Source of the DNA: a virus
Lineage: Duplodnaviria > Heunggongvirae > Uroviricota > Caudoviricetes
DNA: 64,000 nucleotides
Reading direction: 5' to 3' (one strand)
IMG/VR virus record: IMGVR_UViG_2881684137_000004
Location: 128,001 to 192,000 of that record
Shown: in pieces, positions 1 to 64,000 of the stretch
Layout of the letters: each line of letters opens with the position of its first letter
Position numbering within the stretch: position 1 is the first letter of the stretch
Made by a program: the position numbers and the translations under genes
Notes under the pieces: generated by a model
What the model was told of the DNA's origin: nothing
The model's input: only the letters and a program-made list of their open reading frames with translations
The model's database searches: none

Positions 1-323
1 TATGTAAATACGTTGTCCATTATATGTAGGCTTACCATTAAACTGATAAAGGATTTCACTAGTCATTTATATATACACCTCATGAATTATATATTTATAA
101 CACTTGATAACTGTATAATCATATATTTTATTTCAATAGGGTGAAAACAACCTTTCATATGTTTCAAACCTATTCTATTTTTATATTTAGTTTTTCATTC
201 AATTTTCCTAATAGCACATCCAACTTTACAATCTTATCTTTTAATTCTTCAGATTCTTTTCTCAACTCTCTCATGATCAACTTATTTTCACCTCTTTAAT
301 ATAATTTATGCTTTATATTTATA

Positions 324-352
324 AATATAAACTTATATAATTGTTTTGTCAA
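324..352 (-). promoter_or_regulatory. sigma-A-like promoter
   Basis: TTGACA-17bp-TATATT on minus strand. Confidence 0.6.
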
Positions 353-531
353 TATATTATTTTCATTCTATAAATCCTATTAGAATTAATCAACAATACA
401 GTAGATCGGCTCCACTGTTACTTCTATCCATCTGCTTATATAATAAAACCGAGAAAAGTAAGGGATGAAACAAAGACATTAATGCATTTGAAAAACTCTC
501 TACTTCGGAGGAGAAGATAGATCACAACACA

Positions 532-843
532 TTAATACTCTTCATACCCATCGTCCACATCTATACCAAATACTTCATCGTAGGGAACATTAATTATTAT
601 ATATCCATCGTGAATCAAGTATTTATTTGCTAACACATATTTAACTGGTACAGCAGCTTCAAACTCTGATAAGTCAGATTGAGAATGTTGTTCTGCCAGC
701 GATTTAGGGACTGCCATAATAGAATGCCCACAATCGCTTAAATAAGCGTAGAATGACTTTAACTCATCTGGTAGACCAGGATACTGTTTTGTTAGATTGA
801 TCATATGCTTAATTGACTGTAAGCTTTTTCTCATGTCAAGCAA
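532..843 (-). CDS. hypothetical protein
   Basis: 103 aa ORF, AGGAGG RBS before TTG start. Confidence 0.75.
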   Translation of the reverse strand: MLDMRKSLQSIKHMINLTKQYPGLPDELKSFYAYLSDCGHSIMAVPKSLAEQHSQSDLSEFEAAVPVKYVLANKYLIHDGYIIINVPYDEVFGIDVDDGYEEY

Positions 844-1017
844 AGCCTCCTAGTGTTTTTCTACATATCATTACACTATAGCAGATTATAATTTCATATA
901 CAATGTCACAATTTTTTTTATGTTACTCTATTATCCTCTAATTTCAATAACCTTCTTGCTTCCACTTTAATATGTTATTTACTCGTCTGATTGCTCAATT
1001 ATCTGTTTTATCTATGT

Positions 1018-1443
1018 TTAATCATGATATGCGCTAGCAATAACTTTAGCATCTCTACCAAATGCCCACTTGATCACATCGGCTCCAAGATATCCTCCCA
1101 AGTTACCATAAATGTCGTTATTGTCCCTTAAACGAATCATTGTTTGTAACTGAGCATCTGTTATATCTCTAGTCAATGCGTGTTCTTCAGACCCGTGAAA
1201 AAAATGCCAATAAGGATTTGTATTTAGCATAAACTCAACGTACCAAACGACTAAATCACCATTCGTACGAAGTAACAAACAAACATTAAGCGGACAATCA
1301 TGAGCAACAGATCTGATAATTGCCATGTCTTCGCATGAACCTTCACGCTCAACATCATACCTCTGCCCTAGCTCTACAACATGTTCCTTGATTTCGCTAA
1401 CACCTAAAATACCAGTTCTAGTATAAGTTATTAAATTCCCCAT
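1018..1443 (-). CDS. hypothetical protein
   Basis: 141 aa ORF, AAGGAG RBS. Confidence 0.75.
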   Translation of the reverse strand: MGNLITYTRTGILGVSEIKEHVVELGQRYDVEREGSCEDMAIIRSVAHDCPLNVCLLLRTNGDLVVWYVEFMLNTNPYWHFFHGSEEHALTRDITDAQLQTMIRLRDNNDIYGNLGGYLGADVIKWAFGRDAKVIASAYHD

Positions 1444-1577
1444 AATTCAATCATCTCCTTTTATGTAATTCAATTTTTTTCTTGTCAGTTTCATTAATAG
1501 GAAATGCCGTTTTTATGGTAGTTTCACGAGGCTGCTGTTAATCATCCTCTACGCTGTCATTAATAATCACAGCTGAT

Positions 1578-1820
1578 TTAAAATAATTCAAGTTCATCCT
1601 TAACATATTCGTGTGACCAAAAAAGATCATTTATAATACTTTCCAATTTCTTTTTGTTTGTTGCTCTCAGGTCAATGAAAACAATAAAGAACGGCGAATC
1701 GGTAAATTGTTCAAACAAAGCATACCTAATATTGTGCGATTTCAAAAATTCATTTATTTCAGAATGTGTATTGGATTCTTTGTTAATCATAACTTTCATT
1801 ACAGTTTTCAAAAAAATCAA
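1578..1820 (-). CDS. hypothetical protein
   Basis: 80 aa ORF, GGAGG upstream, bounded by 18-bp sites. Confidence 0.6.
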   Translation of the reverse strand: MIFLKTVMKVMINKESNTHSEINEFLKSHNIRYALFEQFTDSPFFIVFIDLRATNKKKLESIINDLFWSHEYVKDELELF

Positions 1821-1864
1821 CCTCCGATTTTATTTGTCTTGAAACAAGTGTTTCAAGACAAATA

Positions 1865-2224
1865 TTACATATGTGACAATAGTTTTCTAACTTGTTCATT
1901 GTCGAGATTATCGTATACACGAACAACAACTTTAGAATCTGGATGCATGAAATTTTTGAATTTCAAAACTCCATCAATGAAAGAAACGTTACCCAGAACA
2001 ACAAGGGTTTCAATTTCATTTCTATATATGAGTTCGCCAGTTACATTAATTGAAACCTCTAAAGTAGGAGGCTGAAAATCGTCAACAATACTCTTAGAAT
2101 CAATATATCCTACAAAAACGTTAAGCTTCCTCGCAAATTGTTCAATATCTAAACTGAAAGCAAACGATTCACCGTATCTAGTATTCTCATACTGAAATAC
2201 ATTTTCGAAAATTTCCTTTATCAT
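1865..2224 (-). CDS. hypothetical protein
   Basis: 119 aa ORF, AAGGAG RBS, bounded by 18-bp sites. Confidence 0.75.
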   Translation of the reverse strand: MIKEIFENVFQYENTRYGESFAFSLDIEQFARKLNVFVGYIDSKSIVDDFQPPTLEVSINVTGELIYRNEIETLVVLGNVSFIDGVLKFKNFMHPDSKVVVRVYDNLDNEQVRKLLSHM

Positions 2225-2299
2225 AATATTTAATTACTCCTTTTTGTATGGGAATGAAAGACTGGTTTCATATATTAATTTTTACTATATGTTCAACTT

Positions 2300-2506
2300 T
2301 TATATAAATGTGTCGCTGATGTTCATATCCAAATAATCAAACCCACTAGTAATATGTTCAAAATGCACCACAGCTATATCTTTAGTTTGATTTGGAAACA
2401 ATACAAATTCTCCGATATCCCCAACTTTAAGCTCAGGATGATGAGAATTATTCTTTACAGAAAGTACCTTAACTTCATCTCCTTCTTTCAATAAGCTCAT
2501 AATCAA
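2300..2506 (-). CDS. hypothetical protein (SH3/KOW-like)
   Basis: 68 aa, LKEGDEVKV...LKVGDIG beta-barrel pattern. Confidence 0.55.
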   Translation of the reverse strand: MIMSLLKEGDEVKVLSVKNNSHHPELKVGDIGEFVLFPNQTKDIAVVHFEHITSGFDYLDMNISDTFI

Positions 2507-2527
2507 CGCACCATTTCTATTGAATAT

Positions 2528-2698
2528 TTATCCGTTCCCCTCATCTGACTTTTTCCCATCGACAGAAAACATTTTCATTACATTCTTTTGTGCTTCCTTT
2601 TTAACTTCGCGGATCTTTCTGCTTGTAGGATCATTTCCAGTTTCAATAATTTTTTTCATTTCCTCTACACCTTTACGACTAATCTTTGGCTTATCCAT
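2528..2698 (-). CDS. small hypothetical protein (below ORF-track cutoff)
   Basis: 56 aa MDKPKISRKG..., GGGGAG RBS next to 18-bp site. Confidence 0.55.
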   Translation of the reverse strand: MDKPKISRKGVEEMKKIIETGNDPTSRKIREVKKEAQKNVMKMFSVDGKKSDEGNG

Positions 2699-2733
2699 AT
2701 AGTATCATCTCCCCATGAAAGACCGGCTTCATA

Positions 2734-3171
2734 TTAATCACTAATAACAAAACCTTTATGTCCACAATCTTTACATTCAACATTAATATTAATAGAACCA
2801 TCTTGATACCCATCAAGATATTTATTCAATTCAGCAGTAACCTCAGAATTTGAACTTTTACAAATCGGGCAAACTACTAGAAATTTTGCTTGTTCAACCT
2901 GTTTTTTCTTTTCTTCGTTCCATTTCAAATGATCACTCATACTCGTGTCCCCCTCTCCATGTTTCATCACTTTAAGTTTTAACTCGTTTAAATCAATATC
3001 ACAAACATTTGCAACTCTGATTAAACTCTCACCTGATATCCGATTAAGATTTAACCAACCAGTAAACGTCTTCTCATTTTCACCCAACTGCGCTGCTACC
3101 CAGGTCAAAGATAAGCCTTTATCTTCCTTAATAATTCTCTTTAATTCTTTTCCAAAATTCATATACCACAC
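2734..3171 (-). CDS. XRE-type HTH protein with C-terminal Zn ribbon
   Basis: GLSLTWVAAQLG..TFTGWL HTH; CPIC..CKDC. Confidence 0.7.
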   Translation of the reverse strand: MWYMNFGKELKRIIKEDKGLSLTWVAAQLGENEKTFTGWLNLNRISGESLIRVANVCDIDLNELKLKVMKHGEGDTSMSDHLKWNEEKKKQVEQAKFLVVCPICKSSNSEVTAELNKYLDGYQDGSININVECKDCGHKGFVISD

Positions 3172-3184
3172 CTCTCTTCGATAA

Positions 3185-3424
3185 TTACACTAACTCTAAT
3201 TCAGGATCATACTTTTTCAAGTATTCGTTGGCTTCAACCACACTTGCCTTTTTAGTTGAATTCTTTTCGCACCACATTACAGTATCCCAATCAATTTCCT
3301 CAGTTTCCTCAGTTTCGTTTGCTACTCTGAATTTCAATTCATTGAGTTCGCTAACGTAAACTCCCACAACCTCCGATCCGGTGTCAGGACAAGAAAAAGT
3401 TTTTGTGCTGTAGATATCCTTCAT
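3185..3424 (-). CDS. hypothetical protein
   Basis: Start re-set to MKDIY after AAGGA RBS; TTTACA-17-TATAAT promoter lies in the ORF-track 5' extension. Confidence 0.65.
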   Translation of the reverse strand: MKDIYSTKTFSCPDTGSEVVGVYVSELNELKFRVANETEETEEIDWDTVMWCEKNSTKKASVVEANEYLKKYDPELELV

Positions 3425-3547
3425 AATATAATCATTCCTTTTCTCTTTGATATGTATAATTATAACACGATAACACTTCAATGTAAAGAATTTTTTCTTC
3501 ATTATGAAGAAAAAAACGCTTTCGCGTCCTATAGAATCTCAATTTCA

Positions 3548-4156
3548 TCATCCATCTGTTGTGTTTTTCAACAAAGCAGCCAAAACATTCGGTAGTGCCT
3601 CGAATTTCTTTTGATTTATTGTTCTCAACTGCTCGCTTGCTCTTTTCACCTTCTCCCAATCTTTCTTTGTGATTGCAATATCTAATGATGTAAGTGTTAT
3701 ACGGTTACTTTTCTCCCAATCCTTATACCATTCATTTACTATATTGTGAAGTGAGTTTTTATTTTTAATATGCCTTATTTTCTGACCAATAGATTTCCCA
3801 GACCCTTTACTACTTTTTGAAGTTTGGAGTTGGATATTCGAAATTGATGTTGAGATAGGGATTGAAGGTGGATCAGTAATGCTTTGAATTTGTTCTGAAT
3901 CAGCTTTTTGGGACTTGCTTTCCAAATATCTTTTACGGAAATATTCTTGACATGTGCTACAGTACGTCTTTCCCTCCCTATCATTTTCATTCTTACATTT
4001 CCTGCATTTACCTTGACTTGAAAGTAGTGCAGATTCATTGCGTTTGTTAATTCGAAATCTGCATCTATCAGAGCAGTAATCTCTTTCAGGAGAATCATCA
4101 AAAACCACAAAGGTCTCTTCGCAATCATTCGCTTTACATTTGATTCGTTCAATCAT
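3548..4156 (-). CDS. Cys-rich Zn-finger protein
   Basis: C-x4-C..YCSDRC and CRKC..YCSTC motifs; bounded by 18-bp sites. Confidence 0.7.
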   Translation of the reverse strand: MIERIKCKANDCEETFVVFDDSPERDYCSDRCRFRINKRNESALLSSQGKCRKCKNENDREGKTYCSTCQEYFRKRYLESKSQKADSEQIQSITDPPSIPISTSISNIQLQTSKSSKGSGKSIGQKIRHIKNKNSLHNIVNEWYKDWEKSNRITLTSLDIAITKKDWEKVKRASEQLRTINQKKFEALPNVLAALLKNTTDG

Positions 4157-4255
4157 ATTTTATCAGTCCTGTTCCCGTGAATGATTCGTTTCATCCTTAG
4201 TTTATAAAATAATATCAATCTTTTCACCCAATTACTTTCTAACAACTACATATAT

Positions 4256-4819
4256 TTACATCAATTTATACCTACCATCCAGTATATCCTCTAACTGATT
4301 ATTTAAGCTTGCAATCTGATCACGTATGTCCTGTTCAATTTCGCACAGCCTATTAGCATCCTGTACGAAAATTTGCTCATTTCCTGCTCTGATTCTAACA
4401 TACTTAGCTTCATTCCACGACAAATATTCAATAAAGTCTTCGGCTTTATCTGAATCAATGATCCTTACATCTTTCCCCAATAAGAGCTGTCTTTTGTACA
4501 ACTCAAATTGCTCACTGTCGGGGAAAGTAATATTAAGTTCTTTTCGAGTTCTCAAGTGTATTTTACCTGGCTTTAGTAAGTTATCCGATAAAGATGTGCT
4601 CAATTTAACTCGAATTGTTTTTATTATTGCATCAAACAACTCCTTTGAAATCTCAATGCATTCTCCTTTTTCAGTGAATCCTGAGTAGCATTTTAAAGTC
4701 AATGAATAACCATCAGTATCAACTGTACAGAGATATCTTTTTTTATCATAATTAAATCTTTCAGTTGCTAATCTCCTCATATTTAATGTTCCTTCCCATG
4801 TGTAAGTAAAAGTTCTCAT
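4256..4819 (-). CDS. hypothetical protein
   Basis: 187 aa ORF co-oriented with neighbours. Confidence 0.7.
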   Translation of the reverse strand: MRTFTYTWEGTLNMRRLATERFNYDKKRYLCTVDTDGYSLTLKCYSGFTEKGECIEISKELFDAIIKTIRVKLSTSLSDNLLKPGKIHLRTRKELNITFPDSEQFELYKRQLLLGKDVRIIDSDKAEDFIEYLSWNEAKYVRIRAGNEQIFVQDANRLCEIEQDIRDQIASLNNQLEDILDGRYKLM

Positions 4820-4938
4820 TCTTCTTTTGTATAAGCAACAAAGAGAGGATTTTGCGTTTCCACATCAGATGTTTCTTTAATTTTGAACCCTTTATATGTA
4901 AATACTTTCATTTTCGCGATTGAAAACCGATTTGTTAT

Positions 4939-4967
4939 ACAAGCCTCCAGTTCGGCTGAAGGCTTGC
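4939..4967 (-). terminator. intrinsic terminator-like hairpin
   Basis: CAAGCCTCCAG-TTCGG-CTGAAGGCTTG just after stop at 4977. Confidence 0.5.
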
Positions 4968-4976
4968 TGTTATATA

Positions 4977-5327
4977 CTAATCCATTATTAATTTCCTGGT
5001 GAAACTATTCAATTTAAATGCCTGATTTTCTCCATTAATTTCGGGCTCATTATTTACAATATGAAGTTCGTGACAAGGATTATGATCGTCAACCGATATT
5101 GTGATTGTAAATCGCCCTCCAAAACTAGAACCTGAACGAAAGTTTATAACATTTTCTCTGGTTATTTTAAAACCATTAATGATAATCTCATCGCCTTCTG
5201 TCTCTGTTTTTAATAGCTGTAAATCCTTCACAAAGCTTTTATCTGAGCTATAGAAGTTAATCCCCTCTAATTGGACTTTAGTTCCTTCGTTTTCTTTTAA
5301 AAACCGTACTATTTCACTTGTATTCAT
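4977..5327 (-). CDS. hypothetical protein
   Basis: 116 aa, AAGGAG RBS. Confidence 0.7.
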   Translation of the reverse strand: MNTSEIVRFLKENEGTKVQLEGINFYSSDKSFVKDLQLLKTETEGDEIIINGFKITRENVINFRSGSSFGGRFTITISVDDHNPCHELHIVNNEPEINGENQAFKLNSFTRKLIMD

Positions 5328-5379
5328 AAAAAATCATCTCCTTATTATATGGCTATGAAATAAGCATTTCGTGTTACAG

Positions 5380-5727
5380 TTAAGAATTTTCAATTAATAT
5401 TTCTGTAGGAATTAAATGCAAAGACCCCGAAGTTGTTTCACCAAGAGAAAATCCGTTCTCATATTCATAGATAATATTAAATATGGTATATTTTTTTACC
5501 ATATCATAGTCTTGAGAAATAACCTTCTTTTTATTAATAACGTTTGCCTCTTCTGTATATCTACCTAACTTAAGCATATTACTACTATATTCATCAAATT
5601 CATTAAGTAACTCATCCACTACTTCAGAATCAATGTTCATTTTATCAACAAGTTTGTCATAAAGATTCGCAACCATAAGCTGATAGTCATCAATTATTTT
5701 AAATAAATTTGGCTCCAAATGAATCAT
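5380..5727 (-). CDS. hypothetical protein
   Basis: 115 aa, single ORF between two 18-bp sites. Confidence 0.7.
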   Translation of the reverse strand: MIHLEPNLFKIIDDYQLMVANLYDKLVDKMNIDSEVVDELLNEFDEYSSNMLKLGRYTEEANVINKKKVISQDYDMVKKYTIFNIIYEYENGFSLGETTSGSLHLIPTEILIENS

Positions 5728-5769
5728 CTCCTAAAAATAAAGTTTCATTTAAGAAATTGTCTTAGCTTA

Positions 5770-5985
5770 TTATCCTTCAGATAAATTCTTATTTCTTGCA
5801 AACACATTGTCATACTGGATCTTGTCCACTACTATTACTTTATCGCTATGTACGCCGCTCTTGATGATCTCTCTGACTTCATCTTCGGTGATCACCTCTT
5901 CATTGTACAACGCCAATTTAGGTGCTGTAAATGAGCCATGTGGAGCTTCAAATTCGATGATCATAATTTTATCTTTAGTGATCAT
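5770..5985 (-). CDS. hypothetical protein
   Basis: 71 aa, GAGGTG RBS, single ORF between two 18-bp sites. Confidence 0.7.
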   Translation of the reverse strand: MITKDKIMIIEFEAPHGSFTAPKLALYNEEVITEDEVREIIKSGVHSDKVIVVDKIQYDNVFARNKNLSEG

Positions 5986-6023
5986 GTTTTCACCTCAATT
6001 GTATTTCACACAAAACTCAGATT

Positions 6024-6665
6024 TCATTCCCTAAAAAGATCCTCAATGGTTTCCCATCTTTCATTTTCTTCTTCTGCCTGCTGAAGTGCTGCTGGCAGGG
6101 GGACAAGATAAATTGGATTGGAGTTGACTGTTTCGTTCGGGGCAAGAATGAACATGTACCCGTATTTATGGCCAACTAGGTGACTTACAGCGTCAAGCTC
6201 AGATTCTGCGTCTTCACTACTTAGATGAGATGATAATATTTTTTGCCCATTTGCCACAATGATATAGTATGGACTGTGATTACATAGTTCAATTTTAGCT
6301 GAAACCTCTTTATTCATGACTTTCCCTCTTTCGAAAAAAGTTATCTCTTCAATTTCCACATACTCTTCATCATCATCTACTTCATTTTCTGTTAAACTGA
6401 AAATGTAACCATTTTCTAAATATGAACTTATCTTACCGTCGTCATCTACATATTTTATAAAATGTGAAAAAACAATTTGCACTTCATCTTCATGGCCTTT
6501 TCTTTCTATTTCTAACGATGTTATAAACACATCGTTACCTATCGTATGAATAGCATTACCATCTTGCGGCGTGGATATATCTGTAACACGATTGTTTGCA
6601 AATGTAACTGTGCCTTGTATTTGAGGGTACATATCTGATACTGTTTTAATTTCATATTTTTTCAT
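6024..6665 (-). CDS. hypothetical acidic protein
   Basis: 213 aa, GAGGAG RBS, own TTGATA-17-TATAAT promoter; TGA stop lies inside an 18-bp site. Confidence 0.75.
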   Translation of the reverse strand: MKKYEIKTVSDMYPQIQGTVTFANNRVTDISTPQDGNAIHTIGNDVFITSLEIERKGHEDEVQIVFSHFIKYVDDDGKISSYLENGYIFSLTENEVDDDEEYVEIEEITFFERGKVMNKEVSAKIELCNHSPYYIIVANGQKILSSHLSSEDAESELDAVSHLVGHKYGYMFILAPNETVNSNPIYLVPLPAALQQAEEENERWETIEDLFRE

Positions 6666-6780
6666 TTAAAATCTCTCCTCTCTTATTCTCTTGGAATTAA
6701 TTACATTATATCACATTAGATGCTTCATATCAAATATTTTATTCTTCAAAATGAAGTTTTTTTGCTATTGGGTAAATAAT

Positions 6781-9700
6781 TCAACTAATCTCTTGCTTCC
6801 CCCATTTGATTCTAACATTACCTTCAATGTCTCTTTCTTTTGACATCAACATGTCTAGTAAGTTAAAATCCACGCCAAACTTATCATACAATTCTTCATC
6901 GTCAATTTCTTGATTCTTCATAAATAAATTCAACTTCTCTTTTGTCAATATTAATCCGAGTAGGTTGCTTTCGATACTATTCTCATAAGTAAAAAAGTGA
7001 ACCTCCTTTTTGTCAATTGAATTGTAACGTATGAATCTAAAGTAGTACTGACTCATTGTGGCTTCATTCCAGGATAATTCAGGGATAATCACTTTATTGA
7101 CAAATCCTATATTCATGCTGCTACTCAAACTCTGTTGAGTCGAAATTAGTATTCCATTTTTCGACTCTTGAAGCTGCTGGATTATCTGTTTTCGTTTATT
7201 TAGGCTAACTTTATCCCCAGTGATTACGAAAACAGGTCGGCTAGGAAATCTGTATTTTATCGCCTTAACATATGCATTGACAGTTTTTATATGCCGAACT
7301 CCAATGGCAACATACTCATCTTCCCACTTATCAATTTTGTTTAAAACGTCAACAAATTTATTTGGTAATTGTTTACTTTGATACTCCCCGAACACTTGAG
7401 GAGCTGCACAAACTTTTAACATGAGCATTAACTGATTAAGGATCTCAAGCATTCTATCTTTACGAATATTGCCTGTTGACTTAAACAAGTGCTTCATCGT
7501 ATAAAATTCTTCAATTATTCTTTTATACAATTCTTTTTCCGCTGAGTTGAAGCGACTTTTTTGCTGAATAATATCATAAATCTTTTCTCCTCTCACTTCT
7601 TCGAAGGATCTTGTTATTATTGTTTTATTGATTAAATCTTTTAAGACATCAGCGTTATATACATCTTGTGTATGTTGTCCAATACCAAAAACGGTTATTT
7701 TCTCAGGAATGTGAGATTCTGAAAAAAGTCTATATCCCTTATTATAGGCTGGAATAGGCTTTAAATAGTTTTCGTTTCTTACTTCATTTAACTTCTCTTT
7801 ATCATCCTTGTCTCTTTTGAAAATATACTCACAGTTACTTATCATATTGACACTATTATTATAAAGTAATTCGAACTGTGTCGCCGCTTCAGCAATTGTA
7901 TTTCTCGTCATGGTGCCAGTCATAAGCGTTTTATACTTTACCTTTCTGAATACGCTCAAAATGGCTCTGGTGCGTTTAGAAACTGAACTGGACATGTTGT
8001 CAGCTTCATCAAAAATCAAAGCAACTTTTTGTGATTGCATTTTAACGAATTTTTTTATGAACCTTTGATACTTTGTTAATTGGTTGAGTGTTACAATGAC
8101 GATTTGGCCAGGTTGGATGTTGTAAATATCTTTTAAGGTGTTGATCCTTATGAAGTCGAATCCATAACTTTTCAAAATGACTGCCCACGTATTATTAATT
8201 GCAATTGCAGTTGAGACTATAAAGACGTTTCTAGCTTTATTGACCTGCAACCTGTAAACTAGATTTGCAACACCTGACACACTTTTTCCAGAACCCTGCC
8301 CCCATTGTAAAAATCCATATTGCTTTTGGAGAATTTTGTTTGTATCTTCTTTTTGAATCAAATTCAATTTAATACTCTCATTACTATTGCTATCATAGAT
8401 AATGAGGTCATCCAAGAAATTACTGATCTTTCTATTCAAATTCATTTCAGAGTAGTATAGAGCTTGTGCTTTATACTTGGTAATCTTCTTATTTAATAAT
8501 TTTTTATATTTTTTATCCTCAAAAGGATAGTTATTATTTAAGACCATATTAAAGAAAGTATCTTCTTTTTTACCTGTCTTTGATAATGACAATTTCATTT
8601 TATGTGAATAAGCTTTCAATTTTATTCCGTACCTTGTTTTTACTAATTTAATTTCATCTCTTTCTATGTAATGCTGGTTTTTCAAGACTTTCTTCAAATA
8701 TGACAACACCTTATTTTTGGTAATTCTTATTTTCATCCACTCTTCGTATTTCATCGAATTTGGTTTGACTTGGTTGTAATATCTATTAACATATTCGCGA
8801 CATTTAGCATACTTCATGTTTATCTTCGAATTTCTTTTGATGTCAAATAAATACTTTTTAACCTTAAACTCAAATTCATCGTCTGGTTCACTTTGTAGAT
8901 TTTCTAAATATAGTTTACTCCGTATTTTTTCCTTCTCTTCGTAAAGTTGTTCTATGTATTTTTTAAAAATAATGCTCCCGTTCGATTCTTTAGGTTCTGT
9001 TATAGTTAATTCCTGTCCGTTTGAATATATTGTCTCCGGTATATAATCACTCTTTTTTTGGAATAGCATGATTTTAGTTTCAAACCTTTCGACCCCTACC
9101 GACTTAAAAGCATCATCGGGTAATCCAATATGATGAATAAAGTTGAACATTGCATTCATTTTTTTAATCATCCCTGAGTCTGTGAAATCATCAGACAAAA
9201 AAGATTTGGGTACAATGAGCGCTAATATCCCTCCAGGCTGCAAAAGCTCATGTGCTTTCCAGCAATAATAAAATTGACTTAAATATTCTTCTTTATCCAC
9301 TGTCCATTTTAAGTTAAATGGAGGATTCCCTAAAATTAAATCAAATTTAACTCCTGGTTCATAGCTCCTGATGTCTTCACAGCTTGAATTAACTTCCGGA
9401 TATAAAAATCGCATGACCTTGAATGCTTTTATATCAATTTCATTTCCGTAAACATTAGAAAGGTTGGGCAACCAATTAAAGAAGTTACCCATACCAGCGG
9501 TTAAATCTGCTATCAAATCATGCTCAGAAGGTTTTAAACAGTCAATAATGAACCTACATAGATTATGAATAGTGAAAAATTGACCGTTTTCTATTTCTTT
9601 TTTCGCTTCTGTGTAATCGTGAAAGTTATCAAAATCATTAAATGATAACCCATGTAAACCACCGTCTCCAGTGTAAGAATTATAAATGTCTTCCGCTTCA

Positions 9701-9807
9701 ACATTGTACTTTTCAGTTAGTTTATTATCAATCAAGTACAGTATTTTTTCGTTTATTACTTTTCTCTTGTCTTGAGGGATTTCAGTAGGTTGTATTGTAT
9801 ACTTCAT
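6781..9807 (-). CDS. N6-adenine DNA methyltransferase fused to SF2 (SNF2/DEAD-like) helicase, DarB-like architecture
   Basis: GQFFT, DLTAGMGNF (SAM motif I), GNPPF (motif IV); GQGSGKS Walker A, DEAD, TGT motif III. Confidence 0.85.
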   Translation of the reverse strand: MKYTIQPTEIPQDKRKVINEKILYLIDNKLTEKYNVEAEDIYNSYTGDGGLHGLSFNDFDNFHDYTEAKKEIENGQFFTIHNLCRFIIDCLKPSEHDLIADLTAGMGNFFNWLPNLSNVYGNEIDIKAFKVMRFLYPEVNSSCEDIRSYEPGVKFDLILGNPPFNLKWTVDKEEYLSQFYYCWKAHELLQPGGILALIVPKSFLSDDFTDSGMIKKMNAMFNFIHHIGLPDDAFKSVGVERFETKIMLFQKKSDYIPETIYSNGQELTITEPKESNGSIIFKKYIEQLYEEKEKIRSKLYLENLQSEPDDEFEFKVKKYLFDIKRNSKINMKYAKCREYVNRYYNQVKPNSMKYEEWMKIRITKNKVLSYLKKVLKNQHYIERDEIKLVKTRYGIKLKAYSHKMKLSLSKTGKKEDTFFNMVLNNNYPFEDKKYKKLLNKKITKYKAQALYYSEMNLNRKISNFLDDLIIYDSNSNESIKLNLIQKEDTNKILQKQYGFLQWGQGSGKSVSGVANLVYRLQVNKARNVFIVSTAIAINNTWAVILKSYGFDFIRINTLKDIYNIQPGQIVIVTLNQLTKYQRFIKKFVKMQSQKVALIFDEADNMSSSVSKRTRAILSVFRKVKYKTLMTGTMTRNTIAEAATQFELLYNNSVNMISNCEYIFKRDKDDKEKLNEVRNENYLKPIPAYNKGYRLFSESHIPEKITVFGIGQHTQDVYNADVLKDLINKTIITRSFEEVRGEKIYDIIQQKSRFNSAEKELYKRIIEEFYTMKHLFKSTGNIRKDRMLEILNQLMLMLKVCAAPQVFGEYQSKQLPNKFVDVLNKIDKWEDEYVAIGVRHIKTVNAYVKAIKYRFPSRPVFVITGDKVSLNKRKQIIQQLQESKNGILISTQQSLSSSMNIGFVNKVIIPELSWNEATMSQYYFRFIRYNSIDKKEVHFFTYENSIESNLLGLILTKEKLNLFMKNQEIDDEELYDKFGVDFNLLDMLMSKERDIEGNVRIKWGKQEIS

Positions 9808-9815
9808 TTTTTAGT

Positions 9816-10646
9816 TCATCTCCCACAATATTCTTTAGCAAATTTAATAGCACATTGGCTGGATTCGAATTCAATGTCCATTTTTCCATTTTTTAAAAAT
9901 TTAATACTTTTAACTTTGCTCATGGTTTCAATATTACAACGCTCGTAGTTAGCCTGATCTCTTTCATTATCGTATCCACAATACAAATTCCGTATTTCCT
10001 GCTTTATGTTGCAGTCACCGTCTTCAAAATGGGACAGCGCCTTGAATACAGCTTCACACCTATCGCTATTTAGTCGATAATCCTTCCATATGGAATCATG
10101 GCGTGCAAACCATGCATTTAAATTTACTTTGCTGCCTTTGACAACAACTTTGTCAATATCATGTCTGAACAGTTCCTTCAGATTTTCTTTGATTTCTTTT
10201 TCTGCTTTTTCAGCAAAATTGAATCCACCTAGCTGTAAGAATATTTCTTCAACAATATCGCTATAAGTGACACTTTCTTTAAATTTCTTTACTATTATTT
10301 CATTATTAATTGTTATGTTATGTTCACACTCAAAATACCTGCACACTTGATTAATAAAACCTTCCCTTATTTTGTATATTTTACTATTATAGTCATATAT
10401 CTTTAAGGTGTAATAAAAAGCAGTTTCCTGCTTATGAAAATAAGCACCTGATTGTTTACCATATTTTTGCCCATGCTCTTCATTTAATTTTGATATATTT
10501 GAAAGTTGTTTAAAAAACTCTTGATATGTATGTAAAGTTTGTTTATAAATCTCTTCTTGCTCTTTACAAAATTGCAAGTCCTTTTCCGAAAGTCTTGTTT
10601 CGTTTTCAATTTTTACATTTTCAAATTTACTAAGTACATCAAACAT
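9816..10646 (-). CDS. hypothetical protein coupled to MTase-helicase
   Basis: 276 aa, GAGGA RBS, 8 bp from next start. Confidence 0.8.
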   Translation of the reverse strand: MFDVLSKFENVKIENETRLSEKDLQFCKEQEEIYKQTLHTYQEFFKQLSNISKLNEEHGQKYGKQSGAYFHKQETAFYYTLKIYDYNSKIYKIREGFINQVCRYFECEHNITINNEIIVKKFKESVTYSDIVEEIFLQLGGFNFAEKAEKEIKENLKELFRHDIDKVVVKGSKVNLNAWFARHDSIWKDYRLNSDRCEAVFKALSHFEDGDCNIKQEIRNLYCGYDNERDQANYERCNIETMSKVKSIKFLKNGKMDIEFESSQCAIKFAKEYCGR

Positions 10647-10837
10647 GTTATTTCCTCATTCCTATATTTTTTTAAAAAAATCCCGTTCGAAAATTTAGCT
10701 GCTGTTATAGTCAGAAATGAAAACCCTTATGTTTATTGTGTTTTTTATTCCTTTATACTACGATGAAACTGTTATTTTATACTATAGTAAGCACTCCAGT
10801 AAAAAAAGAAAACTGAAGTGCTTATTGATAATAAAAC

Positions 10838-11257
10838 TTATCCTAAATACCTTTTAGGCTCTTTAAGATAATCTCTCGCATGTATGCCAAAATGCTCTGA
10901 AAGAATATCCCATGCTTTTGCACCATCTTCCTTACCTATTAAAAACTCTTGTTGCTCTGTCTCACTGTATTCTGGAAGGGGTATATGTCCCCTATAGCTA
11001 TTGTAACCTATTTTCAACCCTGTCAAATATGATTCGCTTAGACCACCGAATTCAGTTGCCTTAGGGTCTAATGAAGCCATCGTAATATAATAACAATCAT
11101 ACAGTTCATTTAATTTTATCCATTTATTATGTAGTGCCAAAGCAATTAACAGATTAACATGGTCTGTTTTATAGTCAAAATCTATATCTCTTATAGGCTT
11201 GACACATGCTCCTTCAAACCAACTAATTACGTTATCAAGCTCTATTCTCTTTGTCAT
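10838..11257 (-). CDS. hypothetical protein
   Basis: 139 aa, GGGGGA RBS, hairpin at 10788-10824 downstream. Confidence 0.7.
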   Translation of the reverse strand: MTKRIELDNVISWFEGACVKPIRDIDFDYKTDHVNLLIALALHNKWIKLNELYDCYYITMASLDPKATEFGGLSESYLTGLKIGYNSYRGHIPLPEYSETEQQEFLIGKEDGAKAWDILSEHFGIHARDYLKEPKRYLG

Positions 11258-11293
11258 TCTTCTTCCCCCTTAAATTCAATGTTAAACTACTTA

Positions 11294-11581
11294 CTAAATC
11301 CTAGATAACAGGTTTGTTATGAATTTACTTCCTCCGATTAACCTTTGACGTTCATAGTTGTCTTCTGGGGACTCTGAAAAAGCAAGCTTTTGAATCCTCT
11401 CATAGTTAATACTCAGATTTAACTCTAAAACCTCCTTTAATTTTTGAATGTCTGTAATTTTTGCAAAATGCAATAAATCCTGCTCTTGCATAGCTGCCTG
11501 TGCTGAACGCATTTTATAGCCCTCCCTATGATATGTACTTAATACTAATTTATCAAAGTTATACTTTTTTAACAATAACAA
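11294..11581 (-). CDS. hypothetical protein (true start probably near 11512)
   Basis: ORF; GGGAGG RBS precedes internal MRSAQ. Confidence 0.55.
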   Translation of the reverse strand: MLLLKKYNFDKLVLSTYHREGYKMRSAQAAMQEQDLLHFAKITDIQKLKEVLELNLSINYERIQKLAFSESPEDNYERQRLIGGSKFITNLLSRI

Positions 11582-11629
11582 TTGGAGATATTTTTAAATA
11601 TTTTCCAAATAATACGGTACGGCACTTAT

Positions 11630-12328
11630 CTAGTCTAATACTGTAATACCTGAGTCGGCGAAAAATTTTATTAGCTTTTTAGGATTACGCGCCCAAGACA
11701 CAAGCGCAGAAGAACTAACAGCGAATTCCAAATATTGACTTAATTCTCGTCTATCTTCCCTACCGTTGCCGTATATACTTTTGCTTTTCAAGCAAGGATC
11801 GAACTTTCCTCCATCAAGATCAGCATAAATGATCAATTCATACTTAAATTGTGAATGTTCCTCGCCTTCGAAATGAATTTCCTTCACTTCAACTGTAAGA
11901 TTTTGTATAAATTCTTCCACCTGTTCAGTGGTAATTGTGATTCCTCTTTCCAAAATTTCTTTCTTTCTGATAATTATTTTTTCCAAACCTTTTTTTCTCT
12001 CAATTTCATAGAGTCTTTCAGCTTCCTCCTTTTTTTTCTTATCTTCTATTGCTTGCCTCTCTGAAGCTGAAACCTCTCCTTCAATTGTTAACCCCTTTTC
12101 CAAGAGGTCAATAATTGTATGACTGACAATTTGTTGGTACACACCCCAGTTTTGTCCACTATAATCATGATCAACACAAACATCACCAATATGAAGAGTA
12201 TCGTTATCCGTTACATCACAGAGTAATATTTGAAATGCCTTAATTATATATGGTGTGTCCCCTACGCAGCCAATATATGTATTGATAACAACATCTGAAG
12301 TAGTGTTATTGATAATTTTATATGGCAT
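11630..12328 (-). CDS. hypothetical protein
   Basis: 232 aa, GGGAG RBS. Confidence 0.75.
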   Translation of the reverse strand: MPYKIINNTTSDVVINTYIGCVGDTPYIIKAFQILLCDVTDNDTLHIGDVCVDHDYSGQNWGVYQQIVSHTIIDLLEKGLTIEGEVSASERQAIEDKKKKEEAERLYEIERKKGLEKIIIRKKEILERGITITTEQVEEFIQNLTVEVKEIHFEGEEHSQFKYELIIYADLDGGKFDPCLKSKSIYGNGREDRRELSQYLEFAVSSSALVSWARNPKKLIKFFADSGITVLD

Positions 12329-12430
12329 TTTATAACTCCCTTTTGTTATATTTTATTTTAACCCATTATAAAAACCTTACCGATAATATTTTGATACTTG
12401 AATCAATTTTCATTTTCGTACTCCTTGGGA

Positions 12431-12463
12431 TATTCGAGCAAACAACACAATGTTTGCTCGAAT
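12431..12463 (-). terminator. hairpin downstream of Csx16-like gene
   Basis: ATTCGAGCAAACA-ACACAA-TGTTTGCTCGAAT. Confidence 0.55.
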
Positions 12464-12500
12464 AAATATCAACTATACTCTGTACGCTGTACGCTGTACG

Positions 12501-13070
12501 CTATCCTGAAATTGCAGTTACTCTATATGCCCCTTTAATCTGCATTTGCAAGCCCTGCTCCAGCAACTCGTTAACTGACATGTCGCTGTGTTTGGCAGCG
12601 TCAAACCCTGGTACAGTTACAGTGGTATAAGCATCGCAGTGAGCAAGCATAAACGGTGGAAGTTGGCCATATACATGCTTGCCTGCTACATCCTCAACAC
12701 TTGCATTACCTGTAATAATGGGTGTGCCAGACAACTCTGGCATATTAGTAAGCAACAGATCTATAGCTGCCTGATGCTGTGTGACAATAATCACTGGAGC
12801 AGCCGACTCTACTTTGTGGACTTGGTACAAGTCCACATCAAGATCAGCAGCTAGCACATCTTCCGCTGAAGCGTACTTTGCTCCCCGCGGAATACGCGGT
12901 GCATAATACTCAGTATATCCCTGCTCTGCAACTACTGGAGCAGGCAAAACTGACAATACAGCAAGAACGGCATCTTGATTTGACAATGGAGCGAGTTGCT
13001 GAAACGCTGGAAAACCAAGAACAGTAAGTTTGCGGGAAGATAAAAGATCATTAAGTTTTGTAATTTTCAT
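12501..13070 (-). CDS. tandem Csx16-like (VVA1548-family) protein, candidate cyclic-oligoadenylate ring nuclease
   Basis: C-half IIVTQHQAAIDLL..ASVEDVAGKHVYGQLPP..DMSVNEL matches Csx16 pattern (SRHxGA..GDxVIGTLP..ELS); N-half is a degenerate repeat (VLSVLPAPVVAE..IPRG..SAEDV). Start re-set to MKITK with AAGGAG RBS. Confidence 0.6.
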   Translation of the reverse strand: MKITKLNDLLSSRKLTVLGFPAFQQLAPLSNQDAVLAVLSVLPAPVVAEQGYTEYYAPRIPRGAKYASAEDVLAADLDVDLYQVHKVESAAPVIIVTQHQAAIDLLLTNMPELSGTPIITGNASVEDVAGKHVYGQLPPFMLAHCDAYTTVTVPGFDAAKHSDMSVNELLEQGLQMQIKGAYRVTAISG

Positions 13071-13184
13071 TTTAAATTTTCTCCTTTTGTACCGACTCCT
13101 TGTTGAGCCTAGTACGCTTACCTGATACTCATAATTATACAAGTTTATATGTGTAAAGTCAATATAATATTATATATTTTATTT

Positions 13185-13790
13185 TTATTTTTTGTAGATT
13201 GGAGTTGCATCAATCGAGTTAAAAAGGTCAATCATATATCGCTTATCAAAGCATCTATACTTTGATTGTTTGATAATAAAATGCTTGCTTTCTGTTATAT
13301 TTTTTGTTGAATCGATGTCTACATTGATCCAGCCATCATAAACCAATATTGATTCATCAGGCAAAATGATGTTTTCATAATTACTCCTTTTTCTTTTTGG
13401 TCTATGCAAAATACGCAATGACTCGCTGTATTGTGCATAAGGCTTAACAACAACTTTTTTAATCACAGTCTGGAAAGCAACAGGGAAGCCGAATTCTGAT
13501 AGCTTTACAATTGTTACTTTACGTTCCTCCTGTAAAGGAGAAATGTCAGCAAATACACTGATAAGCTCTTTAAGCCAAGTAATAATTATTGAATTTGGAA
13601 ATTCTATTTCTGCCTTTTTGATTAAGGCAGCATCAACATTCAAATCCTTTATTGAATCAAAGAAAACCATTTTTGCGTTTTGTTTGTCGGAATCTGTTAG
13701 TGAGAAGATATTGTTACCATATTTACTAATTGCTTCTGCCGCATAGTCAGAAACTAGGTCAATCGTATTGAATTCATATGTATTAGTCAT
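13185..13790 (-). CDS. hypothetical protein
   Basis: 201 aa, GGAGG RBS, operator-promoter upstream. Confidence 0.75.
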   Translation of the reverse strand: MTNTYEFNTIDLVSDYAAEAISKYGNNIFSLTDSDKQNAKMVFFDSIKDLNVDAALIKKAEIEFPNSIIITWLKELISVFADISPLQEERKVTIVKLSEFGFPVAFQTVIKKVVVKPYAQYSESLRILHRPKRKRSNYENIILPDESILVYDGWINVDIDSTKNITESKHFIIKQSKYRCFDKRYMIDLFNSIDATPIYKK

Positions 13791-13917
13791 TTATAAAAAC
13801 CTCCATTTGTTTGCATCTCTTAATAATAAATATACAGGTTTATAACTATAAAGTCAACTAATTTTTTTATATTTTATTAAATAGAACGAAACAGCTATTT
13901 CATGCTAACTATTCAGA

Positions 13918-14196
13918 TTAATAAACATCCATTTCAACAGAGTAAAAATTGTGTTCTTTGTACCATAGAATATTTCGAACTACTGCTTTAATAGTCCAAT
14001 CTTTTCTATGATCATCGGGATTCCTATATCTCCCTTTGCTTTTCACTATGTCCATTACCTTTCTAAACTGTCCGTTGTTTGTGTAATCATTACCATATCG
14101 AATTACAATTGTAAGTTGTTGACCAGGCTCCAATGCTTTAAATTCAGCTTTGATTATTTTGTATATGCTTTCTAAATCTATGATAACTTTACTCAT
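13918..14196 (-). CDS. hypothetical protein
   Basis: 92 aa, AGGAGG RBS. Confidence 0.7.
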   Translation of the reverse strand: MSKVIIDLESIYKIIKAEFKALEPGQQLTIVIRYGNDYTNNGQFRKVMDIVKSKGRYRNPDDHRKDWTIKAVVRNILWYKEHNFYSVEMDVY

Positions 14197-14275
14197 TCGA
14201 ATAACCCTCCTGTTAACGTCTTAATGACATTGTATCACAGAGGGTTATTAATTGTATATATTTTTCTTTTATAAT

Positions 14276-14566
14276 CTAAGCAGTTGTTAACTCTCTATTC
14301 AGGTCACGAATGAAAGCCATGATATTACCTACCTCATAACGATTAAAGCGCTCAGGATGCTTTTTATAGGTGTCTGGAGCTTCCATTGGGTCAATGTCTC
14401 TAAAACCGTCTACAAAGGCCACTGAAGGCCGTCCAGCTTTGTCATACTTGCGTACTAGTTCACGGTACTTAGCTTTATAGACGATCCGCCCACAATCCCA
14501 AACCTGTGCATAGATAGGCGTATGGTGCGTTGTGGTTTGCGCGGTTTTTTGGTAAGTGAAAATCAT
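14276..14566 (-). CDS. hypothetical protein
   Basis: 96 aa, AGGAGG RBS. Confidence 0.7.
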   Translation of the reverse strand: MIFTYQKTAQTTTHHTPIYAQVWDCGRIVYKAKYRELVRKYDKAGRPSVAFVDGFRDIDPMEAPDTYKKHPERFNRYEVGNIMAFIRDLNRELTTA

Positions 14567-14580
14567 TGGGGATTACCCTC

Positions 14581-14919
14581 CTATCGAATTAGGCCACTAT
14601 TGAAAGCGTCGATGACTTCTAGTGCCATATATTTTTTCTGTCCTTCGTCTTTTTCATTTCCATTGTTAAAATAGTGAACGCAAAGACGTTTTAAATTATT
14701 TAGAAATTCATTTAATCTCTTCTGCTGGATGTAGTCTGTTAGCTCGACTTTGTAGCTTTCTAATTGATCAACAAGGACGGCAGAACTTATGCTTTCGCCT
14801 TCATTCTCATATTTAAGGATTGCAAAAATTTCTGCTTCTTCCGTCGATCTGGCCGCGAAAAGATCGGTTTTAGTGAAATCGCCTACGCTGAAATATGTGT
14901 CTACTTTGTATAGGTTCAT
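14581..14919 (-). CDS. hypothetical protein
   Basis: Start re-set to MNLYKV after AGGAGG RBS. Confidence 0.7.
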   Translation of the reverse strand: MNLYKVDTYFSVGDFTKTDLFAARSTEEAEIFAILKYENEGESISSAVLVDQLESYKVELTDYIQQKRLNEFLNNLKRLCVHYFNNGNEKDEGQKKYMALEVIDAFNSGLIR

Positions 14920-14960
14920 TTTATTAGGCCTCCTGTGTACTATATTGGATTGATTCACCT

Positions 14961-15215
14961 TTAGGAGAAGCAAGGATAGTCAGTTTCACGTTTTTTCCTT
15001 TTGAATTTTTCTATACTGATTTGCATTTGTTCAGTATTTGCATAAAATGGCTTGCCAACTTTTGAAGCATAATTAAAATGAGGAAACACCATTGCTTTAT
15101 TTTCATTGAAGCGAATATATGCAATCAATTCTTTGTTAATTCTTAATTCGTTGAGTTCAAACATATTCATTGGAGTAACTTCAACATCTGGAATTGCATT
15201 TAAATGATTTTTCAT
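14961..15215 (-). CDS. hypothetical protein
   Basis: 84 aa, AAGGAG RBS. Confidence 0.65.
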   Translation of the reverse strand: MKNHLNAIPDVEVTPMNMFELNELRINKELIAYIRFNENKAMVFPHFNYASKVGKPFYANTEQMQISIEKFKRKKRETDYPCFS

Positions 15216-15274
15216 TTTATTAATTCTCCTTGTCTATGTATTAGTATGAAAGTCGCATTTCATGTCCTATTTAT

Positions 15275-15562
15275 TTATGTATATTTTGGAGATACAAACC
15301 TTTGTTCCTTCTTTTCTTCTATCATGTTTTTAAGCCATCCCTGATTTGCTTTAATCAATTGTTCTGCTCGTTCAATTGCATCTTTCTCATATCTATAATT
15401 TTGAGTTACTGCCATTCCCGTAATGGCTTCCGTTACATTCCAATGTTTATCATGTGCTAAGGATTCGTGAACAAAACATTCAAAACCACTTATTAAAACT
15501 TTTGTGCCTTCTACTTCTATGAATTTATTACCCTTTACTTGAATGTAATAAATATCTTTCAT
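15275..15562 (-). CDS. hypothetical protein
   Basis: MKDIY start with GGAG RBS; single ORF between two near-identical 30-bp boundary repeats. Confidence 0.7.
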   Translation of the reverse strand: MKDIYYIQVKGNKFIEVEGTKVLISGFECFVHESLAHDKHWNVTEAITGMAVTQNYRYEKDAIERAEQLIKANQGWLKNMIEEKKEQRFVSPKYT

Positions 15563-15603
15563 TTTTAACCACTCCATTTATGTATTAGTAGGAAAGCCGT
15601 ATT

Positions 15604-15999
15604 TCATGCTAATGCTTCAATTTTTTTAAACTGATATTCGTTCACCGCTTTTGGGGATTTACGAATGTAATCAAAAACTTTCAAAACATCTTGAATAGTA
15701 ATTCTTTCCATTTCAATGTTTGTCATAATTTGATTATAATCATGATTCAAAACATCCCACACGATCAAAAATTGATCGAAATTAAAGGGGTTGTTCTCCT
15801 GTAGACTGTTCAATAAATCGTCTCTTTGTTCTCTTGCTTCGCGTTCGTCTTTTTCTCTCTTTGCTTTTTCGATACTTTCCACTTTTAAAGCATGATCAAA
15901 TTTTTCATCAGATAATTTTAGGTTGTTGGCATTGATACGCTTGTTATATGCGCTCCAATCCTTGGCGGTGCTATTAAATTTCGGTTTTGTTAAAATCAT
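15604..15999 (-). CDS. hypothetical protein
   Basis: 131 aa, AGGAG RBS, TGA stop inside an 18-bp site. Confidence 0.7.
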   Translation of the reverse strand: MILTKPKFNSTAKDWSAYNKRINANNLKLSDEKFDHALKVESIEKAKREKDEREAREQRDDLLNSLQENNPFNFDQFLIVWDVLNHDYNQIMTNIEMERITIQDVLKVFDYIRKSPKAVNEYQFKKIEALA

Positions 16000-16121
16000 T
16001 TATATTCACGCTCCTATGTATCTATTTTATATTACTTTAAGCAGTCAACCGCTGCACTGATGGAATCGTCTATTTCATTGTCGAACCAGTAGAATAATGA
16101 TACCCAAAGTATGCATTCATC

Positions 16122-16373
16122 CTAACCATTGCAACAAGCTTTAGCCATATCAGACAAATAATTTTTGTCCCAGGCTAGAATCTCATATGCGCTTATATCA
16201 AGTGTAACTGATACAGTATAAACCTCCTCAAAATGCTGATTTCTGAAGCGTGGATCAAACTTAGCAGAATCCTTAGCAGCAAGGTAATCGCAATAATTCT
16301 CCCAAACACGATAACTATTCACTTCACCTTGAGACATAGTGGCCAAATCTTTCTCTTTCAACATTCTAATCAC
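16122..16373 (-). CDS. hypothetical protein
   Basis: 83 aa, operator-promoter upstream. Confidence 0.65.
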   Translation of the reverse strand: MIRMLKEKDLATMSQGEVNSYRVWENYCDYLAAKDSAKFDPRFRNQHFEEVYTVSVTLDISAYEILAWDKNYLSDMAKACCNG

Positions 16374-16512
16374 TCCCTGATATGTATTTATTACCTTAAT
16401 TATAATTGAAAAGTTTATGTTTGTAAAGTTATTTTTGTATATTTATTATTTGATAATTACGGTGAACATAATTTGATAAATACTTAAATTAATATCACTG
16501 GCAATGCAATAG

Positions 16513-16788
16513 CTATATTTGAGTTTTACCCATTTTTGAAAAGTCACTTATTAGCGCATCCACGCCTTCTATCTCAATCACTATGTCAATTGCTTCTTCA
16601 ACGCTTTCGACTTTTGTTCCATTCACAGAGATCTTATCTTTGTATAAATCAATCGTACAGTTCTCGGTCAATATGGCTGCCGTTGGTGCATATGCAAATG
16701 TGTATTTGTCTCCAAATACTTCATATTTGTATCCATATATCTCAAGTTTGCGGCTAATGGCTTTGATGTTCTTTTCTAGTTTGGTCAT
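16513..16788 (-). CDS. hypothetical protein
   Basis: 91 aa, AGGAGG RBS. Confidence 0.7.
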   Translation of the reverse strand: MTKLEKNIKAISRKLEIYGYKYEVFGDKYTFAYAPTAAILTENCTIDLYKDKISVNGTKVESVEEAIDIVIEIEGVDALISDFSKMGKTQI

Positions 16789-16835
16789 GACATTTCCCTC
16801 CTATTTAACTTTGATTCATATTTATAGTTTTATAA

Positions 16836-16982
16836 CTACCATCCTCGACCATTTTTCACTGCTTCTAAATTTTCTTTTGCGTAGATAATGTAATCTTCTT
16901 TTCTGTGATCGTTTTTGTAAGCGTCAATGACTTTCTCCAATTGCTTTTCATAATACTCAATTAACTGCTCTTTCAATTTCAT
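16836..16982 (-). CDS. small hypothetical protein (below ORF-track cutoff)
   Basis: 48 aa MKLKEQLIEYY..., AGGAGG RBS next to 18-bp site. Confidence 0.6.
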   Translation of the reverse strand: MKLKEQLIEYYEKQLEKVIDAYKNDHRKEDYIIYAKENLEAVKNGRGW

Positions 16983-17021
16983 TATTTATTACCTCCTATA
17001 GAATCACTCTTTTATATTCTA

Positions 17022-17249
17022 CTATGCAAGATATGTATTTTTATCATCTTTATAGATTGTTTTTAATTCTAAAGGCATATAAAAATAATTCTTCTCTCCA
17101 TGGATTACGATGAAGTAACCCTCATTATCATGCTGCACTTTTCTGTGTGCAGTGGTATTGATTTTTGCTCTATTGACAATCTTAACGACAGCATACAGTT
17201 TTTCTGACTTACTAATAAACAAATCTACATAAATCCAGTTTTTCATCAT
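17022..17249 (-). CDS. hypothetical protein
   Basis: 75 aa, GGAGG RBS, overlaps upstream stop. Confidence 0.65.
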   Translation of the reverse strand: MMKNWIYVDLFISKSEKLYAVVKIVNRAKINTTAHRKVQHDNEGYFIVIHGEKNYFYMPLELKTIYKDDKNTYLA

Positions 17250-17473
17250 TCATGCCTCCCATTGCTATGCCATTTTAAATTATTTATGGGCAATTCAAAT
17301 CTTTCATTGTTCCTTAATTCCAGTAGTGCCGTTTCATATCCCCAAGCTTGTTGTATCTTTTCTTCATCAGCAGCATTCCAGTATTGACCGTACATTCCCA
17401 CCAGAAAAACTGAACCGTGTTTATCTTTTGTGAAAACTACATTTAATGAGCGCAATCCTTTTCTATTCCCCAA
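17246..17473 (-). CDS. hypothetical protein
   Basis: 75 aa, GAGGTG RBS. Confidence 0.65.
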   Translation of the reverse strand: MGNRKGLRSLNVVFTKDKHGSVFLVGMYGQYWNAADEEKIQQAWGYETALLELRNNERFELPINNLKWHSNGRHE

Positions 17474-17716
17474 AATCTCACCTCATGTCACTTTTTCTAA
17501 AAGTAAGTGTTTCATTTCTTTCAATGCCTTATTGACTGCTATAATTGAATTTTTAGATTTAATAATGCAAATAAATAATGCCTCATTTATATCCGGTTTT
17601 TAACTTCATTGTGATCCATTTTTATTCCTTCTGATATTTTTATAGCCACCTCAACGCCTTCACAAGACGTTGAACGCTCTAAGCTTAAGGCTGCTTCTGA
17701 CTATAATAGTCACCGC

Positions 17717-17974
17717 TTAGACGGTTTGTTTAAGTAATTGATAATTGTAATGAATTAATTCATTTAAATCGATACCAGATGATTCAATAGCACTTTTGAT
17801 GCTTTCTTTGAAATTATTTAAAGATTCAATCTTACAAATCTTTTCAATTTCAGTTAAAGAATCATCATCTCTTATTATTTCAATTGCATAACTCAAATCA
17901 GTCATTGATCTAAATAATTCAATTGCATTCCCCTTTAGGGTAGCATTCAATTCATTTTCAAATACATTTTTCAT
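17717..17974 (-). CDS. hypothetical protein
   Basis: 85 aa, AGGAGG RBS. Confidence 0.7.
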   Translation of the reverse strand: MKNVFENELNATLKGNAIELFRSMTDLSYAIEIIRDDDSLTEIEKICKIESLNNFKESIKSAIESSGIDLNELIHYNYQLLKQTV

Positions 17975-18068
17975 GGTAATACCTCCTAGTTATGTGTATG
18001 GTTTTATAATATCACAATGTACATGAAATGAGTATTTAATCGGATAGATAGTGAAGTATATCCCTTTT

Positions 18069-18260
18069 TTAATATTTGCCATTCGGATTAATAAAGTCAC
18101 ATTGAACATCATTTTCTTTCATGTAGCGGTAGTAATTAACAAGCATTACCATGTCACCTTCAGGAATGGCCGTTGTTTCGTCAGTGATTACATTAACTTT
18201 TTGGGTTGTTTCATCATGAACGAATTCCATTGTTCTATTATTGTTGATTTCAATTTTCAT
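18069..18260 (-). CDS. hypothetical protein
   Basis: MKIEINN start, AGGAG RBS. Confidence 0.6.
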   Translation of the reverse strand: MKIEINNNRTMEFVHDETTQKVNVITDETTAIPEGDMVMLVNYYRYMKENDVQCDFINPNGKY

Positions 18261-18320
18261 TTTACACACTCCTATGTATGATTGGAGAAGGGGAATTTCT
18301 TCCCCTTTATTACAAGGCTT

Positions 18321-18509
18321 CTACATGAACAACCGTTTATAATATTCAATTTTATCTTTTGTTGCCTCCAGTGCGTCTGTCGCATTGCAGAAAGGCCTAA
18401 CACTTTCAAGCTTTGCAAGCTTCGGCATGATATATTCCCAGCTTTTCTTTTTTGCTTCCAATTCTTTAATTTTGCCGCGGATCTGCATATTGTGCAATTC
18501 AACATTCAT
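18321..18509 (-). CDS. hypothetical protein
   Basis: 62 aa, GAAGG RBS, operator-promoter upstream. Confidence 0.6.
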   Translation of the reverse strand: MNVELHNMQIRGKIKELEAKKKSWEYIMPKLAKLESVRPFCNATDALEATKDKIEYYKRLFM

Positions 18510-18650
18510 CTAAAAACCTTCTTCCATTATGTATTTGTTACTTTTATTATAATCGTTTACTTTATATTTGTAAAGTTTTATGTATATTTTATTTATTTTT
18601 AATTACAATGAAAACCGAATTCTATCGTAAGAGAAAGGGGAATTACTCCC

Positions 18651-19058
18651 CTATAAACTTAACAGTTCTTTTACTTCTTCATGAGCTGCCAACACAACAT
18701 TATGAAATTGTTGGTCATCCATTTCAATTAAATCTTTGTTGCTGTATCCTTCAATTAAAGTTCTAATATCTTCACAATCGTACACATTCACCGCACTGAT
18801 TTTAGAAATGCTTTTAATCCTTTTCATAACAGTGTGATTAATTTTATAACTTTCATCCATAATTCTATTTTCTTTCTCAATCAACCATTTCGGTGGTTCG
18901 TATTCGCGGTAAGGCTTGCTTAATTTGTGATGATCGTTCACCCACTGCTGTCCATTGCATTCATAACACTTGCCGCCGTCTATCATTATGTAGTTTTGGA
19001 TAATTCCCTTACCTAGACATTTAGGACACTTTTTCATGGTTTGGATTCCTCTTTTCAT
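18651..19058 (-). CDS. Zn-finger (CxxCxGxG) protein
   Basis: CPKCLGKG and CYECNG motifs; start probably 19037. Confidence 0.7.
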   Translation of the reverse strand: MKRGIQTMKKCPKCLGKGIIQNYIMIDGGKCYECNGQQWVNDHHKLSKPYREYEPPKWLIEKENRIMDESYKINHTVMKRIKSISKISAVNVYDCEDIRTLIEGYSNKDLIEMDDQQFHNVVLAAHEEVKELLSL

Positions 19059-19093
19059 TTTTGTTGGAAGAAGTAAAAGGGGATTTCTGCCCT

Positions 19094-19342
19094 TTAAGCT
19101 GGAATACTTTTCATTAGTGAATTGAAGTCATATGGCATTGCCATTCTTTTGTTCAGATCCTTTATATAGCTATCATAAAATTCAGGAAAATCAGGAAAAT
19201 CAGTTTCTAACTTTTTAAGCAATTCACATCTTTTCTCAATAAGTCCTTGCCTGTTTTTAATGTTGAGGTTGCTCCGACTACGTATTACACATTCTGTTTC
19301 AGCGAGGTCTTGACAAAGTCTTTTGTAGTTCATTTTTATCAA
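19094..19342 (-). CDS. hypothetical protein
   Basis: 82 aa, operator-promoter upstream. Confidence 0.65.
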   Translation of the reverse strand: MIKMNYKRLCQDLAETECVIRSRSNLNIKNRQGLIEKRCELLKKLETDFPDFPEFYDSYIKDLNKRMAMPYDFNSLMKSIPA

Positions 19343-19464
19343 CCACCTAATATGTATTTGTTACTTTGTTACTTTTATTATAAATCAAAAGTTTATAAAC
19401 GTAAAGTATTTTTGTATATTTTTTTACGATGAATCCTTATTCTAATGAAGGGGAATTTCTCCCC

Positions 19465-20148
19465 TTATGCAGTACAATCTGCCAATAAATCTAATTCTAC
19501 AGACTTATGAATCACGATTTCATATTCTTCTGCATCTGCAATCATTTCATTCATTCTAGATTCATTTACTACATCCCATACCTTCCGGCCTTCATAACTA
19601 GTCCAGCATATTAAAAACCTGTCAATCCTAGACAATGCGCTTTCTTTTCTTCTTGTGTTGTTCTTTATATATTTGATTAAATGTTTGTTTCCGATTTTCA
19701 AAAAATCGATTAACCTTTCATCATTGTGAAAGTTTTCATATAATTTTTCTTTGTTAAATGCACCGCCCCCATAAAGACTTCTAATTCTTTCAATTGACTT
19801 TTCAGAGCCATTTCCGATAACCATATATGTTAATTCATATTCCCACGTTTCAACTTCGTTAAATTTCTTGTGGATCGCCGCAAACTGATTGCCAGTTAAC
19901 TTGTGACAATCATCCCATTGTGCGACAATGGAATCTTGAAACCTCTTATTCCAGTCATCTTTAAAAGTTTTAGTTTTAAATACCTCTATTAAAGCGATAC
20001 ATTTATGACTCCAATCCGCATTAGCAATGTTTTGCAGATGAACATATTTAAGTGCTAAGGCTTGGCGATAACAGTTATACCCATAAGATTTGCCGTCTAA
20101 ATGATGAACGTTTTGAATCGATTTTCCGCAAGTGTAACAGTTCGTCAT
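19465..20148 (-). CDS. hypothetical protein with N-terminal Zn finger
   Basis: CYTCGK..YGYNC; GGAGG RBS. Confidence 0.75.
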   Translation of the reverse strand: MTNCYTCGKSIQNVHHLDGKSYGYNCYRQALALKYVHLQNIANADWSHKCIALIEVFKTKTFKDDWNKRFQDSIVAQWDDCHKLTGNQFAAIHKKFNEVETWEYELTYMVIGNGSEKSIERIRSLYGGGAFNKEKLYENFHNDERLIDFLKIGNKHLIKYIKNNTRRKESALSRIDRFLICWTSYEGRKVWDVVNESRMNEMIADAEEYEIVIHKSVELDLLADCTA

Positions 20149-20171
20149 TGAATTAAACCTCCATAATCATC

Positions 20172-20561
20172 TTAAATAAGAAGCTTAAAAGCAGCATTTA
20201 CAGCGTTTCGTTTTTCTCCATAGCTTGCCGATGGGCATTTAGCCAATCTCAAGAGTTTCATTACTGTTTCTGAAACTACTGGAATTGAAATTATATATTG
20301 TATCTTTTTTTCAATTAATATTGATTCCCAAGCAAGCGAAGCATTTTCAAGCCAGTATTCATCATATGCTGGCGAAACTGTAGTAAAGTTAATACCAGCT
20401 TTCTTTAGATAAATTATTTGAGAAGTGGAAATATTGTGCCGATCTAATAGAACAATTGAAGAAGAAGGAATAATAACATTTTTAATTGCATCGATTTTAA
20501 ATACAACTGCACCCGATAGCTGGTTTATGTTTTCAGAAATTATAATAATTTTCTTCTTCAT
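20172..20561 (-). CDS. hypothetical protein
   Basis: 129 aa, GGAGG RBS, operator-promoter upstream. Confidence 0.7.
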   Translation of the reverse strand: MKKKIIIISENINQLSGAVVFKIDAIKNVIIPSSSIVLLDRHNISTSQIIYLKKAGINFTTVSPAYDEYWLENASLAWESILIEKKIQYIISIPVVSETVMKLLRLAKCPSASYGEKRNAVNAAFKLLI

Positions 20562-20900
20562 ATTTGGGTGACCTCCATATAAATAAAATATAAATCTGAT
20601 ATGTTTATATTATAACAATCCGGTTTATACTTGTAAAGTAAATATGTATATTTTATTTTTATTTGCTTCAGTATTCAACAGTCCATCACTGCAACCAGGA
20701 AACGCCGCTAGGAGACGCTATAGGCCTCCTACTACTTCTGTCGGCTAATGCCTTATGACTTACTTTGTTACATACAAAGTGTTATCCAAGCGCCTTAGAC
20801 TAGAGAGAGAGCACCTATATAAGGATGATAGTTCCCACATTACTAAATTTCCTAAGAATGTATCCCTCCTAGTTCTCTATACTGTTGTTTAAAAGGGGAA

Positions 20901-21050
20901 TTACTCCCCATAAATTCTAATATGTTCATGATATTCGTCAATAATCTGTTCTTTTTCTTCGATGGCTTTAGAATGATATTCTTCCTCATGCATTCTATAA
21001 TCTTCCTCAAGCCACTTGATAAAGTGCGCAAGATTTACGTTAAGTTTCAT
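20901..21050 (-). CDS. small hypothetical protein (below ORF-track cutoff)
   Basis: 49 aa MKLNVNLAHF..., GGAGG RBS, TAA stop in loop of GGGGA hairpin. Confidence 0.6.
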   Translation of the reverse strand: MKLNVNLAHFIKWLEEDYRMHEEEYHSKAIEEKEQIIDEYHEHIRIYGE

Positions 21051-21089
21051 TTATTTTACCTCCATTTAGTATAGGATGAAAGACAGATT

Positions 21090-21299
21090 TTATCCATATT
21101 TTTTAATAAAAGATAAGCAATTTTTACACAAAGAATTCAGTTCTATATCAGACAAATGCTCAAAATGTTCGGGTTCTTCTGAAATAATGTCTAACTCGTG
21201 TTGTACTAGGAACACCAAGTCTTTAACTGATTGGTGAATATGTGGATCATATGTTATACCGTCTGGAAGATTCTTCAAAGCTCTACTAAACATAATCAT
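21090..21299 (-). CDS. hypothetical protein
   Basis: 69 aa, TAA stop inside an 18-bp site. Confidence 0.6.
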   Translation of the reverse strand: MIMFSRALKNLPDGITYDPHIHQSVKDLVFLVQHELDIISEEPEHFEHLSDIELNSLCKNCLSFIKKYG

Positions 21300-21487
21300 T
21301 TCACTGCCTTTGCAATAATTTTTGTTTTAATTCTCTCGTCAAATTTAAATTGAAACTCAGTATCAAATTCGATTTCAGCCTCACCGATTGCCATTACATA
21401 AGCATCTTCTGGAAACACACTATTATAGGAATCATAAACTATTGAAGCCGCTCTTTCAATAATCATCTCATGAATAGTATTCATCAT
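21296..21487 (-). CDS. hypothetical protein
   Basis: 63 aa, GGAGG RBS. Confidence 0.6.
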   Translation of the reverse strand: MMNTIHEMIIERAASIVYDSYNSVFPEDAYVMAIGEAEIEFDTEFQFKFDERIKTKIIAKAVK

Positions 21488-21513
21488 TTTTATTACCTCC
21501 GATTATTTTTTAT

Positions 21514-21813
21514 TTAGTGAAAATATGATCTGACAATTACTACTGAATCGGGATCTTGCTGCTCACCAGAATAAGCAATTGTTACAAAAGTATCCTTGTA
21601 CAACTTTGTTAATTCTTCGTCACCCAGGTTCTTTTCATTTTCCAACTCTACAACCCAATGACCAAATTCATCACCCAAGTATGAGACCGCATAAGTTGCG
21701 AACTCGTCACTATATACTGACTCAATAGCCACTTTTACTTGATTGATTTCCTGATTCGTGTTTCCTCCAATATTCGTAAACATCATCAAAGCAATTAGCA
21801 ATTTAATCATCAT
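21514..21813 (-). CDS. putative exported protein
   Basis: N-terminal hydrophobic signal-like stretch MMIKLLIALMMF. Confidence 0.6.
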   Translation of the reverse strand: MMIKLLIALMMFTNIGGNTNQEINQVKVAIESVYSDEFATYAVSYLGDEFGHWVVELENEKNLGDEELTKLYKDTFVTIAYSGEQQDPDSVVIVRSYFH

Positions 21814-22036
21814 TATATCCCCATTCTTTTTTTATTTTTTATTTTAAAATCAATTGCCCGTAGACTTTCTTTTCCTTCAATTCCTGTTGCCGCTGCCATC
21901 TGCTTGAAATGACAGCAAGTTTTGTTTGGCTCATTAGAATCACATCCTTTGTGTATTTAAGCTTTATACATATCCTCTGTAACTAATTATTAGTATACAG
22001 GTTTATATGTATAAAGTAAAGATAAATATTTATATT

Positions 22037-23566
22037 TTATTTATACCTCTCTTTGTGGTATTTATCTATTGCTGTTGCAGGCTCAGCAACTATTTTAAAC
22101 AATTCATCAACCGTTTTATGTTGTAATAATTCATCGGCCTGTTCTTTGCTTAAAATATTAGTGATAGTGAACAGCTTTAAATTCTGTTCAGGGGTCAATT
22201 TAGATTTATTGGCTCTACGATCAATAAAATTATTAAATGATATAACGTTATTATCATTGTTAGACATAGATTCTTCCATTGTTTCAGACTCAGAGTCGCT
22301 TTCTAAAGAGTCTTCTTGATTGGCATCAATAATGATACTGTTAAAGCTATCAACAAGCCTAGAAGCCAATTCTAATCGTTCAGGGGTGTTTTTAGCCCAC
22401 CACACCGCATGGCGTGAAGACCATTTAAAACCTAGCGATTTAATCGCTGAAATGATATTGTCTGAAGGCTTGGTAGCAAATTTAACTTCCAGTCCATTTT
22501 TCTTTGTGTTGATTTTAAGTGTTGCTTTGTTAGTTGTTTCCTCGCTCACTTGTTCAGCTTCAACTGTTTCTGGCTCCTCTTCTTTTGAGGTTTCAATTTG
22601 AGGAGAATCGGAAACCTTTTGTGTCCGCTTTGTTTTCTTAAAAACTGTCTTTTCTGTGAACTCTGTTACCTCTTGTAAAGTATACACTTTGACTTTGCCC
22701 TCTTGCATTTCTTTTTGAAGACGCTCCATCGGTTGATAATATCTCTTAGTATTGTTTTTGCGTTGATATCCTCTTTTCTCACTTCCCAGTAGTTCATAAG
22801 TTACCCTTACTTGCTCACCAACAGTATAAACTTTATTGACGATCCAATAATGACCATGATACGAAAAGGAAAGAATATCACCTTCGTAAATTCTATTGTT
22901 TTCTTTTTCATCTTTTTCAACTGGTCTAGTTACTTTTTTAGCTACTTTAATAACTTCTGCTTGCAATGCATCCGAATCGGACAGAACTTTTTCAATTTTA
23001 ACAATAAACTTTTCAAGTTTTTCGGATTTTTGTTCAGCCGCTGTTTTTTCTTCGTTTTGCCAGTCATAGGAATTTACAGCGAATGCTCCACTTCCTTTTG
23101 CAATAATCTGACCATCCTTCTCGATATGCCAATTGTTATGTTTAGGATTTCCGTGTGCAAAAGTTGGATATGTTTCAACTATTGTGTAAGTTGGTTTAAT
23201 TCCTTGCTTCTCTTTTTCTTTATCGATCAGAACCACACAAGATGCCTTTTCGTTCTCTGTGGATGCAGGATCGTCCATCATTGCTTGTAACTTCTCAATT
23301 CGTGCAGTTGCTTTGTATGAATTTTTATCGTAGTTATATTTTTTCACTTCATAGCCGCTATATCGCGTATTGTCATTATCGACAACGAGTACGAAGCCAT
23401 TCTTCTCTGCGATACCGTCCCAGTTGGCTGGGGAAAAATAATCGGTCATAGAGTCACTATCATCTGATTTATACCCAAATACATTCCAACCTTTTTCAGT
23501 AAGTGCGTGCATAATTTTTACTCTTGCTTCTCTTTTATCATAGTAATGCATATGTATAACCCCCAA
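22037..23566 (-). CDS. multidomain protein with polyvalent-protein-type motifs
   Basis: DDSDSMTDYF motif (LPD29-like) and KF..KP..AIKSLGFKWS..WWA motif (DUF3560-associated-like). Confidence 0.6.
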   Translation of the reverse strand: MGVIHMHYYDKREARVKIMHALTEKGWNVFGYKSDDSDSMTDYFSPANWDGIAEKNGFVLVVDNDNTRYSGYEVKKYNYDKNSYKATARIEKLQAMMDDPASTENEKASCVVLIDKEKEKQGIKPTYTIVETYPTFAHGNPKHNNWHIEKDGQIIAKGSGAFAVNSYDWQNEEKTAAEQKSEKLEKFIVKIEKVLSDSDALQAEVIKVAKKVTRPVEKDEKENNRIYEGDILSFSYHGHYWIVNKVYTVGEQVRVTYELLGSEKRGYQRKNNTKRYYQPMERLQKEMQEGKVKVYTLQEVTEFTEKTVFKKTKRTQKVSDSPQIETSKEEEPETVEAEQVSEETTNKATLKINTKKNGLEVKFATKPSDNIISAIKSLGFKWSSRHAVWWAKNTPERLELASRLVDSFNSIIIDANQEDSLESDSESETMEESMSNNDNNVISFNNFIDRRANKSKLTPEQNLKLFTITNILSKEQADELLQHKTVDELFKIVAEPATAIDKYHKERYK

Positions 23567-23635
23567 TTAAATTATGTATTTCTTATTTATAACTATAAAG
23601 CAAAATATGTATATTGTCAATATGTATATTTCATT

Positions 23636-24040
23636 TTAAAATATTACAGCGATAACTTTTGCATCTTTTATTAATATTTCCCCATGGTCTGGATCATCGT
23701 TGCGACCTACGTTGTCGTTTGCAATAATGTAGCAATGATTAGTTAAGAATAATTTGCTGCAATCAATATCTGTACTATCCCAAGGGCGAATTTTATATGT
23801 TGAATCTAACTGCATATTCCAGGCAGAAGTACCGTCTAATACTTCCATTTCTTCATATTCCGGTGTCGCATAAATTGGAAATTCACGTTCATCGTCTCGA
23901 CATGGATTGTGACGTGAATATTCACAAATATCACCAATTCTCCGTTCCTTGTCTTCAAAGCGCAAACCAACATAATAATAATCTTGTTGTGCTTGTGACA
24001 GGAATAGCTTGCAAAACTCGTACATTTGAATAATATTCAT
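23636..24040 (-). CDS. hypothetical protein
   Basis: 134 aa, GAGG RBS. Confidence 0.7.
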   Translation of the reverse strand: MNIIQMYEFCKLFLSQAQQDYYYVGLRFEDKERRIGDICEYSRHNPCRDDEREFPIYATPEYEEMEVLDGTSAWNMQLDSTYKIRPWDSTDIDCSKLFLTNHCYIIANDNVGRNDDPDHGEILIKDAKVIAVIF

Positions 24041-24061
24041 TTTTAAGACCTCGTTTCGTTG

Positions 24062-24451
24062 TTATCTACAAAATAAATTACCAATAGTCCAAGCAATTTC
24101 TTTTGCTCCCTTGCGCGTTTCTCCATTGCACGGATTCATTTTTAAACAAATTGCTTTCTTTCCTTCAATACGGACAACCTTCCATAGAACGCCTTTTGCT
24201 TCAACATAAGATCCAACTTGCACTTTTTTACCATTGGACGAAAGATTTTCATTTGAATTGATAGGAATAACATGATCTGTGCTCAGTTGATATTCAAAAC
24301 CAATCGACAATAATGCTGTAATATTTTTTCCATTAACGAAGGTAATAGTTGCTTCCAAACCTTCGTACATCCCCCATGTAATTTGCACCTTGTTACCGAT
24401 ATCAAACAATTTAATCAACTCCAATTTATGTATTTCATTTATTAATATCAT
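24062..24451 (-). CDS. hypothetical protein (tandem KOW/SH3-like)
   Basis: IGNKVQITWGMYEG and VGSYVEAKG motifs. Confidence 0.6.
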   Translation of the reverse strand: MILINEIHKLELIKLFDIGNKVQITWGMYEGLEATITFVNGKNITALLSIGFEYQLSTDHVIPINSNENLSSNGKKVQVGSYVEAKGVLWKVVRIEGKKAICLKMNPCNGETRKGAKEIAWTIGNLFCR

Positions 24452-24487
24452 TATAAGCTTTTATTTAATAAAAGTAAAGTATTTTCT

Positions 24488-24925
24488 TTACTTAATATAA
24501 TATTCATTATTAATTTTAACAATATTTTTAAATCCGAATACACTTGTAACAGGTTCGTCAATGGCATTAGCCAATTTAAGCATCGTTCGGACATCCAGGT
24601 TATCGCTCTGTAGTATTTGTCCAACGCGCTGCTTTGTAACTCCCAGTGTCTCACCAATTTTTTCATTGGATAGTTTCTTACTTTTCTTAATTAAATTCAC
24701 TTTGTTGATAAAACCGTTGTTATTGAAAATAGAAATCTGCTCATCAATATATTGCGATGCTACAGTATCAATAATAATTTCACCGCAATCAGAGCATTGC
24801 AGTACTGGAATACTTTCAATAACAAGCGTTTTATTTGAGACGTTAAATTTATCCGTGTGAAGAATTCTATTTAGATTTTCAGAAAAGCATTCTGTGCAAA
24901 AACTAACTCCAGATGTTTTTGACAT
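24488..24925 (-). CDS. YgiT/MqsA-like Zn-finger + XRE HTH regulator
   Basis: CTEC..IPVLQCSDCGE then LSNEKIGETLGVTKQRVGQI HTH. Confidence 0.75.
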   Translation of the reverse strand: MSKTSGVSFCTECFSENLNRILHTDKFNVSNKTLVIESIPVLQCSDCGEIIIDTVASQYIDEQISIFNNNGFINKVNLIKKSKKLSNEKIGETLGVTKQRVGQILQSDNLDVRTMLKLANAIDEPVTSVFGFKNIVKINNEYYIK

Positions 24926-24984
24926 TTAGACAACACTCCTTAGTTTAGTTTCTAGTAGCAATGAACAATTATTCCTTGTCCATT

Positions 24985-25143
24985 TTATCGTTCTCTTCTC
25001 TTTTTGAATCTGATGATTCCTACTACAGATACTACTATAGCCAATCCTAAAGCAATTGTAGGGATCATAGCTAAAGGCTGCAAAGTAATTAGCATAGTTA
25101 TGCTGGATAGGATTATAAGCGTGTATAGGCCATTGTAAGCCAT
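24985..25143 (-). CDS. small two-TM membrane protein (YoyJ-like position)
   Basis: GAGGTG RBS, two hydrophobic segments and basic tail. Confidence 0.6.
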   Translation of the reverse strand: MAYNGLYTLIILSSITMLITLQPLAMIPTIALGLAIVVSVVGIIRFKKRRER

Positions 25144-25198
25144 TATAATCACCTCATTATAGAGTTGCATTCATAGTAAACTTATGTTAAATTGTAAG

Positions 25199-25283
25199 GG
25201 AAGAGGGAAGCCAGAAATGCACTTCCCAACATAGCTGTTTTACCGTTGGTGTTTATCCTTTCGTGGAGGATAAGCGCCTTTTT
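25199..25283 (+). ncRNA. candidate antisense antitoxin RNA (SR6-like)
   Basis: TTGCAT(25165)-17-TGnTAAATT(25188) promoter, 5' hairpin, terminator stem 25248-25278 plus T5; complementary to the 3' end of 25240..25431. Confidence 0.65.
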
Positions 25284-25431
25284 CATGTTGTGCTGATTCT
25301 AGTTGTTTCCGGTAAGTTCCCCTTATCTCCTGTTTTCTTTTTCTTTGATAGCGTGTTTCATCTAAGATGAAACGGATTAGTGCAAGAATAACAGGAATGT
25401 AAGGTATAATGGACTTTAGGAGTTGGAACAT
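25240..25431 (-). CDS. type I toxin-like peptide (YonT-like)
   Basis: 63 aa, one N-terminal TM followed by K/R-rich tail; GGGAGG RBS; convergent antisense RNA. Confidence 0.6.
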   Translation of the reverse strand: MFQLLKSIIPYIPVILALIRFILDETRYQRKRKQEIRGTYRKQLESAQHEKGAYPPRKDKHQR

Positions 25432-25591
25432 GGGGTAACCTCCCTTGCTATGTATTGTCCTCCCTTACAACTACAATTATACAGTTTTATATATGTAAAG
25501 TCAATTGTTTTTTGTATTTTATTTTTTATTTTTGTTGGAATTGTTAAGTGCCCTGGTCTCATAAAAAAATTGAATTGCAACTCTATAGATG

Positions 25592-26413
25592 TTATTGAAG
25601 ACTTATTGCAGTGTGATCAAAAACAATGTAAACAGTATGCGTCTCCTCTACGCTTATTGGTAGATCAATCTTGGAATCTTCAAATACAATAGCATCGTAA
25701 CCAGCTTTCATTATCATGCTTTTCCATTCGGACATATAGTTTGCGTTGAGTAACAAGCTAGTCATTTGCTTTTCAGAAGGTGTTTCAGTTCCAATGTACT
25801 TGAATGCCAATGGCTTGCATAGAAAAAAATCATCAAAGTTGTCAGTATGAGCGTAAAGCGGATTATGTAAGGTTACTTTTACAGTGTAAACATTTGGGCC
25901 ATACAGTGATCGTGCTTTATCTGGAGAAGAAGTAAACCAAGTGCCCAACTTGTTATAGTTAGTTACCTCCTGAGCTTCAAATGTTAAGCTTCCATTATGT
26001 GATGCATGGAAGACAGTGTGAACATTGCCGTTCGAGTTTTCAACTTCTGCTATAGTAACTTCTTCTGTTACCGTTGAAGTGGACATGACTTCTTCTGTCT
26101 TCTTCACAGCTTTACGGTACTTGCCAATACTTAGCTTCTCTTCAATCTGGTCACGTAACCAAGACACTTCTTCTTTGACCTCTTTAATGGTCATGCTGAG
26201 TGCTTTGTTAACCGAAACTACAGTATCGCTATATGTTTTTTCATCTTCGGATGGACATCCACTCCATATTACTCCGTTGATATCTTTGATCATTGCATAT
26301 GCTGCATCCCATTCAGCTTCAGTCTTGCATACCAAACGTAGTTGTGCACCTTTGTATTCATCTTTACCAGTCATTGGGTTCCAGTTACGTTCTTCTTCGT
26401 ATACAAGTTTCAT
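25592..26413 (-). CDS. protein with C-terminal ART-PolyVal-like ADP-ribosyltransferase domain
   Basis: VFHAS..GTWFTSS..A..YG..VY.V.....NP..GYDAIV..YIVFD pattern. Confidence 0.65.
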   Translation of the reverse strand: MKLVYEEERNWNPMTGKDEYKGAQLRLVCKTEAEWDAAYAMIKDINGVIWSGCPSEDEKTYSDTVVSVNKALSMTIKEVKEEVSWLRDQIEEKLSIGKYRKAVKKTEEVMSTSTVTEEVTIAEVENSNGNVHTVFHASHNGSLTFEAQEVTNYNKLGTWFTSSPDKARSLYGPNVYTVKVTLHNPLYAHTDNFDDFFLCKPLAFKYIGTETPSEKQMTSLLLNANYMSEWKSMIMKAGYDAIVFEDSKIDLPISVEETHTVYIVFDHTAISLQ

Positions 26414-27575
26414 TGTGAATCCTCCGATTAATTTATATTATGTATTTGTTATCTTTATTATAAGCGATTACTTTATATATGTAAAGTGTTTTATGTATAT
26501 TTTATTTATTTATTTTTTTGGAATTTATTTTTGGAAATTTTCAATTTTGGAATTTGGGTGATTGATCGTGAGGTATAGTGATGATGGTAGCAAGGTGAGA
26601 GATGAGGCTTATAAGGCTGCGTAGGGATGAATAGAGGATAAGGATAGGATGGGATGGAGGAGAGATTAGGGATGAGTTGTGGAGTTGTGAGGGTGGATTG
26701 AGTTATGGATTGGGGAATATTGGTAATTTTATATTTTGAATAATAGTTATCATTTGATAAGTATTTGAAGAAACGCTGCCTGTTACAATAACGATGTTGG
26801 CGAATGTCTTATCTCTCCCGCTCCTGTATATTAAATTAATTGGAATAATCATACAAAAACTTTTTTGCTGCCTTCAACAGCATGTGCTAATCATGTATCT
26901 GATTTGCCTGGACTGTCATTCATATTCTCCTGTATCATTACCATATATTGCTAAAGTGTCATCTAATCACTATTAGACTACAGTTTTAAAGGGTTATTGA
27001 CCTCTATCCAGACCATAAGCAGGGGGCTACTTAACAACTTTTATATCCATTTATTACCAAATATCAGCATGAGCACATCAACTCCCACACTCAGCTTAAT
27101 TTATCAATCGATACAGCATATTTCTCCACTCTCCCACTATTCTCATCCTCATCTTCCCACTAGTCGTTATCGTAATTGTTATCGTAAACTATGCATATTC
27201 ATTACCTTTTCTCACCTAATATTTATCATCATTTCACCTTTTTCTCCACTTTACCTCTCATTCCCCCAATACTATCAACACATTTACGATATCAACTATC
27301 GATATCACATTTCCCTTCCTCAATTACACTCATCAATTTCCCAATATTCTCAACAGTTAAATACTCATTTCCATACTCATTTTCATCTTTATATTTACTC
27401 ACTATCTCACTCACGATAACATTTACCACCTACCCGATCTCATCTATAATCCTACAATTTTTAACTTTATCACCTACTCTTTATCGTAAAGTTATTGAAA
27501 TTCAACAGTTATTCACCTATACTATCCTCAATTGTCTAATTTACTATTTATTACTACGAATTGGAGTCTTAATAA

Positions 27576-28067
27576 ATGAATTGTCCTCTTTGCAATAGCC
27601 CACTTAAAAGGAATAAGGTTGCTTGTTCAATGAAATGTTACGGCTTGTTAAAAAGTAATATTAAACAATGTGTGATATGTGATAAACCATTCTTTGAACC
27701 CCCAAGTAGTTCAACAATTACATGTGGAGAAGACTGTTCTGCTGAAAATAGACGGAGATTATTCAAAAAAGGAGTTAACGATGAAGCTTTAAAAGCAGCT
27801 CATGAAAAGTTGTTAACTAATCCACTAACCGGACGCTTCTCAACACACATGCATGCAAAGGAGTGGGTTATTCAATCTCCAACAGGAGAAGTCTACAAAT
27901 GTCGCAATTTAAAAAATTGGCTGAGAGAAAATGAACAGTTATTAGACGGTACATACAAGCAGGCTTGGGACGGAATATCTAAGATAAAATATTCTGCTCA
28001 GGGCAAGAGAAAAAATAATGTTTATCAGTGGAAAGGTTGGAGGTTGTTGGCCTGGAGTGACAATTAA
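27576..28067 (+). CDS. Zn-finger DNA-binding protein with NUMOD1-like C-terminus
   Basis: CPLC..CSMKC, CVIC..TCGEDC; SPTGEVY..NLKNWLREN..WKGW. Confidence 0.65.
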   Translation: MNCPLCNSPLKRNKVACSMKCYGLLKSNIKQCVICDKPFFEPPSSSTITCGEDCSAENRRRLFKKGVNDEALKAAHEKLLTNPLTGRFSTHMHAKEWVIQSPTGEVYKCRNLKNWLRENEQLLDGTYKQAWDGISKIKYSAQGKRKNNVYQWKGWRLLAWSDN

Positions 28068-28086
28068 ATTAATAACATTACAAATT

Positions 28087-28121
28087 AAAAAAACTCTCTA
28101 AATTAATTGAGAGTTTTTTTT
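28087..28121. terminator. bidirectional intrinsic terminator
   Basis: A-run CTCTC..GAGAG T-run between convergent genes. Confidence 0.65.
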
Positions 28122-28124
28122 ATA

Positions 28125-28355
28125 TTAATTTGGCTGTTGTTTTTCCTTGTTTGATTCATTAAGCAGTTTAACTATCTCCGACAATCCAATGAGCAACATC
28201 CCAGATGTGATTGATCCAAACCACCACAATAGCATGTTGGAAAAAATAAAGCCATCATCAGATTGCCCTGAAATTAATCCATAAATTAATCCAACTACTA
28301 AGATGCATCCACCCAAATACTTTAGAGATAAAAAAATAGTATGGTCGTACTTCAT
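28125..28355 (-). CDS. small membrane protein
   Basis: two TM segments, AGGAGG RBS. Confidence 0.65.
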   Translation of the reverse strand: MKYDHTIFLSLKYLGGCILVVGLIYGLISGQSDDGFIFSNMLLWWFGSITSGMLLIGLSEIVKLLNESNKEKQQPN

Positions 28356-28424
28356 TAATGTACACCTCCTACCATTTATTGTTAATGAATTATTATTAAA
28401 ACTCTTCTATCTATCTTACTCTTC

Positions 28425-28658
28425 TCACTTTACTAGGCTGGTGAAACTAGGCTGGAGACTCATAAAAGTGTTATGTAATCCCTCTAATACAAAAGTAACA
28501 GCACTCGCAAATAAGTCACCGCCTTTATTTGCAAACTGATCTGGATTGCTTATAAATACCAATAAAACCACTAGGGTCGATAAAGCAGCTATCAACTTTA
28601 ATTTATTGTTCAATAACTCACATCCTTTTGACCTATTTTTATAGTTATATATTACCAT
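28425..28658 (-). CDS. small membrane-anchored protein
   Basis: hydrophobic segment LIAALSTLVVLLVFI; start probably later TTG. Confidence 0.5.
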   Translation of the reverse strand: MVIYNYKNRSKGCELLNNKLKLIAALSTLVVLLVFISNPDQFANKGGDLFASAVTFVLEGLHNTFMSLQPSFTSLVK

Positions 28659-29265
28659 GTCAGTATCAAAAATTCAATTAAGTGTAGAACATTACAAATT
28701 AAGAAATTCATAACTTACTAAAACAACCATTCAGGATCTGATGTTGGTACCATGCATGTAATCAATTCTAAGCATTGAATTACTGTTTAGTTATCATAAA
28801 TTCACTTGTAACGGTAATCTGATGATCAATTACACCCTGAGGATTAAAATGTCTTAGATTGGCATTTAAACAGGTTATACGATGTATTGTCCTTAAGGGG
28901 TTAATAGTCTGTGAGGAAACAAGTGGTTTTCTTGTTTTTGAACAGGGTCAAACGGGAAAATGCTTTTTTTCCCGTGCGGCAGGCACTTTATATTATCTCT
29001 CCAATACTCAAGGGGGATTCTGTCACTCAGCGCAAAAGCAGCGCTTCATTCCCTTAGGAATCCAATCCCCCTTCTTGTCTACGGCTACGCCTACGCCAAT
29101 TCATCCCCCTTGCCTTTATATAATGATGCTAACGCTTATATGTAAATGTAGAAATAAAAGGGACAATATCGTTCTGGTATATAGGTTAAAAAAGTTGTCC
29201 AATCTGTTACATTATATATATTATATATTTATATAATGAAAAGGAATGGACAACTTTTTTGTGTA

Positions 29266-30432
29266 TTAATTTCCCTTATATTTTTTGATTTTTTCAATAG
29301 TTACTTTACTGTCATCATTAAAATCGAATGTAGTAGAAACAATTTTTCTAGTGTCTGTAATATAAGTTTCTTTAGTGCGATTATTTATATTAAACATTGA
29401 TGCACCACTCTCTTTTTTACATAGAGCACTCTTGTGTCTTTTTTCAGCCAGCTGAACAATATAATCTTGACTTTCAATATTAAGCAAGCTCATTTTCATA
29501 TGCTTTTCTTTTGGCTCAAGTAAGAATTCACAATTTATTTCCTCAATTGCACGTTCAATGCTATTTATTTTATCGGGCGACAGTCTGTTAATCGCTTTTT
29601 CAATGTGTTTAGAATTATATCCAAATCTATACGATTGATAATAATACACAATATTCATTTTTTCCCTTAATAGTGTATTTACTTTATTATTAAATTCTAT
29701 CCTTTTGTCTTCTGGAACAAATGCTATGTCCATATTTAATCCCATATTTTCCTTTACTGTGTGTTTTACTGCTACAATATAATCCGCTTCTTGTTTTGTT
29801 GCTAATCTATAAGTACAGGAAACTAAATTCTCACTCGTGACTGAATATTGTGAATCTCCCCATTCGTCAACATTCTCCTCAATAGTTGCGATTACTTCAT
29901 TATTATCATTGGTCTTGACTGAAGTTTCAGCATGACACAAAATAACCTCTTTACTCCAATTTATTATGTACTTATTTTTTAAATTGTTAAAGGCTTTCTC
30001 AACCTGATATTTTAATGTTCTATCAGTTGACGCAAAAAAGTCATTCATACTCAGGACATTAACATTTAAGTACTGACTGGACTTATTCTGATTTTTCTTG
30101 ATGAAATTATATATGTCATTTATTATTTTCATTCTCTTCAACAATTTTGTTTTAGATATTAATAATTCTTGTTGATCATGAGTAGCAAGCATGTCTAAAA
30201 GCAATATTTCAATTATCTGTACATGTGATATAGTTTCAGTCTTAGGGAGCGGTTCTTGATACACTTCTTTAATAATAAAAGAAAATTTTTCTCTTTCATA
30301 TGTGAAGTATCTCTCCCATTCGTTTAATTGTGCTATTTTCGCATTCCCAGTTTTCACTTTCTCATTTAGTAATTCACACATTTCTTTGTAGCTTTTGACT
30401 TTCTGATCTTTAGATAATCTACTTGTATCCAT
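29266..30432 (-). CDS. phage hypothetical protein, possible replication initiator
   Basis: 388 aa basic protein downstream of RecD2 gene and adjacent to repeat-flanked AT-rich tract. Confidence 0.5.
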   Translation of the reverse strand: MDTSRLSKDQKVKSYKEMCELLNEKVKTGNAKIAQLNEWERYFTYEREKFSFIIKEVYQEPLPKTETISHVQIIEILLLDMLATHDQQELLISKTKLLKRMKIINDIYNFIKKNQNKSSQYLNVNVLSMNDFFASTDRTLKYQVEKAFNNLKNKYIINWSKEVILCHAETSVKTNDNNEVIATIEENVDEWGDSQYSVTSENLVSCTYRLATKQEADYIVAVKHTVKENMGLNMDIAFVPEDKRIEFNNKVNTLLREKMNIVYYYQSYRFGYNSKHIEKAINRLSPDKINSIERAIEEINCEFLLEPKEKHMKMSLLNIESQDYIVQLAEKRHKSALCKKESGASMFNINNRTKETYITDTRKIVSTTFDFNDDSKVTIEKIKKYKGN

Positions 30433-30537
30433 TCGATATCACTACTCTCTGTATTCTATTTTCTGATTGGCTAATTCCGCGTATAGTTTAAATATTAATT
30501 GTATTGTTTATTTAGTTGTTCATTTTATTTATTTTGC

Positions 30538-30575
30538 AATTCGGATCGTGACAATTACCCGACACGATCCGAATT
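30538..30575 (-). terminator. 13-bp inverted repeat after recD-like gene
   Basis: AATTCGGATCGTG..CACGATCCGAATT. Confidence 0.6.
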
Positions 30576-30586
30576 ATTTAGATTCA

Positions 30587-32911
30587 TTAAGCAACCAAGT
30601 ATTTATTAAGCATTGTTCGTCTTCTCAGATTCGCTTTTTTGGAAAGTGATCTGTTTAATTCATCTGCTTCACACACAATCACAGCATCATATCTTGCTCT
30701 AGTCAAAGCCGTGTAAATCAAATTTGCGTTACAGAAATGTGTATCATTGGGGTCTGTTATAATAATGACTACTGGAGCAGATGAGCCTTGTGATTTGTGC
30801 ATTGTTAAGCACCAGGAATGTAATAGTTGAATTTTGTCTACTAAAGGCAATCTAATTTGATCATGATCGAATTGAATAATTATGCCATTTTTATTCCCGT
30901 CCAATACACCCTTACCAGTGTCAGTTATTATATCAATTACGAATCCTGTATCTCCATTTACAATATCAGTTTCATCACCATTTACATCCTCAATCCTGTA
31001 TGTATTTCTTGTATTTATAATATAATCGTTTTTTCTTAATACATTATCTTCACCGAATTCAATTTCTATTTCACTGAATGGATTTACAATTTTCTGTATT
31101 TCTTTATTGATTTTTATTGTGCCAAGGTCGCCTTTTTTCTTCATAGTGAGTAGCATTATATCTTCAGGCTTGTAGCCCTCATCAAGGTATTTCTGATAAT
31201 AAAATTTATATCCATCAATCATATATTTTTCTGAAACACTATGTATTCTTAGATTTGATCCATATTCTTTAACTCCAATAAAGTCATCATCAATAAATTG
31301 TTGTCCATTTCGAATTTTTGTTGCTATATCTAAAATGCCACCTTCTGACTGTCTGAAAACAATATCAAGTACTGTAATAGGCACTTGATTACTCTCCTGC
31401 ATATCATGAAGTAAATTCCCACACCCAACAGAAGGAATCTGGAATCCATCACCTACAAACAACAGCCTTGTGTTCGGATTCTTAATTTTCTTAAATAAAG
31501 ATGCGCACAGATGCACATCAACCATACTCCACTCATCAATTACAATAAAATCTTCATGTATAGCTATCAACTCGTTATCATCTTTCTTTTGTCCATATCC
31601 AATTGCCCTATGGATTGTCATTCCCTTTTGGTCAACAAGATATTCGGTCAGGATCTTTGCAGCCTTCCCTGTAGGTGTTAACCATTTCACTGTCAAACCA
31701 AGTTGGGTAAGAAGCTCTTTCAATAGTTTCTGCATAGCTGATTTACCTGAACCAGCAAAACCAACTAACATTCCAATATCAAAATTCTTCACCATTTCAA
31801 AAAGAGATTTTTGTTGCTCAGATAGCCCATCTGGAAAATCATCTTTGTACTTTCTTTCCATTCTCTCCACAAAGTCATCTACATCAAAATTCAATTTAGT
31901 GCAATGTTCAAGTTTAAACTTAATATAGTTAGCAATTCCTTTTTCAGCTTCATGCGTGTATAAAAGCATAACCTTATCACCATCGACATGTAGCTGCGGA
32001 TACATCTCAAATGGATCTTGTTTGATTACATCTTCAATACAGAATTCTTCAATTTGTAGCAACTCAACCGATAACTGAACTAACTTATTGAATTTTGTAT
32101 AAGTATGTCCTTCATTTTGTTGTTCTCCCAATGCATGTTTTACACCTGTAATGATTCTGAATGATGTTCGCATAGCATCTTCATATAGTAATTCAGCTTT
32201 TTCCCTGGTGATTCTGCCACTTTTGAGATCAACAGTAATATCGTAACGAGCCATATTCAAAGCTATCGCATCTGCTGTCTTAAACCCAATGCCACCGACC
32301 CTAATTAACACATAAGGATTTTCTTTAATTTTTTGAATTGCTAGTTGTGCACTACCAAATTCACTCATGATCTTTTGAATAGTATTATAGTTGATACCGT
32401 ACTTACCTAAATGAGTTATCATTTCCTTATACTCAAGATTCTCTAAAACTTTTGTACGGACACGTTCATATACCACTTCCCCAAAACCATGAACTTTTTT
32501 CCAATCAAAATTATTATTTTTTATAAGGTCAATAATATCTTCATTTGGATAAACCTTAAAAATCTCCTCGACCTGTTTGTTTGTTAATAATGCTTTAAAG
32601 TAATCTCTTTGTTTTTCAGGGGTTTCAGGAATATCTTGATAAATATTTTTAATCCAATAACTTGCTCCAAAAGTTGGATCAATCTTATCAAGTTGTAACT
32701 CAGCTTTATATTCAGTACCGGTTTGTAGTTTTTGAGTTATCTTTCCTTTGATACTTACTTTTCCTCGCTTATTAACTTCAATTCCCTTGCCATCGATTAA
32801 AGTACAATCATAGATATAAAATCCATCTGGACTATTATAAGTTTTAGGATGAACTTGCCAGTCTGGTTTTATTAACACTTCAATTACATCATTTTCGTTC
32901 AATCGGTTCAC
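30587..32911 (-). CDS. recD2: RecD2/TraA-family SF1B DNA helicase
   Basis: GIGFKTAD HhH, GFAGSGKS Walker A, DEWSMVD, VGDGFQIPSVG, FRQ, TMHKSQGS, YTALTRA. Confidence 0.9.
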   Translation of the reverse strand: MNRLNENDVIEVLIKPDWQVHPKTYNSPDGFYIYDCTLIDGKGIEVNKRGKVSIKGKITQKLQTGTEYKAELQLDKIDPTFGASYWIKNIYQDIPETPEKQRDYFKALLTNKQVEEIFKVYPNEDIIDLIKNNNFDWKKVHGFGEVVYERVRTKVLENLEYKEMITHLGKYGINYNTIQKIMSEFGSAQLAIQKIKENPYVLIRVGGIGFKTADAIALNMARYDITVDLKSGRITREKAELLYEDAMRTSFRIITGVKHALGEQQNEGHTYTKFNKLVQLSVELLQIEEFCIEDVIKQDPFEMYPQLHVDGDKVMLLYTHEAEKGIANYIKFKLEHCTKLNFDVDDFVERMERKYKDDFPDGLSEQQKSLFEMVKNFDIGMLVGFAGSGKSAMQKLLKELLTQLGLTVKWLTPTGKAAKILTEYLVDQKGMTIHRAIGYGQKKDDNELIAIHEDFIVIDEWSMVDVHLCASLFKKIKNPNTRLLFVGDGFQIPSVGCGNLLHDMQESNQVPITVLDIVFRQSEGGILDIATKIRNGQQFIDDDFIGVKEYGSNLRIHSVSEKYMIDGYKFYYQKYLDEGYKPEDIMLLTMKKKGDLGTIKINKEIQKIVNPFSEIEIEFGEDNVLRKNDYIINTRNTYRIEDVNGDETDIVNGDTGFVIDIITDTGKGVLDGNKNGIIIQFDHDQIRLPLVDKIQLLHSWCLTMHKSQGSSAPVVIIITDPNDTHFCNANLIYTALTRARYDAVIVCEADELNRSLSKKANLRRRTMLNKYLVA

Positions 32912-32944
32912 TCCAGTTTCTAAATTATTGGTGTATTTATAATT

Positions 32945-33922
32945 TTAAATATTGATTAATATTTCCTGGTAAGCACTTGGCGCTTTTTCTTTCAGCAGTT
33001 TTATTAGTTCTTCTTTTGATAATTGCTCGATATTTTTTTCACTCACATCTCTCATCATGCGTATGCCAGCTCTACTATTATGATCAACTGTCATGTGAGT
33101 ATAATGATCTATAAATGTTTGTGCTGATCGATGTCCTGTTTGCTCCATGGCAGCAACTATATTTCCAGAAGTTTTGAGTTCATAGTGTATGGCTGTCTGT
33201 CTAAAGGAGTGAGTTGTGTATCTGATATTCTTTGGAAGATTCATCAACTTTGCGAATTTTTGAATGGCTCTTCGAACTTTTGCAGGATTCAAATTTCTGA
33301 ACACTTTTCCGTTTGATTTCTTAATGCTTAATATTTTATTAAACAGAATACTATCTATTGGTACCTGATATATTTCTTCTCCTTTATCCATCATTTTGAT
33401 CAAATATTCATCCTCAGATGTATAAATATCATTATAATCAATGTTCAAAACAGATGAAATGCGTCTGCTTGTTTGAGCCAGTACGAGTATGCAAATTTCT
33501 AATTCATCTGCATGATGTAGCTCCTCCTTCGCTAAAATTGCCATCTGTTTCATTTGTTCCAGTGTAATAAGACCATAACTATTAGGGTTAGCTTTAATTC
33601 TTTCTGTTGTAAATATTTCATAATTCACATTGTATTTGTTAGTTTTCAAATACTTAAAAAAACTTCTAAGAGTGCTAATATTTCTACGAACTGTATTTGG
33701 CTTAAATTTTTCAAGCAAATAATTCTTATACATTCTCACATCCTTATCCAGTATCTCAATTTCGCCGTTCTTTAGGGTTGTAATGTCATGCAATCCTATG
33801 TAATCTGTAAATTCTTTAATGTCTCGTTGATACTCCTTTCTAGTATTTTCAGGGTAAGTTTTCAAGAAAATTGCAAGATCATTTGTATTGTTGAGTCTCT
33901 GGACTGCTGCTTGATTGCTCAT
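32945..33922 (-). CDS. tyrosine recombinase/integrase-family protein
   Basis: SAM-like N-domain (NTVRRNISTLRSFFKYL), R in TSRRISS, HSFR, GH, HY; start re-set to MSNQ with GGGAGG RBS. Confidence 0.85.
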   Translation of the reverse strand: MSNQAAVQRLNNTNDLAIFLKTYPENTRKEYQRDIKEFTDYIGLHDITTLKNGEIEILDKDVRMYKNYLLEKFKPNTVRRNISTLRSFFKYLKTNKYNVNYEIFTTERIKANPNSYGLITLEQMKQMAILAKEELHHADELEICILVLAQTSRRISSVLNIDYNDIYTSEDEYLIKMMDKGEEIYQVPIDSILFNKILSIKKSNGKVFRNLNPAKVRRAIQKFAKLMNLPKNIRYTTHSFRQTAIHYELKTSGNIVAAMEQTGHRSAQTFIDHYTHMTVDHNSRAGIRMMRDVSEKNIEQLSKEELIKLLKEKAPSAYQEILINI

Positions 33923-33959
33923 TGAGCTACCTCCCAAATAGTAATGTAAATCTATATTT

Positions 33960-34045
33960 ATTATAAGCAACATATATGAAACAGTCAACAAATTTAATGT
34001 AAATTATACAAATTGTTTGACAATAATTTAACTCTATTGTAATAT
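33960..34045. promoter_or_regulatory. divergent sigma-A promoters
   Basis: minus TTGACT(33988)-17-TATAAT; plus TTGACA(34017)-17-TAATAT. Confidence 0.7.
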
Positions 34046-34141
34046 TGGTCACAGAAAGGAAAATACAAATACTAGAAGAAAATCAAATCTACTTTGAAAG
34101 GGATGTGATTATAATAATTATATTAAAGGAGAATAGAGATT

Positions 34142-34282
34142 ATGGGGAATCATTCACGGTTAACATGGCAAGATTTATATTATGATGGGGATATCGATCC
34201 CTGGGATGAATTGTTTGATGAGGATTGTCAAGAGATTATAGAATTAGATGGCGAGTACACAGAAAATTTAATGATAGATTAG
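34142..34282 (+). CDS. small acidic protein upstream of RNAP (below ORF-track cutoff)
   Basis: 46 aa MGNHSRLTWQDLYYDGDIDPWDELFDEDCQE..., AAGGAG RBS, ends 1 bp before RNAP start. Confidence 0.65.
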   Translation: MGNHSRLTWQDLYYDGDIDPWDELFDEDCQEIIELDGEYTENLMID

Positions 34283-34283
34283 G

Positions 34284-36887
34284 GTGGTGAATTCAATAGG
34301 TTTGGATAAGCAATATCATCTTTATAGTGTGGACACAAGCGCCTTTTACAATAATGAAGAAAATAAAATACATACTCGAATAAAGAAAAGATTCCTAATT
34401 AGAAAAAACCTTAAAGCTTTATTTTCTAAGAAAAATCATACTGAAGATTATAAAAACAAAGTAGGCAGTTTAATAAAAAGTATAAATAAGAATTTAGAAT
34501 TCAACAAAAAGAAATTAACCATCGAGTTTGAAAAACACAAGGGAGTAAGAAACCTTATTCCTGAGCATTTAAAAGCGAGGAATATTGTTTCTTCTTTTGA
34601 TTCTGTATTAAGTAGAACTTTATCGATTAAACAAAATGATGTTACTAAAGATATTTTGATTGTCCAGACTTATTATTTTCAAATTTTAAAAGATATTATA
34701 GAGAATGGATTTATGTATAACAACGAGAAATACATATGCTTCACTGCTAGTGCAGGACAAATTAGAACTAAGAAAACGGTTTTTATAAAAGAAAGTGTTT
34801 TCGAGGAACATAAGAAATCTCTTATGTGTGGCTTGACTCTTGAAATAATTAACGATTTGGGTGGAGTAAACATTAACAAATTTTTAGCTTATTTGGCTCT
34901 CTGTAATAGCGCTACAGATCATTGGACGAGCTTTAATATCGAAAAATCTATCGTTGTAGATGATATGGAGACAAATGTTAATGCATTGTTTGATCATATC
35001 GATGATGAGACTTATCAAATAAGTAGAGAAAAAAGAGAAGTGCTAATCAATCATACTGATGGCTGTGGAATGATGTTGCCTTCAGTAAATGACAAATCTT
35101 TTATGGTTAGGTTGCCATGGATCAAAGGATTACTCGTTCCATTCCCATTTGATAAATTTATTAACGATGAAAAAAGAAAAAGGGAAAAAAATGACAAAAA
35201 GTTTTGGTTAATTAAAGATATATATGGGCAAGAGCACGATGTAATTAAAGAAGGAATAGAGGTTATCTTCACAAAGAGTCAATTCAAAATGTGGAAATAC
35301 TATTCCAATTGGGAAGATTATATTAATAAATTTCAAGCAAATAATTGTCAAGCTGGGATGTGCAATGAAGAAGAGGCTTCTATACCTGAGACTAAGATTA
35401 ACTATCAAATGTTGCAAACACTAACCAGTTTTAGTAATCAGCAGTTAAACACCCTTTGTCAGCCAACCAACGATGAAATTACTAAAATCGCTACTGATCG
35501 AAAAACAATGCTTAAAGTATTGGGTGTAAACGATTCAAGGACGAATCTAAATTATTATCAATCTGCACTAAAGATATATCCCGAACTTCTTGCCGACAGT
35601 TATAGCAAAGAAATATTAAAACAACTCAAAAAGAAGAAAGTTATAGAAGGAAGAGCTGGAAAATTAAATATTAAGGGTAAATATACTTTTATCTGTCCAG
35701 ATCTATACGCTTTCTGTCAGTTTTTATTCTTAGGAATGGAGAAGCCCACCGGACTACTAAAAGAAGGTGAGGTGTATTGTTCTTTATATAAAGAAAAGAG
35801 TAAATTAGACTGTTTGAGAAGTCCTCATCTTTATAAAGAACATGCTGTCAGATACAATGTAACTGATAGCAGAATAAGCAAATGGTTTAAAACTAAAGGT
35901 TTATATACAAGCTGCCATGATCCTATTAGTAAGATACTAATGTTTGACGTTGATGGAGATAAGTGCCTAGTTTGTGCAGATGAGAATATTATATCTGTAG
36001 CGGAATTAGAAATGAAGGATATCGTACCATTAAACTACAACATGAGAAAAGCAGATCCGAATCAAATTAATAATGGTGCTATCTATAAGGGTTTGAAAGA
36101 TGCATATACCGGAGGAAACATTGGCATCATTAGTAACAATATTACTAAGGTGTGGAACAGCAAAGACATCAATCTAGATGTAATAAAGATTCTCTGTATG
36201 GAGAATAACTTTACAATCGATTATGCTAAAACTCTCTATAAGCCTGTAAGACCGCCAGAAATAGATACAAAAATAAAAAAATACACTGGAAATAAGAATC
36301 CTTACTTTTTCAAATATGCAAAAGAAAAAGATGATAAAGATATCGAAGAAATTAACACTAATACTGTAAACAGAATAACCAAGTTAATAAAAAATCCAAG
36401 GTTGAATTTCAATGATGAAGGATTGGGCTTGTTTAACTATCGTTTTCTTTTGAGTGACCCAAGTAACAAAGAAATACATATTGATGAAACAATAGTAAAT
36501 GAATACAAGAGGCTTGATCAAAAAAAGAAATTCATTCAAATGAAGCCAGATGAGTATGACACAACATTGGATGGTGCGTACATCTTTGATGTCATTCGTA
36601 ATTCTATTCTGGAGATTAACAGAGATATCCATTATGTAGTGGATGTATTAGTAGAGTATCTTTACAACTTTAAAAAAAGTAATTTTAAAACAACGTTATG
36701 GTCAGCATTTGGTGATATTCTATTAAATAATTTATCAAGAAATATTGAGCAGCGGTTTGAAGATGGATACATACAATGCGACTCTTGCGGTTTAAGAATA
36801 ATAAAACAATCTAATCGACAAAAGATGTGTAAATCTTGTTATAGTGTATCGAATCGAATTAATGCTAAAAACAAAAAAAATAAATAA
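34284..36887 (+). CDS. yonO: YonO-like single-subunit (two-barrel) DNA-dependent RNA polymerase
   Basis: SAGQIR, HTDGCG, RSPH, catalytic FDVDGD, IDYAK; synteny with HU/yonK. Confidence 0.88.
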   Translation: MVNSIGLDKQYHLYSVDTSAFYNNEENKIHTRIKKRFLIRKNLKALFSKKNHTEDYKNKVGSLIKSINKNLEFNKKKLTIEFEKHKGVRNLIPEHLKARNIVSSFDSVLSRTLSIKQNDVTKDILIVQTYYFQILKDIIENGFMYNNEKYICFTASAGQIRTKKTVFIKESVFEEHKKSLMCGLTLEIINDLGGVNINKFLAYLALCNSATDHWTSFNIEKSIVVDDMETNVNALFDHIDDETYQISREKREVLINHTDGCGMMLPSVNDKSFMVRLPWIKGLLVPFPFDKFINDEKRKREKNDKKFWLIKDIYGQEHDVIKEGIEVIFTKSQFKMWKYYSNWEDYINKFQANNCQAGMCNEEEASIPETKINYQMLQTLTSFSNQQLNTLCQPTNDEITKIATDRKTMLKVLGVNDSRTNLNYYQSALKIYPELLADSYSKEILKQLKKKKVIEGRAGKLNIKGKYTFICPDLYAFCQFLFLGMEKPTGLLKEGEVYCSLYKEKSKLDCLRSPHLYKEHAVRYNVTDSRISKWFKTKGLYTSCHDPISKILMFDVDGDKCLVCADENIISVAELEMKDIVPLNYNMRKADPNQINNGAIYKGLKDAYTGGNIGIISNNITKVWNSKDINLDVIKILCMENNFTIDYAKTLYKPVRPPEIDTKIKKYTGNKNPYFFKYAKEKDDKDIEEINTNTVNRITKLIKNPRLNFNDEGLGLFNYRFLLSDPSNKEIHIDETIVNEYKRLDQKKKFIQMKPDEYDTTLDGAYIFDVIRNSILEINRDIHYVVDVLVEYLYNFKKSNFKTTLWSAFGDILLNNLSRNIEQRFEDGYIQCDSCGLRIIKQSNRQKMCKSCYSVSNRINAKNKKNK

Positions 36888-37094
36888 TTTAGTTTTTTTT
36901 AGAAAATGATCAAAAAAGTCAATAAATATATAGAGTTTTTGCACCTCAAAAACTAAACTTTTCGATTCGCTCATGTTAAAAAACTCAATGTTATCAACGG
37001 TTTTTTGATAATTAGTGCAAAAAACGTAATCGCCTTTAAGGGAAGATAATTGTATCTTACCTAAAAATAATAACCTAAAAGGGAGAAATGAAAT

Positions 37095-37373
37095 ATGAAC
37101 AAAGCAGACTTGATTAAAGCAGCAGCAGTAAAGACAGGTGTAACAAAAAAAGATACTGAAAAAACAGTGGATGCAGTACTTGATACAATCGTTGAAGCAC
37201 TAACATCTGGAGAAAACGTAAAGCTTGTAGGCTTTGGTAATTTTGAAGTACGTGAAACAGCAGCTCGTAAAGGAAGAAACCCGCAAAGCGGTGAAGAAAT
37301 TGAAATTCCTGAAAGTCGCAAGACTGCATTTAAAGCAGCTAAAGCATTGAAAGATGCAGTAAAAGGTAGCTAA
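37095..37373 (+). CDS. HU-family DNA-binding protein (YonN/Hbs-like)
   Basis: [40 protein letters not shown]. Confidence 0.95.
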
Positions 37374-37403
37374 ATAATATTTTATAGTTAAAATACATAT
37401 ATG

Positions 37404-37437
37404 AACAGGTATAGTCCTAACGAGACTATGCCTGTTT
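37404..37437 (+). terminator. intrinsic terminator-like hairpin
   Basis: AACAGGTATAGTC-CTAACGA-GACTATGCCTGTT. Confidence 0.6.
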
Positions 37438-37482
37438 CTCTTGAAAATTCGAATACAATTTAACAGTGGGAGAGATTTATTA

Positions 37483-37692
37483 ATGGCTAAGAGGACACAT
37501 CAAGTAAGTTTTAAAGGTGAATTTGATTTCGAACGAATGGTCATCGCTGAATATGACAAGAAGACAGAAAACACTTCGTTCTATTCGATTAAAGATGCAC
37601 TGAAGGAATTTGACGGCAAAATTCTAACACTTTCGGCAAAGGAAGAAGACGGTGTTTCATCTGTAGAGGAAGATGATCTCGAAGAGGATTAG
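37483..37692 (+). CDS. yonK: YonK-family protein
   Basis: MAKRTHQVSFKGEFD..LKEFDGK.LTLSAKEE resembles SPbeta YonK; same position. Confidence 0.75.
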   Translation: MAKRTHQVSFKGEFDFERMVIAEYDKKTENTSFYSIKDALKEFDGKILTLSAKEEDGVSSVEEDDLEED

Positions 37693-37696
37693 AACT

Positions 37697-39127
37697 ATGA
37701 ATAAGAATGAATTATTTGAGATTGGTATAAAAAAACGTAGCGGCCAACTAAGTAAAACATGGAATGAAATAGCGGATATTTATACAGACGGTCTATTTAC
37801 TGGAGAAGGTCTTCGATCTTGGATTAAAAGAGAAATTCCAAAACGAAAAGACGGAAATTCTTCATCGACATCTGACATCGATTCTAAGGTTCAAAATGAT
37901 GATACATCACAATTAAATTATAAAGAGTCAACTGAAATACATAGGGATGGCAGTCAGAGTAGTAACAAGTTAATTCATCTTGCAACTCATCAGGAAAAAG
38001 ACCCTCTATACCTCCTACAAGCACACGGTTACGATCCTGAGCAATGGGAGTTAATTACGTCTCGCTCATCAATTTGGTCTGGATACAGTAAACAAGACGG
38101 ACAATTTGAGCAGTATGCTTCTAAGATATCAGTAAAACCTAGAAAAGATGATCAAATTGAAGAGTCTGAAGAATTACGAGTTGCCAAACTGGAACTACAA
38201 AAGCAAAAATATCAACTCCAGGAACAACGCAGAGAGTACAACGCTCTAATCAAAACACAGGCTAAGTTTGAGCATTTAAAAGATGAAGTTGCGATTGCAA
38301 TCAGCGACTTATCTAAAACAAAACCTCTCACATTTAAACCCTGGAACAATATAGCTTCCAATGTAAAGGCAAACGTCCTCTGGTCAGATTGGCATGTTGG
38401 ACAAGAGTTTGAAAACAGTCTTAACTCCTATAGTATCGATATTTTCAAAAGTCGCTTGAGTAGTTTAGTTTCTCAAACCATTTATTATTGCGAGATTCAC
38501 AGAGTTGACAATCTGACAATCGGTTGTCTAGGTGATCTGCTTGCAGGCTCCATTCACATTGCAAATCGAGTACAGTCTAGTGAAGATGTGATTAAACAGA
38601 TCCAGATTGTGTGCGAAGCAATATCTGAAGCAATTGCTAAGCTTTCTTCGAATTTCAGGACGGTCAATTTTATTAACATTATTGGCAATCATGCTCGCTT
38701 ACAAAGCAATAAAACTGAATCATTATTGAATGAAAATTTAGAAAAGTTGATTCCCTGGTACCTCGAAAGTCGTTTGAGTGATTTTGACAATGTGAAAATC
38801 CAATCTGACACAGATGGCTATTTTGTTGATTATGATAATGATGGTGAGCATGTTTATGTACATGGTGATTTAGATCATGTGGCAAGTGCTGCAAAGTCCC
38901 TTCCTCAAGTGCTAGGATTTGTTCCTAAATACATATTCTCAGGTCATATTCATCATTATTCACTTAAAGAGCATGGTACAACAACAGTGATTTCCAATGG
39001 AAGTCTGATTGGCCCGGATGACTATGCCGTTGGAAAGCGATTCAGTGCAGAGTCAATGCAGCTCATGCATGTTTTTAACGAAGATAAAAAAATTGAGTAC
39101 AGCATCCCTATTTATTTAAAAGATTAG
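37697..39127 (+). CDS. calcineurin-like metallophosphoesterase (YonJ-like)
   Basis: SDWH, GD, GNH, HGD, GHIH motifs. Confidence 0.85.
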   Translation: MNKNELFEIGIKKRSGQLSKTWNEIADIYTDGLFTGEGLRSWIKREIPKRKDGNSSSTSDIDSKVQNDDTSQLNYKESTEIHRDGSQSSNKLIHLATHQEKDPLYLLQAHGYDPEQWELITSRSSIWSGYSKQDGQFEQYASKISVKPRKDDQIEESEELRVAKLELQKQKYQLQEQRREYNALIKTQAKFEHLKDEVAIAISDLSKTKPLTFKPWNNIASNVKANVLWSDWHVGQEFENSLNSYSIDIFKSRLSSLVSQTIYYCEIHRVDNLTIGCLGDLLAGSIHIANRVQSSEDVIKQIQIVCEAISEAIAKLSSNFRTVNFINIIGNHARLQSNKTESLLNENLEKLIPWYLESRLSDFDNVKIQSDTDGYFVDYDNDGEHVYVHGDLDHVASAAKSLPQVLGFVPKYIFSGHIHHYSLKEHGTTTVISNGSLIGPDDYAVGKRFSAESMQLMHVFNEDKKIEYSIPIYLKD

Positions 39128-39161
39128 AGAAGAAAAAATTTTCGCATTTGCAGGTGAAACA

Positions 39162-39887
39162 ATGATTGAAGAAATGTTATATGGGATTATCTATAAAATT
39201 ACTAATAAAATCAATAATAAATGTTATATCGGACTTACAAGAAAAACCCTAGGTGAACGTATTACGCAACATTTATATACTTGTAGAGCAAAGAAAAGAA
39301 AGAAACACAAAATACATTATGCTATCAATAAATATGGTGTTGATAATTTTTTATTTGAAGAGATTGATCAGGCATTTAGTCTAGATGAATTAAATAAAAA
39401 AGAAATTTTACATATTAAAACTCATGATTCTATTGCAAATGGATACAATATTCTCGAAGGTGGAGGAATAGATGGACATTTAATCTGGCTAGGCAGAACA
39501 CACTCTGAAGAAACAAAAAGAAAAATCTCGAAAGCTCATATGGGGAAAACTTTTTCTAAAGAAACAAGGTTAAAGATATCCAAAACGAGAAAAGATAGAA
39601 AACTCGGTCAATTACCAGGTAAAGATCATCATAGTAGTGTAGAAATTGTACAGTTAGATAAGGATACATTAGAATTAATTGATATATATGATGCAGCGGC
39701 TCAAGCAGAAATTAAATATAGTAAAAACAAAACTCGTTCTGGAGCTATACATAATGTAGTTAGCAAAAATAAAAGCTCTCGTACAGCCTATGGATTTAAA
39801 TGGTTAAAGAAGATCGACTATGATCAAATAAAGAATCATATTAATGAAAATTTATATCTTGAATTAGTAACCAAAATTCGTTCTTAA
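39162..39887 (+). CDS. free-standing GIY-YIG homing endonuclease with NUMOD3 repeats
   Basis: GIIYKITN..YIG..R..H; HSEETKRKISKAH; TAYGFKW. Confidence 0.9.
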   Translation: MIEEMLYGIIYKITNKINNKCYIGLTRKTLGERITQHLYTCRAKKRKKHKIHYAINKYGVDNFLFEEIDQAFSLDELNKKEILHIKTHDSIANGYNILEGGGIDGHLIWLGRTHSEETKRKISKAHMGKTFSKETRLKISKTRKDRKLGQLPGKDHHSSVEIVQLDKDTLELIDIYDAAAQAEIKYSKNKTRSGAIHNVVSKNKSSRTAYGFKWLKKIDYDQIKNHINENLYLELVTKIRS

Positions 39888-39909
39888 TTATTTTATCGTA
39901 TGTAGGTGC

Positions 39910-40240
39910 AGTTAAGAAAGGACAAAGTTTTATATGGGACAGAGAATATGGCCTTACCGATATTCTCCATTCAACAATTGTAAAATAACGTTTTCCCCGT
40001 TAAGGGGCGCATTACAAACAAGGGTGAGACTGACACCTATTCAGTCATTTTTAGTCTTTCGCCATAAGACGCGAACGATACAATTGGTGTTTCGCCACCA
40101 TAAGACGCGAGCTTTAAAATATATCGCGGAAGGGCAACTCGCGCGTACCCGCTTGGGGGCACCCACACCGATTGGGTGAAAAATAATTCCTTTCCTATCC
40201 CACAGGGAGATGATCTCTGTCGCTGCCTTTATCCTTAACT
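39910..40240 (+). ncRNA. candidate large structured non-coding RNA
   Basis: GC-rich, many hairpins, nested long-range complementarity closing the region, internal repeat TTTCGCC(ACC)ATAAGACGCGA x2, directly upstream of tRNA. Confidence 0.45.
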
Positions 40241-40290
40241 TTAAGTCAAGTAAGACCTTTCAGCTAAACCGTAATCCGTTGTAATAGTTT

Positions 40291-40365
40291 AGGTGTCCAT
40301 GTTCCAAGGTTTGGCGATACGATCTCCAAAATCGCATGTGACAGGTTCAATTCCTGTGCCACCTG
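40291..40365 (+). tRNA. tRNA-Trp(CCA), atypical
   Basis: Acceptor AGGTGTC/GCCACCT, anticodon loop CTCCAAA, T-arm ACAGG-TTCAATT-CCTGT; irregular D arm; no encoded CCA. Confidence 0.8.
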
Positions 40366-40391
40366 TTTTTTATAGTTAGCGAGGTGACCAA

Positions 40392-40694
40392 ATGACTGAA
40401 AAAGAGAATTGGGATAGCGAATCAGACGACAATGAGTTTGGTGACACCTTTTTATCTGAGGAAGCTTCAGGCAATATAAATATGATTATCATCCCTGATT
40501 ATAGTCACGATAAAGATGAGTTCATACATACGTGTTTGAGGGTGCTATCTAGATGTAAGACCAATGATGATGCCCTGGAGTTACTTAATAAATTTTATAA
40601 TCAAATTCACATGATTGCGACTATCCAAGCTGAGTCTGAAGCAATCCAAGACAGAGCTGAAAATCTGCGTTTTCTAGTCGAAGAAATACTATGA
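40392..40694 (+). CDS. hypothetical acidic protein
   Basis: 100 aa, GAGGTG RBS. Confidence 0.7.
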   Translation: MTEKENWDSESDDNEFGDTFLSEEASGNINMIIIPDYSHDKDEFIHTCLRVLSRCKTNDDALELLNKFYNQIHMIATIQAESEAIQDRAENLRFLVEEIL

Positions 40695-40895
40695 AAATCT
40701 AATTTTATCTATATTAAAATGCTTGAAACTTTCGGATTGAGGACATTGATCTTCAATCTCTTTGTTTTGTGCATTTGCACAAAATAACAAACAAGTTTAA
40801 ATCTCTAAATTAATTTTAGTGATTACAGGTGAACCTCTCCCTTCGCCTGTTCTTGCTTTTGTTATTAAATAAATTATTTGGGAGATGAAGTACAA

Positions 40896-41786
40896 ATGAA
40901 GAAGAAAGAAGACATAATTAAAAAAAGATGTATTACATGCAATACTGAAAAAGTAGCAAATACTGCATTTTACATGTCCAACAACGATTTTCATAAGATT
41001 GATAAGAGATTCCCAGTTTGTAAAGGATGCGTAAAAAAAACAATCGACTTTACAAATCTAAACACTCTATACGATATATTGCAACAGATGAACAGACCGT
41101 TTCTGATAGAAGTGTGGGAAGCAGCAATATCAGAAGCAGAAAGAAACGACAGGGAACTGTTCGGATTATACCTCAAGTCAGTTTTGCTCAACCACAAGAG
41201 TTTAAATTGGAATGATAGTGTTTTCGATAAAAATATAAGCGATATTCAGAAATCAGATGATTTTAATAAGAACACAGACATTAGCTTTACCGTGACAAGA
41301 GAAATGATTATTAGATGGGGCTCAAACTATGAACCAGAAGATTACATGAACCTGGAGGACTTTTACACCAGGATGCAATTATCTAATAAAATTGAAACTC
41401 CGCAAGAAGAAGCTTATTTAAAAAAATTGGCAGTAATCTCATTAAAAATGGATAAAGAATTGGTTGCAGGCAAGTATTCACAAGTAAAACAGCTTGGAGA
41501 TCTCTTTTCAAAATATATGGCTGACAGTAAATTTAGAGCGTCTGATAAAACAGATGCGGACAAATCTGGTGGCATTAGAAATTTTGGCACTATATATGCT
41601 GAAGTTGAAAAGGACAGTCATATTCCCCCTTGGGAAGAATTTAGACTTGTTAAAAACATTTCACAAGATTTGATTGATAAAACTATTATGCATATTGAAA
41701 ACTTCACTCTAAGACTTAATAAAATTGAACGTATGACTACGCCTCCTGATGATACTCCGAAGCTTCAAGAGGAATTAGAACAATGA
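40896..41786 (+). CDS. YonG-like protein, probable terminase small subunit
   Basis: CITC..CKGC Zn site; overlaps large terminase start. Confidence 0.6.
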   Translation: MKKKEDIIKKRCITCNTEKVANTAFYMSNNDFHKIDKRFPVCKGCVKKTIDFTNLNTLYDILQQMNRPFLIEVWEAAISEAERNDRELFGLYLKSVLLNHKSLNWNDSVFDKNISDIQKSDDFNKNTDISFTVTREMIIRWGSNYEPEDYMNLEDFYTRMQLSNKIETPQEEAYLKKLAVISLKMDKELVAGKYSQVKQLGDLFSKYMADSKFRASDKTDADKSGGIRNFGTIYAEVEKDSHIPPWEEFRLVKNISQDLIDKTIMHIENFTLRLNKIERMTTPPDDTPKLQEELEQ

Positions 41787-43531
41787 CTTCACATAAAAAT
41801 TATAGTCAAAAAATAAGAAGTGAACTAGATGCTCCTGCTTTTTCTTCCCCTGAATCTGTTGAGCGATTGAAGATTAACGATCAAATGATTAAAAGTTTTG
41901 ATCAAGCAAAAGAAAAATGGAGGATGTATTGTAGCTATTTTCGTCATTATCCAGATCACTTTTTAGATTTCATTTCTGATCCTTCTTCTAAAATCAAACC
42001 ATATTTTTATCAACGAGTTTACTTGCGCATAATGCTCAGATATAGAAAAGTTTATTTAACCGCAACACGCGGCACATCAAAAAGCTATCTTCAAAATCTT
42101 GCATACGTACTAAAATGTATTTTTTACCCGAAAACAAGACTGTTTATTTGTGCTCCAGGTAAAGAGCAGGCGACAAAAATCGTGGCAGAGAAACTAGATG
42201 AGATTTTTGACCATTATCCTTTATTGAAAAATGAAGTTAAGGATATAAGTCTTCAAAAGGACTATATTCGCATTATTTTTCATAATGGATCAAGATATGA
42301 TGTTGTACAAATGACTGATGCTGCTCGTGGTGGTCGTCGCTATGGTGGAGCAATCGAAGAAATAGCGGATAAAAAATTTAATGGGGACATTCTAAATTCA
42401 GTTGTTATTCCTTTAATGGCGAATAACAGATCATCAATGAATGGCAAAGTCGATCCACATGAGATTCATAAAAGCGAAATTTATATAACAACCGCAGGTA
42501 CTCAACAACAATTTGCATTTGAAAAGCTACTTGAAGTTTATAAGGAAATGTTAGAAGGCAAGTCGGCATTCTGTATAGGAAATTCATACGAACTTCCTTG
42601 TGATTACGATCAACTTGATATTGACTTTGTTGAAGCTCTCCGCGATTCACCAACGTATTCAATTATGGATTTCATGCGCGAGTACGAATCAATTTGGACA
42701 GGTTCTAGTTCTGATAGTCTTGTCTCAGATGACAAACTAAATAAAACGAGAGTTGTTGGTATTGCTGAATGGGAGCATTGCGGAGATGAAAATGTAATAT
42801 ATGTCCTCTCTTACGATGTAAGTAGAAACGAAGGAGATGAAAATGCCTTATCTTGCTTAGTGGTTTTTAAACTCACACCAAAGAGCAATGGAAACTATAC
42901 GAAGGAAGTTGTTAACATCTTTTCTATGGAGGGGCAACATAGCACTTTACAAGCTAAATTTCTAAAAGAAAAAGTAAAAGAGTTCAAATCTAGGATTTTA
43001 GTGATTGATGCAAATGGACTTGGTGTCTCAGTAGTTGACCAACTAGTATTAGACCTGAGTGATGGTAACCCCCCTTATGCAGTAGTAAATGATGATCGAT
43101 ATGACAAATACAACACCGCGGAAAGTATCCCGATGGTTTTTGCTTTAAAATCACAAAATAAAGAAACACGAGAAAGTGATATGATAAATCATTTAATGCA
43201 AGTGTTTTCTAAAATGGACATAGGGCTACTTAAATCAGCTCATGAGGGAATTAAAGATTATGAGAAAAAACATAAGAAAGTTAAAAATTCAGAAGAACGC
43301 TCTACTTTGGAAATTCCTTATGTTCTAACAGATATCTTATGTGAAGAGATAATGAATTTGAGATATAAACAAAATGGAAACGATACGAAGGTTGAACGAA
43401 TATCTACACGAATAAAAAAAGATAAGTATTCTGCTCTATTGTATGGTCTCTATTGGATATATTTAGAAGAACAGAAGAATAAAGTTATACCTCAAGATAA
43501 TTCAAACTTCTTAGATTATCTTTATGTTTAA
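41783..43531 (+). CDS. terminase large subunit (YonF-like)
   Basis: ATRGTSKS Walker A, RGGR..IEE Walker B, ITTAG, REYES.W, YDVSR, IDANGLG, KDKYSA nuclease motifs. Confidence 0.9.
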   Translation: MTSHKNYSQKIRSELDAPAFSSPESVERLKINDQMIKSFDQAKEKWRMYCSYFRHYPDHFLDFISDPSSKIKPYFYQRVYLRIMLRYRKVYLTATRGTSKSYLQNLAYVLKCIFYPKTRLFICAPGKEQATKIVAEKLDEIFDHYPLLKNEVKDISLQKDYIRIIFHNGSRYDVVQMTDAARGGRRYGGAIEEIADKKFNGDILNSVVIPLMANNRSSMNGKVDPHEIHKSEIYITTAGTQQQFAFEKLLEVYKEMLEGKSAFCIGNSYELPCDYDQLDIDFVEALRDSPTYSIMDFMREYESIWTGSSSDSLVSDDKLNKTRVVGIAEWEHCGDENVIYVLSYDVSRNEGDENALSCLVVFKLTPKSNGNYTKEVVNIFSMEGQHSTLQAKFLKEKVKEFKSRILVIDANGLGVSVVDQLVLDLSDGNPPYAVVNDDRYDKYNTAESIPMVFALKSQNKETRESDMINHLMQVFSKMDIGLLKSAHEGIKDYEKKHKKVKNSEERSTLEIPYVLTDILCEEIMNLRYKQNGNDTKVERISTRIKKDKYSALLYGLYWIYLEEQKNKVIPQDNSNFLDYLYV

Positions 43532-43549
43532 AGGAAAGTAGGTGAAAAT

Positions 43550-45091
43550 TTGTCGAGAAAAAACAAAAGAAAAGACAATCGCACTGCTCAAAATCAAATA
43601 GTTAATGATGTGAATAATACAGATGAAGATTTTAACTATTTTCTAAATTATTCAAAGGCCCTTTCAAGAGCCGTAAGAAATAGTCATTTCTTTGATCCAT
43701 ACTTGCAAAACCAAAATCTAAAGAGTATTAATATGAATCCAACAAAATACTCCAGAGAAGAGATTGATAAGCTAGTAGCCAATCCAGAAAGAAATGAAAA
43801 AGAATTAAGGGAGCTATCAGAGTATATTCAAAACTCGATTATGCAGTTCAAGCGAATAGTCTATTTCTATGGTACTATCTTGACTTTTGATTTCTACCCT
43901 GAGCCAACTAATGCTGATGAAGAGGATATGAGGTCACCTGCTTTCAAAAAAAGCTATAAGAAAATGAACGATTGGCTTGATAAATTTAACCCAAGAAAAC
44001 AATTTTCAGACATTATGAGAGTGATAATGAGAACAGATGTCTCATTTCATTATCTTCGAGAAAGTAAAAATCACATATCACTTCAGGAGATGCCTTACGA
44101 TTACTGTAAGATAGTTGCAAAAACTGATCTAGGTTATCAGTACGCATTTAATATGGCATATTTCTTTCAAGACCAAAAAAGCCTAGATGGATTCGATCCA
44201 ATATTTAAGACATATTTCGAAAGTTACCAACAAACTAGTGAACATAAGAATGGAAACTCATACTGGATAATCCTAGACCCTCTGAAAGCTCCTGTCTTCA
44301 AGTTTGATGAGAATGTCGCAGGTATCGTCTCCCCTTTGCTTGGACTATTGGGAGACAGTATAGATATTGAAACTTATAAGGGCATTTACAAAACTAAATC
44401 AAAACTAGATATTTTGAAGATAATCTTAAATAAAATACCTATGCACAATGATTCAAAAGGCGTACAGGCAAAAAATAACTTTTCTATTGATGCAGGAACA
44501 GCTGCTGAAGCATCTGCAAGAATGCAATTTAAAATAGAAGAAGCAAAAGTCTTGACTTCTCCATTCGAGACAAAAATACATGAGTTTGAACAGAAAAACA
44601 ATAATGAGGCTCAGAGAAGCGCTGGTAATGATACCTTTTTTGATAGTGCAGGAATAAATCCTACTATCTTCGGAAAAGAAACTTCAACATCGCCAGGGAT
44701 TAAAGCTTCCATTCGTACTAGTGAAGCTTTTGTCAGACACATGTATTTTGTTTTTGAGAGATATATTAACGCATTACTGCGTCAAGTAACAGGCAGATAT
44801 CGCTGGAAAATACATTTTGAAGGTACTGAATTTGATCGGGAAGAACGTTTTGAAAGAGCATTGAAAGGTGCTCAGTACGGATTGCCTATTTCATATGCTG
44901 TAGTCGCAAGAGGGTCAACGGTCGATGAGTTTGTGAATTTAACTAATTTTGAGAATGCTTTTGAATTAAAATCTAAACTCATTCCACTTGTATCTTCACA
45001 TACACTTAATGGCAATGAAACTGGTAAGCCTGTTTCTAGTAATGTAAGTGAATCAGGAGAAAAAACAAGAGACTATGAAAGTAATGAGTAA
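43550..45091 (+). CDS. portal protein (YonE-like)
   Basis: 513 aa directly after terminase; C-terminal PLVSSHT..GKP tail. Confidence 0.8.
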   Translation: MSRKNKRKDNRTAQNQIVNDVNNTDEDFNYFLNYSKALSRAVRNSHFFDPYLQNQNLKSINMNPTKYSREEIDKLVANPERNEKELRELSEYIQNSIMQFKRIVYFYGTILTFDFYPEPTNADEEDMRSPAFKKSYKKMNDWLDKFNPRKQFSDIMRVIMRTDVSFHYLRESKNHISLQEMPYDYCKIVAKTDLGYQYAFNMAYFFQDQKSLDGFDPIFKTYFESYQQTSEHKNGNSYWIILDPLKAPVFKFDENVAGIVSPLLGLLGDSIDIETYKGIYKTKSKLDILKIILNKIPMHNDSKGVQAKNNFSIDAGTAAEASARMQFKIEEAKVLTSPFETKIHEFEQKNNNEAQRSAGNDTFFDSAGINPTIFGKETSTSPGIKASIRTSEAFVRHMYFVFERYINALLRQVTGRYRWKIHFEGTEFDREERFERALKGAQYGLPISYAVVARGSTVDEFVNLTNFENAFELKSKLIPLVSSHTLNGNETGKPVSSNVSESGEKTRDYESNE

Positions 45092-45116
45092 CCTGTAAAG
45101 GGGGTGAAAACAAGAA

Positions 45117-46658
45117 TTGAAGGTTAATACAAGCATACCTATTACTTTTGAAAAAACTGGTGACAGTGAAGATTCTAGATTTTCTTATGTGAAAGTTTTT
45201 ATTGCTCACGAAGGATTGAACTTGAACAATAGTCACTTTTCCAAGGCTGTTCTTGATTCAATGTCAGACAGTTTGAGTGGTGTTCCTATTGTGGGTTATT
45301 TAGCAGACAACAATGGAAATAAAGATTTTAGCGGACACGAATCAAAGTTAACCATTACTGAGGACGGAATAGAATACACTTATCTTGGTCAGGCGTATGG
45401 CTTTATTCCGAACGATCACAACGCAAGATTTGAACTAAAAGCATGTGATGATGGCACTGAAAAGAACTATTTAGTTGCTGATGGAATCCTTTGGAACAAA
45501 TTTGAAGATTGTAAAAAGATATTTGATAAGGATGGTATGCGATCTCAATCGATGGAGTTGTTACCTGAATCTGTTGAAGGAAGTTTTAGTGCCGATAAGA
45601 CATTTCATTTTACAAATGCCACTGTTGAAGCACTTTGTATTCTAGGTAAAGATGTTAAACCAGGTATGATGAATGCAACAATCGAAAAATACACATTTTC
45701 TTCACTTAAAGAACAGATTACTAATCTTATGAGAGAATTTAATGTGAGCACTATTGTGAAAGTTGATGAAGATAACGACACAACAACTACCACAATTGAA
45801 GACAATAAAAAAAATAAGGAGGATGAGGTCTTAGTAATGAAAACAAAAGCCGAGATTGCAACAAAATTTAGCCTGACTGTAAATCAGTTATCTGATGAAC
45901 TCGAAAGAAAACTTCAAATCAAAAAATACTCAACCACAAATTGGTATGGAGAACAATATGAAGCTCCAAAGTATTACATGAGGGATTTTGATGATCAGTA
46001 TGTTTATGCAATTGATCGTGAAAATGGATATGTAAACGTTAAAATTCCTTATTCTATGGATGGAGACAATGCTACATACTCTTTTGATGAAACAAAGAAA
46101 ATCAAATATGTCCCCACTGATTGGGATGAAGGTACCGAAGATGTTTCAGAGAATTTCACATTGAAAGTCGTAGAAGAGGGCAAACTTCAGTTTTCACAAA
46201 TCAAAGAAGAGAAAGAGCAGCTTGCTTCTAAGCTGCAAGAAAAAGTGGATTCCCTTTTATCACTCAATGAACAATTTTCTCAAATCAAACAAGAATTGAC
46301 TGATAAAGAAGCATTAATTAGCAGCAAAGATAGTGAGATCACTGCTTTAAAAGAGTTCAAAGAGTCTGTCGAAGTCAAGCAGCGTGATGAGAAAATTGAA
46401 CAAATTTTTGAGAAGTTCTCCAAACACTTGACATCTGATGAGGTAGATAACTTCAAAGGGAAAATTGACACATATAAATCAATCGAAGAGTTTGAAGTAG
46501 ACGTCAAAGTGTTTGTGGCTGATAAAGTAACACTATTCATCAACAAAGAAACATCTACAAACTATAGTACTTTTAATATTAATACTAAAACAAACACAGA
46601 AAATGAATCTGTTCCAAAAAATATTTGGGATAAGCTTGAAGAGAATACTAAAAATTAA
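45117..46658 (+). CDS. prohead protease/scaffold protein (YonD-like)
   Basis: HEGLNLNNSHF, PIVG, SQSMEL, LCILG; C-terminal coiled coil. Confidence 0.75.
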   Translation: MKVNTSIPITFEKTGDSEDSRFSYVKVFIAHEGLNLNNSHFSKAVLDSMSDSLSGVPIVGYLADNNGNKDFSGHESKLTITEDGIEYTYLGQAYGFIPNDHNARFELKACDDGTEKNYLVADGILWNKFEDCKKIFDKDGMRSQSMELLPESVEGSFSADKTFHFTNATVEALCILGKDVKPGMMNATIEKYTFSSLKEQITNLMREFNVSTIVKVDEDNDTTTTTIEDNKKNKEDEVLVMKTKAEIATKFSLTVNQLSDELERKLQIKKYSTTNWYGEQYEAPKYYMRDFDDQYVYAIDRENGYVNVKIPYSMDGDNATYSFDETKKIKYVPTDWDEGTEDVSENFTLKVVEEGKLQFSQIKEEKEQLASKLQEKVDSLLSLNEQFSQIKQELTDKEALISSKDSEITALKEFKESVEVKQRDEKIEQIFEKFSKHLTSDEVDNFKGKIDTYKSIEEFEVDVKVFVADKVTLFINKETSTNYSTFNINTKTNTENESVPKNIWDKLEENTKN

Positions 46659-46677
46659 TAAAAGGAGAGATTAATAA

Positions 46678-47187
46678 ATGAAATATACAGTTGTTAAAAT
46701 TGGAAGAATGGCGTCAACAAATGTCGATGCTTATCTTGAAACAGTTCAGTCTGCAACCCCTATTGAAAATGGATCACATATTGTTCTGGGAGACCTAATT
46801 CCAGGAGGAGATCTTAACACCTATAAAGCTCTTGCTCCAACGGACGTGAATGTTGATGATGTTTTGATTGTCGAAAGTCCTGTGTTAGTCGAAGTTGAAG
46901 GAATGAGAATTGACATTCGTGACCCTCGCAAATTTATCAATGCTAAGGACAGACCACTTCGTGCTCGTCGCCTGAAACAGGGGGATTCTGTAACAATTTC
47001 AATTGATGGGTTTACTGATGTGCCCACTGTTGGTCAGTATGTCGTACCAGTTAACGGCTCCTATAAACTTGCTCCATCGACAACCATCGGCACAAGTAAA
47101 CTAGTATACAAGGTCGAATTAAAAACTTCGATTCCAATTGCAGTTGAATATCTAGAAGCATACAAACTCAAAGTCATTAAATCATAA
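46678..47187 (+). CDS. head decoration/stabilising protein (YonC-like)
   Basis: 169 aa between scaffold and capsid genes; IENG..V.LG motif. Confidence 0.65.
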   Translation: MKYTVVKIGRMASTNVDAYLETVQSATPIENGSHIVLGDLIPGGDLNTYKALAPTDVNVDDVLIVESPVLVEVEGMRIDIRDPRKFINAKDRPLRARRLKQGDSVTISIDGFTDVPTVGQYVVPVNGSYKLAPSTTIGTSKLVYKVELKTSIPIAVEYLEAYKLKVIKS

Positions 47188-47217
47188 AAATAATTTATAT
47201 AATGGAGGAAATAAAAT

Positions 47218-48327
47218 ATGTCAAAGTTTGATATTGTACAAACATCTACTCTGCTGAATTTCAGCAAAAAAGAAGTAGATGTAATTAAAGCAGGTGTTGA
47301 TCTTTACAAGCACTATCTTTTTACCACAAAAGGAAAATTAGAGTATGCTGAATATGCTAAAGATCGCTCATACGAAGAAAAAGAACAGCTTTTTAATAAG
47401 AATCTTATCCAAGAAGCTGTAAAACGTTCTGGTCTAACTTTTGAAAGCTATGATATTAATAAGATTATTCAAAAGCCAGTTATCCAAAACGAAATTTTTG
47501 CCCTGATTTCTGAAACACTTGCAGTCATTATCCCTAATACTGTAATTGATTCATTTGGACCTCTTGCAGAAGTACGGAATGGGAACTGGGGCGATAATTT
47601 TAAATTCTCTATTCCAAACCCAAGTCTATTTAAGGTTAACAGAATGTCAAATGGTCAGCGGCGCGGAGAGCCACAGCGGCTCTATGAAGGTGAAGACTTT
47701 CTGACGCCTGCTCCACGTGAAGTTACTATTCAAGAAGACTTGTATCGAATCCTTGCAGGGAAAGTTAATTGGGGGGATTGGATTACTCGTATTGCGTTGT
47801 CTGTGCAAACGGAAATCAGTACCGAAGTATATCGTCAACTTTATGATGCGTACAACAATCTCATTCCGAACTTTAAAGAAGGCGCATTTAACAAAGATGC
47901 ATTTGTCCAACTTTCTCAACGTGTCAGAGCTGCCAATCGTGGAGCTAAAGCTTCTGTCTTCGGAACACAGTTAGCACTGAGTAAAATTGTTCCTGATGGT
48001 GATTTTTCGAAATATGGATACGTTGGTCTTGGTGAAGAATATAATCGTAACGGCTATCTGAGAGACTTTATGGGTGTTAGTGCATTCATGGTTGAGCAAC
48101 GAATCGTACCTAATGATCCAGAATTCAATTTCTCTATTGAAGATGACAGGCTGTTCTTCTTGAGTTTAGCTACTGACAGACCTGTGAAAATTGGGTTTGA
48201 AGGGGTTCCACAAGTTTTCCAAAGCAATGCTTCTGATCATGCTGATCTCACGCAAGTCTATACTTATGTACATTACTGGGATACAAAAGTTATTACTTCT
48301 AGTAAATTCGGAATTATGCAGATTTAA
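47218..48327 (+). CDS. major capsid protein (YonB-like)
   Basis: 369 aa, strong RBS, followed by terminator; synteny. Confidence 0.8.
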   Translation: MSKFDIVQTSTLLNFSKKEVDVIKAGVDLYKHYLFTTKGKLEYAEYAKDRSYEEKEQLFNKNLIQEAVKRSGLTFESYDINKIIQKPVIQNEIFALISETLAVIIPNTVIDSFGPLAEVRNGNWGDNFKFSIPNPSLFKVNRMSNGQRRGEPQRLYEGEDFLTPAPREVTIQEDLYRILAGKVNWGDWITRIALSVQTEISTEVYRQLYDAYNNLIPNFKEGAFNKDAFVQLSQRVRAANRGAKASVFGTQLALSKIVPDGDFSKYGYVGLGEEYNRNGYLRDFMGVSAFMVEQRIVPNDPEFNFSIEDDRLFFLSLATDRPVKIGFEGVPQVFQSNASDHADLTQVYTYVHYWDTKVITSSKFGIMQI

Positions 48328-48331
48328 TAAA

Positions 48332-48364
48332 AATAGGGATGAGATTGAGAAATCTCATCCTGTT
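48332..48364 (+). terminator. intrinsic terminator
   Basis: GGATGAGATT-GAGA-AATCTCATCC. Confidence 0.7.
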
Positions 48365-48385
48365 AATTAAGGGAGAGTAATATCA

Positions 48386-49060
48386 ATGACAAAAATTGAG
48401 AAACAAGCAAAATCAAAAGTTAGTGAAAATAACATAGATGAAGGTTCAGTTCTTCAGGAAAACGAATCTCTTAAAAAAGAAATCGAAACAATGAAGCAGA
48501 TGCTTAATAATTTTCTTGAAACTCAAAAAAAATCAGAAACTAAAGCTATTGAAACTGTAGTAGAAGAAATAAAAGAAGACGAGTTGCCAATTATTCCTCC
48601 TAATAAATTAATTCATGTAACTAGTTTGTTTAAAGGTGGTATGACTTTAAAGGGAGCAAACAACAACCCGAAGAGATTTGACACTTTTGGTGTGACGTTG
48701 CCAATATCATTTGAAGATATTTCATACATTGTTGGGAATCATAGAAAATTGGCAGAAGAAGGCTGTTTTTATATTAATGATCGAAGTGTAATTAAAGCCC
48801 TTTATCTTGAGGACAGTTACGAGAAAATTTTAAATAAGAACCGAATCGAAGGAATCATGTTACTTACTGAGACTCAGATCAAACAGATTATGGAGATTTT
48901 GCCGAATGGGCAAAAAGAAACCATTGAACAATTCATTGTTGATGGTATCGTCAATAATGATATGACTTATATGAATAAAAATAAGATTTCAATAATTAGT
49001 GAAGCATGCGGTAAAGATATTTGGCGTATCGCTCAAAATAGAATGAGTGATGATCTCTAG
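48386..49060 (+). CDS. virion morphogenesis protein (YonA-like)
   Basis: 224 aa, synteny. Confidence 0.65.
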   Translation: MTKIEKQAKSKVSENNIDEGSVLQENESLKKEIETMKQMLNNFLETQKKSETKAIETVVEEIKEDELPIIPPNKLIHVTSLFKGGMTLKGANNNPKRFDTFGVTLPISFEDISYIVGNHRKLAEEGCFYINDRSVIKALYLEDSYEKILNKNRIEGIMLLTETQIKQIMEILPNGQKETIEQFIVDGIVNNDMTYMNKNKISIISEACGKDIWRIAQNRMSDDL

Positions 49061-49074
49061 TAAGGGTGATATTT

Positions 49075-49497
49075 ATGACACCGTATCAAAATGTATATGA
49101 AAGATTTGCTTTAAAAGTAGAGGATTATTTATTGGATGAACTCTTTTGTTCTTCAGTAACAGATTATGAAAAGTATTTGCTAGGATGGCTAAAGAGTGCC
49201 ATACCTAAATTCTCAAAATGTAAAAACGATTTGAAAGATCGTGATGATAATGAACAAATTTTTAATCAGAAACTTACAGAAAAAGAAGAAGAAGTATTGG
49301 CTTTCTTGATGCAAATTGAATGGTCTGAAAAAGAAGTGAAAAATATTCAGGAAATGAGATTGTATCTTAGTAACAGTGATTTTAAAAGATATGCAGAATC
49401 CAATAATCTAAAAGTTAAGATCGATCTACAGAATCAGCTAATAGAGAGAGCAGATCGTTTCATAGTTGAATATACCTATGATGGCTTTACTTTTTGA
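49075..49497 (+). CDS. head-tail adaptor (YomZ-like)
   Basis: MTPYQNVYERF start, synteny. Confidence 0.6.
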   Translation: MTPYQNVYERFALKVEDYLLDELFCSSVTDYEKYLLGWLKSAIPKFSKCKNDLKDRDDNEQIFNQKLTEKEEEVLAFLMQIEWSEKEVKNIQEMRLYLSNSDFKRYAESNNLKVKIDLQNQLIERADRFIVEYTYDGFTF

Positions 49498-49512
49498 GAG
49501 GGAGGTTGAGGA

Positions 49513-50739
49513 TTGAACTATTATGACTCTTACAGAGCTAAGTTATCTGTCTCAAAAAGAAAACCAAGAGAGCATTCCATTAATCATATGCAGAAAGTAA
49601 TAAATAGTGGGTATGAAAACTCCATTTCATATGAGGAAGCATACTTTAATAATTCTGACTCATCAACAGGAATTCAAGTTGTAAGCGACACTAAGAATCC
49701 TAGTAAAAAAATCGTTCTTATGAGACCAGGTGAAAAAATAAGTGCTGGAGATTTAATCAAAAGAGAGAACGACAGGGTTTGGTTATGTGTAAGTGAAGAT
49801 GACAAAATAGCCTATAGTAAAGGGTTTATAGAAGAATGCGAAATCAGTTTAAAATGGTTAGACGAAAATGGGGAGTTACAAACACAACCATCCGTTTTCT
49901 ACTTTAACACTCGTTCAAATTTCGGTGAGAAACTTGATAGAGTAATGGCATTACCAGATGGAAGAAGACAAACAATCTTACAGAAGAATGAACACACCTT
50001 GAAATTAAAACGTGGTAAGAGGTTTATTATCGGAGGGGAAGCATTTACTGTTATTGATTTTGACCATGTGAGTGATAAAGGCTTGGTTAACCTCAGTCTC
50101 CAGTCTCATCTAATTAACCCAACAGCAGATAACTTGGAATTAGAAGTGGCCGACTTTTATAATCATGTTTCGAATTATAAATTGAGTATTCTAAACGGTA
50201 ACTTTGCATCAGTTAACGCCGATCAGAAATTGATTATTAATGCACAACTCTCTAATAGAGGTGTAGTAATTGATAAACCGACAATTGAATTCAATGTTAG
50301 TAATGAAGATATTGCTACTATTAATGATGATGGGGTTTTAACACCATTAGACCATGGTATTGTCATCGTCACAGCACACTTCCAAAACCTTACAGCTCAA
50401 ATTCAAGTGAATATTTCACAACTAATTGTTTACAATTATTCGGGTCATATTAATGGTTCTGACAATATCATTGTAGAGACCACAAAAGAGTATTCAGCAG
50501 TGTTTAAAAGAAATGGTGAAACAGTTCAAGATGAGAGTGATTTTTATCTTACAGACTTAGAAGGTAATATCACGACTTTAGCTACGATAACCGACCAGGA
50601 TAGTATACGAAATATATGTAGAATAAAAGCTGGTAAAAAGAAAAATCAATTTTCTACTGAAAAGTTTATTTTGCATGTTAGGAATAAAAGTGGCCTTTCA
50701 GCTAGTCAAAAAGTAATAACATTAAAACCATTATATTAA
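49513..50739 (+). CDS. head-closure/neck protein with Ig-like domain
   Basis: 408 aa; VSNEDIATINDDGVLT..GIVIVTA Big_2-like motif. Confidence 0.65.
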   Translation: MNYYDSYRAKLSVSKRKPREHSINHMQKVINSGYENSISYEEAYFNNSDSSTGIQVVSDTKNPSKKIVLMRPGEKISAGDLIKRENDRVWLCVSEDDKIAYSKGFIEECEISLKWLDENGELQTQPSVFYFNTRSNFGEKLDRVMALPDGRRQTILQKNEHTLKLKRGKRFIIGGEAFTVIDFDHVSDKGLVNLSLQSHLINPTADNLELEVADFYNHVSNYKLSILNGNFASVNADQKLIINAQLSNRGVVIDKPTIEFNVSNEDIATINDDGVLTPLDHGIVIVTAHFQNLTAQIQVNISQLIVYNYSGHINGSDNIIVETTKEYSAVFKRNGETVQDESDFYLTDLEGNITTLATITDQDSIRNICRIKAGKKKNQFSTEKFILHVRNKSGLSASQKVITLKPLY

Positions 50740-50750
50740 GGAGGGCTTTT

Positions 50751-51263
50751 GTGCCACAAAAAATAATTCGGTTCGGGGAACTAAAAATTGAAAAGTTTGT
50801 TGAAGGTATTAATAACTACTGGCTAATTTATGGTGCTCTTCCCAATAGCAGGCAACACTCAAGTGGCATTGATGGTGATATTTCCATTAGCGCTACTCCA
50901 ACTAAAGAAATAATTGATGCTGATTTGGATGTAGCTATTGATCCTGGGGTTAAGTACGTTTATTCCGTTGCAACAGACAATAAAATTAAAATAGCATTTG
51001 ATAAAAATACTCATGCTGATAAAGGTAGCGCTGCTGAAGCGTTGAGGTGTATTAGTATCACTTATGAACTTGGTGAACTAGTAGCAAATGGAAACCTATA
51101 TATTATGATTATTCGAAATAGTTTGGGCGAGGAAGTACATCGAACAACCCCAGTCACACTTGACCAAATCAAAAATATTGCGACCACATTTGATGACACC
51201 CGAGAAACTAGTGTGGGTGGTATACTCACTTATGGCTTTGAACGGTATTATACTGTTAAATAG
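50751..51263 (+). CDS. putative structural protein
   Basis: 170 aa beta-rich, GAGG RBS. Confidence 0.6.
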   Translation: MPQKIIRFGELKIEKFVEGINNYWLIYGALPNSRQHSSGIDGDISISATPTKEIIDADLDVAIDPGVKYVYSVATDNKIKIAFDKNTHADKGSAAEALRCISITYELGELVANGNLYIMIIRNSLGEEVHRTTPVTLDQIKNIATTFDDTRETSVGGILTYGFERYYTVK

Positions 51264-51283
51264 TCTAGAAATGAGGTGCGATC

Positions 51284-51757
51284 ATTTCTGCTCTTAATAA
51301 TCTAGGTCAAGATAAGTTTACAATTATTAAAAGACTTCTCCAAGATCAAAATATTGTAAAAGCTGTTTATAGTCAATCAGCCAACTTTTTAGATGAGCCT
51401 GATATAGAAGATATAGACGAATTAATTTATCATAATATTTTCCCCTATCGCTTCATCCCAGAGAAAGAAGATACAGCCAAAACATATATTCAATTCTCAT
51501 TTCAAAACTACTATCAAGTTAAAAACACATTTAAAACAGGTTTAATCTACTTCTATGTTTTTACACAGCGTAATCTTTTTAGAACAGATTATGGGGTTTT
51601 ACGTACAGATTTTATTATTTCTCAGATTGACAAATTTATGAGTAATAAGAATGGAATTGGCATGTGTAAAACGACATTTCATTCAATGGATGATTTATTC
51701 ATTAATAATGAGTACAGCGGAACAACAATTTCCTATAAACTTTACGACTGGAAGTGA
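51284..51757 (+). CDS. tail completion-like protein with non-canonical ATT start (missed by ORF track)
   Basis: 157-codon open frame (ISALNNLGQDKF..IFPYRFIP..LRTDFIISQID..YKLYDWK) fills the gap; GAGGTG RBS; in-frame TGA at 51272 excludes an upstream start. Confidence 0.75.
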   Translation: MSALNNLGQDKFTIIKRLLQDQNIVKAVYSQSANFLDEPDIEDIDELIYHNIFPYRFIPEKEDTAKTYIQFSFQNYYQVKNTFKTGLIYFYVFTQRNLFRTDYGVLRTDFIISQIDKFMSNKNGIGMCKTTFHSMDDLFINNEYSGTTISYKLYDWK

Positions 51758-51763
51758 TATGCC

Positions 51764-52480
51764 ATAGACAGACTAAAAGCGTATATACACGGAAAGTGCC
51801 AACTTGCTAATGGGGTTGTATTATATTCTCCGACAATAGATAGTATTTCAGAAATTGGTGAAGTGGAATATCATATAAATCTAATCTTGACCACATTCGA
51901 CAAAGAAAAGATATTAGTTAATCTGTTTGGATTTGATGACCTTAAAATGAAGGCTTTTGACTCCATATCTGACTATGACGTTTTAGTTTCAAGTATCGAT
52001 ATTACTAATTACATTTGTCAGGGATTATCATTCTTTTCAAAGAAGGACGTTATTTTTGATGAGAACGAACTTGTTTTTCTTATTGAGGATATCCAATTTA
52101 TATCTAAAGACAACTACAAGGAAGTATCAACACTTATACAAAAACTTAATGGGATTGAAGAGACTAGCACTGATAATATTAAATTTCGTAATGCTAAAGC
52201 AAAGGAAATTTATGAACAGCTAAATAAGGCTAAACAAAAACAAAATAAATCAAATAAAGACTCCTTAGATATTAAAGACATTCTGTCTATACTCTGCCAT
52301 GCAGATGGAAATGGCATCAATATCTTTAATGTTGGTAAGTTAACCATTTATCAGATGTATGAGCATTTTGAAAGACTAAACATAAAAGAATCACACAGAA
52401 GAATACTTCCTGTTTGGGCAAACGGTCATTTAAAGGAAAATGACAAGCTTCCTGAATGGATTGTCAAAACAAAATTATAA
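51764..52480 (+). CDS. tail-associated protein (YomV-like), probable ATA start
   Basis: Frame open from 51758; extension IDRLKAYIHG..YSPTIDSISEIGE reads as coding; LTIYQMYEHF motif. Confidence 0.65.
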   Translation: MDRLKAYIHGKCQLANGVVLYSPTIDSISEIGEVEYHINLILTTFDKEKILVNLFGFDDLKMKAFDSISDYDVLVSSIDITNYICQGLSFFSKKDVIFDENELVFLIEDIQFISKDNYKEVSTLIQKLNGIEETSTDNIKFRNAKAKEIYEQLNKAKQKQNKSNKDSLDIKDILSILCHADGNGINIFNVGKLTIYQMYEHFERLNIKESHRRILPVWANGHLKENDKLPEWIVKTKL

Positions 52481-52497
52481 TTAACGGAGGAATATAA

Positions 52498-53256
52498 ATG
52501 GCATTGGATTTAGGGCGTTATGGCTCAAGAGAAATTCTAAAACTGCAAGTATTTGATGCAGTAACCAGCACACCACTAATGTATTTCGATTACGCTAACA
52601 CAGCTTCGCAAGAATGGTCGTCATCGAGGGTTTATGCTACTGGTGCAGGTGTTCGACGGGTTGCATGGGATGGCGACAAAGAGGAAACTCTGACTGTTGA
52701 AACGCAAATTTTTACTATGCAACACTTGGCAATGATCGCAGGTGAAGAAATTAAAAGCGGCGCAGCCAAAATCTACAAATCTGAGGTGTTGCAAGTTCAG
52801 AGTGGTGGAAAGATCGAACTCAGCAAACCAGCAGTTGGTGGTGTATCATCAATCAGTGTATTTGAATTTAAAAACGGAATTATCACTGATCCTCAAGAGG
52901 TTGAAACCGTTACTGGTACTGATGTGACATTGGCAGCTTCAGCAACGGTAACAACAGGAGACGAAGTGGAAGTGTACTACCAATTCCAGTCCACAAGCTC
53001 CCACTCGCTGCAATTCACTGCCAAAGGCTTCCCGAAATATGTGAAGCTTGTCGGTGACACGCTGTATCAGGATGAGGTTGGTAATGAGGCAGTAGCTGCA
53101 CAAATCGTGTACTACAAAGCAAAACTACAGCCAAACTTTAGTATTGCGATGAGTTCCACTGGTGACCCAACGTCAATCTCGCTCGTTTTCGACTTGTTTC
53201 CTCAAAAAGTGGATGGAGTAGACGTTACAACTGAGATTGTATTGTACGAGGAGTAA
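52498..53256 (+). CDS. major tail tube protein
   Basis: 252 aa, GGAGG RBS, YATG..RVAWDG, STGDP motifs; terminator follows. Confidence 0.75.
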   Translation: MALDLGRYGSREILKLQVFDAVTSTPLMYFDYANTASQEWSSSRVYATGAGVRRVAWDGDKEETLTVETQIFTMQHLAMIAGEEIKSGAAKIYKSEVLQVQSGGKIELSKPAVGGVSSISVFEFKNGIITDPQEVETVTGTDVTLAASATVTTGDEVEVYYQFQSTSSHSLQFTAKGFPKYVKLVGDTLYQDEVGNEAVAAQIVYYKAKLQPNFSIAMSSTGDPTSISLVFDLFPQKVDGVDVTTEIVLYEE

Positions 53257-53274
53257 TAAATAAAAGCGTTTTTG

Positions 53275-53318
53275 ATAAGGTAGACAGGGTGAGTTATTAT
53301 CGCTCTGTCTCCTTATTT
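53275..53318 (+). terminator. intrinsic terminator
   Basis: ATAAGGTAGACAGGGTGA..TCGCTCTGTCTCCTTAT. Confidence 0.6.
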
Positions 53319-53338
53319 AATAAAAAGGAATAATAAAT

Positions 53339-54073
53339 ATGAAAACATTACCTACTGTTACAATTGCAGCACCAATAAGAAATAGAGCATACATTCTAAA
53401 TCAATATCTTCATCATTTACAACAAATCGACTACCCGAAAGAGAGGATCAATATTCATTTTGTTGTAAATGATTCAGTTGATGAATCATTACAAATACTT
53501 TTAAAATTTAAAAAGAACTATGGAAAAGAATATAACAAAGTAGTAATCGAAACATATAACAGGAGAGTACCAGAAGATCGAAGAATATCACACATCAGAA
53601 ATAATTACATTTTTGAGCATTTGAGTGTTATGAGGAATTACATATTATCAAAAGTAAAAACGGATTACCTTTTCTCGTGTGATTCAGACATTTTGGTTCC
53701 TGAAAACATCATACGTAAGCTGCTAGCCCATGATAAAGATATTGTTTCAGGTTTGATTTTTAATGGTTACGTTGACCATGTTGTCCATCCATATGAATCC
53801 ACAAATCTTATGAAATATGACTTTCATGGTAAATTAAATCATGTTAGCAATTATAAAATCATGACAGCAAAAGATAAAAACATCTCAGAACTCTTAGAAG
53901 TTGATGTAACAGGAGCAGTAATATTACTTACTAGTGATGTGTGTAAACAAGCTAAATACGGATGGCACTTTCAAGGTGAAGATATTTATTTCTGCAATCA
54001 AGCTAAAGAAAAAGGTTATAAGATCTACTGTGATATTGGAGCGTTTTGTTCTCATATCATGACTAGCAAATAA
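53339..54073 (+). CDS. GT-A fold (GT2-like) glycosyltransferase
   Basis: IAAPIRN, VVNDSVD, DSD motif, GEDIYFC. Confidence 0.85.
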   Translation: MKTLPTVTIAAPIRNRAYILNQYLHHLQQIDYPKERINIHFVVNDSVDESLQILLKFKKNYGKEYNKVVIETYNRRVPEDRRISHIRNNYIFEHLSVMRNYILSKVKTDYLFSCDSDILVPENIIRKLLAHDKDIVSGLIFNGYVDHVVHPYESTNLMKYDFHGKLNHVSNYKIMTAKDKNISELLEVDVTGAVILLTSDVCKQAKYGWHFQGEDIYFCNQAKEKGYKIYCDIGAFCSHIMTSK

Positions 54074-54085
54074 GGGAGAGAATTA

Positions 54086-55090
54086 ATGAAACAGAAAACC
54101 ATTGTTTACGCTAATACAATTGATTGGGATCATCCACTACAGCAGCGTCCACATCACATAATGAAACTCTTTTCAGAGAATGGTTACAAAGTGTATTATG
54201 TGAATCAAAACAAGCGAACAGATAAGGTCAGAGATCGCATAAATGACAACCTAGAAGTGTATTATGATTTCGACGTGTTTTGTAGACGCGTACCTGAAGT
54301 CGATATTTATTTTTCCAGTTGGAGTTTTCGGTATGTGGATTTAGATAAATTAAAAGCAAAAGTAGTGGTTTATGATTCATTAGATAATTTTGAACAGAAT
54401 GAGCCTGAAGAAATTAACATGATCAAAAGAGCAGACATTTTGTTCACGACAGCAAACACACTTTATGACGTTCGCAAGGAACAGCATGACAATATTGAAA
54501 TCGTGCGTAACGGCTGTTTTGCTGAGTTTGTAAACAAAGAGTATGCAATACCTGCTGACCTAAAACCGTTCAAAGACAGTGGAAAACCAATCATACTTTT
54601 TTCAGGTGCTATGGCTTATTGGTGTGATCTTGAGCTGGTTGAAAAAGTAGCTAAGAAATATCAAGTTATCGTAGTAGGGATGCCATGGGCAATTGAAAAA
54701 ATGCCTGAAGGTGTGCATTACCTTGGTAAGAAAAATTATAATGAGTTGCAGGCATATTATCATCATTGTGATGTAAATTTATTACCATTCAAGCGTTGCC
54801 AAGTAGCCGACTTTTCTAATCCGATCAAAATGTATGAGGCTATGGTACACGGCAAGCCTACAGTTGCAATGGACATTCCAGAGGTGTCTCACTATCCAGA
54901 TGTTGTTTTATCCAGTGGTACTCATGATGAGTTTTTAAATAATGTAGAATATGCACTTCAATTATCTAAATCACAAACCTTTGGTGAATTAGCTAAGTCA
55001 ACTGCAAGACAGAATACTTGGTTACATAGATTCCAGCAGATGGACACTGTAATCAACAAGTACATTTTTGAAAATGGAATTCCACTATGA
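54086..55090 (+). CDS. GT-B fold (GT4/TuaH-like) glycosyltransferase
   Basis: QQRPHH, YDSLD, NG, NPIKMYEAMVHGKP motifs. Confidence 0.85.
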   Translation: MKQKTIVYANTIDWDHPLQQRPHHIMKLFSENGYKVYYVNQNKRTDKVRDRINDNLEVYYDFDVFCRRVPEVDIYFSSWSFRYVDLDKLKAKVVVYDSLDNFEQNEPEEINMIKRADILFTTANTLYDVRKEQHDNIEIVRNGCFAEFVNKEYAIPADLKPFKDSGKPIILFSGAMAYWCDLELVEKVAKKYQVIVVGMPWAIEKMPEGVHYLGKKNYNELQAYYHHCDVNLLPFKRCQVADFSNPIKMYEAMVHGKPTVAMDIPEVSHYPDVVLSSGTHDEFLNNVEYALQLSKSQTFGELAKSTARQNTWLHRFQQMDTVINKYIFENGIPL

Positions 55091-56061
55091 AGCCCTTAAA
55101 CATCTTGTTTACAAATACATGTCCTCTCATTAAATATGGAATGAAATCAGGCTTTGACAATCTTGGACATCGTACATACATTATGGATGACCATTATCGT
55201 TTATGGGATAAAGATAAAGAGATTCAAAATGAGTTGTTTAAACAGGCTATTGAAGAGTACTCCATTGATATCGTATTCACTGAACCATACGCAAATATGA
55301 GTGAAGGTATTTTTAAATGTACTCGTGAAAAAGGGATTTTTCATGTGTTTTGGTCAATCGAAGATACACCTCATGATCATTGGATAGGTGATTATTGGTC
55401 AGATTTTGCAGATTATATATTCACCACAACAGCAGAATGTTTGCCTAATTATTGGAGTAAAGGAAAAAAAGCAGATCTATTGCTGTTTGCTTGTAACCCA
55501 GACTACCATATGAAAACTGCTTCGATAGATAGTTACAGATTTGATTTAATAGTAGTTGGAAACAATTATGAGCGAAGAGAAAGTAAGGTTAAATCTTTTC
55601 TACAACCATTAATTAATAACAATATTAATATGAAGGTGTATGGGAATGAATGGTGGATAGATGAAACAAGGAGTTTCAATTTATTGAAAAGGCCGCATAT
55701 TTATGGAGGATACTTAGCATATGAAGACATGCCTGCTGCCTACTCATCGAGTAAGATTGCATTTGGTTTAAACTTAGATGGTGATTCGTACACCCAGACA
55801 TCGATGAGGATGTATGAAATTCTAGGGTGTGGTGGGGCACTGATGCTTTCTTATCACACTAAAGCCCAAGAGTTGTTATTTCATGATTTAGTTTACCTGC
55901 CAAAAACTCCAGATGAGGCACTACTAATGACAAAAGAAATACTGTCTATGACTGTTAAGCAGAGAGCAGCAAAGGCGAATAAGGCTCAAAAATTTGTTTA
56001 TAAGTACCATAATTACACTAACAGGGCATCACAAGTAATTGATGCTTACAATGGTCGATAA
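55087..56061 (+). CDS. CgeB-like glycosyltransferase
   Basis: WSIEDTP, FACNP..H, VGNNY, YSSSKI..N, SMRMYEILGCGG, HNY..R. Confidence 0.8.
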   Translation: MKPLNILFTNTCPLIKYGMKSGFDNLGHRTYIMDDHYRLWDKDKEIQNELFKQAIEEYSIDIVFTEPYANMSEGIFKCTREKGIFHVFWSIEDTPHDHWIGDYWSDFADYIFTTTAECLPNYWSKGKKADLLLFACNPDYHMKTASIDSYRFDLIVVGNNYERRESKVKSFLQPLINNNINMKVYGNEWWIDETRSFNLLKRPHIYGGYLAYEDMPAAYSSSKIAFGLNLDGDSYTQTSMRMYEILGCGGALMLSYHTKAQELLFHDLVYLPKTPDEALLMTKEILSMTVKQRAAKANKAQKFVYKYHNYTNRASQVIDAYNGR

Positions 56062-56099
56062 TAATTTGAAACAAACAAGTACAAGGGAGAGATTTGTAA

Positions 56100-56609
56100 A
56101 TGGCAAATTTAAAATTAAATCAACTGAAAAATAAAGTAGATAAAAAATACAATGGTAAGAAAAGAATTGATCTTGGTGATAATTTTAAAATTGATATTGA
56201 TACTGTGTTCAAACCTTCTAAAAAGAACGAAGTTTTACATGAGTATGCCTCACTATTTCAAGAGATGTTAAAGAAAAAAACAGTCTATTCAGACAGCAAT
56301 CTCCTGACTGTTATCACGGCATTAATAATTAAAAAATTCACCTCATTGGAGACAGATGCTAAATCATATGAAGAGGTAATCGAAATGATGGAAATTCTAC
56401 TAGACGGTGGCTACCTAAATAAAATAGTAGAAGCGTTAATGGGAGATGAAATGACAGCTTTAATAGAAGAGTTCGGCAAAGTTAATGAGGAAATTACAAA
56501 TCATATTTATAAAGCAGCAGAAGAATTGGAAGAAGAAGCTAATACACTCAAGATCGATGCAGAATCTGTAGTAAATACTGAGGTTATCGACGATGAGCAA
56601 ATCGTTTAA
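56100..56609 (+). CDS. putative tail assembly chaperone
   Basis: 169 aa helical acidic protein, synteny. Confidence 0.5.
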   Translation: MANLKLNQLKNKVDKKYNGKKRIDLGDNFKIDIDTVFKPSKKNEVLHEYASLFQEMLKKKTVYSDSNLLTVITALIIKKFTSLETDAKSYEEVIEMMEILLDGGYLNKIVEALMGDEMTALIEEFGKVNEEITNHIYKAAEELEEEANTLKIDAESVVNTEVIDDEQIV

Positions 56610-57027
56610 GGATTTCGCAACTCTATTCAAACATATAAAAAAAGATTCCTCCAGGACTTTGAAAAAAGAAGTTGCTCCAACGATAACAAATGAAATGTCT
56701 CAGACCATTAAAGAAGTTACATATAAACAATACACTCCAACTTTATACGAAAGAACTGGAGAGCTTGCCAATGTAAAAAATATGCAAGTTGAAATTATTG
56801 ATAACAATACAATCGTTATCACAAATGAACGAAGTGATGGCGGCAGAGATGTAGCTAGGGTTGTAGCAGAAGGCTTAGGATACACATGGGAAAATTCAAA
56901 AATATATAAAATGCAACCATTTGAAAGAAACTTTTATGAAGACACAGTAGAAAGATTAAATGGGAATGGAAAGCATGTTGAAGCAATGAGAAAAGGATTG
57001 ATCAGCATGGGATATACAGTTAAATGA
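56593..57027 (+). CDS. HK97 gp10-like neck/tail protein
   Basis: YTPTLYERTGEL and RNFYEDT motifs. Confidence 0.55.
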   Translation: MSKSFKDFATLFKHIKKDSSRTLKKEVAPTITNEMSQTIKEVTYKQYTPTLYERTGELANVKNMQVEIIDNNTIVITNERSDGGRDVARVVAEGLGYTWENSKIYKMQPFERNFYEDTVERLNGNGKHVEAMRKGLISMGYTVK

Positions 57028-57052
57028 ACGATGAAATTTAGAAGGTGAAAAT

Positions 57053-58039
57053 GTGAGTGAAAAATTAGAAAAAATACCAGATGTAACTCAAGAGGAGTTT
57101 GATAAATTTGATGATTTTAATAAAGAGATACTTGAGGAGTTTTTACAGCAACAACATTTAAGTGAACAAACGCTGTCACAGTACAATTCTGCATTAAAGA
57201 TTTTCTTTAGGTTTGTTTATGAAAAGTGCAGAAATCTTCCTTTGTATGATCTTAAACCTCGACATGCCCTACTTTATCAAAACTTTTTAATGGCAAGAGG
57301 GCTATCTTCAAGTGCTGTAAAGTTAAAGAGATCAGCAGTTTCTTCTCTCTGTGGTTATATTGAAGTGTATAGATCAGATGAATACCCATTATTCAGAAAT
57401 ATATATAACAAGAAAATTCCAAATCCACCAAAGACACAAACACATGAGAAAAAGCCACTAACTGTTGAAGAACTACAATATTTAATTGATGAATTAGAGA
57501 AGCGTCAGGAATGGCAAATGATTGCATATATTCAGTTCAGTTATGATTCAGGTTGCAGGCGAGGTGAAGTTCGTCAATTATTAAAGGAAGTAGTTGATTA
57601 TGCTTATGTAAAGGATCAGAAAACAGGAGACGAAAAAAACTACTATTTAACTCACAATATTCGATGTAAAGGAAGAGGGCGAATAGGCAAGGTAAGAAAA
57701 TTAATTTTCTCAGATGTTTCCAAAGATGCTATTCGTAAATGGTTGAAGGTAAGAAGCGAAGATGACAATCCGTTTGTATTTGTAGTTAAAACAAGAGATG
57801 GCAAGGTAACTCAGGTCTCATTAGGTATATTTAATGATTGGTGCACTAATACTTTTAGCAAAATAATGGGAAGACGCGTACATCCCCACCAGCTTCGTGC
57901 TTCTCGTGCTACGAATTTAGTGGCATATGAAGGAAAAGATATTGAAAAAGTTAAAAATCTATTAGGCCATCAGAGTTCAGAAACCACCAAAATATATGTT
58001 GTAAAAGAAGGCGAAGATGATGTTGACGATCTTTTCTAA
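57053..58039 (+). CDS. tyrosine recombinase (YomM-like)
   Basis: SGCRRGE, KG, HPHQLR, LGH, Y catalytic set. Confidence 0.9.
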   Translation: MSEKLEKIPDVTQEEFDKFDDFNKEILEEFLQQQHLSEQTLSQYNSALKIFFRFVYEKCRNLPLYDLKPRHALLYQNFLMARGLSSSAVKLKRSAVSSLCGYIEVYRSDEYPLFRNIYNKKIPNPPKTQTHEKKPLTVEELQYLIDELEKRQEWQMIAYIQFSYDSGCRRGEVRQLLKEVVDYAYVKDQKTGDEKNYYLTHNIRCKGRGRIGKVRKLIFSDVSKDAIRKWLKVRSEDDNPFVFVVKTRDGKVTQVSLGIFNDWCTNTFSKIMGRRVHPHQLRASRATNLVAYEGKDIEKVKNLLGHQSSETTKIYVVKEGEDDVDDLF

Positions 58040-58048
58040 TCAGGAGGA

Positions 58049-58477
58049 ATGTATTTGAAACTATATAATTACGAATTGAATCCTTTTGTTGAATTTCTTT
58101 TTAATCTAAAGCTCATTGATAAAAAGAGCAGGATGCGTTCACGCTTCATAAACTTACTTTTAGAAAAAGTTAAACAATTGGAACTAGACTATAAAATTCT
58201 CCTTGAGCAATACGGAGAAAAGAATGAAAAAGGTGAATTATTAAAAGTAGATACCGAGGATGGAAAAACTGGATATAAAATTAATGATATTCAATCGTTT
58301 CAGTCTGCAAATCAAGAACTGATGAGCGAAGAAATCATTCTTGAAGTCACAGAAGAACGAAAAGATATGTTTCTAACTGTAATTGATTCTATTCTAAATT
58401 GTGGTATTGAATTTGAGGGAACTGAAGCAGTTCAATATGACCGCTGGTGTGAAATAATCGAGCAAATCCATAATTAA
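58049..58477 (+). CDS. DUF1617-like phage protein
   Basis: FL..LKL..KKSRMRSRFINLL pattern. Confidence 0.6.
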   Translation: MYLKLYNYELNPFVEFLFNLKLIDKKSRMRSRFINLLLEKVKQLELDYKILLEQYGEKNEKGELLKVDTEDGKTGYKINDIQSFQSANQELMSEEIILEVTEERKDMFLTVIDSILNCGIEFEGTEAVQYDRWCEIIEQIHN

Positions 58478-58754
58478 TACTTGCAAACATAACAAGACTT
58501 ATGCGCCATTTATTCTTGCTAGTAATCCACTAAGACATGAATGGCGTTGCTCTTTATGTGGGGAATCCGGCATAGATGTTGCTTATAATATCCATGGTTT
58601 AAATTATTATCAACTACTAAGGTATTTTTCAAAATAACAAAATCATTCTTGAAACAGTCCATGTCTCCAATTAGATATGGGCTTTTTTGCTAATGAATCT
58701 CTGAGAGCAGACTCATACTACTGCTCTTTTATTTTTTCAGAAAGGAGTAGAGAC

Positions 58755-60488
58755 ATGTCAAACGATTTAAGAATCTTAGTAAATGTTGGTGTAAATGAAG
58801 GTAAATCAATTGGTGAAATAAATTCTGCAATTAGCAAAATATCTAAGAGTGACGCATTACGAAGCATAAAGCTAAAGTTGGATATAGATTCTAAAGTTAT
58901 TCAAACTTTAAATGAATTTAGTAAGAACTTGAGTAAAATATCTCAAATCTCCAATACCCAGAATGCGGCTTTGAATGGTGTAACATCTCAAGTTAAAAAT
59001 CAATCGGATGCTTTTGATAAAGCAGCAACATCTGCAAGGAACTATATAAAAGAACAAGAAAGATTATCCAGAATTACTGGTAAACAGACTACAGTTTACG
59101 GTAATCCAAATAATAGCAATAAAACTACTGTTAGTGGTCGGAGTGGTGGAATCCAGGATATTGTTGACTCCTATAATCCTAAAAAGGATTTGGCTGATCA
59201 GACTAAGCTTGCTAATCAGATTGCTGATGGACGGATCAAAGCTCAAGAGAAATTCGAAAAAATGGAAGCAGATTCCCAGAAGAAGCGAATTGAAGCAGCT
59301 CATCGATTAGCAAATGTAGAGAACAAGAGAATAGATGATCGGAAAAATTTAGAACGAGAATACGATCAGTTTTGGCAGAAATCTTTACATAGTCGAACTC
59401 AAGAAGAATTAAAAGTAGCCAACAAACTTGCTAGTGATCGCAAAGCACTCGAACAAAGTGTTGATGAAAGATGGCAAAAGAATTTAAAAGAACGAGAGCA
59501 AAAACAGCAGAATCTTGAACAAGGCAGAATAAAGAATGAGAACCAAGCATGGCATCAGGCTCATTTAGAAAAAGAGAAGCGAGAACAATTCTTACACGGA
59601 CAACGAGTTCAGGATACATACAGAGCTTACAGTTTGGCTCAAGCTGAAGATAAAAAATACAATCAGAAAAGATTGCAAGATGAAATCAGTTTTCAGCAAC
59701 AAAAAGCACGTTTAGAAACAAAATTAGCCGATACAAATAGAAGATTTGGTGCAGACAACAAAATAAAAACACAGGTTAATGAATTAAATTCTGCATTGGC
59801 CAATACAGCTTACACTAAGAATTATCGAAATGCATTAGCAGATATAGACATTCAACTTAAACGAGTTGTGTCCACCGCTAATACGTCAGGATCGCACATT
59901 GATAAATTCTCTCAGCAGATGGGTATTGCTGCTTCAAGGACAATTCAATGGGGTTTGACAATGGGTGTGTTATATGGCTCATTAAACAAGCTAAAACAGG
60001 CTGTTGGTGTCATTCTAGAAGTAGATAAGCAAATTACCACATTGAAAAGGGTAATGAACGAAGATACAAACTTCGAGAAGATGATGCAGGGTAGTATAAA
60101 GATCGCAAATGAATTGGGTAGATCGATAATCCAAGTTAATGATGCAATGACTGGATTTGCAAGACAAGGTTACTCAGAAGATCAAGTATTGGCATTGAGT
60201 AAAACTGCAACGTTAATGACAAACATCTCTGAGTTGTCAGGCGATGAAGCAATGAGTTCGCTCACAGCTGCCATGACAGTATTCAATATTGAAGCAAGTA
60301 ATAGTATGCGAATTATAAATTCTTTAAATGAAGTAGACAACAACTTCGCCATTGGCACTAAAGACCTTGCTATTGCTATGCAAAAATCAGGATCAGTTGC
60401 GAAGACATTCGGCGTAAGTCTTGAAGAATTAGTCGGACACACAGCAGCCATTGGTATTCAAACTAGAGAAAGTGGAAGCATTATCGGT
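58755..60488 (+). CDS. tail tape measure protein, exon 1
   Basis: AAGGAG RBS; TP901-type TMP core (LNEVDNNFA..TRESGSIIG) cut at intron. Confidence 0.85.
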
Positions 60489-61853
60489 AAACAACTTGCC
60501 GCCTAATGTAGTAATGCATTAGTGAACATTTTACTATATCGGGGGAAGCGTTGGGGAACGTAATCCCGAGGGAAGATTATTGTGAGGAAATAGAAAAAGT
60601 GGTGATATGGATTTTAATAAAAGATCAAAAAGTTGTTGTTGTATGGAACACTCGAAACAAAGCTGTCTTTCAAGGGTTTGGTTATATCTTTACAAGTTTT
60701 GGCGACAGTATTACAGTTGAGCTATTGGAATTGACTAAACATTCACGTACAAAAGTCAATGTTGAATGTGACTATTGTAAAAAAGTTTATAAACTACCCT
60801 ATGCGCAGGCACAACGTGCTGAGAGACATTTATGCTCAAAGCAGTGCAGACATCTAATCGATAAGATAGAAAGCAGATGTTACATATGCAATATAAAGAC
60901 ACTAAAAAATAGAACACAAATGAATAAAAGGCAATCTGAATTTACATTTTGTAGTTTGAAATGCGTAGGTTCATATAATTCTAAAGTTAGAACAACTCAC
61001 ATATCTAAAGATTGCTTGATATGCAACAAACCTTTTAAAGTAAAACCCAGTACCTCTGAGACTCAAGTAGTGTGTTCTATAAAATGTCAAGCTTCTTGGC
61101 AGTCAATGTATCTCAGAGGAGAAAGCGCTAATAACTTCAAAGGTGGAAATGTAGATCTAACTTGTAGTACTTGTACTGAACAGTATTCGGTAGCTCGACA
61201 TAGAATCAATTCTTCTAAGTTCTGTTCTCAGTCTTGCAAACAAGATTATTGGAAGAATTACATTCTTCATAATGAAGCTTTCAAAAAAGCACACTATGAA
61301 GGAAACTTGAGGTGGAGAGCGAATATTAGACAAACACTTCCCGAAAAAATGGTAAGAGAATGGTTAGTGAACAATAATATTGATTTTATGCAGGAACAAG
61401 GATTTTTTCATAAGTACTATGCAGACTTTTGGTTAAAAAATACAAATATTATTATTGAAGTTTTCGGAGATTATTGGCATGCAAACCCTCTAAAATATAA
61501 TTCCGATAATTTAAATGAGCACCAAAAAGCACAGATCATAAAAGATGAGCAGCGGCTTAACGACTTTAAGAAACATGGTTTTAATGTTTTAATACTATGG
61601 GAAGATGATATTTATAATCATCTCGATAAGCTAATGAAAGACAAATTACTCACAATATATCCCCTTAACGACTACACGTAGAATACCCTAATGGGGTAAT
61701 GATATAGTCTGAACTTACGCTATAACCTTGTATTCTTTAAGGCGTAGAGAATCGGTCGAGTGTAAAGACACTCTAGGGAGTACCGATTCCGCTATTTCAA
61801 AGGAAGTAGAAATAGTCAGTAGCTTACTTAAAGTAAGTGAAAGTAACAGATTG
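60489..61853 (+). mobile_element. group I intron in tape measure gene
   Basis: P1 CGGU/GCCG with U.G at 5' splice site; P4 UCGGG/CCCGA; P7 GACUA/UAGUC with GAUAUAGUC; P8; terminal G at 61853; splicing restores IIG-NSLKTIYSRL. Confidence 0.9.
60551..61681 (+). CDS. intron-encoded homing endonuclease: tandem Zn fingers + Vsr-like/EDxHD nuclease
   Basis: Four CxxC..CSxxC repeats; TLPE..ADF..IEVFGDYWH..D..R..ILWE; true start probably near 60600. Confidence 0.8.
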   Translation: MGNVIPREDYCEEIEKVVIWILIKDQKVVVVWNTRNKAVFQGFGYIFTSFGDSITVELLELTKHSRTKVNVECDYCKKVYKLPYAQAQRAERHLCSKQCRHLIDKIESRCYICNIKTLKNRTQMNKRQSEFTFCSLKCVGSYNSKVRTTHISKDCLICNKPFKVKPSTSETQVVCSIKCQASWQSMYLRGESANNFKGGNVDLTCSTCTEQYSVARHRINSSKFCSQSCKQDYWKNYILHNEAFKKAHYEGNLRWRANIRQTLPEKMVREWLVNNNIDFMQEQGFFHKYYADFWLKNTNIIIEVFGDYWHANPLKYNSDNLNEHQKAQIIKDEQRLNDFKKHGFNVLILWEDDIYNHLDKLMKDKLLTIYPLNDYT

Positions 61854-64000
61854 AATAGCTTAAAAACCATTTACTCTAGACTTACAACAATGGATTCGGC
61901 AATAGGTGCACTTGACAGCGTTGGTGTTTCAGTCAAAGAATCAAACGGACAAATGAAGTCAGCAACAACAATCATCGATGAATTGGCTGGAAAATGGGAT
62001 GGACTTAGTGCTGCAAAGCAGCAAAATATTGCTGTTGACATAGCTGGCCGTTATCAACTTTCACGCTTCCTTGCTCTAATGGGTGGATATGATCTGGCAA
62101 TTTCAGCTACAGAAGCAGCTTTAAACTCACAAGGCTCTGCAATGCGAGAAAATGCCAAGTACATGGAATCACTCGAAGCACGAATCGAACGAATGAAAAC
62201 ACAATGGCAAGAGCTTGCTCTAACAATGGGCGATGCGGTACTAACCAATACACTGATTAACCTAATTAGTGTTGCAACAGAATTGGGCAATAGCTTAGTC
62301 ACTGTAATTGATAAGTTCGGGTTATTCCCTCCGCTTTTAGGTACTGTAGCAATGGCTTATGTACTTTTTTCTGCCAAAGCCAGAGCATCAATATTAAGTG
62401 TAATTGGTATAATCACCGCTAAGACTAGTGTATTGCACAGTGTAACAGTTGCTACGACAATATGGGGTACTTCCATGGGGATGTCAGGCGTTGCTGTTCG
62501 AGCATTAACTGTGGCTACAGTTGGTTTAACGATGGCTGTTAGAGGGCTAATGATTGTAACAGGTGTTGGATTGGCTGTTGCAGCGTTAGGTTTTATAGTT
62601 GAAAAACTTGTCAATAAATTCGGAAATGCAAACAAAGTAATTGATGAAACTAGCATGTCTATTGATAAGTTGAACGAGTCGGCCTCAAATTTAAATGGTC
62701 TAAAAAAGCTTGCATCTGAATATGAGAAGTTCAAAGATATAACCGATTTAACGCTTGAGGATAAAACTAAACTAGCAACAATTGAAAACGAACTAGCTAG
62801 TTCATATGGAATTACGACAACATCATTGCTTGAAAATAAAGATGCCTATGAAGTAAATAATGCTCTTATTGAAGAATCAATCAAATTAAAAGAAAAAGAA
62901 TTGGCATTAAAATATGAGAATGAGATACTTTCATATAAATCAGATAAAAGCAATATCGATCAGCAAATCATTGATAGTAAGAACAGATTAAAAGCGTTTG
63001 AGGATGAGAAGAAAGCACTGCTAGAGTTGGAAAAGCAAGGTGAAAACTTAAAAAGGCAAGATTTAAATCTCACCGGAGATGAGATGCTTAAATACCAGAA
63101 GAAAGACCGAAAAATGGGTCTTCTTGTAGATGTCTCTTGGAATCCGTTAGAAATTCTAGCTGCTAAAATTAAAGAAGCCAACAGTAAAATAGATACTGAA
63201 CTAGTTAAGCTTGATGAAAACCTCAGCAAAAAATCATCTAGTATTTCTGCCAAGCTGAAAACATCAGCTACCATGCTTAAAAACAATGGTGTGGAAATTA
63301 AAGATGCATCTTCTATTTTGATAGATGGTTTTTCAGCAATTGCTGCAATTAATGATATTGACTTTGATAACTCAACTGTTCTTGAAAAGATTGTTAAAGA
63401 ACTAAATTCACTTGATATAACTTCGATAGAAGATGTAGAAGCTGCTTTTAATAAATTTGGTAATGCAGCTGGGAATAACACAGACGCTTTGGAGATCTTG
63501 AAGAATGCTTATCTTCGTTATCAGGTAGCGATTAAAAGCGGCTCTTATGATAGTGGCGAAGATCCTGCCGACCAGTTTGAACAAGATGCTAAAGCAGCTA
63601 AAGATGCAGCTAAAGAGTACGACAATCTGGTTAGTGACTTAAAAAAATTAAATCAAACGCTTTATGATACAAGAGATGGAAAGTCATTAACAGCCGAAGC
63701 CACACAAGAATTAATAGCCAATTTCCCTGAACTGTTAGATGGTATTTATAAAACTACAGCAGGATGGGGAATTGAAGAAATTGCCTTGAATGATTTAAGA
63801 GAGGCAATTATCGAGAAGGCGACTCAAGGGTCAATTAGTGAAAAAAATGCAACGGCTGCGGCTCTAAATGAAATTACCAAGAGAACAAAGATGTACGGTG
63901 TTGAAATCGAAGCCATTAATGACGTCCAATCGGCTCGTGATGCCCTGGTAAAATTTGATGAGAAGATAAGTTTTTATGAAAGCCAAGAGCCTAATACATA
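61854..64000 (+). CDS. tail tape measure protein, exon 2 (runs off window)
   Basis: Open frame NSLKTIYSRLTTMDSAIG..AGRYQLSRFLALM..., no stop seen before window end. Confidence 0.85.

Follow-up and report, generated by a model that had tools for sequence, protein, structure and literature searches.

A short symmetric DNA site recurs between genes of the window, the whole 64,000-nucleotide stretch of viral DNA analysed here, and a sequence-only reading had taken it for the punctuation of an integron-like array of gene cassettes. What does such a site do at so many gene junctions? Because gene swaps in related phages start and stop exactly at the sites, we consider it most likely a fixed crossover point for gene exchange between phages, rather than an integron.

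A two-fold symmetric site at gene junctions

The strict form ATGAAA-N6-TTTCAT occurs four times in the window against 0.07 expected; with up to two mismatches there are 36 copies against 19.5, and 23 of the 36 lie inside 141-21093. The count of about 20 sites given by the sequence-only reading stood, with 17 gene-boundary copies in that region at one mismatch or fewer and ~20 at two or fewer, while its consensus had to be revised to ATRAAA-N6-TTTYAT, a two-fold symmetric sequence of 18 bases with a spacing of exactly 6. In three related early regions, this consensus was found 50 times on the sense strands against ~1.4 expected, with R and Y left free and the other 10 arm positions required to be exact. 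The N6 spacing gave 17, 22 and 11 copies in the three regions, and any other spacing 0-4. When all 6-mer arms with spacers of 0-12 were included in an unbiased count of inverted repeats, ATGAAA with spacer 6 was the top match in all three islands. The 7.2-Mb host carries the motif at background level. The recurring arm-spacer-arm site is thus real by its enrichment, its specific spacing and its background frequency in the host.

The R/Y pair is the only variable arm pair, and its two sides vary independently, with sense-strand combinations A..C in 20 copies, G..C in 14, A..T in 9 and G..T in 7; the pair is likewise independent in the copies of Psychrobacillus phage Perkons. The folding energy of perfect copies is a mere -2.2 to -2.6 kcal/mol, and copies with A.C, the commonest class, do not fold. 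The site is neither an RNA hairpin nor an attC-like hairpin, and the independent R/Y combination fits a pair of half-sites, each recognised by its sequence. In each arm, conservation is limited to 6-7 bp. As had been noticed, the spacer is richer in GC than the background (45% versus 33%), and its edges follow a symmetric rule, with A rare as the first base and T rare as the last. Among 153 sites checked, no two within one genome had identical centres, which makes shuffling within a genome unlikely.

All genes in 141-21093 lie on the - strand. The sites stand between a stop codon and the next ribosome-binding site or promoter of co-directional genes, and the ribosome-binding site follows the motif by 0-15 nt, leaving no room for a transcription start; some copies follow terminators or precede promoters. 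Enrichment at gene boundaries held against background, as 52% of co-directional gaps of 24-60 nt hold the motif versus 5-7% under the null. Each of the six intervals said to enclose a single ORF does so, and the stop codons at 6024, 15604 and 21090 do fall within sites (Table 1).

Table 1. Junction sites and selected genes of the window, with positions as window coordinates.
Feature	Position	Strand	Remarks
Junction site GTGAAA..TTTCAT	141..158	.	1 mismatch
Junction site	1499..1516	.	centre ACGGCA (- strand) equals that of collinear G291 site 1442756; genes around unrelated
Junction site variant TTGAAA..TTTCAA	1839..1856	.	outer base changed symmetrically
Junction site	2254..2271	.	exact
Junction site	2715..2732	.	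1 mismatch; centre one base off that of 2254
Junction site	3531..3548	.	centre TTGAGA (- strand) equals that of collinear G291 site 1444103; genes around unrelated
Junction site	4177..4194	.	2 mismatches
Junction site	5355..5372	.	1 mismatch
Junction site	5731..5748	.	1 mismatch to ATRAAA-N6-TTTYAT
Junction site	6010..6027	.	contains stop of ORF 6024-6665(-)
Junction site	10763..10780	.	exact to ATRAAA-N6-TTTYAT
Junction site	13886..13903	.	directly past upstream stop; sigmaA-like promoter downstream of site
Junction site	15246..15263	.	exact; pair with 15590 encloses one ORF (15275-15577)
Junction site	15590..15607	.	contains stop of ORF 15604-15999(-)
Junction site	16998..17015	.	1 mismatch
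Junction site	17229..17246	.	1 mismatch
Junction site	18023..18040	.	1 mismatch
Junction site	18608..18625	.	terminator-like hairpin, then site, then promoter
Junction site	21076..21093	.	exact; contains stop of ORF 21090-21299(-)
Intergenic site, late (+) arm	40691..40708	.	exact
Tyrosine recombinase-fold gene, SPbeta YopP/SroD homolog	32945..33991	-	24% identity, E 1e-25; R, K, HxxR, H, Y
Xer-like tyrosine recombinase, late operon, SPbeta YomM homolog	57053..58039	+	full catalytic set
YonO-type single-chain RNA polymerase	34284..36887	+	assigns element to SPbeta-like lineage

Spread along the prophage and in other phages

The sites belong to an SPbeta-like prophage of 219 kb and 33% GC (C22:185-404 kb) that carries a gene for a YonO-type RNA polymerase. 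Their array had been placed at 141-21093; instead, it extends through both arms of the whole prophage, among many sigmaA-like promoters. Nor are the late genes free of sites, as had been thought, since one intergenic copy lies at 40691-40708 and exact copies within coding sequence occur at 49613 and 53810. Relatives of the prophage in other genera also carry the motif, as do SPbeta (14 copies, 1 in the control), phi3T and Goe11 (16 each) and Perkons (38 copies, 2 in the control).

In the three giant islands, gaps between conserved gene neighbours hold the motif in 0 of 8 cases and other gaps in 84 of 246. The site is not kept with orthologous genes: both members carry it in 8 pairs, and one only in 29. 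Rfam returned no match to the motif, and no repeated cassettes were found within genomes.

Homology breaks at site edges and shared centres

The collections searched contained no close relative of the phage in the window, which limits the breakpoint test to phages of the SPbeta group. In SPbeta, phi3T and Goe11, 34 of 364 homology-block ends are no more than 5 nt from a site, against a null of 3.7 with a maximum of 9, these ends being non-independent since they come from three related genomes. The expectation that breakpoints in related phages fall at the sites was thus borne out. Among gaps of 18-60 nt, a block end occurs in 41% of those with the motif versus 11% of those without (p 6e-5), and in non-coding DNA alone block ends are enriched 2.9-fold at sites (p 1.5e-5).

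At about 20 junctions, identity begins or ends, at the level of single bases, at a site edge, more frequently the left edge than the right. SPbeta 83687-86899 and phi3T 76354-79566 share 3.2 kb at 99.97% identity, with a site at each end and unrelated DNA beyond. At Goe11 site 78832, the left flank is of SPbeta type and the right flank of phi3T type, with a centre identical in all three phages; junction sites have centres in common between partner phages.

Distant phages have 38 exact centres in common versus 15.7 expected (p 1.3e-6). The window's phage and the phage G291 share eight against 2.2 expected, two of them within the window, and six of the eight are collinear (P 0.022, on eight points only). 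BLASTP between the genes flanking these eight shared centres gave no match on either side.

Together, the breakpoints at site edges, the absence of sites from conserved adjacencies and the exact centres shared at a distance lead us to regard the sites as boundaries of exchanged modules. Judged from these alignments, the exchange takes place between genomes at the same site. Of the gene exchange that the sequence-only reading had proposed, what survives is a set of module boundaries traded between related phages, with neither the integron analogy nor, in all likelihood, the shuffling within one genome.

Sites as possible barcoded crossover joints

We hold it an evenly balanced proposition that the sites act as crossover joints with individual barcodes, perhaps for an Xer-like tyrosine recombinase of the phage, and we infer both the enzyme and the chemistry. 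ATRAAA-N6-TTTYAT would be a double-stranded DNA site, recognised by a two-fold symmetric phage protein and occupying the only stretches that a densely packed genome leaves free, with uniform arms and a six-base centre of its own in every copy. Such joints would let related SPbeta-like phages, either co-infecting or meeting as phage and resident prophage, trade the genes between two joints. Crossover, with strand exchange probably within the centre, would require an identical centre in both partners. That requirement would confine recombination to the same joint in two genomes, so that gene order would be preserved and joints in one genome would neither delete nor invert each other.

The enzyme would most likely be a phage tyrosine recombinase. 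The claim that the window encodes two of them held, both retaining the complete catalytic set of R, K, HxxR, H and Y. The YomM-type protein (57053-58039) is the first candidate, with a homolog in all five motif-bearing phages checked, and the YopP/SroD-type protein (32945-33991) is the second. Both recombinases are Xer-like, but score below all Xer family cut-offs and thus lie outside that family; the best models were XerA with 94 bits and XerC with 88 (cut-offs 220 and 335). Against the NCBIfam integron-integrase models the protein at 57053-58039 scored 44.7 and 18.8 bits (cut-offs 265 and 435), and 32945-33991 had no match. HxxK replaces HxxR in YomM of SPbeta, G291, G278 and Perkons and also in SPbeta YopP; a YopP homolog was looked for in Perkons and not found. 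YopP/SroD is reportedly an auxiliary lysogeny repressor. A homolog of MrpR lies outside the window, at C22:277786-278757.

Several points weigh against crossover joints of this kind. The link between recombinase and site is putative, with HxxK in several YomM proteins and SPbeta YopP, and 6-7 conserved bp is short for a recombinase arm. Identical stretches of 18-20 nt could serve short-homology recombination without a site-specific enzyme. Hybrids of phi3Ts and SPbeta made in the laboratory are accounted for by ordinary homologous recombination where long tracts are identical. The breakpoint evidence for the window's phage is borrowed from the SPbeta group, and the excess of left-edge junctions counts against the explanation because a simple symmetric model predicts none.

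A broader claim, which we advance tentatively and with some doubt, is that SPbeta-like phages might have a built-in, ordered gene exchange, in which 40-90 sites per genome share common arms and bear private 6-bp addresses. A tyrosine recombinase would swap the genes between two addresses with relatives that keep them, never scrambling its own genome. If true, recombinase-mediated cassette exchange would exist in a natural form, and the 'linker' model of phage mosaicism would gain a molecular basis.

Alternative explanations

It is possible, though on balance unlikely, that the site is a docking site only, where a dimeric phage DNA-binding protein (e.g. one of the lysogeny module, YopQ/SroE or YopP/SroD) silences the prophage or blocks read-through, on the model of mycobacteriophage L5 stoperators or dispersed KorB/ParB-type operators. 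Breakpoints would then be passive, the site acting as a short-homology linker because nothing else is conserved between unrelated genes. A palindrome of fixed spacing without pairing covariation typically marks a dimer bound to duplex DNA, and the dozens of copies in short intergenic gaps of both arms suit such a protein, as do the HxxK variants among YomM and YopP orthologs and the core genes yopP and yopQ, which are thought to be active in lysogeny. SPbeta itself provides a precedent in MrpR/SroF, a recombinase-fold protein that is purely a repressor at repeated boxes (PMC10516654; bioRxiv 10.1101/2025.11.27.690993), yet MrpR ChAP-seq has 10 peaks only, all at SPBRE. A centre-blind protein also leaves unexplained both the ordered, exact centres between unrelated flanking genes and the missing motif in conserved adjacencies, and general recombination works poorly on 18-20 nt of contiguous identity, yet there are some 20 clean junctions.

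Breakpoints located at sites are also compatible with a hotspot for a phage-encoded symmetric endonuclease, whose cuts or nicks would be repaired against a related genome and so set the crossovers; some restriction-type enzymes typically have bipartite symmetric sites with N5-N6 centres. We regard this as improbable, since no candidate nuclease is tied to the motif, break repair usually gives conversion tracts away from the cut rather than sharp site edges, and the conserved private centres would go unexplained. Very improbable is an mRNA hairpin serving as a processing site, stabiliser or translation insulator: a position between stop codon and Shine-Dalgarno of co-directional genes would suit it, but covariation is absent, non-pairing A.C is the most frequent class on the sense strand, folding is marginal or nil, some sites follow a terminator or precede a promoter, and orthologs and Rfam gave the results described above. 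Least probable of all is a strict integron, in which an IntI-like integrase would capture and excise single-gene cassettes by way of folded attC-like sites. Such an integron would account for sites at gene ends, sometimes around a single ORF, and for the presence of tyrosine recombinases, but it is contradicted by the covariation, folding, integrase-model and array-layout tests: the 18-bp site has sequence-conserved arms, the integrase-model scores are far under their cut-offs, and sites with ever-different centres and no repeated cassettes are dispersed over 219 kb among many promoters.

Relation to known systems

Heterospecific lox and FRT sites have identical arms and different centres, and only equal centres recombine, which swaps a segment without rearrangement. 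In the phages, too, the sites have common arms, no centre recurs within a genome, and partner genomes agree in the centre at a given joint; lox/FRT systems of this type are engineered, whereas comparative data alone suggest a matching-centre requirement in the phages. Integrons also have their sites where small accessory genes end, and they use a tyrosine recombinase (here a candidate). Their attC sites, however, are folded single strands of 57-141 nt conserved in structure, unlike the 18-bp site with its unstable fold, and the single attI, the single Pc promoter, the contiguous promoterless array beside intI and the extra domain specific to IntI were not found here.

Stoperators of cluster A mycobacteriophages resemble the junction sites as dozens of short protein-binding sites, spread along the entire genome in short intergenic gaps and frequently in contact with a stop or start codon. 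They are reportedly asymmetric, orientation-dependent and bound by the immunity repressor, in contrast to the dyad-symmetric junction site, and we know of no role for them as crossover points.

In the pdif sites of Acinetobacter plasmids, used by XerC/XerD, palindromic and conserved inner arms surround a 6-bp centre that varies (PMC6449649), a geometry that the phage site shares. As in pdif/dif modules, many sites are dispersed, gene modules between two sites recur in other contexts (here the 99.97% block of SPbeta and phi3T), and the enzymes are Xer-type tyrosine recombinases, our candidate being Xer-like. The pdif/dif site differs in its 28 bp with two 11-bp arms, against 6-7 conserved bp per arm, and in an XerC/XerD arm asymmetry that the phage site lacks. 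The phage sites are part of a phage element, occur at nearly every second gene junction, have centres that appear to act as position-specific addresses and would be served by a phage-encoded enzyme under all Xer family cut-offs.

PeSLs of T4-type phages, which consist of a strong sigma70-like promoter and a terminator hairpin, recombine by homology and form mini-circles (PMC2839356). There, too, short repeats flank small non-essential genes and related phages shuffle at them, but the junction site is neither promoter nor stable hairpin, and its centres differ. The SPBRE/MrpR system (PMC10516654) comes from the same lineage and pairs a repeated box with a recombinase-fold reader, which is only a candidate at the junction sites. 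SPBRE differs in its sequence, AAATACAAAWAATATGTATA, in its ~10 copies downstream of promoters and in being bound by a monomer (PMC10516654); we took the sequence from seven SPbeta promoter regions, and both it and its position are unlike those of the junction site. Besides the junction sites, the window has an SPBRE-like box of its own, AAATACATA.

A recurrent 18-base motif in a giant prophage

The window corresponds to G000:C22:312198-376197 on its genome contig and is enclosed by a 219-kb island of 33% GC with sharp borders (C22, ~185.0-404.0 kb), set in a 7.7-Mb genome of 48% GC. Between 185 and 346 kb the island's genes lie on the minus strand (window positions below ~34000), and beyond that, up to 402 kb, on the plus strand. 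The ORF at 34284-36887 encodes a YonO-type single-chain RNA polymerase, with a Pfam RdRP match, ~50% identity to SPbeta YonO and 53% identity to a Clostridium botulinum phage protein, which marks the island, by its sequence, as an SPbeta-like prophage of very large size. G291, G278 and G051, genomes from other genera of the same family, carry related islands, with synteny kept at protein identities of 25-75%; no close relative of our own phage was found in the phage collection, in 300 same-family and 400 same-order genomes, or among viral and genome contigs. A host pyrimidine-nucleoside phosphorylase gene is interrupted by the prophage (outside the window, at G000:C22:184198-186897 and 402304-404258); the N-terminal domain of the phosphorylase is at the right end, and a complete replacement gene is present just inside the prophage. 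A 1008-residue protein encoded at window 6781-9807 on the minus strand fuses an N6-adenine DNA methylase to a DEAD/Helicase_C helicase and is 55% identical to a G278 protein. Rfam searches of the whole window (1-64000) returned no family at gathering score, including at the proposed group I intron (60489-61853) and large non-coding RNA (39910-40240).

The sequence-only reading had described about 20 ATGAAA-N6-TTTCAT sites at 141-21093 as an integron-like cassette array. Strict copies number four in the window, compared with 0.07 expected, and allowing up to two mismatches gives 36 (19.5 expected), 23 of which lie within 141-21093; eight of the ten perfect copies genome-wide are in the island. 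When all perfect inverted repeats with 6-mer arms and spacers of 0-12 were tallied without bias, ATGAAA with a spacer of 6 ranked first in all three giant islands (our own, G291 and G278), and ATAAAA with the same spacer ranked second in two of the three. Exact matches to the consensus ATRAAA-N6-TTTYAT number 50 in the three early regions, counted on the sense strands, where ~1.4 would be expected. The spacing is exactly six, with 17, 22 and 11 copies in the respective islands and 0-4 at every other spacing. The late arms of the islands hold five, six and two copies, and the motif is at background level in the 7.2-Mb host. The centre, or N6, is 45% GC, with a first base that is rarely A and a last base that is rarely T. 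Exact copies are also present in SPbeta (14, and 1 for the reversed-pattern control), phi3T (16), Goe11 (16), Psychrobacillus phage Perkons (38, and 2 for the control) and the G051 island (13), and the specificity for a spacing of six recurs in SPbeta and Perkons. Neither the SPbeta review nor the papers on MrpR, SroF and Perkons were found to describe the motif.

Sites occupy gene junctions

With genes called by a simple ORF caller made for this analysis, the order along the gene strand is upstream stop codon, site, ribosome-binding site and start codon. Of 84 cases, 60 have the upstream stop at -4 to +6 nt relative to the site, and in 27% the stop is the TRA within the left arm; the start codon of the next gene follows at a median of 21 nt past the site. 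Up to two mismatches allowed, the motif is present in 52% of co-directional gene gaps of 24-60 nt in the three islands, compared with 5-7% of random segments. The earlier observations that consecutive sites enclose single ORFs, and that stop codons lie within the sites at 6024, 15604 and 21090, proved correct. The late arm, where no sites had been seen between conserved genes, holds a few copies, one intergenic (40691) and two in coding sequence (49613 and 53810). Some sites follow terminators or precede promoters, and no association of the site with stop-codon type was found. The holin genes of two phages have an exact copy within the reading frame, at G000:C22:401631 (gene 401375-401767) and G278:C3:412805, in both at the same codon (D-K-x-x-I-S-L-E), although the holins are 29% identical; constraint on either the DNA or the protein may be responsible.

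Homology breakpoints fall at sites

Two accounts of phage mosaicism have long competed: exchange at special linker sequences, and illegitimate joining at random followed by selection. Since our phage has no close relative in the collections searched, the homology-breakpoint test proposed in the sequence-only reading was run on the motif-bearing phages SPbeta, phi3T and Goe11. Among 364 blastn homology-block ends, non-independent and drawn from three related genomes, 34 lay within 5 nt of a site, compared with 3.7 at random (maximum 9), and 62 lay within 20 nt, compared with 7.5 expected. Gaps of 18-60 nt carried a block end in 41% of cases with the motif and 11% without it (p 6e-5), and gaps of 61-150 nt in 61% and 32%, respectively. 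With non-coding DNA only, 20 of 137 unique block ends fell in the motif ±5 nt, which makes up 5% of the bases (p 1.5e-5).

Base-level comparison revealed ~20 junctions at which identity begins or ends at the site edge. A 3.2-kb block of 99.97% identity (SPbeta 83687-86899, phi3T 76354-79566) has a site at each end and unrelated DNA beyond, and at Goe11 78832 an SPbeta-type left flank and a phi3T-type right flank adjoin a site that, together with its centre, is the same in all three phages. SPbeta 88399 and phi3T 80189 are a further example of a site with a common centre (AGACTG) and unrelated DNA on at least one flank. Laboratory hybrids of phi3Ts and SPbeta were set aside as evidence because their crossovers fall within long identical tracts.

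Private centres persist between distant phages

No two sites within one genome have identical centres. Across ten pairs of distant phages, 38 exact centres are held in common, against 15.7 by chance (p 1.3e-6); three phages have one of these centres in common, and between phages there are two matching pairs of adjacent sites. Our phage and G291 have eight centres in common (2.2 expected), six of them collinear (probability 0.022, in a small test of eight points), and by BLASTP the genes flanking these sites do not match each other on either side. The motif is in none of eight conserved-adjacency gaps (24-90 nt) between islands, compared with 27 of the 90 gaps where core meets accessory genes and 57 of the 156 between accessory genes (p 0.038). 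Centres kept upstream of orthologous genes in distant islands were compared in eight cases, too few to judge. Similarity between neighbouring centres, a footprint of site duplication, is weak (mean 1.94 vs 1.70 matches) and confined to a few pairs such as 15246/15590. In G278, two site pairs with near-identical centres (C3:303384/327784 and 304164/328391) are each separated by 24.3 kb with their order preserved, possibly through a segmental duplication.

The data fit best with the sites being fixed points of crossover between genomes, each bearing its own address, a reading to which we give about an even chance; we infer an enzyme, its chemistry and a need for matching centres. Exchange would take place between genomes at the same site and would require that the two centres match. 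The main alternative, which we consider rather unlikely, is that the motif is purely a docking site and acts as a passive short-homology linker. A protein blind to the centre gives no reason for the centre to persist, whereas a crossover that needs matching centres would explain the survival of exact centres.

As crossover joints, the sites would follow the logic of heterospecific lox sites, and their geometry resembles dif/pdif in that the inner arms are palindromic and the 6-bp centre varies (PMC6449649). Among phages, the closest precedent for shuffling at repeated elements between genes comes from the PeSL cassettes of T4-type phages, although these are promoter-terminator units and recombine by homology (PMC2839356). 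Here the boundaries of modules match a short defined site to the base, and its private centre outlasts replacement of the surrounding genes; the linker idea is therefore directly testable, in a lineage whose members SPbeta and phi3T offer a genetically tractable model in Bacillus subtilis. Should an enzyme be involved, the sites would constitute a natural system for ordered cassette exchange, of evident use as a tool, and yomM and yopP, recombinase-like genes that are conserved but so far unexplained, would gain a function.

The motif resembles a duplex DNA site

Position 3 (R) and position 16 (Y) are the sole varying positions of the arms. Their combinations (A..C 20, G..C 14, A..T 9 and G..T 7) are the exact product of the two separate frequencies, and the non-pairing A.C is the commonest on the sense strand, as it is in Perkons. 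Fold energies of perfect copies are only -2.2 to -2.6 kcal/mol, A.C copies are unfolded, and no Rfam family matches the motif. With independent variation, hence no covariation, and no stable fold, the motif is therefore neither an RNA hairpin nor an attC-like folded strand, and the integron analogy failed on every defining feature tested. The pattern suggests that a symmetric protein reads two half-sites, as sequence, on duplex DNA. At orthologous genes in distant islands, the site is usually not kept by both.

A sigmaA or activator-dependent promoter was rejected because the ribosome-binding site often abuts the motif and a -10-like hexamer occurs at the correct spacing in only a minority of copies. 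YonO initiates one late operon from a single start site (PMC5467207), so the motif is not a YonO promoter. Identity with SPBRE was rejected on comparison with the box read from seven SPbeta promoter regions, AAATACAAAWAATATGTATA (PMC10516654). A box similar to the left half of SPBRE, which is the operator bound by MrpR in SPbeta, was observed as AAATACATA(A/T)T behind sigmaA-like promoters on the minus strand of the window, upstream of genes starting at 33922, 26413, 23551, 19333 and 16364. These promoter regions, 60-87 nt in length, are the only repeats within the island; no repeated cassettes were found in the phage's own genome.

Candidate recombinases

Three recombinase-fold proteins occur in the lineage: MrpR, the YopP/SroD type and the YomM type. 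MrpR is a known repressor, and its homolog (G000:C22:277786-278757, outside the window) matches both Pfam MrpR domains. Either of the other two, as encoded in the window, would be a candidate enzyme for the sites. The G291 and G278 orthologs of the YopP/SroD homolog retain the same catalytic residues, and SPbeta YopP has HxxK in place of the HxxR found in the three giant prophages. No YopP homolog was found in Perkons, and a PDB sequence search with the YopP-like protein gave no match. A YomM-type protein is present in all five phages checked, with HxxR in the window copy only and HxxK in SPbeta, Perkons, G291 and G278. For both window proteins, scores against the Xer and integron-integrase families lie well under the curated cut-offs.

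Recombinase-like genes and junction sites with centres common to G291 (window coordinates)
Feature	Coordinates	Observation
YopP/SroD homolog	32945-33991	R, K, HxxR, H, Y kept
Xer-like protein, late operon, SPbeta YomM homolog	57053-58039	full catalytic set
Junction site with centre common to G291	1499-1516	own-phage/G291 comparison
Junction site with centre common to G291	3531-3548	own-phage/G291 comparison

Beside the MrpR/YopR homolog is a YopQ-like gene that gave a weak DndB-like match; the two lie in G000:C22:277786-280124, outside the window.

Follow-up and report, generated by a model that had tools for sequence, protein, structure and literature searches.

A candidate single-chain, Csx16-like ring nuclease or sponge against type III CRISPR signalling encoded by a prophage

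The question raised by this locus is what a prophage gains from a protein that carries two Csx16-like domains in one chain. Phages are known to silence type III CRISPR signalling mainly with ring nucleases of their own, of which only AcrIII-1 and AcrIII-2 have been characterised (PMC12751052). Csx16, which is associated with type III CRISPR, was proven to be an enzyme in 2025, namely a ring nuclease specific for cyclic tetra-adenylate (cA4), and members of its family have been seen in two phage genomes (Hoikkala et al. 2025, PMC12409355). The stretch of DNA analysed here (64,000 nucleotides, hereafter the window) contains the following gene and associated signals.

12501-13070, minus strand: coding sequence of the tandem Csx16-like protein, 189 aa, with its stop codon TAG at 12501-12503
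13081-13087, minus strand: ribosome-binding site AAAGGAG, 10 nt 5' of the ATG, read directly from the sequence
13134-13162, minus strand: sigma-A/sigma-70-type promoter TTGACT-17-TATAAT, near-consensus (11/12 positions)
13142-13159, no strand assigned: operator-like palindrome ACTTTA-N6-TAAAGT with 1 mismatch, overlapping the -35 box and the spacer
13142-13159, 16412-16429, 18559-18576, 19390-19407 and 26470-26487: the copies of this palindrome in the window
12431-12464, minus strand: hairpin with a perfect 14-bp stem and a 6-nt loop, 37 nt 3' of the stop codon (z -4.5)

The 189-aa gene at 12501-13070 is real, and the ATG at 13070 is taken as its start because homologues share its initial MK(L/I) residues. 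A reading extended to a TTG at 13142 was rejected, as its start would precede the -10 box and would not agree with this shared beginning of the homologues. The original prediction, made from the sequence alone, had given the gene an operator-controlled promoter and a terminator of its own. The promoter was borne out: TTGACT-17-TATAAT at 13162-13134 is overlapped by the palindrome, which occurs, with 0-1 mismatch, at 5 sites in the window against 0.78 expected, a count reached in 0/100 shuffles, and the five sites are candidates for a shared operator. The terminator stood in part: the perfect 14-bp hairpin is stable (z -4.5), but it has no T tract on its 3' side and is not called by the terminator scan. 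Its role may be in termination, in processing or as a binding site. No recurrence of the hairpin sequence as a cassette boundary repeat was found. A CTGTACG-like short direct repeat (~3 copies, 12473-12500) lies directly 3' of the stop codon.

The gene had also been described as more GC-rich than its neighbours, which holds for the overall values (0.45-0.48 against 0.27-0.36 in the flanks), but most of the excess is a matter of amino-acid composition. By codon position the GC content is 0.62/0.39/0.35 (GC3 0.35), compared with roughly 0.36-0.47/0.25-0.33/0.24-0.38 in most neighbouring genes; the excess falls mainly on positions 1 and 2 and therefore reflects a protein rich in Ala, Val, Gly, Asp and Glu more than a foreign codon usage. 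High GC as a mark of recent import is weakened by this codon-position analysis. A clearer compositional outlier is a 96-aa ORF at 14276-14566 on the minus strand (GC 0.44, GC3 0.42), which may be recently acquired cargo.

The two halves of the protein and their motifs map to the window as follows.

12504-12803, minus strand: C-half, residues 90-189, Csx16 domain by hhalign, Pfam and an ESM Atlas model
12774-12782, minus strand: T97-Q98-H99, at the position of the invariant (S/T)RH of Csx16
12654-12668, minus strand: loop G135-Q-L137-P138-P139, matching the G-x-LP-L motif of Csx16
12804-13070, minus strand: N-half, residues 1-89, beta-alpha-beta-alpha-beta-alpha-beta-alpha-beta, probably an eroded Csx16 copy
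12882-12890, minus strand: P61-R62-G63 in the N-half, at the position of the canonical PRGxE motif

Judged by its homology, the C-half is a true Csx16 domain, in line with the original prediction. A family profile of residues 90-189 aligned with a profile of short canonical Csx16 proteins over 83 columns in hhalign (99.8%, E 1.6e-27), and several full-length homologues score 27-38 bits against Pfam PF09652 (Cas_VVA1548, that is, Csx16), above the cut-off of 25, whereas the window protein itself reaches 16.1 bits over residues 95-145. One full-length relative bears the NCBI name 'CRISPR-associated protein Csx16', and public annotation already gives the name Csx16 to some family members. Comparison with Csx16 by HHpred or Foldseek, which the original prediction had named among its checks, gave a divided outcome: besides the profile-profile match, an ESM Atlas model of a 114-aa Csx16 cluster superimposed on residues 91-189 with a TM score of 0.69, but Foldseek against PDB and BFVD returned nothing at E 0.001 or better, and the structural matches of the protein are weak and generic. 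Searches of NCBIfam (TIGR02620 included), PHROGs and PDB sequences (phmmer) gave no match to the window protein.

The motifs of the C-half were compared with those of 25 canonical Csx16 sequences, which carry an invariant R-H (25/25), G-x-LP-x-x-L and a PRGxE segment, and their conservation was counted in 70 tandem relatives. After strand 1, the window protein lacks the Arg of the Arg-His pair (Q98) and keeps the His (H99), and its N-half has neither. H99 is kept in 66/70 relatives, with RH in 51/70 and QH in 10/70; QH is always accompanied by T97 and, in every QH member except the window protein, by V136 as well. TQH thus appears to be a recurrent subfamily signature (10/70) that does not look like decay, and there is no particular reason to take QH, as had been suggested, for a hint of binding over cleavage. 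The G-x-V-x-G-x-LP loop is present (G130-K-H-V-Y-G135-Q-L-P138), G135 and P138 being found in 70/70 relatives. PRGxE is absent from the C-half, which has G-F-D-A-A-K-H-S-D instead, and across the family this segment is replaced by D-x-x-x-D-G-D. The window copy alone has H161, Q172 and Q136 (D161H, R172Q, T136Q), positions at which 61-66/70 relatives have D, R and T, and there is therefore room for a changed affinity or a binding-only role.

For the whole protein, AlphaFold2 run with 30 relatives returned a pLDDT of 95 and a pTM of 0.86; the model shows two confidently folded domains built from the same succession of elements (strand-helix four times, then a long final strand), which upholds the proposed single-chain, two-domain build. 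The N-half folded alone gave the same outcome (pLDDT 94). That the N-half is a degenerate Csx16 copy, as had been claimed, agrees with this shared order of strands and helices, but the homology itself is weakly significant: the profile of residues 1-89 matched the canonical Csx16 profile with a score of 21.6, P 0.0016 and a probability of 16% (hhalign; 10-16% overall). The alignment is co-linear, with residues 35-86 lying opposite positions 40-93; it sets S-T-L-S-P-A against G-N-L-P-L and P-R-G against P-R-G-x-E and places the last strand in register, whereas six reversed-profile controls scored 9-12 (P 0.12-0.42). Single N-half sequences reached at most 7.6 bits against the Csx16 HMM, with ~20 of the 25 best matches in one register, whereas reversed controls reached at most 0.6 bits in scattered registers. 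The STLSPA-like and P61-R62-G63 motifs are kept in this half and RH is not. Each of these lines is weak, but together they make it fairly probable that the N-half is an eroded Csx16 copy.

In the N-half of the family there is no RH, and P61 is kept in 60/70 and R62 in 65/70 relatives, so that the two halves seem to retain complementary parts of the Csx16 motif set, PRG in the N-half only and (R/Q)H in the C-half only. Three of the four members without H99 are also without R62 (2x2 table 64/1/2/3, Fisher P 7e-4); these three are 27-42% identical and belong to two or three related lineages, perhaps representing two independent events. From this co-loss we infer that one site may be built from both halves.

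Given that Csx16 degrades cA4 and that viruses use other ring nucleases as anti-CRISPRs, a one-chain cA4 ring nuclease is the most economical reading, and homology suggests that the protein is most likely a cA4 ring nuclease or sponge directed against type III CRISPR. With moderate confidence, we lean towards a prophage-borne, Csx16-fold single-chain pseudo-dimer with a composite site, which would be expressed early and remove cA4. The halves would be arranged as the protomers of a Csx16 homodimer are, and cyclic tetra-adenylate would occupy one asymmetric pocket formed by both. The only active centre would be a composite one, to which the C-half contributes H99 and the N-half R62. The protein would then cut, or at least hold, cA4, and through its removal the CARF/SAVED effectors of type III CRISPR would not be switched on during phage replication. 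Early expression would be driven by the strong promoter of the gene itself when the shared operator is freed of the phage repressor. Counted against the ring-nuclease reading are the Pfam score of 16.1 bits against a cut-off of 25 and the lack of an NCBIfam match, the weak homology of the N-half, the few related lineages behind the co-loss of R62 and H99, the changes D161H, R172Q and T136Q at polar positions that are otherwise conserved, and a host genome with no match to Cas10, SMODS or SAVED.

The distribution of the family bears on this proposal. An exhaustive phmmer search retrieved 109 representative proteins, ~60 of which match residues 5-172; a further phmmer set, of 95-160 aa, matches only residues ~92-176, and a word-based homologue search found only the protein itself. 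The family is rare (~60 clusters) and was encountered only on mobile elements in a context sample made up of IMG/VR contigs, five named genomes, two phages and one plasmid; searches of 60 genomes related to the host and of 400 drawn from its phylum did not find it. Members are carried by 17 IMG/VR viral contigs, by Clostridium phage phiCs5676-1 and by Bacillus phage Shbh1, in which the member is gp42, a few genes from an Ocr-domain protein. In three of the five named genomes that carry the family, the gene has integrases close to it, or a pairing of FtsK with a replication initiator as is usual in integrative elements. The 510-kb megaplasmid pSC2 of Paenibacillus polymyxa SC2 encodes a 182-aa member (L041:8998-9546) with the RefSeq name Csx16, surrounded by hypothetical genes; an SLT transglycosylase and ParM are encoded in the vicinity, which is free of cas genes. 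Such restriction to mobile elements, together with the sporadic distribution, is typical of counter-defence cargo. Neighbour clustering revealed no conserved neighbour gene around family members, and PHROG scans of flanking genes were mostly blank. The annotated loci (two phages and pSC2) have no cas genes beside the family member, the unannotated loci having been sampled by neighbour clustering and by PHROG scans of some flanking ORFs. The mobile-element context without cas genes that the original prediction had noted was thus recovered, with none beside the gene or in the loci inspected and no Cas10 in the genome.

About 25 of the 60 clusters have C-terminal extensions of 50-220 aa, which are mostly mutually unrelated (two pairs match, BLAST E 1e-3), and ten long members scanned had no significant Pfam domain in their extensions. 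The copies of phiCs5676-1 and Paenibacillus campinasensis are of this long type. The extensions (proteins P0003-P0051, L002:5001-6029, L016:6989-8029, L027:8010-9116) include zinc-ribbon-like and very acidic ones, and that of P0011 contains a third Csx16-like unit without RH. Outside the family, two canonical Csx16 domains stand in tandem in an independent case, a metagenomic protein of 205 aa (P0077), with halves 63% identical and RH in the first half only (VTRH vs VTDK), showing that tandem Csx16 proteins do arise.

The window corresponds to positions 312198-376197 of genome contig C22 and lies within a 33% GC island of ~220 kb (C22 ~185-405 kb) in a host genome of 7.7 Mb and 48.3% GC. Prophages of the SPbeta type are far smaller than this low-GC block, which may represent a single jumbo prophage or two elements side by side. 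Phage genes in the window include a large terminase, a tape measure, a RecD2-like helicase and a methylase-helicase with DarB-like similarity, and the RNA polymerase of the window matches the RdRP family; this enzyme (YonO) is a hallmark of SPbeta-like phages. The neighbours of the Csx16-like gene are without known function. Four genes downstream on the same strand, at 6781-9807 (minus strand), lies a 1008-aa fusion of an N6-methylase and a DEAD-helicase (phrog_24008) with a DarB-like antirestriction match. Anti-defence functions may be grouped in the leftward early arm.

Models of Cas10 (Csm1, Cmr2) gave no match in the whole 7.7-Mb host genome, and neither did SMODS or SAVED, the SAVED search having been run without a positive control; a Cas1 gene is present on another contig of this genome. 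Among genomes of the host's family, a Cmr2-type Cas10 scored above the cut-off in 12/120, and within the host's genus in 4/9, while Cas10-like matches occur in 2/5 carrier genomes. Given these Cmr2 systems in the genus and Cas10-like matches in the carriers, these phages likely meet type III systems. In two same-genus genomes (G001 and G003, loci L039 and L040), type III-B cmr cassettes occupy the same chromosomal setting, adjoining an amine oxidase and an L-PSP gene. No CARF effectors were found among the ten flanking ORFs scanned beside these two cmr loci, which encode housekeeping domains, one RAMP protein and one weak winged-helix match.

A sponge, a sensor or an enzyme for another nucleotide is less likely than a one-chain cA4 ring nuclease. 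Were the protein a sponge, it would bind the cyclic nucleotide tightly in its one-chain pocket and sequester it without cutting, a behaviour that has been discussed for Csx15 (PMC12409355). The Q at a position where R is invariant in 25/25 canonical Csx16 sequences, the residues H161, Q172 and Q136 found only in the window copy, and the persistence of family members without both R62 and H99 could all be read in this way. The window protein nevertheless keeps both H99 and R62, and TQH with V136 forms a coherent subfamily signature (10/70) that differs from random decay, so that a pure sponge appears rather unlikely on the sequence comparisons. Less probable again is a sensor, in which the tandem Csx16 unit would detect a cyclic nucleotide and regulate a partner instead of serving as a counter-defence enzyme. 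In the relatives this partner would be the variable C-terminal domain, and in the present case a separate protein, acting for example in a phage decision or in element-borne defence. The extensions in ~25/60 clusters, including the long copies of phiCs5676-1 and Paenibacillus campinasensis, recall the sensor-effector fusions of CARF and SAVED proteins, yet they are small and without a recognisable effector domain, the window protein has none, no neighbour gene is conserved, and the conserved His and Arg fit catalysis.

The target might also be another signal than that of type III CRISPR, such as CBASS cyclic tri- or dinucleotides, cA3, cA6, or Thoeris or Pycsar signals. Csx15 is reported to bridge CRISPR and CBASS signals (bioRxiv 10.64898/2026.10.26.761840), and the D-x-x-x-DGD that stands for PRGxE in the C-half would give a pocket unlike that of canonical Csx16, in a host without Cas10. 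That same host has no SMODS cyclase either, Cmr2 systems are common in its genus, and the Csx16 that was tested was cA4-specific even at high enzyme concentration (PMC12409355), which together make a different target improbable. Finally, the weak and generic structural matches and the neighbours without known function would be expected of a Rossmann-like phage protein whose role is unrelated to immune signalling and whose likeness to Csx16 is ancestry only. The very strong profile homology to Csx16, the conserved motif residues and the sporadic occurrence of a family confined to mobile elements argue against this, and we consider it very improbable.

If the protein is a one-chain cA4 ring nuclease, the Csx16 family too would have been taken over by mobile elements, the R62/H99 pairing would amount to a natural experiment on the residues needed in the dimeric site, and the protein could serve as a compact means of quenching cA4 signalling. 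Further anti-defence domains may come to light among the variable C-terminal modules. A bolder proposal, which we regard as possible but doubtful, is that the family forms a distinct counter-defence class, an asymmetric fused Csx16 pair in which two symmetric sites have been pared down to one composite site that takes its Arg from the eroded half and its His from the intact one, with interchangeable C-terminal modules added in many relatives. Such a pair would add to AcrIII-1 and AcrIII-2 a third structural solution by which viruses remove cA4. It might make a single nick in cA4 or trap it with high affinity, and could provide a modular carrier for further anti-defence domains.

Among known systems, Csx16 is the closest. 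The C-half is homologous to it over ~85 residues of a small alpha/beta domain and shares its I-V-(S/T)-x-H start and its G-K-x-V-x-G-x-LP loop. Canonical Csx16, however, is a single domain of ~95-140 aa, modelled as a homodimer and located in type III loci, whereas the window gene encodes two fused domains in one chain and lies in a prophage without cas genes; RH has become QH, and PRGxE is retained in the eroded half alone, having disappeared from the homologous one. The available parts of the literature mentioning Csx16 do not appear to describe a tandem form. P0077, like the window protein, has two Csx16 domains in one chain with RH in only one, but it is a recent duplication in which both halves keep the QRG motif and the RH-lacking half is the C-terminal one. 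With AcrIII-1/Crn2 (DUF1874) the window protein would share, by analogy, the role of a virus-encoded cA4-destroying enzyme, although it has no DUF1874 match in Pfam. AcrIII-1 has a His-based active site at its dimer interface and is a symmetric homodimer with two active sites, in contrast to the asymmetric one-chain pair with one His considered here. With AcrIII-2/SAVED, the analogy would lie in the concept of a cyclic oligonucleotide bound by a single chain with two fused CARF-like lobes, although no SAVED sequence signature was found in the window protein and its lobes probably derive from Csx16. AcrIII-2 is reported to work as a dimer that sandwiches cA4 in a shared site (PMC12751052), and the idea possibly shared with it is viral use against cA4 signalling. 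The window protein is probably an undescribed one-chain form of a known kind of anti-CRISPR.
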